Below are positions 1 to 32,000 of a DNA stretch of 32,000 bases, one piece after another. A program made the position numbers and the translations under genes. Below the pieces are notes generated by a model. It saw only the letters and a list, made by a program, of their open reading frames with translations. It did no database searches and was not told the origin of the DNA. Location: contig CAZFVS010000001.1 in the NCBI GenBank assembly GCA_964522265.1, positions 2,400 to 34,399 of the forward strand, read 5' to 3'. The DNA is from an uncultured Gammaproteobacteria bacterium. Lineage in GTDB: Bacteria; Patescibacteriota; Microgenomatia; Daviesbacterales; UBA10151. Numbering within the stretch: the first letter of the stretch is position 1; each line of letters opens with the position of its first letter.

Positions 1-1
1 A

Positions 2-958
2 ATAAAAGGTGATGTAAGGGATAGAAAAATTCTGGAAAGAGTTTTAAAAGGCGTAGAATATGTGATCCATTTGGCTGCCATTATGGATTTAATGCCGGAT
101 TATTCTGTTTTCTTTGATACCAATGTTACTTCAACCGCTTTGCTTTACGAAATTATTGTTGCCAAAAAACTTTCCATCAAAAAGGTGATAGTTGCATCAT
201 CCCAATTTGTTTATGGGGAGGGGAGATGGAAATGTATGAGTCATAGGGAAGTTTTTCCCAAACAGCGGATTAATGATAATTTAATTAAGAAAAAATGGGA
301 TCCTGTTTGCCCAAAATGTGGAGATAAAGTTACATCCTTGCCAAATTTAGAGACCCATCAAGACCCACCCAATCAGTATGCAATCTCCAAATATACCCAG
401 GAGCTAATTGCCCTTAAATTGGGCAGATTAAACGGGATTCCTTCTGTTGCCATGCGTTACTCAATAGTTCATGGTCCTAGGCAGTCTTTAAAAAATGCTT
501 ACTCTGGAGCTTTGAGAATTTTTACACTCCAGCTTTTAAACAATAAACCCCTGTCTATTTATGAAGACGGACTGCAGCAGCGGGATTATGTCTCAGTTTA
601 TGATGTAGCTAGAGCTAATGCAGATGTGTTGGAATCAGGAAAAGCAGATTATGAAAACTTTAATGTCGGTTCTGGAAAAGCATTTACAGTTTTGGAACTT
701 GCGACGATGGTGGCAAAAGTTTTGGGAAAAGATGTAAACTTTAAACCTACAGGGGAATTTAGAGTGGGGGATATCAGGCATGCTGTTTCTTCTATTACAA
801 AATTGGAAAAGTTAGAGTGGAAAGTAAAGGATAAAGAGGAAGATATTGTGAAAGAATATGTGAGTTGGGTTAAAGAACAAAAACTGGACCAGGATTATTT
901 AAAAATAGCTGAAGCGCAGATGAAAGCCTTGGGTGTGGTCAAAAAAGCAGTACCGTAG
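2..958 (+). CDS. NAD-dependent sugar epimerase/dehydratase (extended SDR), 5' end outside window
   Basis: Frame 2 is open from nt 2 (IKGDVRDRKILERVLKGVEYVIHLAA...), so the GTG at 62 is internal and the gene starts upstream of the window. SDR hallmarks are present: ASSQFVYG, catalytic YAISKY (YxxxK) and QRDYVSVYDVA. It carries an extra Cys/His-containing insertion between the SS..YG and YxxxK motifs. Confidence 0.8.
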   Translation: MKGDVRDRKILERVLKGVEYVIHLAAIMDLMPDYSVFFDTNVTSTALLYEIIVAKKLSIKKVIVASSQFVYGEGRWKCMSHREVFPKQRINDNLIKKKWDPVCPKCGDKVTSLPNLETHQDPPNQYAISKYTQELIALKLGRLNGIPSVAMRYSIVHGPRQSLKNAYSGALRIFTLQLLNNKPLSIYEDGLQQRDYVSVYDVARANADVLESGKADYENFNVGSGKAFTVLELATMVAKVLGKDVNFKPTGEFRVGDIRHAVSSITKLEKLEWKVKDKEEDIVKEYVSWVKEQKLDQDYLKIAEAQMKALGVVKKAVP

Positions 959-993
959 TTGTTTTAGCCTCAACAAACTGCTACGATTGATTC

Positions 994-2679
994 ATGGTTG
1001 GGTTTTTGTGGATTAAAAAACATGCTACAATTTCGCTTCTCTTGTTACTTTTAATCTTACTCATCCCTACCTTTTGGAGGATGCTCAAGCCCGGGATTTT
1101 TTCCATGCATGACTTCCATGTTTTTAGACTGTATGAATATGACAAATGTGTTGCAGATTTACAGATCCCCTGCAGGTGGGCGCCTGACTCCGCTTATGGA
1201 TACGGAGAACCGATGTTTAATTTTTATACCCAACTTCCCTATGCTTTTGGAGAAATATTCAGGTTCTTAGGTTTTTCAGTTATTGATTCTATCAAAGCCC
1301 TTTTTATCTCATCCCTTATTTTATCTGCCTTTGCGATGTTTCTTTTGGCAAAACAGTTTTGGGGAAATAATTTATCAGCACTAATTTCTGCCCTGATCTA
1401 TACGTATGCACCATATCGGGCAGTCGATGTTTGGGTAAGAGGTGCTTTGCCAGAAGCGCTAGCTTTCATTTTCTTCCCGCTTATTACTTATTATTTTAAT
1501 GATTATGTATTAAATAAAAGACTAAGGTCTCTTTTTCTGTTTGGCCTGGCTGTTTCAGGACTTGTTTTAACCCACAATCTTTCAATGCTAATGTTTTTCA
1601 TCTTCTTCAGTCTTTGGGCGATTTATTTTTTTACAAAATATAAAGCCTGGAATTTAATTCCAAAATTTATTCTGATTGGAATACTGAGTTTAGGAATAAG
1701 TGCTTTTTATATCTTACCCGTGGTTTTTGAAAGTAAACTGATAACTTTAACAGAAACGACACAAGGTTATTATGATTTTAAACTTCACTTTGTTACTTTA
1801 AAACAGCTTTTAATCTCAAGATATTGGGGGTATGGAGGATCGCTTTGGGGTAATGATGACAGGTTGAGTTTATCTGTAGGACAGATACAATGGATTTTGC
1901 CAATCCTGGTTGCACTAATTGTACTAATTAAAAAAAGACAAAGAAATTATCCGAGTTTTTTCTTTCTGTTAGGGATTGGTTGGTTTATGTTGTTTCTTAC
2001 ACACAATAAGTCGGTTTTATTTTGGGACGCAGTAAAGCCTTTAAGTTTTGTCCAGTTCCCCTGGAGATTTTTAGGTTCTGCAGTTTTTCTTTTTGCTTTC
2101 GCCTCAGGTGCAATATTTACATTATTTAAAAAAAGTTATTTCAACAAAATTCTTTTTTTAGTTATTGCAGCGTTGCTTATAAGTTTTAATGCATCCTTTT
2201 TCTTTGAAGATTTATGGTTTAAATTCAGTGATAAAGAATTTTTCAGCGGTAAAAATTACGAACAACAAGTGACATCAGCTATACATGACTTCTGGCCCAA
2301 AACAGGGGGGAAAGATGTTCCCTCTTCTTTTGCACCAAAAACAGGGACTTTTCTTGAAGGGATGGGGGATGTCAAATTAACAGAAAAAGCAAGCAATAGG
2401 CAATCGTATACTATTGATTCAGGAGGGTTGGGGGGAGTGGTGCAGTTTCCATTAGTTTATTTTCCGGGTTGGATCGGATCTTCCCCGAATCGCAATATTG
2501 ATCTTTTCCCCAGCGGCAAGCTAGGTTTAGCAACAGCAAAACTTAAGCCTCAGGAAAGTAAAATAAAATTAAAATTTTCCGATACACCAATAAGGACTGC
2601 AGGGAATTTTATATCTGAGTTTTCTGCAGGCCTTTTAATAGTTATCTTAATTTACTATAAAAGAAAAAAAGTAATATGA
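994..2679 (+). CDS. Polytopic membrane protein, putative GT-C glycosyltransferase (COG5617 / PTPS-related / YfhO-like resemblance)
   Basis: 561-aa ORF with many hydrophobic segments. The loop after TM1 (SMHDFHVFRLYEYDK...GYGEPMFNFY) resembles the acidic/His loop of these membrane families. The family call rests on motif memory only. Confidence 0.5.
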   Translation: MVGFLWIKKHATISLLLLLLILLIPTFWRMLKPGIFSMHDFHVFRLYEYDKCVADLQIPCRWAPDSAYGYGEPMFNFYTQLPYAFGEIFRFLGFSVIDSIKALFISSLILSAFAMFLLAKQFWGNNLSALISALIYTYAPYRAVDVWVRGALPEALAFIFFPLITYYFNDYVLNKRLRSLFLFGLAVSGLVLTHNLSMLMFFIFFSLWAIYFFTKYKAWNLIPKFILIGILSLGISAFYILPVVFESKLITLTETTQGYYDFKLHFVTLKQLLISRYWGYGGSLWGNDDRLSLSVGQIQWILPILVALIVLIKKRQRNYPSFFFLLGIGWFMLFLTHNKSVLFWDAVKPLSFVQFPWRFLGSAVFLFAFASGAIFTLFKKSYFNKILFLVIAALLISFNASFFFEDLWFKFSDKEFFSGKNYEQQVTSAIHDFWPKTGGKDVPSSFAPKTGTFLEGMGDVKLTEKASNRQSYTIDSGGLGGVVQFPLVYFPGWIGSSPNRNIDLFPSGKLGLATAKLKPQESKIKLKFSDTPIRTAGNFISEFSAGLLIVILIYYKRKKVI

Positions 2680-4292
2680 GAAAAAAATTGTTGATATTTT
2701 TTTTGATTATAATAATTGCTGTTTTTTTAAGGTTTTATAGATTGGATGAATTCCCTCCAAGTCTGAATTGGGATGAAATAAGCATAGGATATAATGCTTA
2801 CTCTATTTTAATGACAGGGAGAGACGAATGGGGGGAGTTTTTACCGTTATCATTTAGGGCATATGGAGACTATAAACTTCCGGGATATATTTACCTTGAT
2901 ACTTTTTTTATCAGGGCTTTTGGGTTAAATGAATGGGGGGTAAGATTGCCTTCAGCAATCTTAGGGCTTTGGATTGTAATTTTTATCTTTTTAATTGCTA
3001 AAAATTTGACAAATACAAACCTGGCGCTTTGGGTGATGTTTATCTCTGCAGTAACACCATGGCTTATTATTCTTTCAAGAATTGCCTTGGAAGCAAACCT
3101 GGCGCTTTTTTTTACAACAGCATCCCTTTACTTTTTGCTTAGGGGAATTAAGAAAAAATATTTTTTACCCATCGCTACCCTATTTTTAGGGCTGTCGCTA
3201 TTTTCTTATAACTCTTCAAGAGTAGTGGTGTTGCCATTGACTTTACTTGCAGGTATTTTATTTTGGCAGAGAATCAAGAATACAAAAGCATCTTTGGTGG
3301 CATTTACTGTACTGGCAATATTTTTTATTACAGCTTTTCCTTTGGCACTATTACAGGATTCTTCGGCAAGATATAAATGGACTACCATACTAGATGAGGG
3401 TGCAATCTCAAGAATTAATGAGTTACGCGGATCCGCTGCTTTACCTTCAGTTGTAGATAAACTGATTTACAACAAAATTACTTATTTTATACCCCAGGTG
3501 TTAGGGAATTATTTTTCGCACTTCAACCCCAACTTTTTATTTTTTAACGGAGGATCCAATTACCAATATTCTGTGCCCGGTTCAGGCCTGTTTCATATAA
3601 GTTTATTACCATTTTTAATATTAGGATTCTATCAAATTTTCCTAAAAAAAGAAAAATGGCAGTATTTTATTTTAGGATGGTTTCTTATTGCGCCACTGCC
3701 TGCTGCAATAACAAGGGATTCGCCCCATGCTCTTCGTTCGTTGCTGATGATCCCACCCTTTTTAATTATTTGTGTGTTTGGGATTAATGTTATAACACAT
3801 AACCTAAAACCTGTTTACGTAAAAGTGCTGCTTGCGATTTTTACCATAGTTTTAGTCTTTCAAACTGTACAGTTTTGGCAAAATTATATCGGTAATTATA
3901 CTAGGAGTTATTCCTGGTCATGGCAATATGGTTACAAAGAAACAATAAATTTCGTGAAACAAAATTATGGCAACTACTCAAAAGTATATTTTACAAAAAA
4001 GTATGGGGAACCACATGAGTTCATGTTGTTCTATCTCAAAATTGACCCTCAGTTTTTTAGAGACGGAGCTGTTCCTGTAAGATATAAAAAATCAGATTGG
4101 TATTGGGTAGATAGTTTTGGTAAATTTGAATTTATTAACGATTGGGAAGTAAAAGAAAGATTAAAAAAAGAGCCAAAAGAAAAAAGTTTGTTAGTGACGA
4201 GTCCTGGAAATTATCCAGCAGGAAGTAAGTTGATAAAAACAATAAACTTTTTAGATGATCAGCCCGCGTTTGATATAGTAGAAATAAAATGA
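2676..4292 (+). CDS. GT39 / PMT_2 (PMT-ArnT-like) GT-C glycosyltransferase, paralog 1
   Basis: ATGA overlap with the upstream gene. TM1 is followed by NWDEISIGYNAYS...GDYKLPGYIY (DE motif plus YKP-type motif), then about 11 TM segments and a soluble C-terminal domain ending FLDDQPAFDIVEIK. Confidence 0.8.
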   Translation: MRKKLLIFFLIIIIAVFLRFYRLDEFPPSLNWDEISIGYNAYSILMTGRDEWGEFLPLSFRAYGDYKLPGYIYLDTFFIRAFGLNEWGVRLPSAILGLWIVIFIFLIAKNLTNTNLALWVMFISAVTPWLIILSRIALEANLALFFTTASLYFLLRGIKKKYFLPIATLFLGLSLFSYNSSRVVVLPLTLLAGILFWQRIKNTKASLVAFTVLAIFFITAFPLALLQDSSARYKWTTILDEGAISRINELRGSAALPSVVDKLIYNKITYFIPQVLGNYFSHFNPNFLFFNGGSNYQYSVPGSGLFHISLLPFLILGFYQIFLKKEKWQYFILGWFLIAPLPAAITRDSPHALRSLLMIPPFLIICVFGINVITHNLKPVYVKVLLAIFTIVLVFQTVQFWQNYIGNYTRSYSWSWQYGYKETINFVKQNYGNYSKVYFTKKYGEPHEFMLFYLKIDPQFFRDGAVPVRYKKSDWYWVDSFGKFEFINDWEVKERLKKEPKEKSLLVTSPGNYPAGSKLIKTINFLDDQPAFDIVEIK

Positions 4293-6022
4293 AATTTTCA
4301 ATTTTCAATTTTCAATTTTCAATGCTGGTTTTGATCATAGTTTTGGCTGGGATACTGCGTCTTTGGAATATTTCATCGAATCCGCCTGGGCTTACATGGG
4401 ATGAGGCAGCAATTGGGTATAACGCTTATTCTTTACTTAAAACAGGTAGAGATGAATATGGGCAGATCTTACCGCTAAATTTTAAATCTTTTGGAGATTA
4501 TAAACCCGGAGTTTATATTTATTCTGATATTCCATTTATTGCACTCTTTGGTCTGAATGAATTGGCAGTTAGATTGCCTTCAGCAATTGCAGGGACGATG
4601 CTTGTTTTACTCGTTTATTTATTGATGATGGAACTTTTTAATAACAAAAATCTGGCACTATCCGCATCATTAATGTTGGCAATATCACCTTTGGCGATAC
4701 AGTTTTCTAGACCTGCGTTTGAGAGCAATCTGGCGGTTTTTCTAAATTGTTTAGGGATATTTTGTTTTGTTAAGGGATCAAAGAAGTCTAAACTTTTTAT
4801 ACTATCAGGTTTATTTTTTGGCCTTTCTTTATTTACATATCAGGCTTCCAGAATATTTATCCCCATACTACTTTTGGGATTGTTTCTAATATATAGAAAA
4901 AACCTTTCTTTAAAAAAAGATTTAAAAATTGGATTGGGGGTATTTATTTTATTTGCCCTGCTAGTGGCTGCCCAGATTTTTGTGCTGAAACAATCAGGCC
5001 GGCTTGAGGCGATGAACTATTTTGCATACAGGCGTTCTGATGAGCAAATAAACCAAATAGCAAAAGAAGACGGGTATCAAGTTTCAGATTACAAGTTTCA
5101 AATTTTGCATGGTGAATGGTTTGCCTCTTTTAAGGGTTTGGTTGAAAGATATTTGATCTATTTTTCTCCCAAGATGCTTTTTATTGATGGGGATTATAGT
5201 CCCAGGCACAGAGTTCCAGATCTGGGTGTTTTATATTATGTTTCAGTTTTATTTATTCCTTTGGGAATAATTTATCTTTGGCGGAAGAAAAAGCAGGGTA
5301 GCACTCTTGTTTTTTTTCTGCTGGCAATCTCCTCCATCCCTGCTGTTTTATCAAGGGATTTGATTAGTATGGTGAGGGCTTTAAATTTGCTTATTCCCTT
5401 TACAATTTTGGAAGGAGCAGGGTTATATTATCTTTTTCTAAACATTAAAAAATTTAATCGGTTCATTTTTATATCGGTGAGTCTGATCATATTTTTTCTA
5501 ATATTTGCAAATCTTGCAGTTTTTTTGGATCGTTATTTCATACATGCTCCTATAAAATATTCTCAAGGATGGTTATATGGGTATAAGGACTTGCTCGCGT
5601 TTCAGTGTGATCAATTATACTTCGCGCTCGCAAAACCTTGCCTTTTGCCTGAGGCAAAAGGTAAAGAAATTTTTTTCTCAAAAGAAAATTTATCAAAATA
5701 TGACAATGTTTTAATAACTGATGATTATGGGCAACCCTACATATATTATCTTTTCTATAATCAATATCCGCCGGTTGAATTTCAAAAGCAGGCAGTTTTA
5801 GTACAACCCGGTGTCGATGTGGGGACGATAAGAAAGATTGATAATATTGGGTTTCGTCATGTTTATTGGCCAAACGATAGAGGATTAAAAAACAGTCTGT
5901 TTATTGCGACAAAAGAAGAACTGCCGGATAAAGATATAATCCCCTTTCCGCAGTATAAAATTTTAAAGGATATTAATTTTTTAGACGGGCAACATGCATT
6001 TAGAGTTGTGGAGTCGGAATGA
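4289..6022 (+). CDS. GT39 / PMT_2 GT-C glycosyltransferase, paralog 2
   Basis: ATGA overlap. Motifs TWDEAAIGYNAYS...FGDYKPGVYIY; collinear with the genes on either side; C-terminus FLDGQHAFRVVESE. Codons 2-11 are encoded by a perfect 7-bp tandem repeat. Confidence 0.8.
   Translation: MKFSIFNFQFSMLVLIIVLAGILRLWNISSNPPGLTWDEAAIGYNAYSLLKTGRDEYGQILPLNFKSFGDYKPGVYIYSDIPFIALFGLNELAVRLPSAIAGTMLVLLVYLLMMELFNNKNLALSASLMLAISPLAIQFSRPAFESNLAVFLNCLGIFCFVKGSKKSKLFILSGLFFGLSLFTYQASRIFIPILLLGLFLIYRKNLSLKKDLKIGLGVFILFALLVAAQIFVLKQSGRLEAMNYFAYRRSDEQINQIAKEDGYQVSDYKFQILHGEWFASFKGLVERYLIYFSPKMLFIDGDYSPRHRVPDLGVLYYVSVLFIPLGIIYLWRKKKQGSTLVFFLLAISSIPAVLSRDLISMVRALNLLIPFTILEGAGLYYLFLNIKKFNRFIFISVSLIIFFLIFANLAVFLDRYFIHAPIKYSQGWLYGYKDLLAFQCDQLYFALAKPCLLPEAKGKEIFFSKENLSKYDNVLITDDYGQPYIYYLFYNQYPPVEFQKQAVLVQPGVDVGTIRKIDNIGFRHVYWPNDRGLKNSLFIATKEELPDKDIIPFPQYKILKDINFLDGQHAFRVVESE
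4293..4320. repeat. Perfect heptanucleotide tandem repeat (AATTTTC) x 4
   Basis: Read directly from the sequence: atgaAATTTTCAATTTTCAATTTTCAATTTTCaatg, lying between the ATG at 4289 and an in-frame ATG at 4322. Confidence 0.95.
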
Positions 6023-6026
6023 ACAC

Positions 6027-7655
6027 ATGAAATTTACAGTTTACAATTTAAAATTTACATTTCTGGTTTTGATTATTGTTTTAGCTGCTATTTTACGGCT
6101 GTGGAATTTGGGTGAGTATCCTGCGGGTTTTAATGCTGATGAGGCAGCAATAGGTTATAATGCCTACTCAATTTTACAAACAGGAAAAGATGAATATGGT
6201 ACGTCTTATCCTTTGGCTTTTAAATCGTTTGGTGATTATAAACCCGGTCTCTATTTCTATTTCGTTATGCCTTTTGTAGCGAAACTTGGTTTAAACGAAA
6301 TTGCAGTTAGGTTGCCGTCAGCTCTACTGGGTATTGCAACAGTCTTATTGATTTTTTTCCTGGCAAAAGAGATATTTAAAAATGAAATAACGGGTTTGTT
6401 TTCAGCATTTCTTTTAGCAATCTCCCCATGGCATCTGCATTTTTCGAGAGGTGGTTGGGAAAGCAATGGGGCAACATTTTTTATTACGCTTGGAGTGTTT
6501 CTTTGGCTGAAGGGTTTAACTAAGCCATTACTTATATTCTGGAGTTTATTTAGTTTCTTGATTTCTATGTATATGTACCAAAGTCCGAGATTAATAATCC
6601 CTTTATTTTTGGTGCTGGCTATTTTTCTATATAAGAATATTCTACGGAAAATTGTTAGAAAGGTGATAATTTTTATACCAATTCTTTTTATTTTATCTAT
6701 TCCACTTATCTTACAGTTTACATCAGGAGAGGGAGGAGCAAGGTTTAGCGGCTTATCATTTTTTGCAGATAAAGGCCCTTTATCCAGAATAGATGAGTTG
6801 AGAGGGGAGCACGATGATTTAAGCAATAAAGATGCAAAATTGTTGCATAATAAAATAACAGCTTATATACCTTCTCTTCTCGGACATTATTTGGACCATT
6901 TTTCAACCCAATTTTTATTCATCAACGGTGAAGAAGTTATCAGAAATAAGGTTCCCGAAACAGGGCAATTCTATCTTATTGAATCTATTTTTTTAATAGT
7001 AGGATTATTTTTTCTCATAAGAAGCCGTTTTGAAAATGCAAATTTGATTATTTTATGGATTTTAATTTCACCAGTTGCTTCGTCAATGACTTTTCAAACA
7101 CCTAACGCCTTAAGAGCGCTTTCTATGGTTGTTCCGATGACCGTGATGATGGGTTATGGACTAAGTAAAATTTTCAACATCCTTAGTAAAAATTTCAGAC
7201 TGCTATTTTTAGTAGGTTGTTTTTTATTTCTTACCTTTGAATTTATACACTATCTTGAAAACTACTATGTACATTATCCTAAAAGATATCCTTTGGCTTG
7301 GGAGTATGGATTCAAAAGTATGGTTTCTAAACTTGAAAAATACAAGGACCAATACAAAAAGGTAGTTATTACGGACCGTTACGATCAACCGTATATTCTA
7401 GTACTGTTTTATGAAAAATATAATCCTGCAAAATATCAACCTCAGGCAGTTTTAACCGAAAGAGATAAGTTTAATTTTGGTACAATCCGTTCATTTGATA
7501 AATATGAGTTCCATAAAATAGAACCGGACAAAATTAAAAATGCTAAAGACACCCTTTTTATAGTGACAGACAAGGATATGCCTAAGAATGCTGAAATCAT
7601 AGATCAGGTTGATTTTCCAAACGGAAAACCTGCTTTTATATTTTTTAAAACATGA
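6027..7655 (+). CDS. GT39 / PMT_2 GT-C glycosyltransferase, paralog 3
   Basis: I prefer the ATG at 6027 (MKFTVYNLKFTFLVL..., which matches the paralog 2 N-terminus MKFSIFNFQFSMLVL) over the track start at 5994, which overlaps the upstream gene. Motifs NADEAAIGYNAYS...FGDYKPGLYFY. Confidence 0.8.
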   Translation: MKFTVYNLKFTFLVLIIVLAAILRLWNLGEYPAGFNADEAAIGYNAYSILQTGKDEYGTSYPLAFKSFGDYKPGLYFYFVMPFVAKLGLNEIAVRLPSALLGIATVLLIFFLAKEIFKNEITGLFSAFLLAISPWHLHFSRGGWESNGATFFITLGVFLWLKGLTKPLLIFWSLFSFLISMYMYQSPRLIIPLFLVLAIFLYKNILRKIVRKVIIFIPILFILSIPLILQFTSGEGGARFSGLSFFADKGPLSRIDELRGEHDDLSNKDAKLLHNKITAYIPSLLGHYLDHFSTQFLFINGEEVIRNKVPETGQFYLIESIFLIVGLFFLIRSRFENANLIILWILISPVASSMTFQTPNALRALSMVVPMTVMMGYGLSKIFNILSKNFRLLFLVGCFLFLTFEFIHYLENYYVHYPKRYPLAWEYGFKSMVSKLEKYKDQYKKVVITDRYDQPYILVLFYEKYNPAKYQPQAVLTERDKFNFGTIRSFDKYEFHKIEPDKIKNAKDTLFIVTDKDMPKNAEIIDQVDFPNGKPAFIFFKT

Positions 7656-8512
7656 TTAAATTATCATTGGCATTGGCGACTTTTAATGAAGAAGACAATA
7701 TAGGAAATTGCCTTAAATCAGTAGAAGATTTAGTGGATGAAATAGTCATAGTTGATGGTGGTTCAACTGATAAAACAGTTGAAATCGCTAAAAATTATGG
7801 CGCTAGAGTATATATAACCGATAATCCTCCTATTTTTCACATCAACAAGCAAAAAGCGCTTGATTTAACGGCAGGAAGTTGGATTTTACAGCTTGATGCT
7901 GATGAAAGAGTAAGTGATAAACTTGCTATGGAAATAAAAAAAATTATCTCTATGACAAATCAAGAGATACAGGAATATCAGGATATCTTACCCAACAAAA
8001 GATTATTTATAGCTCACCAGCAACTAATTGACAAGAGAGATGGTAAAGTTGGAAGTGGTGAAGATGAATATACAGCATTTTTTATTCCTAGATTAAATTT
8101 TTTTCTGGGTAAATTTTTGCATTTTGGAGGAGCATATCCTGATGGAGTAATACGGCTTATTAAAAAAAATAAGGCTTATTTACCTTGTAAAAGCGTCCAT
8201 GAGCAATATGTAGTTACAGGACGGGTAGGGTGGTTGCAAAATGATTTACTTCATATGGCAGACCCAACCTTTGCAAGATATCTAAAAAGAAATAAGAGAT
8301 ATATTAATTTAATTGTAAATGAATTTGAAAGAGATAAGATAGAAAAAAATGTTCTTCAATTTATTAACTATTGCTTGATAAAACCATTATGGTGGTTTTT
8401 CTGGACACAGATAAGACACAAAGGAATTTTAGACGGTATCCCTGGTGTTATTTTTTCATTTTTTTCGGCACTGCGTTTTCCAAGAGCTTATATTAAGTAT
8501 CTAACGACATGA
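7652..8512 (+). CDS. GT2 (GT-A fold) glycosyltransferase
   Basis: N-terminal LSLALATFNEEDNIGNCLKSV...IVIVDGGSTDKT and a DxD-like LDADE; ATGA overlap at both ends. Confidence 0.8.
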   Translation: MIKLSLALATFNEEDNIGNCLKSVEDLVDEIVIVDGGSTDKTVEIAKNYGARVYITDNPPIFHINKQKALDLTAGSWILQLDADERVSDKLAMEIKKIISMTNQEIQEYQDILPNKRLFIAHQQLIDKRDGKVGSGEDEYTAFFIPRLNFFLGKFLHFGGAYPDGVIRLIKKNKAYLPCKSVHEQYVVTGRVGWLQNDLLHMADPTFARYLKRNKRYINLIVNEFERDKIEKNVLQFINYCLIKPLWWFFWTQIRHKGILDGIPGVIFSFFSALRFPRAYIKYLTT

Positions 8513-9558
8513 AAAAATTAAAAATCGGGATTGATATTACGGCGATGAATCCCTTGAGTCTGAATCGGGGGATAGGATTTTACACCAACAAGTTATTTAA
8601 AGCACTAACTAAATATACAAATTGTGATGTTATATTGGTTGAAAAAAAGGGAGAAATAGACAATTTAGACCTAGTGCACTATCCTTATTTTGATTTTTTT
8701 TCTCCTACACTACCCCTAATAAAAAAATTGCCGATAGTAGTTACTGTTCATGACGTAATTCCTTTGGTTTTTTCGGAGCATTACCCACCAGGATTAAAAG
8801 GTTATTTTAATTTAAAAATACAAAAATTTTCCCTAAAAACAATTCAAGCAGTTATTACAGACTCTATAGCTTCCAAGTTAGACATAATGGAATATTTAAA
8901 TGTTGCTGAAAATAAAATTTTTACAATTTATCTTGCGCCTGATGAAAAGTTCAAAAAAGAAAAAGATTTTAAAATGTTAAAAACCGTTAAAGAAAAATAT
9001 AATTTGCCTGAAAAATTTGCCCTTTATGTAGGCAATATTAACTGGAATAAGAATTTGCTTAATTTAACAAAAGCATGTATTAACGCCGGTATAAACCTTT
9101 ATCTTATAGGAGATGAAAAAAAAAAAAAAAAAAACCGCGAACATCCTGAATTAAAAGATTACAAAATGTGGATCGAAAAATATTCAACTCATCAAAAAAT
9201 CCACGTTATAGACACATATCCTGAAAATGATATTGTTGAGATTTATAATTTAGCTGAGGTTTTACTCCTCCCCTCTTTTTGTGAAGGGTTTGGGTTGCCT
9301 ATTTTGGAAGCTCAAGCTTGTGGTACACCTGTCATCACAAGCAATGTATCCTCAATGTTGGAAGTAGCTGGGGATAGTGCAATCCTTGTAAATCCCAACG
9401 AAACGGACGAAATTATGAACGCAATTAAATCTCTTGAGGATAAATCGATAAAAAATAAGCTGGTTGAAAATGGCTTGAGAAATACAGAAAAATTTTCATG
9501 GAAAAAAGTTGCACAAGAAACTTTCTCAGTATATCAAAATATTTTCTCAAAAGTTTAA
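8509..9558 (+). CDS. GT4 (GT-B fold) glycosyltransferase containing an A19 tract
   Basis: C-terminal EGFGLPILEAQACGTPVITSN (E-x7-E signature). The reading frame passes intact through the homopolymer at 9116-9134 (EKKKKKN). Confidence 0.85.
   Translation: MKKLKIGIDITAMNPLSLNRGIGFYTNKLFKALTKYTNCDVILVEKKGEIDNLDLVHYPYFDFFSPTLPLIKKLPIVVTVHDVIPLVFSEHYPPGLKGYFNLKIQKFSLKTIQAVITDSIASKLDIMEYLNVAENKIFTIYLAPDEKFKKEKDFKMLKTVKEKYNLPEKFALYVGNINWNKNLLNLTKACINAGINLYLIGDEKKKKKNREHPELKDYKMWIEKYSTHQKIHVIDTYPENDIVEIYNLAEVLLLPSFCEGFGLPILEAQACGTPVITSNVSSMLEVAGDSAILVNPNETDEIMNAIKSLEDKSIKNKLVENGLRNTEKFSWKKVAQETFSVYQNIFSKV
9116..9134. repeat. A19 homopolymer inside the GT4 coding sequence
   Basis: Read directly from the sequence: gatg + 19 A + ccgcgaacat. 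It is by far the longest homopolymer in the window. Confidence 0.95.
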
Positions 9559-9560
9559 TA

Positions 9561-11006
9561 ATGGTCAAAAGAGTTCTAGCTTTTATTCTTCTGCTGAGTC
9601 TTCTTTTATATTTACCATCGTTTTTTAATTTTTATACGAATGATGACTTTTTTCATTTAAGTATTTCAAAAGCTAAAAATGTATCTGAATTTTTAAATTT
9701 CTTCAACCTGATTTCTGCGCCTCAAGGATTTGGATTTTACAGACCGCTAACCACACAAGCTTATTATTTCTTGAGCTATTATTTTAACTATAATCCAATC
9801 ATTCTGCATGTTATTTCATTTGCGGTATTAATAATGATAATTTTACTGGTTTTTAATATTTCGAAAAAACTAACAGCAAATAATTATACGTCTTTACTTG
9901 CAGTATTCTTTTATGCCGTTTCTGCTACTCATTTTGGTCATTTATATTATATTGCTACATTCCAGGAACTTGGATTCTCCCTGTTTTATTTATTATCAAT
10001 GATTTCCTTTATAAATTTTTTAAAAGAAAAAAAAATTAGATATTATTTCTTTATGATTATTACTTTAGTTGGGGCGCTATTATCCAAGGAATCGGCGGTA
10101 ACTTTACCAGCTTCATTCCTTTTAATCATCCTGTTTTATGTGGGCTTCAGATTTAAAGCATTAAATCTAAGACAAATTATTTTTATTCTATCGATACCTA
10201 TTTTAATACTGCTAGTTTATCTTTATTTTCATGTATTTTATTATGGTTTGGCTAAGGGTGATTCTTATGTGTGGATTGTATCGTTTCGTGTTGTTAATAC
10301 AGTTGTCTGGTATGTTTTATGGTCACTGAATATACCGGAGATGTTAGTTGATTATATTGGGCCGGGGTTACATGTAAACCCTAATCTACTAAAATTCTAT
10401 TGGGATAAGATCATACCAATAATTATTCTATTTGGAGTAATAATATTGGAGCTATTATTTGTATTCGTAAAAACATTAAAAAAAAGTACAAAAAAGGATG
10501 TGAGACTTTATTTATTTGCAATATTTTGGTTTTTAATAACGCTGCTTCCTGTGATTTTTTTACCACTGCATAAATTTAGTTACGAATTAACATTACCGCT
10601 TTTCGCAGTAGCCTTAGTTTTGGGTAATTTGATTGCAAAAGTTCAAAAATATAAATTACTTATTTGCATGTTCCTTTCAAACTATCTTTTATTATCTGTA
10701 TTAACGAACATTTTATCTTATCAAACAAGCTGGATAGTAAGAGGAGCTGTTGTTGCAGAAAGAGTTTTTTCCTTTGCAGAAAGAATTGAAAGAGAATCTG
10801 AAGTTGACCGAACAATCGTTTTTTATGATGAACCTGATGATAGAAAGTTGCTTTGGTTGCCGTCCTCGCAATTGAAACAAATTCTTTCCGACAACAATTT
10901 TTTTAGAGCCTATTACGGAAATAAGGTAAAAGCTATATACTTAAATCAGGGGCAGGAATTATCAATGCCGGACGCAATAATGGTAAGGGCAAGAAACTTT
11001 TTTTAA
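9561..11006 (+). CDS. Polytopic GT-C-like membrane glycosyltransferase (TMTC/PMT-like N-terminal architecture, no TPR domain)
   Basis: I prefer the ATG at 9561 (MVKRVLAFILLL...), 2 nt after the upstream stop, over the track start at 9498. The first loop NDDFFHL...FYRPLTTQ...NPIILHVISF resembles the DD...YRPL...H pattern of TMTC/DUF1736-type O-mannosyltransferases. About 11 TM segments. Confidence 0.5.
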   Translation: MVKRVLAFILLLSLLLYLPSFFNFYTNDDFFHLSISKAKNVSEFLNFFNLISAPQGFGFYRPLTTQAYYFLSYYFNYNPIILHVISFAVLIMIILLVFNISKKLTANNYTSLLAVFFYAVSATHFGHLYYIATFQELGFSLFYLLSMISFINFLKEKKIRYYFFMIITLVGALLSKESAVTLPASFLLIILFYVGFRFKALNLRQIIFILSIPILILLVYLYFHVFYYGLAKGDSYVWIVSFRVVNTVVWYVLWSLNIPEMLVDYIGPGLHVNPNLLKFYWDKIIPIIILFGVIILELLFVFVKTLKKSTKKDVRLYLFAIFWFLITLLPVIFLPLHKFSYELTLPLFAVALVLGNLIAKVQKYKLLICMFLSNYLLLSVLTNILSYQTSWIVRGAVVAERVFSFAERIERESEVDRTIVFYDEPDDRKLLWLPSSQLKQILSDNNFFRAYYGNKVKAIYLNQGQELSMPDAIMVRARNFF

Positions 11007-11010
11007 TTTT

Positions 11011-12159
11011 ATGCATAAATTTTCTTTGAATAAATCAATTTTAATCTACTTTACCATTTGGAGAATTTTCCTTTTTTTTATCGCATTTATTTCTACTATT
11101 ATCATTGGTAATTTTGGTGCAAGATTTCCTTATTATAAGGAATTACTTATTAGTACTGGTTTGCCTGCTTGGATTTGGGGATTCGGTAATTTTGACGGCG
11201 TGCATTATTTAACTATAGCTGAGAAAGGGTATGTAGCTCAATTTACTCAAGCTTTTTTCCCACTTTATCCCCTATTGGTAAAATTCCTAACAATTAACGG
11301 GGGTTATTTATTAACTGCACTGGTTTTATCGAATATATTTTTTTTAGCCGCTCTTTTTTTGTTGTATGAGTTATTCAGAATTGATTATGATGGTAAAATT
11401 TCTTTTAAATCACTTTGTTTGCTTCTTGCAATCCCCACGTCATTTTATTTCGGCGCTGTACATTCGGAATCATTATTCCTATTTTTTAGTGTAGGCAGTA
11501 TATTAGCAATTAGAAAAAAAAAGTATATTTTATCAGGTTTACTCGCAGGTTTTGCTTCTGCCACAAGAATAGTTGGTGTTTTTTTAACACCGCTCATTTT
11601 AATTGAAGTAATAAGTTTACTTAAGGCTGGATCGTTAAACCTTAAAAGCAAAGAATTCCCCAGAGCGCTTCTTTCTTTATTAATAGCGCCAACAGGACTT
11701 ATTATTTATATGATTTTTTTAAAAATCCAATTCAATGACCCACTTTATTTTTTAAATGCACAACATGCTTTTGGAACAGGCAGAAGTGATCAAAATTTTA
11801 TTCTCTTGCCCCAAGTTTTTTATAGATACATAAAAATCTTATTCACAGTTAATGTTATATCGTTGCCCTTTTTTAATGCCTTGTTAGAGCTTATCTTTAC
11901 CGTAATACCGTTAGCTTTATTAATTTTAAAAATTAAAAAAATTAGATTTAGTTATTTTATTTTTACTGTGGGTAGTCTTGTATTACCGACATTAACCGGG
12001 ACCTTAACATCAATGCCAAGATTTATCCTAATGGGTTTTTTACTTCTTCCTGTAGTGGTTATAAGCCTCAATAAGTATTTTAAAGCGATAATTGTCATAA
12101 TGATATTACTTCAAGCACTACTACTGAGTTTGTTCATAAGAGGCTATTGGGTTGCATAA
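11011..12159 (+). CDS. PIG-V-like (Mannosyl_trans2 / GT-C) membrane mannosyltransferase
   Basis: WGFGNFDGVHYLTIAEKGY...AFFPLYPLLV matches the WD..HY..IA..GY...AFFPLYP pattern of the PIG-V family. 382 aa, polytopic. Confidence 0.6.
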   Translation: MHKFSLNKSILIYFTIWRIFLFFIAFISTIIIGNFGARFPYYKELLISTGLPAWIWGFGNFDGVHYLTIAEKGYVAQFTQAFFPLYPLLVKFLTINGGYLLTALVLSNIFFLAALFLLYELFRIDYDGKISFKSLCLLLAIPTSFYFGAVHSESLFLFFSVGSILAIRKKKYILSGLLAGFASATRIVGVFLTPLILIEVISLLKAGSLNLKSKEFPRALLSLLIAPTGLIIYMIFLKIQFNDPLYFLNAQHAFGTGRSDQNFILLPQVFYRYIKILFTVNVISLPFFNALLELIFTVIPLALLILKIKKIRFSYFIFTVGSLVLPTLTGTLTSMPRFILMGFLLLPVVVISLNKYFKAIIVIMILLQALLLSLFIRGYWVA

Positions 12160-12199
12160 ATACTTGAGGGGATATGAAGTAAATGGTAATATTCTGCCT

Positions 12200-12877
12200 A
12201 TGAAAGGTCTAGTTATTATTCCTGTTTTTAACGAAGAGCAGGTTATCTATAAAGTTATTTCTAAAATTCCCCAAAAAATTGAAAGACATAAATTAGATAT
12301 ACTGGTAATAAATGATGGGTCAACAGATTTGACGGAAGAAAGAGTTAGAAAAACCAAAGCAAAGGTTTTATCCCATCCTTTAAATAGAGGTTTGGGTGCA
12401 GCTTTGGGAACAGGTTTTGCATTTGCTAAGATGAAAAATTATGATTTTTTAATAACAATCGATGGTGATGGTCAGCATGATCCAAGGGAAATACCTAAAT
12501 TACTGAAGCCAATTATTAATGCAGAGGCTGATTTTATAGTTGGGACAAGAATAAACAAAGGAAGGATGCCTTTTAAAAGGCGGATACTTACCTTCTTTGC
12601 AACCTTAGCCACTTTTTTAATAACTGGTGTTTGGACGACTGATTCCCAATCCGGATTTAGAATATTTTCCAAGGAAGCTATCAAAAAAATTAATATTCAA
12701 GTTGATAAAATGGAGATTTCATCGGATTTTTTCCGTCAATGTAGAGAAAAGGGATTGGTTATTTTAGAGATTCCCATAAAAGCGATCTATACAAAATATT
12801 CTATAGCAAAGGGGCAGAATTTTTTTAACTCATTTAATATAATAGGAAAATTAATATTGCAAAATTTAAATAAATAA
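12200..12877 (+). CDS. GT2 polyprenyl-phosphate sugar synthase (DPM1/Ppm1/GtrB/ArnC-like)
   Basis: MKGLVIIPVFNEE...LVINDGSTD...NRGLGAALGTGF...IDGDGQHDP is the typical motif set of polyisoprenyl-phosphate glycosyltransferases. The first in-frame ATG is at 12200. The track start at 12152 is a TTG that overlaps the upstream stop. Confidence 0.75.
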   Translation: MKGLVIIPVFNEEQVIYKVISKIPQKIERHKLDILVINDGSTDLTEERVRKTKAKVLSHPLNRGLGAALGTGFAFAKMKNYDFLITIDGDGQHDPREIPKLLKPIINAEADFIVGTRINKGRMPFKRRILTFFATLATFLITGVWTTDSQSGFRIFSKEAIKKINIQVDKMEISSDFFRQCREKGLVILEIPIKAIYTKYSIAKGQNFFNSFNIIGKLILQNLNK

Positions 12878-12878
12878 T

Positions 12879-13238
12879 ATGCAGATTATTACTCAGTTTT
12901 TTACAATTGTTTTTACTGTTTTCGCTCTAAGCAGAGCATATTTGCGCTTTAAGGAGCGGAAATTATCATCCTTTGCTTTTATATTTTGGATTTTCGTATG
13001 GATAACAGGGACTGTGGCTATTTTTTTTCCTGATTTAACTACCAAGATAGCCAGGTTTGTCGGAATCGGTAGAGGTGTAGATATTGTCCTTTATGCCTCA
13101 ATTGTTATTATTTTTTATCTACTTTTTAGAATTTACATTAAAATTGAGGATACTCAAAGACAGATTACCCAAATCGCAAGAAAAATTGCCCTCCGCAGAG
13201 TGTTGAAAAGCAAGAAAAGAACTGCCGGAAAATCATGA
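12879..13238 (+). CDS. Small 3-TM membrane protein, DUF2304-like
   Basis: 119 aa with three hydrophobic helices, a GIGRGVDIVLYASIV motif and a basic C-terminal tail. It lies immediately after the GT2, which is the usual DUF2304 context. Confidence 0.6.
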   Translation: MQIITQFFTIVFTVFALSRAYLRFKERKLSSFAFIFWIFVWITGTVAIFFPDLTTKIARFVGIGRGVDIVLYASIVIIFYLLFRIYIKIEDTQRQITQIARKIALRRVLKSKKRTAGKS

Positions 13239-15457
13239 AAATTCTTTTTGTGACCGAGTTTTTTCCGTACTCTAATGAATTGATATTTAGTGGAGGGGTA
13301 GAGGCTTACAATTTTTATCTAATCAGTGAATTATCAAAAAAGCATCAAATTAGCGTGATTTGTAGGAATCAAGGATCCGGTAATTTAAAGCCCAGATTTA
13401 ATTTTAAGATTATTAGAATAGGACATAAAAGTATAAGGATAGATACCGATATCAGTACTTTGCCGTATAGGTTATCGTTTTTTATACAGGCATTGAGATT
13501 AGGATTACGGGAAGATTTTGATATTGTGCAGGGTAATAACTTTGTTACATACCCGATTGCTTTTTTACTAGGAGTTCTTAAAAAAAGACCTGCCATTGCC
13601 TGGTATCCGGATGTATTTATTGGCAAATGGATAAAATTGACGGGATTACTGCCTGGGGTAATAGGAGAAATCGTAGAAAGGATTTCATTGGTTTTGCCTT
13701 GGGCACATGTGATAGCCCTTAGTGGGGAAACAAAGTATAAATTGTTAAGGCTTGGGATAGATGACAAAAATATTTCCCTAATATATGCAGGCATTGATCT
13801 GGTTTTTTTTAAAAAGATCAAAATAAGAAAAAATAAGATTTTAACTTTATGTTGCGTTTCACGACTTGTTAGGTATAAAAGAATAGATTTGTTAATTAAG
13901 GCTGCATCTGTACTCAAAATAAAGGGTTATAAATTTAAGGTTTATATTGTTGGTAATGGTCCTGAAAAAAATAATCTGATAAATTTAAGAGAGGAATTGG
14001 GTTTGGAATCGTTCGTTGTATTTGAATCTGATCTTTCCAGAATTGAGTTGGGGAAAAGAATAAAATCCTCACATCTTTTTTGTCATCTATCCGAAGCTGA
14101 AGGCTTTGGGATGGTTCTTTTGGAAGCAGCGGCCTGTGGAGTTCCGATTGTAGCAAGTAATCTAAGAATTCTAAGAGAGATTACCCAAAATGGCAAGGGA
14201 ACAATTTTCTTTGAACCGGGTAATTATAATAATTTAGCAAAAAAGATAGAGCAAATTATAAAAAACAAAAAATTTCGTCAAGAGTTATCAAAGGATGTAT
14301 TTAATTTGGCAGCAGCTTACTCCTGGACTAAAATTACCAAGGATTTTGAGACAATTTATTTCAAATTAACAACTAAAAAAATAAAAATTCTTATGCTTAT
14401 AGATGCGTGGTTTCCCTATGTTGGAGGGGGACAAATTCATGTTTGGGAGTTGTCCAAACAATTGGCCAAGATAGGTTGCGAAATAACAATTTTTACCAGG
14501 GATTTAGGCAGATGGAATGAATTTTCAGATGGGGTTAGGGTAATAAAGGTAGGCTTTTCCAAAAAATTCGCAAATATTTTCGGTAGGATTGAGTACTTAA
14601 TTTATGCATTAATTTACAGCTTGAGTGCTAAATATGATATTCTCCACGCGCATGCCTTTTCTCCCGGATTGATTGCACCATTTGTAAAAATCCTTAGAAA
14701 TAAACCTGTGGTTTATACTGTACACGGGAAAGGGGCAAAAATAGCCGGATTAGGGTTTGGAGAGAAGTTTCTTGAGAATTTAGTCACTTATAAAATACCT
14801 TATAATTTGGAAATAACCGTTGCTAAAAATACCATAACCAAAAAAACCTCAGCCAAGAAATTAGTAGTAGTCCCGAATGGTGTAGATATAGAAAAATTTG
14901 CAACAGCTAGAAGAAAAAGGACAAAAATCAAAAAAATTTTATATGTCGGCAGATTAAGCTATGAAAAGGGTGTAGATATATTGATTGAAGCTTTTAAAGG
15001 TTTAAAAAGCAAGAAATTAAGTTTATCAATGGTGGGAGAGGGAGGGGAATATGAAAAACTTAAAAAAATGGCTAGAGAAGTTAATATAAATTTTCTCGGC
15101 AAATTAACCAGTCATCATTTAATAAGTGAATATAAAAAAGCGGATTTATTAGTTTTACCGTCCAGAACAGAGGGACAACCTTTAGTTCTTTTTGAAGCTT
15201 GGGCTGCTAAATTACCTATATTGGTAACTAGAGTTGGTGATAATGAAAAATATATTAAAGATGGAGTAAATGGTTATTTAACTTATCCTGATGTTAAATC
15301 ATTAACGATGTCTATTAATAAAATCTTTGATATTAAAGATATTGGAGAAGTGACAAATAAAGCTTACTTAAGAGTACAAAAATTCAGCTGGAATAACATT
15401 GCATACAAAACTTTAGGAGGATATAATCAATTACTTTATGGGGAAGCCCAAAATTAG
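13235..15457 (+). CDS. Tandem double GT4 glycosyltransferase (two complete GT-B modules in one ORF)
   Basis: Module 1 carries EAEGFGMVLLEAAACGVPIVASN. Module 2 begins near nt 14378 (KILMLIDAWFPYVGGGQ) and carries TEGQPLVLFEAWAAKLPILVT. Each module has an E-x7-E signature. Confidence 0.8.
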   Translation: MKILFVTEFFPYSNELIFSGGVEAYNFYLISELSKKHQISVICRNQGSGNLKPRFNFKIIRIGHKSIRIDTDISTLPYRLSFFIQALRLGLREDFDIVQGNNFVTYPIAFLLGVLKKRPAIAWYPDVFIGKWIKLTGLLPGVIGEIVERISLVLPWAHVIALSGETKYKLLRLGIDDKNISLIYAGIDLVFFKKIKIRKNKILTLCCVSRLVRYKRIDLLIKAASVLKIKGYKFKVYIVGNGPEKNNLINLREELGLESFVVFESDLSRIELGKRIKSSHLFCHLSEAEGFGMVLLEAAACGVPIVASNLRILREITQNGKGTIFFEPGNYNNLAKKIEQIIKNKKFRQELSKDVFNLAAAYSWTKITKDFETIYFKLTTKKIKILMLIDAWFPYVGGGQIHVWELSKQLAKIGCEITIFTRDLGRWNEFSDGVRVIKVGFSKKFANIFGRIEYLIYALIYSLSAKYDILHAHAFSPGLIAPFVKILRNKPVVYTVHGKGAKIAGLGFGEKFLENLVTYKIPYNLEITVAKNTITKKTSAKKLVVVPNGVDIEKFATARRKRTKIKKILYVGRLSYEKGVDILIEAFKGLKSKKLSLSMVGEGGEYEKLKKMAREVNINFLGKLTSHHLISEYKKADLLVLPSRTEGQPLVLFEAWAAKLPILVTRVGDNEKYIKDGVNGYLTYPDVKSLTMSINKIFDIKDIGEVTNKAYLRVQKFSWNNIAYKTLGGYNQLLYGEAQN

Positions 15458-16148
15458 CGTTGTAATGCCTGTTTATAATGGAGGAAAATACTTAAAACAA
15501 TCTTTGAAAAGTATTTTAAACCAAACGTATAAGAACTTTGAACTTATTGTTGTGAACGATGGTTCAACAGACTCAACAGCTAAAATTTTAACTACGATTA
15601 ATGATAAAAGACTTAAGATTATTCACAATATTTACAATGTAGGAGTAGCCAAGTCATTAAACAGAGGTTTAAAAATCGCAAAAGGTGATTATATAGCAAG
15701 ATGTGATAGTGATGATATAAATTTTAAAAAGAGGTTTAAAATACAGATAGATTTTTTAGATAAACATCTATCATATGCACTTGTTGGATCAAATGCAATG
15801 CTGATTGACGAAAAAGGTAAAAAAATAAAAAAGACTAGTTTGCCCGCAACTGATAGTCAGATAAGAAAAAAAATTTTATTTAGAAATCCAATTCTCCATC
15901 CAGCAGTGGTTTATCGAAAAAAATTAATGAATAAAACTATAAACTATAGAGAAATGTTTAATGGTGCTGAAGATTATGATTTATGGTTTAGGCTACTTAA
16001 GATAGGGAAAGCATATAATTTTAAGGATTCTTTGATTAAGCATAGGATTCATAAAGACATCGTCACTAAAAAATTTCATCTTAAAATAGAATTATTAGCT
16101 TTGTTTGTCAGGCTTAATAATTTTTCATTTTTGAAATATATATTATGA
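15438..16148 (+). CDS. GT2 (GT-A fold) glycosyltransferase
   Basis: ISVVMPVYNGGKYLKQSLKSILNQTYKNFELIVVNDGSTDST and a DSDD (DxD) motif. Confidence 0.85.
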   Translation: MGKPKISVVMPVYNGGKYLKQSLKSILNQTYKNFELIVVNDGSTDSTAKILTTINDKRLKIIHNIYNVGVAKSLNRGLKIAKGDYIARCDSDDINFKKRFKIQIDFLDKHLSYALVGSNAMLIDEKGKKIKKTSLPATDSQIRKKILFRNPILHPAVVYRKKLMNKTINYREMFNGAEDYDLWFRLLKIGKAYNFKDSLIKHRIHKDIVTKKFHLKIELLALFVRLNNFSFLKYIL

Positions 16149-18142
16149 ACCTACAAAATAAAAAAATATTGATAACAGGTGGAGATGGGTTTATCGGTAG
16201 ACATTTGGTTTTTGGTCTTAAGCGATTGGGAGCCAAGATTGACATCTTTGATAGAAATAGAGGAGATGATATGAATGATTATAAAAAACTGGAAAAAATT
16301 CTTAAAAAAAACTATTTTGCAGTTTATCATTTAGCAGGAGTGTCAGGAGCTGTACAAAGCATTACACAAGAACGTAATTTTTTAAATATTAATACTTTGG
16401 CTTCAATTAAATTGGCTGAGCTATTACTAGAACATACGCCCAATACTAAATTAATTATTTCAAGTACCAGACTTGAATATGGTGTACCAAAATATCTTCC
16501 AGTGGATGAGCAACACCCAACTTTTCCTATATCTATATATGGATTGTCAAAATTAGCATTTACCCAAATAGCCATGGGTTTTTTTGCCAAGTGGGGATTG
16601 GATATCACAATCCTTCGTACCTCAAATGTTTATGGTCCTCATCGTAAGGATATTTTTAAGGGTTACAACGTCATAAACTTTTTTGTAAATTTGGCATTTA
16701 ATAATAAAACGATCCAAATTTTTGGGGATGGATCTCAATTACGTGATTATCTCTATATTGATGATTTTGTTCAGGTTTTGATAAAAGCATTAGACAAAAA
16801 AAGTAAAGGAGAGATTATTAATATTGGATTTGGTAAAGGAATATCGATTAAAGCTATTGTCAAAAAAATTATACGATATTGGGGTAAAGGTAAAATAAAG
16901 TTTATCAAATGGCCTAAAAATTATCAACTTGTTGAGTCCGGAAGTTATATAACCAATATTAAAAAGGCACAAGAATTATTAGATTTTCAGCCAACGATTG
17001 ATTTTGACGAAGGTATTGCTTTGTCAATGAATAGTTGTATCAAAATTTGTTCTCCACATCTTGGTATAAACCCGGAATCGATTTTAGGAGGTGAAATATT
17101 TGACCGACAAATTCTCTTAGGTCTTGCCGAAAAAGGTGTGAATATTGAAATTATCCTTCCGTTTACCCTAAAACATGATGACCATAAAAATTGGCATATA
17201 ACTAATTTACCAATAGTACATTTTCCCGCAATCTTATTTAATATTTTTATTTTACCGTATCTTTTTATTTTATATAAGTTAAGAAAATTTAGAATAATCA
17301 GAATTCATTCTCCCAGATATGTTGGCTTAGGTTGCTTGATCTTTAAAATGATTAATCCAAAAGTTAAATTAATAGCCACATATCACCAATTCAGAGAAAC
17401 AAATTTTTTTTGGTTAAGCAAAATTGTTAATAAAGCTTGGGACCATATTATTTGTGATAGCGAAAACGTTAAAAGAGAACTCAATAGAAAATATGGAATA
17501 AGTTTAACCAATATTACCGTTGTGCATAATGGAGTTCCTTCCTACCTAAAACCTATGCCTAAAAATAAACAGCTCATGAAACAATTTAAATTGCAAGGGA
17601 AAAATATTCTTTTATATATGGGGTTGTTTATAGATCGGAAGACCCCCTTATTTTTAATTGATGTTCTAAAAAAACTAGTTCAAAAAGATAAAAATATTAT
17701 TCTTTTGATGGTTGGTAAGGGGGAACTAGAGCATCAAATTATAAGTCGAGCTAAAGATAATGGGGTTTTTAATAATCTAAGATTGATCAAACAGGTTTTT
17801 GGAGAGGAGAAAAATCAAATTAAAAAATTAGAAGACTTGTTCGTCTTTCCTTCAAAGGACGAGGGATTTGCTCTTGCTCCCCTTGAAGCCATGGCATGCG
17901 GTGTACCGGTAATAGAAAATAATAGACACTCAGCTGCGGAAGCTGTCACTAATGGTAAAAATGGCTATTTGTGCCAAACTGATAATATTAATGATTGGAC
18001 AAATAAAATAAACAAAATTTTGTCAGATTTAAAATTACGTACAAAAATGAGCGATAATTGTTTAAAAAGAATAAATAAAGAATTTGATTGGGAACAAGCT
18101 GTTAATCACCACATTGCAGTGTTTAAAAAGTTAATTTCATGA
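16145..18142 (+). CDS. Fusion protein: extended-SDR sugar epimerase/dehydratase (N-terminal) plus GT4 glycosyltransferase (C-terminal)
   Basis: N-terminal GGDGFIGRHL (GxxGxxG), SSTRLEYG and YGLSKLA (YxxxK). From about aa 295 onward there is a GT-B module with DEGFALAPLEAMACGVPVIEN (E-x7-E). An in-frame ATGA lies at the domain junction (17027-17030). Confidence 0.8.
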   Translation: MNLQNKKILITGGDGFIGRHLVFGLKRLGAKIDIFDRNRGDDMNDYKKLEKILKKNYFAVYHLAGVSGAVQSITQERNFLNINTLASIKLAELLLEHTPNTKLIISSTRLEYGVPKYLPVDEQHPTFPISIYGLSKLAFTQIAMGFFAKWGLDITILRTSNVYGPHRKDIFKGYNVINFFVNLAFNNKTIQIFGDGSQLRDYLYIDDFVQVLIKALDKKSKGEIINIGFGKGISIKAIVKKIIRYWGKGKIKFIKWPKNYQLVESGSYITNIKKAQELLDFQPTIDFDEGIALSMNSCIKICSPHLGINPESILGGEIFDRQILLGLAEKGVNIEIILPFTLKHDDHKNWHITNLPIVHFPAILFNIFILPYLFILYKLRKFRIIRIHSPRYVGLGCLIFKMINPKVKLIATYHQFRETNFFWLSKIVNKAWDHIICDSENVKRELNRKYGISLTNITVVHNGVPSYLKPMPKNKQLMKQFKLQGKNILLYMGLFIDRKTPLFLIDVLKKLVQKDKNIILLMVGKGELEHQIISRAKDNGVFNNLRLIKQVFGEEKNQIKKLEDLFVFPSKDEGFALAPLEAMACGVPVIENNRHSAAEAVTNGKNGYLCQTDNINDWTNKINKILSDLKLRTKMSDNCLKRINKEFDWEQAVNHHIAVFKKLIS

Positions 18143-18909
18143 AAATTTTTAAAAAAATATTGATCTTAATGTTAAAACAGCTGGATTATGGGAGTGCTAT
18201 ATCTGTACGTCTAATCAAACTTACTGGGAAGTCAACAGCACCGATACACCCGAAACATTTTTTAACAACAAAACCTTGGTTTGTCGAATATATTAAAGAA
18301 AAAGATGTTGTTTTAGATTTAGGATGCGGAAATGGCCAAAACTCATTGAAAATTGCAAAAGTTGCAAAAAAGGTTATAGGTATAGAAATTAACCCTAAAT
18401 CTCTAGAAATAGCGATCAAAACTAGCAAGCATTTAAGAATTAGAAACATTAAATTTATTTTAGGAGATTTGGAAAAAAAATTACCAATTCCCAAGAAATC
18501 GATAGATAAGGTGGTTATGCTTGCATTGCTTGAACATTTAAAAGAGCGCAATCAAATTATGGAAGAAATTAAAAAAGTGATAAAACCCGCAGGCTTACTT
18601 TTTATTAGCGTCCCTAATTCCCAAACGACTTGGAAAAAAATGCAACGAAGTGTTGGAATGTCATCTTATTCTGACCCTGATCATAAGATTGAGTACTCGG
18701 AGCGCCAAATAAAAAAATTTTTGTCCAAACATGGATTTATAATAAAACAATTAAATTATGGCACGTACGATACTCCGTGGAGAGGATTGATAGATATTAT
18801 TGGTGGTTTTTCTCTTACCATGTATCGTGTAATGACCGATTTGCGACAAAAACTTGTCGCAAAAAACCCCAAAGAAGCGAGTGGGTTTGAAATAATTGCA
18901 TTTAAATAA
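18139..18909 (+). CDS. Class I SAM-dependent methyltransferase
   Basis: VLDLGCGNGQNS (motif I) and KVIGIEINP (motif II acidic residue); ATGA overlap upstream. Confidence 0.8.
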   Translation: MKIFKKILILMLKQLDYGSAISVRLIKLTGKSTAPIHPKHFLTTKPWFVEYIKEKDVVLDLGCGNGQNSLKIAKVAKKVIGIEINPKSLEIAIKTSKHLRIRNIKFILGDLEKKLPIPKKSIDKVVMLALLEHLKERNQIMEEIKKVIKPAGLLFISVPNSQTTWKKMQRSVGMSSYSDPDHKIEYSERQIKKFLSKHGFIIKQLNYGTYDTPWRGLIDIIGGFSLTMYRVMTDLRQKLVAKNPKEASGFEIIAFK

Positions 18910-20186
18910 TGAATATTTTAATGCTCTCTGAATATTTTACGCCGTTTGATTTTGGAGGCTCAGAGTGGAGTACTTACTATTTAGCAAAAGGATTGGCCAA
19001 AAACGGAGTGCACATTACTATTCTAACTCCGAACTATGGAAAAGAGAAAAATAAAGAGTTTAAAGAAGGATTCCTAATATATCGACCTGCGTTTTATAAA
19101 AAAATTAATCAAAAAAAACAATTAACACCCTTTTGGTATACAAATTTATTATGGTTTTTTTGGAGCTCTTTTTTTACTATAAAATATTGCTTTCAAAATA
19201 AAGTAGACTTAATTCATGTACAAGGAAAATATTTTCTACTCGCAGCAATCCTGGCTAAATTAATTTTAAGAAAAAAAATAATTATAACTCTGAGAGACTA
19301 TATTATCTTATGCCCTCTAGGTATGTGTCTTTTGTATCAAAATAAATTATGTACTCCCCTGGAATTTATAAAAAATGATATTCCGAAACTGCTAAAAATT
19401 TACCATAAAGATAAAAATTTAGTCGTCAAATGCATCTTATATTTGGAGGCAATACGGTTATGGTTTATAAGCTTTTTTCATAAAAAGATATTAAAATATG
19501 CAGATATTATTATTGCAATAAGCAATATAGAAAAAAAAATCTACCAAAAACAGGGATTTAATAATATTTCTGTAATTTCTAATCCTTATTTATTTAAAAT
19601 CCTAAAGAAGGCCAGAAAAAAGAAAATAAATAATAAAATTGTATTTGCTGGAAGAATTACCCCCGGGAAAGGTGCAGATATTTTAATTAAGATAGCACCT
19701 ATTTTGATAAAAAAATTTAACAATGTAACCCTCTATTTTATTGGAGAAGGATTTTTAAAAAAGTATTTAATTAATGAATCAAGGATAAATAAATTTAAAT
19801 CACATGTAAAATTTTTAGGGCACATTGATCATAGTAGGCTAGAGGAGCATCTCAAAACAGCCAATTTAACAGTTATACCTTCTGTTTGGCCAGAACCATT
19901 TGGTCGGATTGCTCTCGAGTCTATAGGTGTAGGTACACCGATTGTAGTAAGCGACAGGTGCGGTGTATCTGAAAATATAATTGATAAAAGATGGGGTATA
20001 ATAAGTAGTCCTACAGAAACAGAACTACTAAAAAATATCAATCTAGCCCTGAAAAATCAAAATATAATGAGAAGTAATCTACAAAATGATTTTCTTCTAA
20101 TAAAGAATATTTGGTCGAATGATGTATACGATATGCACATAAGAATTTATAATCGATCAATAAAAAATACCTGCTCCTCAAAATGA
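18909..20186 (+). CDS. GT4 glycosyltransferase
   Basis: N-terminal GGSEWSTYYLAKGLAKNG and C-terminal PEPFGRIALESIGVGTPIVVSD (E-x7-E). The start overlaps the upstream stop (TAATG). Confidence 0.8.
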   Translation: MNILMLSEYFTPFDFGGSEWSTYYLAKGLAKNGVHITILTPNYGKEKNKEFKEGFLIYRPAFYKKINQKKQLTPFWYTNLLWFFWSSFFTIKYCFQNKVDLIHVQGKYFLLAAILAKLILRKKIIITLRDYIILCPLGMCLLYQNKLCTPLEFIKNDIPKLLKIYHKDKNLVVKCILYLEAIRLWFISFFHKKILKYADIIIAISNIEKKIYQKQGFNNISVISNPYLFKILKKARKKKINNKIVFAGRITPGKGADILIKIAPILIKKFNNVTLYFIGEGFLKKYLINESRINKFKSHVKFLGHIDHSRLEEHLKTANLTVIPSVWPEPFGRIALESIGVGTPIVVSDRCGVSENIIDKRWGIISSPTETELLKNINLALKNQNIMRSNLQNDFLLIKNIWSNDVYDMHIRIYNRSIKNTCSSK

Positions 20187-21265
20187 TCTTAGGTATATAT
20201 TTATCCATAGGTGATAGTTTATCTAATTTAGCAAATGTTGGACAGGATACACTATTTAAGAAATATTATCTAAGAAAATTCTCAAATGAATTTAAAGAGG
20301 TTTATATTTTTTCTTATAAAAAGGAGAAAATTCAAAACCTGCCTGAAAACGTAAAAATTATACCTAATAAATATAATTTACATCGGTATATTTATGCATG
20401 CTTACTTCCATTATTAAATTTTAAGTTTATCTACAAGTGTGATATTTTTAGGGCATATCATCTTTCGGGCACACCACCAGCAATATTAGGAAAAATTTTT
20501 TTAAATAAGCCTTTTGTCTTTAATTATGCATATAATTACAATGCCTTAGCTAAAATAGAGGGTCATATAATTCAAGCATATTTTTATAAATTAATTGAAC
20601 CACTTGCTATTTTCTTTTCATGCACTTTCTTTACTGCGAATAGAACTATTTATAAAAAATTTAAAAGTAAAAAAAATTTTTTTCTACCCAATGGAGTTGA
20701 TATAAATATTTTCAAACCTCAAAAAAAGAATATAAAAAATAAAACCCCGCTGGTTTTGTCGGTAGGAAGATTAGAATTACAAAAAAACTACAAAAATTTA
20801 ATTATTGCTATGAAGGGTATAAATGCAAAACTTTTAATAGTAGGTAAAGGAAGGTTATATAAACAACTGTACAGATTAGCGAGAAAAGAGAATGTAAAAC
20901 TACAGATAATAAAAAAAATTGATCATAGTAAAATTGCTGGAATATATAGAAAATCAGATATCTTTATTCTTCCATCTCTTTTAGAAGGCCATCCCAAAAC
21001 CCTTCTTGAAGCAATGTCAAGTGGAAAACCTGTCATAGGGACTGATGTTGAGGGGGTAAATGATTTAATTGAAAATAAAAAAAACGGCATACTTTGCAAT
21101 AAGAATATAAGCGATATCAATAATGCTTTAAGGTTGTTATTATATAATAAGAAACTGCAACTTAAATTATCAAAACGGGCAAGGGAAACGGCAGTGAGTA
21201 GATATAACATTAATTTACTTCTAGAAAAAGAATTAACAGTATTGATGGCTGCTTATGAGAAATAA
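20183..21265 (+). CDS. GT4 glycosyltransferase
   Basis: VGRLELQKN...LLEGHPKTLLEAMSSGKPVIGTD (E-x7-E); ATGA overlap upstream. Confidence 0.8.
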   Translation: MILGIYLSIGDSLSNLANVGQDTLFKKYYLRKFSNEFKEVYIFSYKKEKIQNLPENVKIIPNKYNLHRYIYACLLPLLNFKFIYKCDIFRAYHLSGTPPAILGKIFLNKPFVFNYAYNYNALAKIEGHIIQAYFYKLIEPLAIFFSCTFFTANRTIYKKFKSKKNFFLPNGVDINIFKPQKKNIKNKTPLVLSVGRLELQKNYKNLIIAMKGINAKLLIVGKGRLYKQLYRLARKENVKLQIIKKIDHSKIAGIYRKSDIFILPSLLEGHPKTLLEAMSSGKPVIGTDVEGVNDLIENKKNGILCNKNISDINNALRLLLYNKKLQLKLSKRARETAVSRYNINLLLEKELTVLMAAYEK

Positions 21266-22319
21266 AATTTTCTATATTTACAGAACCAAAAGAGAGCCTA
21301 ATTTAAATGCTGACAAAGAAGGATTAGAACCTGACCATATTCTATATGGACTCAATCATATTAATAAGATGGGTATAAAAGCTGAGTTCAGTGATATTGC
21401 TTACTCAAAATTTAACATACTTTATTGGATTTTCCTCCCGATGCAATATATTTTGATCAAAATGACATCCTTTGGATTCAAAATTGATCAAGCTATATTG
21501 CTTTATCCAAAAATTAAAAAGAATAAAATTCTTATTTCTACGGCTGATAGCGCTGGTTTACCAATCCTTTTATTTAAAAAAATGGGTTTAATAACTTCTA
21601 AAGTAATTTATATAAGTACCGGTTTAATAAATGAGCTAAAAAAAAGAAAACAAAATTCCTTGATAAAGTTTTATTATAATTTATTAAACTATGCAGATAG
21701 AATTATATGTCATTCAAAGGTAGAAAAGAAACTATTTCTAGAAAAAATCAGTATAAATAAAAATAAAATATACGTAGTTCCTTTTGGGATAGATTGGAAT
21801 TTTTTTAAGGGTCAAGTCAAAAGTCAAAATTATATCTTATCAGTAGGCAGAGATAGGTCGAGAGATTTTAAGTTACTCAAAGAGGTTGCAAAAATATTAA
21901 AAAAAGAAGCCTTCGTATTGGTAACGAGTAAACCAAATACAAAAAATATAAAATTTCCAACGAATGTAAGCGTCTATTATGATATTTCTTATATAGAGGT
22001 AAGGAAATTCTATAGGAAATCAAAATTAGTCTTTATTCCACTAAAAGAATTAGATAGGGCGGAAGGGCAAATAAGCTTTCTTGAGTCTATTGCTTCTGAG
22101 AAAAAAATAGTTATATCTAAAGTGACCGGAATTTATGATACTTATAAGAAAATCATAAACCATAAAAAGATCTTTTTTTACAAGCCGGGTGATTTAAACG
22201 GGGCAGTAAAAAAAATTAAAATGGCTTTGAAGCATGTTGACAGGAGTACAATGATAAATAAATTTTATTCCTCAGAAAGTTATGCAAAAAAAATTTTGAA
22301 AATAGCAAAAAAAACTTAA
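21255..22319 (+). CDS. GT-B fold glycosyltransferase, divergent GT1/GT4-like
   Basis: SVGRDRSRDFKLL... and a degenerate acidic motif RAEGQISFLESIASEKKIVISK. Overlaps the upstream gene by 11 nt. Confidence 0.55.
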   Translation: MRNKIFYIYRTKREPNLNADKEGLEPDHILYGLNHINKMGIKAEFSDIAYSKFNILYWIFLPMQYILIKMTSFGFKIDQAILLYPKIKKNKILISTADSAGLPILLFKKMGLITSKVIYISTGLINELKKRKQNSLIKFYYNLLNYADRIICHSKVEKKLFLEKISINKNKIYVVPFGIDWNFFKGQVKSQNYILSVGRDRSRDFKLLKEVAKILKKEAFVLVTSKPNTKNIKFPTNVSVYYDISYIEVRKFYRKSKLVFIPLKELDRAEGQISFLESIASEKKIVISKVTGIYDTYKKIINHKKIFFYKPGDLNGAVKKIKMALKHVDRSTMINKFYSSESYAKKILKIAKKT

Positions 22320-22326
22320 TTTACCA

Positions 22327-23901
22327 ATGCTGAATTTTTTTAAAAATCCAATATTCATATTAATATTAGTTGGGATATTTATTGGAGTATCTTTATTAGG
22401 ACATTTAAATTTAGGTACACCATCTATAGATTCGGCTACTTTTTTATATATAGCTAAAGAAATCACAAAAGGGAAAATTCCATACAAAGATATTTTTGAT
22501 CATAAGGTACCTCTTGTGTATTTTATTGATGTTGCGGGGTTGTTAATTAGCAAGCATTCTTTATTTGGAGTTTGGATGTTGGAATTCATATCACTTTTTG
22601 TTTCAGTAATCCTGAGTTTTTATTTGGTTAAAAAAATTTTTGGTCCCTTTCCAGCTTTTTTATCAACCCTCGCTTGGCTGAATATTTTCTTTAAATTATT
22701 AAATGGAGGCAATTTAACTGAAGAATATGCAATACCCTTTCAATTTGGGGGAATTTATCTTTTTTGGTTATCAGAAAATAAAGAGGATAAAAACAATAAT
22801 ATAACCTGGATAGTATTTGGAATATTATCCGCCTTAGTATTTTTTTTAAAACAAAATCTAATAGGAATATTCTTTATAATATGTATTATAGAATTTATAA
22901 AGGGAGTAAGGAATAAAAAATGGAATCATTTAATAAAACTTTTCAGGAATTTTTTTATTGGAAATCTATTAGTGTTTCTTCCGTTTATGCTTTATTTTAT
23001 AGTTAACGATGCTTTGAGCGATTTTTCCAACTTTGCTTTTAGGTATAATCTTTATTATTCAGGAAAAGCTTTTTCAAATTTTTTCAATGTTGTATTCAGC
23101 GGGCTCCAATTAATGTTATTTTCACCCCTTGGTTTTTTGGGACTTTTGGGGTGGTTTGATGTAGTAGTTGTTCTGCTGTATGGCTTTTATAGAAAAGAAC
23201 TTAAAGACAAAAAAAGTATTTTATTTTTTTTACTTCTTCTTTTACCGATAGAGTATTTGTTAGTAAGTACAAGCGGGAAAATCTATACACATTATTATAT
23301 AGTTTGGATTCCTGCAATGACTTTGCTTACGGGTTATATCATATATATGATACAGGCCTATTGGAAAAAAATGTGGTTTGGTCAAAAACAACATCGTGAT
23401 GTAATACTTTTTTTAGTACTACCCGTCATAATATTATGGATTTTTTGGCAAAACTTGGTTTCGTTCTATCGTGGATTAGAATCCATACGTAATCTGCGCT
23501 ATCAAAAATTAGAAATATCTAATTTTATTGACCATAATACTTCTTCGGATGACTATATTTTTATTTGGGGGGTTGGATCCACTATAAACTTTGATTCAAA
23601 CAGACGATCACCCTCCAGGTTTATTTACCAAACACCGCTATATATAAAGGGTTTTCAGAATCCGTCGATGTACTACGAATTACTATATGATTTAATAAAT
23701 AAAACCCCAGAGTATATTTTAGACGGAAATACTCAAAAAGATAAATTTAGACCAATTATTTGTAACAAACCATTTCGTATAGAAGATTACCACCCTGCTA
23801 TGATACCTCTTTCGGAAATAAAAATTGTTGAAAACTTTATTTGTAAAAATTATAAAATTATAGGTATAATTGATGGCTATAAAGTTTTAAAGAAGATATG
23901 A
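22327..23901 (+). CDS. Polytopic GT-C-like membrane glycosyltransferase (ArnT/PMT_2-like)
   Basis: The loop after TM1, SIDSATFLYIAKEITKGKIPYKDIFDHKVPLVYF, resembles the D...Y.D.FDHKPPL pattern of ArnT/PMT_2 enzymes. 524 aa with more than 10 TM segments and a soluble C-terminal domain. Confidence 0.55.
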   Translation: MLNFFKNPIFILILVGIFIGVSLLGHLNLGTPSIDSATFLYIAKEITKGKIPYKDIFDHKVPLVYFIDVAGLLISKHSLFGVWMLEFISLFVSVILSFYLVKKIFGPFPAFLSTLAWLNIFFKLLNGGNLTEEYAIPFQFGGIYLFWLSENKEDKNNNITWIVFGILSALVFFLKQNLIGIFFIICIIEFIKGVRNKKWNHLIKLFRNFFIGNLLVFLPFMLYFIVNDALSDFSNFAFRYNLYYSGKAFSNFFNVVFSGLQLMLFSPLGFLGLLGWFDVVVVLLYGFYRKELKDKKSILFFLLLLLPIEYLLVSTSGKIYTHYYIVWIPAMTLLTGYIIYMIQAYWKKMWFGQKQHRDVILFLVLPVIILWIFWQNLVSFYRGLESIRNLRYQKLEISNFIDHNTSSDDYIFIWGVGSTINFDSNRRSPSRFIYQTPLYIKGFQNPSMYYELLYDLINKTPEYILDGNTQKDKFRPIICNKPFRIEDYHPAMIPLSEIKIVENFICKNYKIIGIIDGYKVLKKI

Positions 23902-24950
23902 CTGTTTGTTATTTTGGATCCTACGAACCGCAATACCCAAGGAATGTAATTACCATGAAGGGATTTAAAGCGTTAGGTTGGGATATTATTGAATGCAACG
24001 ATCGCACGGGTGGTATCAAGCATTATTTAGGACTAATAAATCAGTTTGTCAAAGGTTGTAGAAAATCAAACTTGATATTTATAGGCGTTTTAGGACATTA
24101 TGATGTTCCTTTGGCATGGATTATGGCTAAGGCATTCAAAAAAAAAATCATATTTGATGCTTTTTATTCTGTTTATGATACTTACGTTGAGGATAGAAAA
24201 GCATATAAAAAATGGAGTTTGAATGCCCTAAGGTTTTATTTTTACGATTGGATCTCGGTTAGACTGGCAGATAAAGTAATACTGGATACCAATGAACAAA
24301 TAGAATATTTTATTAAAGAATTTCACTTATCTGGTAAAAAATTCTTTGAACTACCAGTTTGTGCAGATGACCAGATTTTTAAAAAGGGAAGCATTAAAAA
24401 ACATACCGTACCCACTATTGGTTTCTACGGCAGTTTTCTTCCTCTGCATGGAGTTAGTGTAATAGTTGAAGTAATGAACATACTTAGAAAAGACTCATTT
24501 CGGTGTTATTTATTAGGTTCAGGTCCAGGGTTAAAGGTTATTAAGAAAGAGGTCACCAATAGGAGATTAAAAGGTAAGATAAAATTTTATAAAAACTTAC
24601 CTTATTCAGATCTTCCGAAATTCTTTACAATGATTGATTTGTTTTTAGCAGGACCTTTTGGTAACACAAATAAAGCACAAAGGATATTGCTTGCAAAAAC
24701 AGTTGAGGCCCTATCTTTTGGGATTCCTACTGTAATAACAAAAACTCCGGCTTGTAAAAGGCTTATCGGTAAATATAAAAATAATGTTATTTGGGTTGAA
24801 AATAACAAACCAGATACTTTAACGAAAATAATTAAAGATTTCTTCAAGACATTTGATCAAAAAAATGCTCAATTTAAACAATCTAAAGATGACTTTCCGT
24901 TAAGTTTTTTGAATTTTACTAAAAAAATGAACGAAATTATCACTTATTAA
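23898..24950 (+). CDS. GT-B fold glycosyltransferase (divergent group-1 type)
   Basis: The N-terminus CYFGSYEPQYPRNVITMKGFKALGWDIIEC is the typical start of a GT1-like subfamily. The second Rossmann half is IGFYGSF...LLGSGPG; ATGA overlap upstream. Confidence 0.55.
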   Translation: MTVCYFGSYEPQYPRNVITMKGFKALGWDIIECNDRTGGIKHYLGLINQFVKGCRKSNLIFIGVLGHYDVPLAWIMAKAFKKKIIFDAFYSVYDTYVEDRKAYKKWSLNALRFYFYDWISVRLADKVILDTNEQIEYFIKEFHLSGKKFFELPVCADDQIFKKGSIKKHTVPTIGFYGSFLPLHGVSVIVEVMNILRKDSFRCYLLGSGPGLKVIKKEVTNRRLKGKIKFYKNLPYSDLPKFFTMIDLFLAGPFGNTNKAQRILLAKTVEALSFGIPTVITKTPACKRLIGKYKNNVIWVENNKPDTLTKIIKDFFKTFDQKNAQFKQSKDDFPLSFLNFTKKMNEIITY

Positions 24951-24951
24951 T

Positions 24952-25944
24952 ATGCAACAACTTTTATATTTAGTTCCATCAGCATCTTCGTATAAAAAAG
25001 CGATAGGAAATGCCTTTCTTCAACTTGGTTGGAAAGTTAAATATTTTGATTACAGAAAAGGTGACTTTCCCATTAGAGTCTATAGATTTCTACCTTTAAT
25101 CGGCGGTTTTGAGAAAGCCAAGACAGTTTTAGAGAATAGGATTATAGAAATAAACAAAGAATTAAAACCCGATTTAATTCTTACTGCAAAAGGAGAACTA
25201 TTAACGGAAAGAGTGATGAAAACTATAAAAAAATCCTGGAATATAACAGCTAATATATTTCCTGACTATTTAAACCACTGGGAGCTAATAAAAAAAATTT
25301 CTGCTTATTATGATTTCTTCTTTACTTTTGATAATGCCATAATAAAAAAATTAAAGAGAATTGGAAGGAAGAATGTATATTATATGCCGCAAGCAACCCA
25401 ACCAGAGAAGAATATAAAAAAAGGAAAAAAATATGATGTTTCATTTGTCGGAACATATAATAAATGGCGGGAAAATTATTTCACTGGATTGAGAAGTCTT
25501 GATTTTAATATTTGGGGGGATAAAAGATGGTTTAATTCCTCACTGAAAAAATATGTAAGGGGTGGAAGGATACCACTAAAAAGAATGAAGGAAATTATTA
25601 AAAAAAGTAGAATCAATATAAATGTTTTTTTTGATGATGAGACTCCAATGGAAGGAGTGAGTATTAGGCCGTATGAAATTACCGGCTCAGGAGGATTTTT
25701 GTTGACTCAATATGTTAAGGATTATGATAATGTTTTTTTAAATAAAAAAGAAATAGTTTATTTTAAAACTCCGGCGGAAATGAAAAGATATATTGAATTT
25801 TATCTCAAGAAAGATGATTTAAGAAACAAAATAGCTGAAAGAGGCTATGTAAGAACTTTAAAAGATCATACTTATGAAATTCGTATGAAACAAATGCTTA
25901 TAATTATAAATAAAGCCCGGAAAAAAGGATCATTTGATATCTGA
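24952..25944 (+). CDS. CgeB-like glycosyltransferase (Glyco_trans_1_2 / DUF3880-type)
   Basis: The C-terminal pattern VSIRPYEITGSGGFLLTQ...EIVYFKTPAEMKRYIEFYLKKDDLRNKIAERGY...HTYEIRMKQML matches the CgeB-family consensus (R.FE..G.G......e.v.f.s.eel...yyl...R..ia..g....HTy..R). Confidence 0.7.
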   Translation: MQQLLYLVPSASSYKKAIGNAFLQLGWKVKYFDYRKGDFPIRVYRFLPLIGGFEKAKTVLENRIIEINKELKPDLILTAKGELLTERVMKTIKKSWNITANIFPDYLNHWELIKKISAYYDFFFTFDNAIIKKLKRIGRKNVYYMPQATQPEKNIKKGKKYDVSFVGTYNKWRENYFTGLRSLDFNIWGDKRWFNSSLKKYVRGGRIPLKRMKEIIKKSRININVFFDDETPMEGVSIRPYEITGSGGFLLTQYVKDYDNVFLNKKEIVYFKTPAEMKRYIEFYLKKDDLRNKIAERGYVRTLKDHTYEIRMKQMLIIINKARKKGSFDI

Positions 25945-27279
25945 AATAATAACCCTGATAGTTTCATATAATCGATCTTTGTAAAGTTTATTATCAAAAT
26001 ACAAATATCTTCTTATGGCAACAGATAAAATATGTTTATAAGTACGATTAACAGCAGATTCATTTTTAAATTTTACTGTCAATATTCTAAAATGATTTTT
26101 TAACCCCTTAAGATTATAGGCAAAAAACCATCCCGGGATAGTCACTGCTCCCTCAAAGTGTTTCCATTTGGATTGTAAACTTGCAGGGATTGGATTATAT
26201 TTATCGGGGTGTGCCAAAACTAAAGTTGATACATCAAAGATAGCTGCCTCTAAAATTAATGAGGACAAGGGTGATATGACAAACAAAGCATTATTTAACA
26301 AGTGTGGATAGTAATTAAGTTCAGGAAAATTTTGTGCCGCCCCTGATTCCATCCCCTTCTCTTTATCCCTGTAATAGTCATCAGCAACCTGAGGGTCAAT
26401 AATGATATGTTTAAAATCTTTTTCTTGAAATAGATCCCTCCCTTTTCTGGAAGCCCTCATTGGATGGGGTCTGTAAACAATTTTGATGTCCTTTATTTTC
26501 ATATCCTCTAAAATCTGATCACAGATTTTAAGCGGGGTTATCTCGTCTGCGGCAGTTGTAGAACCTGCAAAAAGGATATATTTAAAAGGGAATAAAAATT
26601 TGTCCCCCGCTCTTTTTTTGAAATAATTTTCATAACGGGAGCATCCAATTAAAAAACATTGATGCGATTGCATACCCTGAATGTTTACGGCGTCCACTAG
26701 AGCTTGAGGCCCCCACACACCCAAATAATCTGGTTTGAGTAATAATACTCCCTTGCTGGAAAGATTATCCCACCCGTTTGTTAAAAAGAAAGTTTTAAAT
26801 TTATATTTTTCAGATAACAATTTAAGCTCTATTCCGGTTGCTTCATATCCGGATGTTGGGAATAAAACCAAATTCGGCTGAAAATCCTTAATATTTTTTT
26901 CCAAGCTTTTATTGACTACAAATTTCTTGAGTAATATCTTTTGAGCAAAGTTATAAAAAAAAGGCAAAGCAAATAAATTGAATATTAAAGAGTCCTTGAA
27001 ATTAGCATCATATTTTTTTGTTTTAATATCAAATGTAGAGGATTTTTTTTTGAAATGCCGCATTGAAATTTGATTAAAAACTTTAACCCGGTTTTTATTT
27101 TCTTCCAAGCGGATATAGTCAACGACCTTAAAGGATTTTGGGATAAATTTCCGGAGTTTGACAACCGCATCAGAAAGAGCAAAAGCAGTCTGAAAGTTAT
27201 TATTTATTTTGTCTAAGGATCCGGATAAAATAAAATTTCTAAAATAGAGATCATTGTCTATACATACTAAAATTTTCAT
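25930..27279 (-). CDS. GT-B-like transferase, TagB/TagF (CDP-glycerol glycerophosphotransferase)-like pattern
   Basis: I prefer the ATG at 27279 (MKILVCIDND...), which sits downstream of a good promoter; the track start at 27327 lies inside that promoter. Ordered motifs are GVWGPQALVD, YILFAGSTTA, IVYRPHP and FVISPLSSLILEAAIFDV, compared with TagF-type G.P..D, ILYAPTxR, K.HP and ITDYSS..FD. Confidence 0.45.
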   Translation of the reverse strand: MKILVCIDNDLYFRNFILSGSLDKINNNFQTAFALSDAVVKLRKFIPKSFKVVDYIRLEENKNRVKVFNQISMRHFKKKSSTFDIKTKKYDANFKDSLIFNLFALPFFYNFAQKILLKKFVVNKSLEKNIKDFQPNLVLFPTSGYEATGIELKLLSEKYKFKTFFLTNGWDNLSSKGVLLLKPDYLGVWGPQALVDAVNIQGMQSHQCFLIGCSRYENYFKKRAGDKFLFPFKYILFAGSTTAADEITPLKICDQILEDMKIKDIKIVYRPHPMRASRKGRDLFQEKDFKHIIIDPQVADDYYRDKEKGMESGAAQNFPELNYYPHLLNNALFVISPLSSLILEAAIFDVSTLVLAHPDKYNPIPASLQSKWKHFEGAVTIPGWFFAYNLKGLKNHFRILTVKFKNESAVNRTYKHILSVAIRRYLYFDNKLYKDRLYETIRVIISDIK

Positions 27280-27298
27280 ATTTGCTTCAATTTGCATA

Positions 27299-27327
27299 AA
27301 TATAACAGATAGACTTCTACTTGACAA
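27299..27327 (-). promoter_or_regulatory. Sigma-70-type promoter for the 27279 gene, with its -35 overlapping the plus-strand -35
   Basis: On the minus strand: TTGTCA (27327-27322), exactly 17 nt, then TATATT (27304-27299). The ATG at 27279 lies about 20 nt downstream. Confidence 0.55.
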
Positions 27328-27349
27328 ACAATAATGTGATTGTTAAAAT
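27321..27349 (+). promoter_or_regulatory. Sigma-70-type promoter for the 27370 gene
   Basis: TTGACA (27321-27326), exactly 17 nt, then TAAAAT (27344-27349). The ATG lies about 20 nt downstream. Confidence 0.6.
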
Positions 27350-27369
27350 CCCCCAAGAGTTACGACAAA

Positions 27370-28665
27370 ATGCTTACAGAACTACAAAGAGAATACGTCG
27401 ATAAAATACATATACCAAGTCTTGAAAAAGCACAAATAGACTTATTTTTACCAATAAATGTATATGACGATCTATTAAAATTTGAATACCCTAAGTATAT
27501 TTTCCCACGTTATAGAGGTCGCAATTTAAGGATTCTTTGGATTTTAAGGGATGCAGGTGGATTTAGCGCAGGTTTACCTGTTATGAATTTATTAAAAGAT
27601 GAAGCGGTAGATCTATATATAGTTGCTGATAATCCTGCGAAGAGAGAACTGGAAAGTAAAATTGACAGTATAGGTTTGATGAAAACCGAGGAATGTTCGG
27701 TTGGTGGTAGGATGGTTCAGTTTTTACCAGATGGTGTAGTAACTGGGCATTCGGCCAAGTTTGACCTGGAACAAGTATTTACAGCTGTAGCAAAAGATAC
27801 AGGGGCAAAGTCAGTTCTTTATGAAGATATGTCACCTTTTGCAGCATTTTACAGAAGAATTGCCGCTAGGGAAGGATGGCTTGTTGTCCCGGATCATTTT
27901 TTTGCAGGAAGTGAAAGTTCGGCAAAAATAAGTGCACAGTTTGTACCGCAGTTTGCAAATAGAACATCTGTCGTTGGAAACCCTGCTTTTGATAAATTTG
28001 TAAGTGAAAATTTTGATAGTACTTATAAACGCGTAAGACAAGAATTGGGTATAGAGGATGATGAAAAGTTAATTGTTTACATGGCGACAAAAACAAGGGC
28101 AACGTTTTTAACATTTAGGGATTTAGTTAATTACGGTGCCAACAAATTAAACGGAGAAAAATATAAATTATCTGTAAGAGTTCATCCCCAAGAGCAAAAA
28201 GACCCGCAAATAAAAGAAGATTATGCAACAGTTTTGGCTAAAGTAGGGGACCATGCTGTAAATACCATGCTTCCAAATGATGAAGGTAAGATGCGTTACT
28301 CAACTGATGAGATAAGGTTGGCAGCAGATATTGTGGTGACTGACACATCAACTGCAGGTTTTGAGGCAATTTTGGATAAAGGCAGAAGGTTGGTTATCCA
28401 TGCTCTCATCCCTGATAATATGCAAGTAAGGGATGAGTGGAAGGATGAGTTTCCACCTGAACCGGCAGTAATTGCAGATGGTTCAAGCGCTGTAGTAAGA
28501 GGAAAGAAAGAGTTTGAGGGAGTACTTAAAAGTTTGTTTAATGATGCTGAAACTCAAACTAAAATGTTAGAAGCATCACAGATTTGGAAAAATATGAATG
28601 ATGGGCAATCAGCCCAAAGGTTTAGAGATAGGTTAATGGAGATAGTGCAAAAAATTATTTTATAA
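27370..28665 (+). CDS. GT-B-like transferase, TagB/TagF-like pattern (distant from its divergent neighbour)
   Basis: I prefer the ATG at 27370, because the track TTG at 27340 lies within the -10 region of the promoter. Ordered motifs are VVGNPAFDKF, LIVYMATKTRA, SVRVHPQE and ADIVVTDTSTAGFEAIL. Confidence 0.45.
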   Translation: MLTELQREYVDKIHIPSLEKAQIDLFLPINVYDDLLKFEYPKYIFPRYRGRNLRILWILRDAGGFSAGLPVMNLLKDEAVDLYIVADNPAKRELESKIDSIGLMKTEECSVGGRMVQFLPDGVVTGHSAKFDLEQVFTAVAKDTGAKSVLYEDMSPFAAFYRRIAAREGWLVVPDHFFAGSESSAKISAQFVPQFANRTSVVGNPAFDKFVSENFDSTYKRVRQELGIEDDEKLIVYMATKTRATFLTFRDLVNYGANKLNGEKYKLSVRVHPQEQKDPQIKEDYATVLAKVGDHAVNTMLPNDEGKMRYSTDEIRLAADIVVTDTSTAGFEAILDKGRRLVIHALIPDNMQVRDEWKDEFPPEPAVIADGSSAVVRGKKEFEGVLKSLFNDAETQTKMLEASQIWKNMNDGQSAQRFRDRLMEIVQKIIL

Positions 28666-28684
28666 ATTTAGACGGTTTTGATAA

Positions 28685-30649
28685 TTAACGAAACAGGTTT
28701 CTAATTTTTTTAGCTAAACTTTCTGCATCCAGACCGTGGTATTTTAAAACTTCCTGGTTTGTTCCACAAGCCGGGATTATTTCTACTCCAAAAGATACAA
28801 CCTGCGGTTTTTTGTCAAATTCTCTAGTAATTGTTGCAGCAATCATCGTCCCCTGGCCAAAACCAGTGTAGTGGTCGTCAAGGGTAAAAACTGTTTTGTA
28901 AGGATTCAGAATCCTTTTTAACCATGTCGAATCCACTCTGTTAAGCCATGGGAGGTTAATGACTGCCAAACCGACCTTCTCGTCTTTCAAAAGTTTTGAG
29001 GCAAGGTAAGCTTCTTTTAACATAACCGGGCCATATGAAATTATTGCTGCATCATCCCCCTCCAAAATTTTTACCCCTTTACCGTCAGTAAGTTCATATT
29101 TTTTAGACAGTTTGTATGGTAATTCAATAGGTATGCTGACCAGGCGAATATAACTTGATGAAGGATTTTGATAAACTGCCCAATTTATAGCCTGTCTTGT
29201 TTCAGACTCATTGCAAGGCTCCAGCATTATTAGCCCCGGATTATCAGCCAAAGCAGAAATATCTCTCACAGATTGGTGAGAATGCCCCGGTCCCCCAGGA
29301 ATGAGTCCTGCTAAAGACCCAACATAGATGATTTTGGTTCTCTCTGAAGAGTTATTATATATTTGGGCATTTGCATGTGTTGACAGGAAGCAGGCAAAAG
29401 AATGGACAATTGGTAATCTACCCCTAAGTGCCAATCCTCCAGCCATGGAAACCATATCCTGTTCTGCTATTCCGCATTCGACATACCTTTCGGGGATTTG
29501 GGCCTTGAATGGTATGAGGCCTGTATCTAAGACTAAATCTGCATCCATAGCAACAATATCTTTTCTTCGTTTTGCAATTTTTACAAGTTCATCTGAATAG
29601 GCATTTGTAACCAACTTTTCCGGGTTTTGTGGCGACAATCCTTGAGGTATCTCAAAATCTATTAATCCCAAAGGCTCTTTTTTTTCTTGTGATAAATTAG
29701 TATTTACTCTCCTGACTAATTCTGTAATTCCTAATAGATAATGATCTAAGCTTGGTGCACCAGAGTGAAATTTATAAAGATGGTCGGAAGAATTATCTAA
29801 GGCATTGGCACCCTTATGTAATTTCAACCCCTCCATTACAGAGACCCCCTTGCCCTTTATCGTATCAGCAATTAACACCTGTGGTTTGTCTTTTACTCTT
29901 TTAATTCTATTCAAAGCAGTTTGCAAAGCTTGGAAGTCATGGCCGTTACATTTTTGTACAAACCAACCAAATGAGCTAAATTTAGCTTCTAAATCACCTA
30001 AACTGCTGGTGTTTTTAACCCAAACATCTGATTGAATTTTATTATGATCAACTATAATTGTTATTTCTGAAAATTTTCCATTTGCCGTAGGTTGTAAACT
30101 CTCCCAAAACTGGCCTTCCTGAAGCTCGCCGTCTCCTGTCAAGACGTAAAATCGCCCTTTTTTGTCCTCCGAACGATTTGAGATAGCCATTCCCCTGGCT
30201 TTTGATATACCCATCCCCAAGGCTCCGGTATTCGTAACTATGCCTGGGGTTTGAATATCAGGGTGTCCGGGCAGGCCGTTTAACCTTCTTAAGCGGTGTA
30301 CAAAATCAAAATCTAATTTTTCAAGCCCAATTAGCACTGAATATAAAGCTGGAACATCATGACCTTTTGATGAGAAATAAGTATCAGCTTTTTCCATATG
30401 AGTCAGAAGCCAAGTGACAATATCCATACTGGAAAAACTTGAACCGATATGGCCGGATCCGGCTTCCATGATCATAGATAAGGTATTAATACGGAAGATA
30501 TCTGCAAGGATCTGACTTAATGCTATGGGTTCTTTAATCTCTTTTCTTATTCTTCTGATTTCAGCAAGTGGTACAAATTGAAGTTTTTGATCTTTTTTCA
30601 TAAAGGATTGATTAATTTTATCAAGGTTGTATTGTAGGTGAGCGGGCAT
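28685..30649 (-). CDS. Transketolase, single-chain fusion of the short (split-type) N- and C-terminal halves
   Basis: GSGHIGSSFSSMDIV, the TPP motif LTGDGELQEGQFWESL...VDHNKIQ, and the pyrimidine-binding half IAEQDMVSMAGGLALRG..PIVHSFACF. An alternative start is the ATG at 30601. The 30649 start overlaps the aldolase 3' end by 29 nt. Confidence 0.85.
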   Translation of the reverse strand: MPAHLQYNLDKINQSFMKKDQKLQFVPLAEIRRIRKEIKEPIALSQILADIFRINTLSMIMEAGSGHIGSSFSSMDIVTWLLTHMEKADTYFSSKGHDVPALYSVLIGLEKLDFDFVHRLRRLNGLPGHPDIQTPGIVTNTGALGMGISKARGMAISNRSEDKKGRFYVLTGDGELQEGQFWESLQPTANGKFSEITIIVDHNKIQSDVWVKNTSSLGDLEAKFSSFGWFVQKCNGHDFQALQTALNRIKRVKDKPQVLIADTIKGKGVSVMEGLKLHKGANALDNSSDHLYKFHSGAPSLDHYLLGITELVRRVNTNLSQEKKEPLGLIDFEIPQGLSPQNPEKLVTNAYSDELVKIAKRRKDIVAMDADLVLDTGLIPFKAQIPERYVECGIAEQDMVSMAGGLALRGRLPIVHSFACFLSTHANAQIYNNSSERTKIIYVGSLAGLIPGGPGHSHQSVRDISALADNPGLIMLEPCNESETRQAINWAVYQNPSSSYIRLVSIPIELPYKLSKKYELTDGKGVKILEGDDAAIISYGPVMLKEAYLASKLLKDEKVGLAVINLPWLNRVDSTWLKRILNPYKTVFTLDDHYTGFGQGTMIAATITREFDKKPQVVSFGVEIIPACGTNQEVLKYHGLDAESLAKKIRNLFR

Positions 30650-31313
30650 TTTTTACAGCATCTAAATACCTCTTAGTCTTTTCAATAATTTCGTTCCAAT
30701 TTTTCGTTTCCATAATTTTGTCATTTAGTACACCCATTACAATAAATGGCGTACCTGCCCTTAAGAGACCGAAAATTTCTTCTTCTTTAATTCCCATTGT
30801 CGGGAAGAAAACCATCCTTGAAAAATGTCCCCTAAAGTGTTTGAAAAAAGCAAGCCTACGGTTAGGTGTTTCCCCATCGGGCAATAACAATTTTACTGTA
30901 TCGCACCCAAGTTCCATTGCTTGACCCACTTCAGTGTCTGTTGAAACACCCGGTGTAATAGGAACACAGTTAATATGGGCGGCTCTGATCACATCTTTGC
31001 TAACCAAATTACTGACTATAAATTGTGCTCCCTGGTTTATGGCTTGATGTGTTCTTTCACCACTTTGGCAGGTACCTGCCCCTACTAAAATTTCAGGAAA
31101 TTGAATTCTTGCTTCATAGATTGCGTCCAAGGATACTTTCGGAGGGATTGAATGGTTTTCTCTTAAAAGTATTTCTATGATAGGTAACCCGCCTTTGATT
31201 AAAGCCTCAATTGTAAGCATGTAATCTCTTACAGAAGTTGCATACACAGTCGGTACCACTCCGAACTGCTCCATTTTTTTGAATACTTCAAAACGGTGCC
31301 AAATTTCTTTCAT
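30621..31313 (-). CDS. Eda-family (KDPG/KHG-type, class I) aldolase
   Basis: GGLPIIEILLRE (Glu of the IEvTlR motif), VGAGTC, GAQFIVSN, PGVSTDTEV and VKLLLP (the position of the Schiff-base Lys in vKfFPa). Its ATG overlaps the stop of the upstream cytidylyltransferase (ATGA on the minus strand). Confidence 0.7.
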   Translation of the reverse strand: MKEIWHRFEVFKKMEQFGVVPTVYATSVRDYMLTIEALIKGGLPIIEILLRENHSIPPKVSLDAIYEARIQFPEILVGAGTCQSGERTHQAINQGAQFIVSNLVSKDVIRAAHINCVPITPGVSTDTEVGQAMELGCDTVKLLLPDGETPNRRLAFFKHFRGHFSRMVFFPTMGIKEEEIFGLLRAGTPFIVMGVLNDKIMETKNWNEIIEKTKRYLDAVKNARSPTIQP

Positions 31314-31999
31314 ATTTTTTTCTTGATGATAATCTCAGCCAGCATTATATCATTCATAGTATCAATATCAACGACATCATCTTTACCCAGTATAACATAT
31401 CTTATCTTTTCTCCTGTTAACAAACCGTCTTTGATCAATGTATTGTAGCGGACAGCTATAACATCAACATGGGCAAAGGCAGGGGGAAATGATTGCCGGG
31501 GGGCATTGGACGGTTCTTTTAAACCTGTTATCTCTTTTGGAATAAAAGGTTTTAACTGCTCTCCATCAATTCTCCATAATTTATAAGGATGTTTTGGTGC
31601 GGTTTTGATAGTACGGGAAGATGTTGCCTGTGGGTCATTCAGTAAAAGCTCAACGCAGGCATCAATTGATTCCGGTTTGCAAAAAGGGGTGGTAGGGGGA
31701 AGTCTTAAGATAATGTCTGCTCTCCATTTTTCATTATCCTCCAACCATTTTGTGGCATGTGTCAAATATGAAATATCATCAGCAGAGTCTACGGAAAGTT
31801 CAGCTGGCCTTAAAAACGGAGTTTCCGCCCCATAAAGTTGGGCAATTTTGGCGTAATCCTGCGAGTCTGTTGAACAAATAACTCTTGTTACATATTTTGA
31901 TTTTTTTGCAGTTTCTATAATCCATGCCATTAAAGGTTTACCGCCTAATGGATAAATATTTTTATAAGGAATAGATTTTGAACCGGATCTTGCTCCTAC
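31310..31999 (-). CDS. NeuA/KdsB-family (CTP_transf_3) ulosonic-acid cytidylyltransferase, 5' end outside window
   Basis: The frame stays open upstream of the track ATG (31930) to the window edge and encodes ARSGSKSIPYKNIYPLGGKPLMAWIIETA, the conserved N-terminal nucleotide-binding motif of this family. FLRPAELSVDSA is also present. Confidence 0.8.
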   Translation of the reverse strand, partial: VGARSGSKSIPYKNIYPLGGKPLMAWIIETAKKSKYVTRVICSTDSQDYAKIAQLYGAETPFLRPAELSVDSADDISYLTHATKWLEDNEKWRADIILRLPPTTPFCKPESIDACVELLLNDPQATSSRTIKTAPKHPYKLWRIDGEQLKPFIPKEITGLKEPSNAPRQSFPPAFAHVDVIAVRYNTLIKDGLLTGEKIRYVILGKDDVVDIDTMNDIMLAEIIIKKKI

Positions 32000-32000
32000 A

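Follow-up and report, generated by a model that had tools for sequence, protein, structure and literature searches.

Background

The locus analysed here is compared below with the three-component systems, as defined in PMC11127046. [quoted passage not shown] Purified Agl23 translocates a lipid-linked oligosaccharide (PMC11182771), and the title of PMC6151902 attributes protein glycosylation in a Firmicute to a single GT39 enzyme.

In this work, a window of 32,000 nucleotides (the whole stretch of DNA analysed) was compared with known families and with orthologous loci; the family search covered 26 window ORFs, all of them against Pfam and most against NCBIfam. The host belongs to the Microgenomates (CPR/Patescibacteria) and is Daviesbacteria-like, of the tiny-genome groundwater type. 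We propose, with a probability of roughly 0.6 for the explanation as a whole, that the window covers the middle and the 3' portion of an operon for envelope-glycan biosynthesis, over 35 kb long, which would encode an expanded pathway of the three-component style.

Results

Twenty-one co-directional plus-strand ORFs run from position 62 (frame open to nt 2) to 25944 (Table 1). The ORF listing and the junctions reproduce the gene set of the first-pass annotation, with ATGA overlaps at 2676, 4289, 7652, 8509, 13235, 16145, 18139, 20183 and 23898 and one TAATG overlap at 18909. The tight packing that it described is evident; its gap range of 0-35 nt gives way to -20 to +40 nt with ortholog-supported starts (g04, g07 and g09), and longest-ORF starts produce neighbour overlaps of up to 61 nt. 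Terminator-like sites show no excess across the operon, in which 12 modules of GT2/GT4 type, two SDR domains for sugar modification and one methyltransferase are translationally coupled with seven GT-C genes. The limits first proposed, 994 to 25944, were too narrow: g00 is truncated by the window edge, and in relatives the locus continues upstream, with NDP-heptose genes (HddA-, GmhA-, GmhB- and HddC-like) as the immediate neighbours on that side, and with further GT-Cs. In one relative (L001), the g00 ortholog of 372 aa directly follows the heptose-pathway genes. Because of these upstream genes and the TagF-like pair downstream, the unit is larger than that interval.

Table 1. Predicted products and coordinates of the genes in the window, with the matches on which each prediction rests
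Gene	Predicted product	Position (nt)	Strand	Match or feature
g00	SDR-type NDP-sugar epimerase/dehydratase, 5' end cut	2..958	+	Pfam Epimerase 88 bits, GDP_Man_Dehyd
g01	GT-C, YfhO/PTPS-related-like	994..2679	+	C-terminal beta-sandwich, then terminal TM helix
g02	GT-C, PMT/PMT_2 paralog 1	2676..4292	+	PF13231 50.7 bits, PF02366 40.7 bits, both above cutoff
g03	GT-C, PMT/PMT_2 paralog 2	4289..6022	+	PF13231 56.2 bits, PF02366 53.4 bits
g04	GT-C, PMT/PMT_2 paralog 3	5994..7655 (likely start 6027)	+	PF13231 34.8 bits, PF02366 27.7 bits
g05	GT2, not Dpm1 class, conserved core	7652..8512	+	PF00535 60.7 bits
g06	GT4, conserved core	8509..9558	+	PF00534 94.5 bits
g07	GT-C, divergent PMT_2	9498..11006 (likely start 9561)	+	PMT_2 18.9 bits, below cutoff
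g08	GT-C, PIG-V-like (Mannosyl_trans2), anchor of conserved core	11011..12159	+	PF04188 34.9 bits vs cutoff 22.4
g09	GT2 polyprenyl-phosphate sugar synthase, GacI/PpgS/DPMS class	12152..12877 (likely start 12200)	+	PF00535 92.3 bits
g10	DUF2304 small membrane protein, GacJ/Rv3632-type synthase activator	12879..13238	+	PF10066 89.3 bits
g11	Tandem double GT4, 740 aa	13235..15457	+	two Glycos_transf_1 stretches, 238.6 bits total
g12	GT2, EpsE/TuaG-like	15438..16148	+	PF00535 119.6 bits; NCBIfam EpsE 157.6 bits, below cutoff
g13	SDR epimerase/dehydratase-GT4 fusion	16145..18142	+	Epimerase 150.6 bits, Glycos_transf_1 121.3 bits
g14	SAM-dependent methyltransferase	18139..18909	+	Methyltransf_31 83.7 bits
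g15	GT4	18909..20186	+	PF00534 101 bits
g16	GT4	20183..21265	+	PF00534 122.8 bits
g17	Probable GT-B/GT4-like, weak	21255..22319	+	Glyco_transf_4 28.3 bits, Glyco_trans_1_4 23.4 bits, both just below cutoff
g18	GT-C, rare family, ArnT/STT3-like fold	22327..23901	+	PMT_2 20.6 bits, below cutoff
g19	GT4	23898..24950	+	PF00534 64.9 bits
g20	GT-B-like (Glyco_trans_1_2 + DUF3880; WaaS/CpsH-like), last gene of operon	24952..25944	+	PF13524 100.9 bits
g21	Convergent gene, probably distant TagF-like transferase	25930..27327 (likely start 27279)	-	no Pfam match; Glyphos_transf in 2 of 40 homologs
g22	TagF-like CDP-glycerol/polyol-phosphate transferase	27340..28665	+	PF04464 57 bits vs cutoff 22.1

Seven polytopic proteins, each with about ten or more hydrophobic segments, carry an acidic motif just after the first segment: HDFH at 39 in g01, NWDE at 31 in g02, TWDE at 36 in g03, NADE at 36 in g04, NDDFFH at 27 in g07, NFDG at 60 in g08 and SIDS at 33 in g18. 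These motifs, on which the first-pass annotation had based a GT-C assignment, were all located and are conserved across homologs in each family: D40 of g01 is invariant in 40 sequences and D35 of g18 in 24, whereas conservation reaches at least 85% for D38/E39 of the g02-g04 family (74 sequences) and at least 90% for D28/D29 of g07 (120 sequences) and D62 of g08 (30 sequences). The proteins fall into five distinct, unrelated families (g01; g02-g04; g07; g08; g18) that retain the predicted catalytic acidic residue in the first outer loop, and all seven are predicted to be GT-C glycosyltransferases from their Pfam matches (PMT/PMT_2 and PIG-V), AF2 structure matches (g01 and g18) and PMT_2 matches of homologs. 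Wzy, ligase or MurJ identity was also considered and is ruled out for all seven by the Pfam, AF2 and homolog matches.

The g01 protein has no direct Pfam match, and its homologs match PF10131/PF09586. The identity of g02 to g03 and g04 is 32-34%; the top PDB sequence match of g03 is ArnT (5ezm, E=0.016), and g04 orthologs have 536-542 aa. Among 203 homologs of g07, many match PF13231, and ArnT-like is the name given to some; L001/L005 and L030 lack the gene at the corresponding place. The g18 family is rare (27 homologs found, carrying PF27757/PF13231), and its profile matches ArnT with E=0.003. The sub-cutoff PMT_2 scores of g07 and g18 themselves count against the proposed explanation. In a structure comparison, which the first-pass annotation had suggested, the AF2 models of g01 (pLDDT 90) and g18 (pLDDT 89.6) found exclusively GT-C proteins among their top 27 and 32 PDB matches, respectively, including AftD, PglB, Pmt4, STT3 and ArnT for g01 and ArnT at TM 0.61 for g18.

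The cytoplasmic enzymes comprise GT2 (g05, g09, g12), GT4 (g06, g11 with two modules, g13, g15, g16, g19 and, weakly, g17) and GT-B-like (g20) proteins. The earlier estimate of about 12 GT-A/GT-B modules was right by Pfam; "dominated" by GT-Cs was an overstatement beside these 12 modules, although seven of the 21 genes do encode such enzymes. For g05, the best PDB match is GmaR (1e-13), followed by SunS; its orthologs, 43-88% identical, are present in about 25 loci, and those of g06 (31-73% identity) in about 24. Orthologs of g13 in L005, L030 and L036 have 371-372 aa and are matched by its GT4 part alone. With the NCBIfam WaaS/CpsH model, g20 scores 50.8 bits, below the cutoff of 60.

The best NCBIfam match of g09 is PpgS, full length at 141.5 bits, far below the equivalog cutoff of 370, which counts against the proposed explanation; AglJ comes second, and the PDB matches are led by DPMS (5mlz, 2e-14) and include ArnC. 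Together with the DUF2304 assignment of g10, these matches bear out the earlier suggestion of a Ppm1/DPM1-type synthase feeding the GT-Cs, and g09 and g10 are predicted to be a polyprenyl-phosphate sugar synthase and its activator, a pair of the GacI/GacJ or PpgS/Rv3632 type. A "Rosetta-stone" fusion in relatives (L035:2467-4935; P0064), in which an ArnC/GtrB/DPMS-like GT2 domain is joined to a GT-C of the g01 family, links the synthase to a GT-C.

Downstream, g21 has no Pfam match; its homologs number 1152 representatives, Glyphos_transf is matched by 2 of 40, and hhalign pairs g21 with g22 at 57% probability (E=1e-4). Both genes are also linked to the operon in L036, where their orthologs have 68% (g21) and 43% (g22) identity.

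About 25 Microgenomates loci share a class-wide core of tandem PMT_2 genes followed by the g05 GT2, the g06 GT4 and the PIG-V-like g08, and g08-related loci number 30 in this group. The 3' half is present in few relatives only; in L036 it is complete and syntenic together with g21 and g22. Because of this restricted distribution and a G+C content lower than that of the 5' half, it probably specifies a strain- or clade-specific glycan structure.

The lack of initiation and export genes noted earlier stands: among the 26 window ORFs, and over some 30 kb in each of two close relatives, no match to a PGT, Wzx, Wzy, GtrA or ABC exporter family was found. Neither were PGT, Wzx, Wzy or ABC genes found in the 10 kb 5' of the g01 ortholog (L001, L035), roughly 10 kb downstream of the g08 ortholog (L005, L030), roughly 6 kb downstream of the g18 ortholog (L036) or the window's 6 kb past g20, and among 121 ORFs flanking 22 loci no PGT family was matched by two or more. 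The claim does not extend to Microgenomates at large. Nine more distant loci with the same core carry Wzx, mostly directly 3' of the PIG-V-like gene, and three of the nine also have ABC-2/ABC_tran exporter pairs; the absence of a flippase is thus lineage-specific.

Discussion

In the proposed pathway, g09/g10 would load a sugar, possibly HexNAc, onto undecaprenyl (polyprenyl) phosphate at the cytoplasmic face. The GT4 and GT2 enzymes would assemble a lipid-linked oligo- or polysaccharide, including methylation, which probably contains heptose and phosphodiester-linked substituents, the latter from the TagF-like g21 and g22. Donor and glycan would both be flipped by a flippase assumed to be encoded elsewhere; this would be the in-operon Wzx in other Microgenomates, whereas here it would lie outside the window, as would any initiating PGT. 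At the outer face, the GT-Cs would then add or extend sugars, every one of them with a linkage or acceptor of its own; the acceptor may be a surface protein, a lipoglycan or a polymer of the wall. That GT4 products and GT-C reactions meet on one molecule is assumed. An envelope glycoconjugate, as first proposed, is the best reading; assembly "largely" outside the cytoplasm cannot be read from the sequence, and the presence of TagF-like and GT4 enzymes speaks for a sizeable lipid-linked phase in the cytoplasm.

Dedicated protein O-glycosylation, in which PMT-family GT-Cs (g02-g04 and others) would move polyprenyl-phosphate sugars onto Ser/Thr of secreted S-layer, pilin or other surface proteins, is unlikely. 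Such direct transfer is the mode of actinobacterial Pmt/Ppm1 and Caldicellulosiruptor GT39, and requires no PGT for the O-glycosylation steps, in keeping with a locus that has none. Further support comes from g02-g04, which score above the PF02366 cutoff with an intact DE motif, from the single-GT39 Firmicute precedent (title of PMC6151902), and from the nearest solved relatives of g05, GmaR and SunS; these are protein/peptide glycosyltransferases and also fit protein glycosylation, a point against the envelope-glycan pathway. However, a MIR domain and a candidate acceptor protein gene are absent from the window and its relatives, nine or more cytoplasmic GT4 modules and the TagF-like enzymes are left unexplained, and the PMT_2/ArnT-like Pfam matches fit lipid and polysaccharide acceptors equally.

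Somewhat less probable is a lipoglycan of the PIM/LM/LAM or GPI type, also PGT-free, in which g06 (compare PimA/PIG-A) would glycosylate a membrane glycerolipid at the inner face and GT-Cs including g08 would extend it after flipping with polyprenyl-phosphate sugars. The GT2, GT4 and PIG-V-like trio conserved in about 25 loci mirrors DPM1, PIG-A and PIG-V, or Ppm1, PimA and PimE; g06 has full-length but sub-threshold matches to diacylglycerol glucosyltransferase and LTA-anchor glycosyltransferase models, and PGT families are absent. Against this, the GT4 matches are without exception generic and fall far short of the equivalog cutoffs, g08 matches positions 45-253 only of the 443-position PIG-V profile, and the TagF-like genes and the Wzx of orthologous loci better fit undecaprenyl-linked polymers.

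We give still less credence to an archaeal-type route free of PGT and Wzx. Initiation on polyprenyl monophosphate would here fall to the GT2/DUF2304 pair (AglJ plays this part with dolichyl phosphate), extension of the monophosphate-linked glycan to GT4 and GT2 enzymes, flipping to one of the PMT_2-like paralogs (as reported for Haloarcula Agl23) and en bloc transfer to a GT-C. The AglJ match of g09, the sub-threshold matches of g02-g04 to TIGR03663 (Agl23) at 34 to 51 bits, the translocation by purified Agl23 (PMC11182771), the structures of g01 and g18, which resemble oligosaccharyltransferases (PglB, AglB, STT3) no less than ArnT, and the absence of PGT and Wzx over about 30 kb in three lineages are consistent with it. 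The Agl23 scores of g02-g04 nevertheless fall far short of the cutoff, 126, and are no better than their PMT/PMT_2 scores, all three paralogs retain the catalytic DE motif, and Wzx is present at the corresponding locus of other Microgenomates.

Least probable of all is a conventional locus for O-antigen, EPS or teichoic acid with GT-Cs as minor decorators and a standard PGT plus Wzx/Wzy or ABC exporter just beyond the window: the downstream TagF-like gene, the exporters and flippases of related loci (ABC-2/ABC_tran pairs in three, Wzx in nine) and an O-antigen-like variable 3' half of low G+C speak for it, but the upstream and downstream flanks and the 121 flanking ORFs described above speak against it, and seven to nine GT-Cs per locus are far from ordinary.

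The expanded envelope-glycan pathway can be compared with three-component systems such as Gtr, GacIJKL and CsbB-YfhO, whose logic the GT-C set would multiply; the operon is an unusually large version of a known route to sugars of the cell surface rather than machinery of a novel type.

The GT-C glycosyltransferases of the operon

The operon g00-g20 encodes seven polytopic proteins that the first-pass annotation had taken for GT-C glycosyltransferases. Three features were used to define the class: 8 to 13 or more transmembrane helices, one or more acidic residues in loop 1, and a GT-C fold. By hydropathy, about 10 or more hydrophobic segments were found in each of g01, g02, g03, g04, g07, g08 and g18, and the seven acidic motifs that had led to the assignment all sit right behind the first of these segments. 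In alignments, D40 of g01 and D35 of g18 are invariant among their homologs, and D38/E39 of the g02-g04 family, D62 of g08 and D28/D29 of g07 are conserved at a level of at least 85-90%. The proteins g02, g03 and g04 are full-length paralogs with 32-35% identity, and score 40.7, 53.4 and 27.7 bits, respectively, on the PMT model PF02366 (cutoff 22.7). The assignment of g07 is due solely to the PMT_2 matches of its homologs (n=203), many of which have this domain and some of which carry an ArnT-like annotation.

The two least certain membrane proteins, g01 and g18, were modelled with AF2 from alignments. The g01 protein has no family match in Pfam at E<=0.01, including YfhO and PTPS_related (PF09586/PF10131); many of its homologs have precomputed, often weak, PTPS_related and YfhO matches. 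PDB sequence searches with g01, using either the single sequence or a profile, gave nothing meaningful, and only structure comparison was informative. Both models are helical bundles (pLDDT 90 and pTM 0.91 for g01; 89.6 and 0.90 for g18). In Foldseek comparisons against the PDB, the best 27 matches of g01 are all GT-C enzymes (E down to 4e-4, TM 0.37-0.45) and include AftD, the best match, as well as PglB, AglB, Pmt4, STT3, AftA, ArnT, Emb and DPY19. The best 32 matches of g18 are likewise all GT-C enzymes (E down to 5e-7), among them STT3, DPY19, PglB, AglB, ArnT (TM 0.61), AftA, ALG12 and Emb. Only 27 homologs of g18 are detectable; at the sequence level, their family profile matches ArnT (E=0.003).

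The GT-C identity of the membrane proteins is thus upheld. A Wzy, O-antigen ligase or MurJ identity, named at first pass as the alternative, was rejected for all seven, as the best structural and all family matches are to GT-C enzymes. Since g01, g07, g08 and g18 have no detectable similarity to g02-g04 or to one another, the seven proteins represent five GT-C families. They are predicted to use polyprenyl-phosphate sugar donors on the outer face of the membrane, for which the adjacent synthase pair g09/g10 and the GT2-GT-C fusions of relatives give indirect support.

The g07 gene lies between g06 and g08 in the window only. The closest relatives (L001/L005 and L030/L035) do not have it at that place, and in five more distant loci a g07-like gene is located 3' of g08. 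The pattern resembles shuffling or insertion of genes inside a conserved core.

Features of the window and of related loci (L numbers). Assignments of g00-g20 are from Pfam/NCBIfam.
Feature	Coordinates	Strand	Assignment
g00		+	SDR epimerase/dehydratase
g02, g03, g04		+	PMT and PMT_2, above cutoff
g05		+	GT2
g06		+	GT4
g07	9498-11006	+	weak PMT_2
g08		+	PIG-V-like; Mannosyl_trans2 above cutoff
g09		+	GT2
g10		+	DUF2304
g11		+	double GT4
g12		+	GT2
g13	16145-18142	+	epimerase-GT4 fusion
g14		+	SAM methyltransferase
g15, g16, g19		+	GT4
g17		+	weak GT4-like
g18		+	weak PMT_2
g20		+	Glyco_trans_1_2 plus DUF3880
g21	25930-27327	-	convergent with g20, 15-nt overlap; probable start 27279
g22	27340-28665	+	TagF-like; Glyphos_transf above cutoff
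g21/g22 spacer region	27299-27349		strong promoter-like sites, both directions
g23-g25	28685-31930	-	co-directional genes adjoining the glycan locus
L035	2467-4935		GT2-GT-C fusion, 822 aa
L024	8360-11110		PTPS_related-like GT-C joined to g08-like GT-C, 916 aa
L001	3849-9965		heptose genes
L035	4932-9876		heptose genes
L010	8301-9029		short-chain dehydrogenase
L015	8252-8959		short-chain dehydrogenase
L016	8207-8944		short-chain dehydrogenase
L021	7071-7778		short-chain dehydrogenase
L031	4188-4910		short-chain dehydrogenase
L018	3351-4031		IS200-like transposase
L019	8182-8865		IS200-like transposase
L008	11116-12372		Wzx (Pfam-confirmed)
L010	11182-12429		Wzx (Pfam-confirmed)
L011	11156-12436		Wzx (Pfam-confirmed)
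L021	8991-11017		Wzx (Pfam-confirmed)
L033	13313-15373		Wzx (Pfam-confirmed)

Donor synthase and natural fusions

The best NCBIfam match of g09 is, over its full length, the mycobacterial polyprenyl-phospho-GalNAc synthase PpgS (141.5 bits), followed by AglJ and dolichyl-phosphate hexose transferase; the best PDB matches are the Pyrococcus dolichol-phosphate mannose synthase (DPMS) and ArnC. By these matches, g09 is assigned to the polyprenyl-phosphate glycosyltransferase class; its score, below the PpgS equivalog cutoff of 370, does not specify the sugar. The g10 gene, 1 nt downstream, encodes a DUF2304 protein (PF10066, 89.3 bits; cutoff 25.5). In S. pyogenes, the GlcNAc-P-undecaprenol synthase GacI is complexed and strongly stimulated by the DUF2304 protein GacJ, and in M. 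tuberculosis the DUF2304 protein Rv3632 stimulates PpgS (10.1101/180810). By the family match of g09 and the DUF2304 domain of g10, g09/g10 is a GacI/GacJ-type pair. Another GT2 enzyme, g05, was rejected as a Dpm1-type synthase: its nearest relatives are the protein/peptide glycosyltransferases GmaR and SunS, not DPMS, GtrB or ArnC.

In L035, a GT2 domain is fused to a GT-C of the g01 family (38% identity to g01), and the best PDB matches of this GT2 domain are ArnC (1e-18), GtrB (2e-17) and DPMS (4e-15). A second fusion of GT2 with a g01-family GT-C is the homologous protein P0064. By the Rosetta-stone argument, these fusions support a link between donor synthase and GT-C. Two GT-Cs joined in a single protein were observed in L024.

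Operon structure and cytoplasmic enzymes

The 21 plus-strand ORFs extend from nt 2 to 25944, with g00 truncated at the window edge. The ATGA overlaps recorded at first pass (2676, 4289, 7652, 8509, 13235, 16145, 18139, 20183 and 23898) and the TAATG junction (18909) are exact; the other gaps, claimed to be 0-35 nt, become -20 to +40 nt with ortholog-supported starts (g04 at 6027, g07 at 9561, g09 at 12200). Sites resembling sigma-70 promoters or intrinsic terminators are no more frequent in the window than in shuffled controls, so nothing speaks against a single long translationally coupled unit, and the scans neither split the operon nor mark its ends. No tRNA or Rfam elements were found in the window. 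The G+C content of the window ranges from 27 to 39%, with 27-31% in the 3' half (g11-g20) versus 34-36% in the 5' half. Around 19000-23000 it falls to 27-28%, coinciding with the genes least conserved among relatives.

NCBIfam gave an equivalog-level assignment, from which a sugar or linkage specificity could be named, for none of the GT4 and GT2 enzymes of the operon. The fusion of an epimerase/dehydratase with GT4 in g13 occurs only in the window genome; the orthologs in L005, L030 and L036 (371-372 aa) correspond to the GT4 part only.

Conservation of the locus among Microgenomates

Among named relatives, a Candidatus Daviesbacteria MAG is the closest: its contig (L001 and L005) is syntenic, and its g01 ortholog is 80% identical. 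Scanning species-representative genomes with g08 yielded 30 loci, and those with informative titles belong to Microgenomates-type CPR bacteria (Daviesbacteria, Woesebacteria, Gottesmanbacteria and 'Patescibacteria group'). The title 'uncultured Gammaproteobacteria' is given to about a dozen syntenic TPA MAG records (L010, L014, L016, L019, L021-L023, L029, L030, L032, L033), and L025 and L028, which carry the same Microgenomates-type locus, are titled 'uncultured Pseudomonadales'; these titles look like taxonomic mislabelling.

A core of 2-4 tandem PMT_2 GT-Cs, a g05-like GT2, a g06-like GT4 and a g08-like PIG-V-type GT-C was found in about 25 loci, often with an extra GT2 on its 3' side. Genes of the g11-g20 part are retained by no relatives but the closest ones, L005 and L030, and L036; in L036 the set is complete, g08-g20 being present together with g21 and g22 at 43-70% identity. 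The operon thus combines a class-wide conserved 5' module with a more variable 3' module. The number of GT-Cs per locus is seven in the window and at least nine in L035/L030.

A short-chain dehydrogenase gene is located near the g05/g06 orthologs, apparently between them, in five loci, and an IS200-like transposase in this region in two; the window has neither at g05/g06. One guess is that the dehydrogenase may epimerise a lipid-linked sugar, as DprE2 does.

Initiation, flippase and export genes

No window ORF matches a phosphoglycosyltransferase (PGT; PF00953/PF02397), Wzx, Wzy, GtrA or ABC family in Pfam or NCBIfam. The same searches gave no flippase of the GtrA/SMR, Wzx or MATE type, a tblastn search with the Wzx of L010 gave nothing in the window, and an ABC_tran plus ABC2_membrane pair is absent from it. 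Nor was any PGT, Wzx or Wzy found in L001, L005, L030, L035 or L036. However, nine more distant loci encode a Wzx-type flippase (PF01943/PF13440), in most cases directly 3' of the PIG-V-like GT-C, and three of these also have ABC-2/ABC_tran pairs. The place of Wzx is taken in the window clade by the GT2/DUF2304 pair, which makes the missing flippase a lineage-specific feature. The first-pass statement that recognisable initiation and export genes are lacking holds for the window, but the lack of a flippase is no general trait of the locus.

Five of the Wzx genes were confirmed by Pfam, and orthologs in the four further loci were identified by BLAST. Among the confirmed ones, that of L033 is separated from the PIG-V-like GT-C by a g07-like GT-C, the other four being directly adjacent; the gene right after Wzx in L021 and L033 encodes an ABC-2 permease.

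Among 121 flanking ORFs of 22 loci, no PGT family had two members, and in two relatives neither PGT nor flippase was detected within 10 kb on the 5' side of the g01 ortholog. None of the lineages examined has a PGT as part of this locus type.

Flanking genes

In these two relatives, the 10 kb on the 5' side of the g01 ortholog encode more PMT_2 GT-Cs, a GT2-GT-C fusion, oxidoreductases and DUF218 proteins, as well as a nucleotide-heptose set immediately 5' of the operon: an HddA-like kinase (185 bits), two GmhA-like isomerases, a GmhB-like phosphatase and an HddC/ManC-like nucleotidyltransferase. The corresponding region lies beyond the window, upstream of g00/g01. This gene set for NDP-D-glycero-D-manno-heptose suggests that the glycan probably contains heptose.

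On the 3' side, g22 matches the TagF-type model Glyphos_transf (PF04464) with 57 bits (cutoff 22.1). Alignments of g21 with its homologs begin at residue 17, which points to the later start. The g21 family (1152 representatives) has no Pfam model; Glyphos_transf was matched by two of 40 family members, and profile comparison of g21 with g22 gave a probability of 57% (E=1e-4), BLASTP showing no similarity between them. Neither protein has PDB sequence matches. By sequence, g21 is weakly suggested to be distantly TagF-like. The wall teichoic acid genes TagO, TagA, TagB and TagGH were not found. Conservation of the TagF-like g21 and g22 beside the operon, where both remain in L036, suggests that the glycan carries phosphodiester-linked substituents and that part of its assembly takes place in the cytoplasm in lipid-linked form. 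The two genes are divergent, with a spacer of 12 nt between the longest ORFs.

Beyond them, g23 encodes a fused transketolase-like protein (356 bits), g24 a KDPG/KHG-type aldolase and g25 a PseF-like cytidylyltransferase (83 bits, below cutoff). Judged from these similarities, g23-g25 could provide a CMP-/CDP-activated acid sugar, or sedoheptulose-7-P for the heptose pathway.

Proposed pathway and alternatives

The most likely reading, to which we assign a probability of about 0.6, is a hybrid pathway that joins an enlarged three-component scheme with an assembly line of GT4 and GT2 enzymes. A lipid-linked glycan, probably heptose-containing, methylated and phospho-substituted, would be built in the cytoplasm; several GT-Cs would then glycosylate it outside the membrane with donors from g09/g10. 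Genes located elsewhere would supply the flippase and any PGT.

A PMT-style system for protein O-glycosylation, to which the PMT matches of g02-g04 correspond, is unlikely; Pfam scans revealed no lumenal MIR domain, as eukaryotic PMTs have, in the window ORFs. The PIG-V/GT76 match of g08 (PF04188, 34.9 bits; cutoff 22.4) extends over no more than positions 45-253 of the 443 in the profile, and a lipoglycan of the PIM/LAM/GPI kind, primed by a GT4 enzyme on a glycerolipid, is quite improbable. There is a similarly small chance that the clade builds its envelope glycoconjugate without PGT or Wzx/ABC exporter, by polyprenyl-monophosphate chemistry like that of eukaryotes and archaea: a GacI/GacJ-type GT2 would initiate, GT4 enzymes would extend, an Agl23-like PMT_2-fold paralog would flip the product, and the five GT-C families would finish and transfer it outside. 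An archaeal-type route as such, without PGT or Wzx and with a PMT_2-fold paralog flipping the lipid-linked sugar, has a precedent in Haloarcula Agl23, which translocates a lipid-linked oligosaccharide in purified form (PMC11182771). However, g02, g03 and g04 match the Agl23 model (TIGR03663) with 33.9, 50.6 and 40.1 bits only, all below its cutoff of 126.25, and we consider this route distinctly improbable. The flanks of three lineages contradict an ordinary O-antigen/EPS locus with the standard genes adjacent, and this reading is very improbable.

Novelty and significance

All component families are already known. Unusual are the number of GT-Cs in one operon and their distribution over five families, the conservation of the GT-C core across Microgenomates, the natural GT2-GT-C fusions, the absence of a PGT from every locus examined and of a flippase in this clade, and the large investment for genomes of about 1 Mb. 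A literature search on CPR/Patescibacteria/Microgenomates glycosyltransferases found no paper describing this locus type, which is weak evidence of its being undescribed.

Most CPR/Patescibacteria are uncultured and live attached to a host, and their genomes measure about 1 Mb; the records from the g08 scan include contigs of 0.98 and 1.10 Mb. To our knowledge, next to nothing has been established about what the CPR envelope is made of. A single glycan operon takes up about 3-4% of the genome in this lineage, and the GT-C-rich core is common to Daviesbacteria, Woesebacteria and Gottesmanbacteria; together, these observations point to a surface glycoconjugate central to the biology of these bacteria; attachment, recognition of phages or hosts, and integrity of the envelope are candidate roles. 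The g09/g10 synthase pair, the five GT-C families and the natural GT2-GT-C fusions are expressible targets, and the loci with and without Wzx offer a natural comparison for the membrane crossing of polyprenyl-phosphate sugars, which is unsettled even in model systems.

Comparison with known glycosylation systems

With the PMT (GT39) and ArnT (GT83) enzymes the operon shares g02-g04, which score above the Pfam cutoffs for both PMT and PMT_2 and retain the DE motif, and ArnT is the best solved-structure sequence match for g03 and g18. In contrast to these enzymes, the window proteins have no MIR domain, g03 scores 29.9 bits on the ArnT equivalog (NCBIfam; cutoff 567), and the genes g02-g04 form a tandem triplication in a polysaccharide-type operon.

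Haloarchaeal N-glycosylation involves AglJ, AglG/I/E, AglR, AglB, AglD/AglS and Agl22/Agl23. The likeness would lie in a Dpm1-like GT2 that initiates on polyprenyl monophosphate, no PGT being involved, and in a PMT_2-type GT-C that adds the last sugar outside; it extends to the weak Agl23 matches of g02-g04 and the AglJ match of g09. However, all window scores are below the family cutoffs, no AglB/STT3 sequence signature was detected, and the host is a bacterium.

Mycobacteria provide two parallels. In the PpgS (Rv3631)/Rv3632/Rv3779 system, PpgS is the best family match of g09 and Rv3632 is a DUF2304 homolog; in arabinogalactan/LAM assembly (Ppm1, PimE, Emb, Aft), multiple GT-Cs are fed by polyprenyl-phosphate sugars, and AftD is the best structural match of the g01 model. 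On the other hand, the window GT-Cs are not Emb, Aft or PimE members by sequence, g09 reaches only 141 bits versus the PpgS cutoff of 370, the window has no DprE- or UbiA-type arabinose donor genes, and it comes not from an actinobacterium but from a CPR bacterium whose genome measures about 1 Mb.

Examples of three-component systems are GtrA/GtrB/GtrC of Shigella and Salmonella, GacI-GacJ-GacK-GacL of Streptococcus pyogenes and CsbB/GtcA/YfhO of Bacillus and Listeria. The scheme combines a polyprenyl-phosphate sugar synthase, a flippase and a GT-C, as in the Gtr, Gac and pentofuranose systems (PMC11127046). The window shares with it the GT2 synthase g09, the DUF2304/GacJ partner g10 and GT-Cs with an acidic residue in loop 1, and orthologous Microgenomates loci add a Wzx-family flippase, comparable to GacK. 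It differs in having seven GT-Cs of five families instead of one and no flippase gene in the locus of this lineage, and in uniting them with 12 cytoplasmic glycosyltransferase modules in one operon, whereas the known systems are small accessory cassettes decorating a separately encoded polymer.

Follow-up and report, generated by a model that had tools for sequence, protein, structure and literature searches.

A cytidylyltransferase-aldolase-transketolase gene trio as the probable 3' end of a conserved NeuB cassette for a CMP-activated ulosonic acid in Patescibacteria

The end of the window (the whole 32,000-nt stretch of DNA analysed here) encodes a cytidylyltransferase, an Eda-like aldolase and a transketolase-like enzyme (Table 1), which raises the question of what such a combination makes. 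The original prediction proposed a CMP-ulosonic acid pathway feeding the adjoining transferases, with the Eda-type aldolase in place of a PEP-dependent synthase. Comparison with related loci leads us to favour, with some confidence, a reading in which the trio would form the 3' end of a NeuB cassette, conserved and horizontally mobile, that makes a CMP-activated ulosonic acid for a CPR surface-glycan island, with the aldolase as an accessory.

Table 1. Positions of the trio and of the neighbouring genes in the window
Feature	Position	Strand	Basis or remark
465-aa protein travelling with the cassette	25930..27327	-	conserved beside the cassette
TagF-like GT-B transferase, convergent with the operon	27340..28665	+	PF04464, 57 bits
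Transketolase-like thiamine-diphosphate enzyme	28685..30601 (probable ATG 30601)	-	three transketolase domains
Eda-like class I aldolase, rare clade	30621..31313	-	PF01081
Cytidylyltransferase (CTP_transf_3, NeuA/PseF-like)	31310..32000	-	PF02348; 5' end past the window edge

Reading the open reading frames, we found the three minus-strand genes in series, with all of the overlaps and motifs quoted in the original prediction, and Pfam matches agreed with its three family assignments (PF02348, PF01081 and three transketolase domains). The translational coupling that it described is likewise present: the stop codon of the cytidylyltransferase and the start codon of the aldolase overlap in a common ATGA. 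The longer open reading frame of the transketolase-like gene (28685-30649, minus strand) overlaps the aldolase by 29 nt, and a start at ATG 30601 leaves a gap of 19 nt. The latter start is likelier because the homologue in locus L003 begins with MEHDSKLQFIP, which matches MKKDQKLQFVP in the window. A scan for promoters and terminators gave counts close to the shuffled expectation.

The cytidylyltransferase sequence in the window (VGARSGSKSIPYKNIYPLGGKPL...RPAELSVDSA) matched PF02348 with 72.5 bits in the Pfam profile search, and comparison with orthologues places an estimated ~19 N-terminal residues outside the window. Its top NCBIfam model was PseF (118 bits, under the cut-off of 205.7), and the KdsB models reached at most 41 bits against cut-offs of 155-281, so by the NCBIfam cut-offs it reaches no specific equivalog, PseF or KdsB. 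The cytidylyltransferases of the NeuB cassettes in L004, L005, L006 and L007 are 71-79% identical to it, and the best solved-structure matches of the L004 orthologue are NeuA CMP-Neu5Ac synthetases. Synthesis of a CDP-alditol by this enzyme was rejected on the strength of its family and from the NeuA-like context of its orthologues, which occur with NeuB.

Orthologues of the cytidylyltransferase (67-79% identical) are found in eight other loci, from Patescibacteria and one Vampirovibrio, as part of a cassette with the order NeuB, KdsC-type phosphatase, SDR, an optional ALDH, cytidylyltransferase and transketolase-like gene. These loci are L004, L005, L006 (Daviesbacteria), the rearranged L007, L060 and L061 (both Curtissbacteria) and L062/L063 (Vampirovibrio). 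The NeuB-family synthase and the KdsC-type phosphatase lie one to three genes upstream of the cytidylyltransferase in L004, L005, L006, L060, L061 and L062, and in these six loci no aldolase is present, which argues against the replacement of the PEP-dependent synthase by an Eda-type enzyme. In L005, L060 and L062 the cytidylyltransferase and transketolase-like genes share 4 nt. The aldolase is missing from most cassettes. The ALDH is absent from L005 and L006, and the phosphatase from L060.

A NeuB homologue probably also lies beyond the window edge, where the original prediction had allowed for a NeuB or KdsA homologue. The NeuB orthologue P0250 (71% identical) is recorded on a single contig whose length, 82,604 nt, equals that of the window's contig, and 15 contig sizes are common to the list of the best 120 transketolase-like matches and that of the best 120 NeuB matches. 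From equal contig size and synteny, NeuB is very probably encoded on the window's contig. A canonical synthase is therefore found upstream in relatives and very probably here as well, given the NeuB cassettes and the contig of P0250. In L058 (Sungiibacteriota) the gene order is cytidylyltransferase, cytidylyltransferase-SDR fusion, ALDH, a gene of unknown function, aldolase and transketolase-like gene, and the 8 kb to each side of them contain no NeuB; given this locus, the core chemistry may differ from one locus to another.

The remaining cassette enzymes were compared with curated models. The phosphatase scored 103-107 bits with the Kdn-9-P phosphatase model and 107-112 bits with the KdsC model, all below the equivalog cut-offs. 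The nearest named models of the SDR are D-mannonate oxidoreductase, gluconate 5-dehydrogenase and KduD, all of which oxidise the penultimate hydroxyl of a sugar acid, and those of the ALDH are 2,5-dioxovalerate and alpha-ketoglutarate-semialdehyde dehydrogenases. Both the SDR and the ALDH similarities are only suggestive, because the scores are far below the curated cut-offs. Pfam gave no match for the 281-aa protein of L058, the N-terminal extension of the phosphatase or the other unknown open reading frames.

The closest known system is the Kdn pathway of Bacteroides thetaiotaomicron and Prymnesium parvum, which consists of Kdn-9-P synthase, Kdn-9-P phosphatase and CMP-Kdn synthetase (PMC6200933). 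The cassette too has a NeuB-family synthase, a KdsC/HAD-type phosphatase and a CTP_transf_3 cytidylyltransferase, and it carries no amino-sugar genes: the cassettes examined hold only NeuB, HAD, SDR, ALDH, cytidylyltransferase and transketolase-like genes, without NeuC, PseB/C/H/G or LegB/C/H/G. It differs from the Kdn pathway in the addition of an SDR, in most cases of an ALDH, and in every case of the transketolase-like thiamine-diphosphate enzyme; some loci further carry an Eda-like aldolase or APH-type kinases. DegT-type genes occur elsewhere in some of the glycan islands.

The proposed delivery of the CMP-sugar to adjoining transferases gains from the conservation of two neighbouring genes beside the cassette in L004, L006, L007 and L060. 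Homologues of the TagF-like transferase (38-47% identity) adjoin the cassette in L004, L006 and L007, which makes this protein a candidate user of the CMP-sugar. The 465-aa protein has homologues adjoining the cassette in L004 (60% identity), L007 (51%) and L060 (35%), and matched neither Pfam nor NCBIfam models.

The aldolase matched PF01081 with 100.8 bits (cut-off 27.8) over profile positions 3-194 of 196 and contains the motifs IEILLRE, GAGT, GAQFIVSN and VKLLLP. With the KDPG/KHG aldolase Eda (PF01081) it shares the fold family and, with IEILLRE, GAGT and VKLLLP aligned, the equivalents of Glu45, Arg49, Thr73 and the Schiff-base Lys133; the alignment to the E. coli Eda sequence and a solved-structure alignment to 1VHC agree on this. 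The differences are considerable, as the window protein is only 24% identical to E. coli Eda, has PTMG for PTGG, MG for GGS and VSN for SPG, carries a clade-specific insertion of 6-9 residues, and is encoded in a glycan cassette, not among Entner-Doudoroff genes. The region of G162-G163 and S184, which we take to bind phosphate in Eda, is altered and not retained in the alignment. Every NCBIfam eda model stayed under its cut-off, TIGR01182 with 118 bits versus 156.

Relatives of this aldolase are rare. Only 6 representative clusters among 1.84 billion matched it at E<=1e-30, and scans of genome contigs and metagenome contigs with the aldolase as query found no relatives. All five contexts seen (the window, L003, L001, L058/59 and L002, the last with a cassette-type APH kinase) are linked to the cassette, and most cassettes lack an aldolase. 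The order cytidylyltransferase, aldolase, transketolase recurs on the independent contig of L003, where the aldolase is 71% identical, and for this reason the arrangement is not due to chance. We therefore take the aldolase to be an infrequent accessory of the cassette and not the synthase of the sugar. Its substrate is probably a non-phosphorylated 2-keto-3-deoxy acid or a small aldehyde, and it may either provide the transketolase-like enzyme with its aldehyde partner or take that partner away, or cleave the free ulosonate.

The transketolase-like protein has the Transketolase_N, Transket_pyr and Transketolase_C domains in Pfam, with the motif GDGELQEG, an architecture in common with human transketolase (4KXU) and the short or split type of C. 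hydrogenoformans (6YAK, 6YAJ); its best solved-structure match is the human enzyme (184 bits). It falls below the curated NCBIfam equivalog cut-offs for transketolase (NF004559, 356 bits versus 488; TIGR00232, 132 versus 682). As in transketolase (EC 2.2.1.1), it has the GDG...N motif, the Glu that activates the cofactor and the His residues surrounding donor C1/C2: the equivalents of H37, H77, H110, D155, the GDG motif, N185, H258 and E366 are retained, 120/120 of the closest homologues preserve the residues for thiamine diphosphate and for catalysis, and the donor-C1/C2 residues are invariant in the subfamily.

The distal part of the pocket differs from that of transketolase, in which Asp424 reads the C2 hydroxyl of the acceptor. 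At human R318, S345, H416, D424 and R474 the window protein has a gap, D, L, P and S, respectively. Among the closest 120 homologues, 119 have a gap at Arg318, 114 have L at His416, all 120 have P at Asp424 and 118 have S, N or T at Arg474; the change of S345 to D was checked in an 11-sequence alignment only. These positions are active-site residues of transketolase (PMC8016368). The human enzyme keeps the distal sugar-binding residues, and the split transketolase 6YAJ keeps the S, H, D and R. To judge from these alignments, the transketolase-like enzyme no longer has the residues with which transketolase binds the distal, phosphorylated end of the sugar. We also considered a role like that of DXS (pyruvate plus G3P) and rejected it, since the distal Arg residues for the substrate phosphate are replaced; we assume here that DXS binds the phosphate of G3P at positions equivalent to the distal Arg of transketolase.

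The transketolase-like gene is encoded in the CMP-sugar cassette and not, as for transketolase, with pentose-phosphate genes. It occurs with cassette genes in all 11 loci with visible context, and stays beside the SDR-ALDH pair where the cytidylyltransferase has moved away (L001 and L007). Our search of the literature turned up no relevant account of a transketolase within CMP-ulosonic or NeuB clusters, or of one from CPR bacteria. Thiamine-diphosphate enzymes are used in sugar and natural-product tailoring, for example YerE, the E1-like AviB1/B2 and the C2-donating transketolase pair of naphthyridinomycin, where, as proposed here, a C2 unit is handled by a cluster-encoded enzyme of this kind. 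They differ from the transketolase-like protein in belonging to other or split sequence families, and we know of none that acts on ulosonic acids or CMP-sugars.

Three other readings of the locus have to be weighed against a NeuB cassette with an accessory aldolase. One is that the aldolase is itself the ulosonic acid synthase, condensing pyruvate with an aldose independently of NeuB, while the transketolase supplies the aldose or aldose phosphate and the cytidylyltransferase activates the product. The retained Schiff-base Lys with its Glu, Arg and Thr catalytic set, the translational coupling to the cytidylyltransferase, the occurrence of the aldolase clade only with cassette genes, and the NeuB-free stretch around the cytidylyltransferase, cytidylyltransferase-SDR, ALDH, aldolase and transketolase-like genes of L058 all speak for it. 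We nevertheless regard it as quite improbable: orthologous cytidylyltransferase/transketolase-like cassettes carry NeuB and the KdsC-type phosphatase and no aldolase, a NeuB orthologue lies on a contig with the size of the window's, the aldolase clade numbers ~6-10 representative clusters versus hundreds for the cassette, and a supply role needs sugar-phosphate-binding residues that the transketolase-like enzyme lacks. This last point also bears on the reading that the enzyme is a working sugar-phosphate transketolase, which binds phosphate through other residues and supplies the aldose phosphate (such as E4P or R5P) to NeuB. Its catalytic and cofactor residues are all intact, and operon linkage with NeuB and the phosphatase implies a phosphorylated NeuB substrate, but the equivalents of R318, S345, H416, R474 and Asp424 are lost where even a split transketolase keeps S, H, D and R, and in the rearranged cassettes the gene stays beside SDR-ALDH and not NeuB; we consider such a supply unlikely.

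It is very unlikely, in our view, that the aldolase and the transketolase are ordinary central-carbon genes of the Entner-Doudoroff and pentose-phosphate pathways, which in a compact genome merely share a transcript with a glycan operon, an alternative that the original prediction had kept in view. Unrelated genes are often packed side by side in compact CPR genomes, and the transketolase-like protein is 56-70% identical to many Patescibacteria proteins named 'transketolase', with identity declining smoothly. However, its linkage to the cassette in every locus with visible context persists through several gene orders and in the non-CPR Vampirovibrio, its distal substrate-binding residues are replaced, both proteins are below every curated equivalog cut-off, and the aldolase belongs to a divergent clade with few relatives and a changed phosphate site.

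For the favoured NeuB cassette, the following pathway can be drawn. NeuB would condense PEP with an aldose phosphate, the KdsC-type phosphatase would take off the terminal phosphate, the cytidylyltransferase would form the CMP-sugar, and the neighbouring transferases (the TagF-like enzyme, the 465-aa protein and, in Vampirovibrio, a KpsC/S-type enzyme) would install it; these steps rest on family membership and synteny, and those of the SDR, the transketolase-like enzyme and the ALDH we only infer. The SDR could oxidise the penultimate hydroxyl on the free side chain to give a terminal ketol (-CO-CH2OH), from which the transketolase-like enzyme, with its ketol-transfer residues kept and its distal pocket rebuilt, could remove a two-carbon unit, or in reverse add one, and the ALDH could turn the resulting aldehyde into a carboxylate. 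The product may then be a truncated 3-deoxy-2-ulosaric acid, for example C7 from C9. We tentatively put forward, as a possible but rather doubtful specific form of this chemistry, a CMP-activated, Dha-like C7 diacid made by oxidative C2 truncation of a NeuB-made C9 acid through the SDR, the transketolase-like enzyme and the ALDH, with the aldolase handling the small aldehyde partner.

Our results indicate an uncharacterised acidic surface sugar in many CPR bacteria of ultra-small size and in at least one Vampirovibrio, with the cassette as a six-gene unit. Such side-chain chemistry would be relevant to the chain-length variants of CMP-ulosonic acids, which are unexplained (10.64898/2026.04.20.719630), and to Dha, for which neither the biosynthesis nor the nucleotide form is known so far (PMC12168206). 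The action of a thiamine-diphosphate enzyme on the side chain of an ulosonic acid would, if true, be new chemistry for ulosonic sugars, and truncation to an ulosaric acid would, if true, be the first biosynthetic route to such an acid. The cassette also brings to light a large subfamily annotated as 'transketolase' that lacks the sugar-phosphate pocket. If its members are the only transketolase homologues in these genomes, reconstructions of the non-oxidative pentose-phosphate pathway in CPR bacteria need to be re-examined, and if the ulosaric truncation is true, the 'transketolase' of many Patescibacteria genomes would be a glycan-tailoring and not a pentose-phosphate enzyme.

The minus strand at window positions 28685-32000 carries three ORFs in a row, encoding a cytidylyltransferase (CT), an Eda-like aldolase and a transketolase-like (TK-like) protein. 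ORF reading, Pfam searches and a frame check fully bore out the original prediction for this trio as regards ORFs, families and junctions. The CT reading frame (VGARSGSKSIPYKNIYPLGGKPL...RPAELSVDSA) continues past the window edge, its stop shares an ATGA with the start codon of the aldolase gene, and the latter overlaps the long TK-like ORF by 29 nt. With the ATG at 30601 there is instead a gap of 19 nt, and this ATG is preferred as the TK-like start because the homologue in locus L003 begins at the equivalent position. Against NCBIfam, the best model for the CT is PseF (118 bits, cut-off 205.7) and KdsB models reach at most 41 bits; the aldolase scores under the cut-off of all Eda models, and the TK-like protein under all transketolase equivalog cut-offs (best NF004559, 356 bits vs 488).

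Features of the trio and the adjoining genes (window coordinates)
Feature	Position	Strand	Family match or remark
CT	31310 to past window edge	minus	PF02348 CTP_transf_3, 72.5 bits
Eda-like aldolase	30621-31313	minus	PF01081, 100.8 bits
TK-like gene	28685-30649 or 28685-30601	minus	all three transketolase domains
TagF-like protein	27340-28665	plus	within glycan island
465-aa protein	25930-27327	minus	without family match

The remaining window (G+C of the window, 26-39%) is a single large glycan island with many GT4 and GT2 glycosyltransferases, a methyltransferase, epimerases and four PMT_2/PMT-type GT-C paralogues (2676-7655 and 22327-23901; three in tandem). Two ORFs without family match (994-2679 and 9498-11006) belong to the same plus-strand glycan operon as these paralogues. 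The window also encodes two fusion proteins, a double-GT4 (740 aa, 13235-15457) and an NAD-dependent epimerase/dehydratase-GT4 (665 aa, 16145-18142).

Relatives of the TK-like protein number in the thousands; the best 120 are 55-70% identical, and those with a name are mostly Patescibacteria. Its two closest listed relatives are encoded in operons (L004 and L005) of the order NeuB - KdsC-type phosphatase - SDR - (ALDH) - CT - TK, where brackets mark a gene not found in every locus. The CTs of these two operons are 71-72% identical to the window CT, and neither operon contains an aldolase gene. A scan with the CT alignment detected this operon again in L006, from a Daviesbacteria genome, and a rearranged cassette in L007, with the TK gene beside ALDH-SDR and the CT elsewhere. 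Four more TK-like proteins were picked from the hit list for reading of their context. The Curtissbacteria loci (L060 and L061) have the order NeuB - (HAD) - SDR - ALDH - CT - TK, and in Vampirovibrio (L062/L063), which is not CPR, a KpsC/S-type Capsule_synth gene is followed by NeuB - HAD - SDR - ALDH - CT - TK. The Sungiibacteriota locus (L058/L059) comprises CT, a CT-SDR fusion, ALDH, an unknown gene, an Eda-like aldolase and TK, and no NeuB was found within 8 kb of it. Every TK-like locus whose context could be read (11 of 11) was tied to cassette genes, and 15 contig sizes are common to the lists of the best 120 TK and the best 120 NeuB proteins. Complete genomes with the cassette include CP066690.1, the Daviesbacteria genome JACOXD01 and the Vampirovibrio assembly GCA_041737375.1.

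A protein search with the L004 NeuB returned an orthologue (P0250) of 354 aa and 71% identity that has both a NeuB and a SAF domain. Its record gives a single NCBI contig of 82,604 nt, exactly the figure recorded for the aldolase and TK-like protein of the window, and this match argues strongly, if indirectly, for a cassette-type NeuB on the window's contig. Judging from synteny, the gene would be found upstream of the CT at a distance of 2-4 genes.

The best solved-structure match of the TK-like protein is human TK, of which residues 18-620 were rebuilt from the structure-match alignment and aligned with ten TK-like sequences of the loci above, eight of them cassette members. Equivalents of H37, H77, H110, D155 (GDG), N185, K244, H258 and E366 are kept (human numbering), R318 is deleted, and S345, H416, D424 and R474 are changed to D, L, P and S, respectively. 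On the basis of TK structures from human, yeast and E. coli, we take Arg318, Arg474, His416 and Ser345 to hold the substrate phosphate and Asp424 to read a sugar hydroxyl. In the best 120 homologues, P occupies the D424 position throughout (120 of 120), L the H416 position in 114, and S, N or T the R474 position in 118, while 119 have a gap where human TK has R318. The split TK of C. hydrogenoformans, a short enzyme characterised biochemically, has S, H, D and R at positions changed in the TK-like protein. The human residues at these positions are among the active-site residues of a model of the X5P-ThDP adduct (PMC8016368). Judged from its sequence, the TK-like enzyme is no standard transketolase, and the residue pattern is compatible with ketol-transfer chemistry retained on a substrate that has something other than a sugar phosphate in its distal part.

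For the aldolase, a search of 5.8 billion clustered proteins gave just three close relatives (71, 71 and 51% identity). L003 shows the same CT - aldolase - TK order as the window. In L002, the aldolase gene lies between a transposase-like ORF and an APH-family kinase gene, and in L001 it is divergent from TK, ALDH and SDR genes on one strand, and a gene bearing a P-loop motif (GxxGxGKS) begins after it. The L058/L059 aldolase is 31% identical to that of the window and has the same clade features. When the window's aldolase is aligned with E. coli Eda and with solved structures, its catalytic Glu, Arg, Thr and Lys prove intact; the 1VHC alignment agrees with that to the E. coli sequence. Three changes are specific to the clade: an insertion of 6-9 residues behind the E..R motif, VSN where Eda has SPG, and PTM[G/N/S] for PTGG together with loss of GGS in the KDPG phosphate-binding region. 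When 1.84 billion representatives were searched exhaustively with phmmer, no more than 6 clusters reached E<=1e-30, below which scores drop to ordinary Eda proteins (E ~1e-20), and the clade is thus rare and divergent. It is attached to the cassette wherever context is known, and three of its five loci have it next to the TK-like gene; most cassettes are without it.

These comparisons bear on how the trio is to be read. The original prediction proposed the Eda-type aldolase as a possible ulosonic-acid synthase of a route independent of NeuB. At the window locus this is unsupported, since related cassettes carry NeuB without the aldolase and P0250 points to a NeuB on the same contig; among the loci compared, an aldolase acting as synthase could still apply only at L058. 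The fallback reading, that the aldolase and transketolase are ordinary central-carbon genes, likewise finds no support given the linkage to the cassette in every readable locus, the replaced TK pocket residues and the rarity of the aldolase clade.

By family and gene context, NeuB, KdsC-type phosphatase and NeuA-like CT of the cassette follow the same logic as the Kdn pathway (PMC6200933). The cassette has none of the amino-sugar genes that belong to the Neu5Ac, pseudaminic and legionaminic acid routes. The nearest named models of the SDR, all far under curated cut-offs, are D-mannonate oxidoreductase, gluconate 5-dehydrogenase and KduD, which oxidise sugar acids at the next-to-last hydroxyl to give a -CO-CH2OH end, the donor motif of transketolases. 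The nearest ALDH models, also far under curated cut-offs, oxidise 2-keto acids at their terminal aldehyde. Taken with the TK-like pocket, these matches suggest an order of steps in which the SDR would oxidise the next-to-last hydroxyl to a -CO-CH2OH terminus, the TK-like enzyme would take off a C2 unit, and the ALDH would then act to yield a 3-deoxy-2-ulosaric acid two carbons shorter, which would be CMP-activated. Alternatively, the TK-like step could run in reverse as a C2 extension. Speculatively, the aldolase might provide or remove the aldehyde partner of the TK-like enzyme, or cleave free ulosonate.

Several of the compared loci have further features of their own. In L058, the CT-SDR fusion protein (531 aa, 2854-4449) is beside a second, stand-alone CT, and the Eda-like aldolase gene is immediately upstream of the TK-like gene. 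Just 3' of the latter (10093-16812) are two TagD-like cytidylyltransferases, three NUDIX hydrolases and an E1 alpha/beta-like pair, a second thiamine-diphosphate system of that glycan region. Sulfate-activation genes adjoin the cassette in two unrelated lineages, with ATP sulfurylase, APS kinase and sulfotransferase in L060 (42-3660) and PAPS reductase-like and CysN/APS kinase genes in L062 (11979-14815), which hints at a sulfated glycan. Downstream of the L061 cassette (11689-15461), a DmpF-like acetaldehyde dehydrogenase, a DmpG-like 4-hydroxy-2-oxovalerate aldolase and an acetolactate-synthase-type thiamine-diphosphate enzyme are encoded amid sugar-nucleotide genes and may form a branched-chain sugar module. 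The KdsC-type phosphatase has an N-terminal extension of ~140 residues without family match in L004 (6013-6939), L005, L006 and L007, and is of usual size in L061 (168 aa) and L062 (180 aa). L007 (CAYOOO010000006.1), with two APH-family kinases inside its cassette, is titled 'uncultured Gammaproteobacteria', probably a taxonomic misassignment: the window genes, otherwise Patescibacteria-like, have their closest relatives in its CT (79% identical to the window CT), TK-like, TagF-like and 465-aa genes.

Our literature search found no report of this cassette variant. The locus is a conserved, undescribed variant of the CMP-ulosonic-acid cassette with a dedicated TK-like enzyme, and in the window it additionally carries a rare Eda-like accessory.
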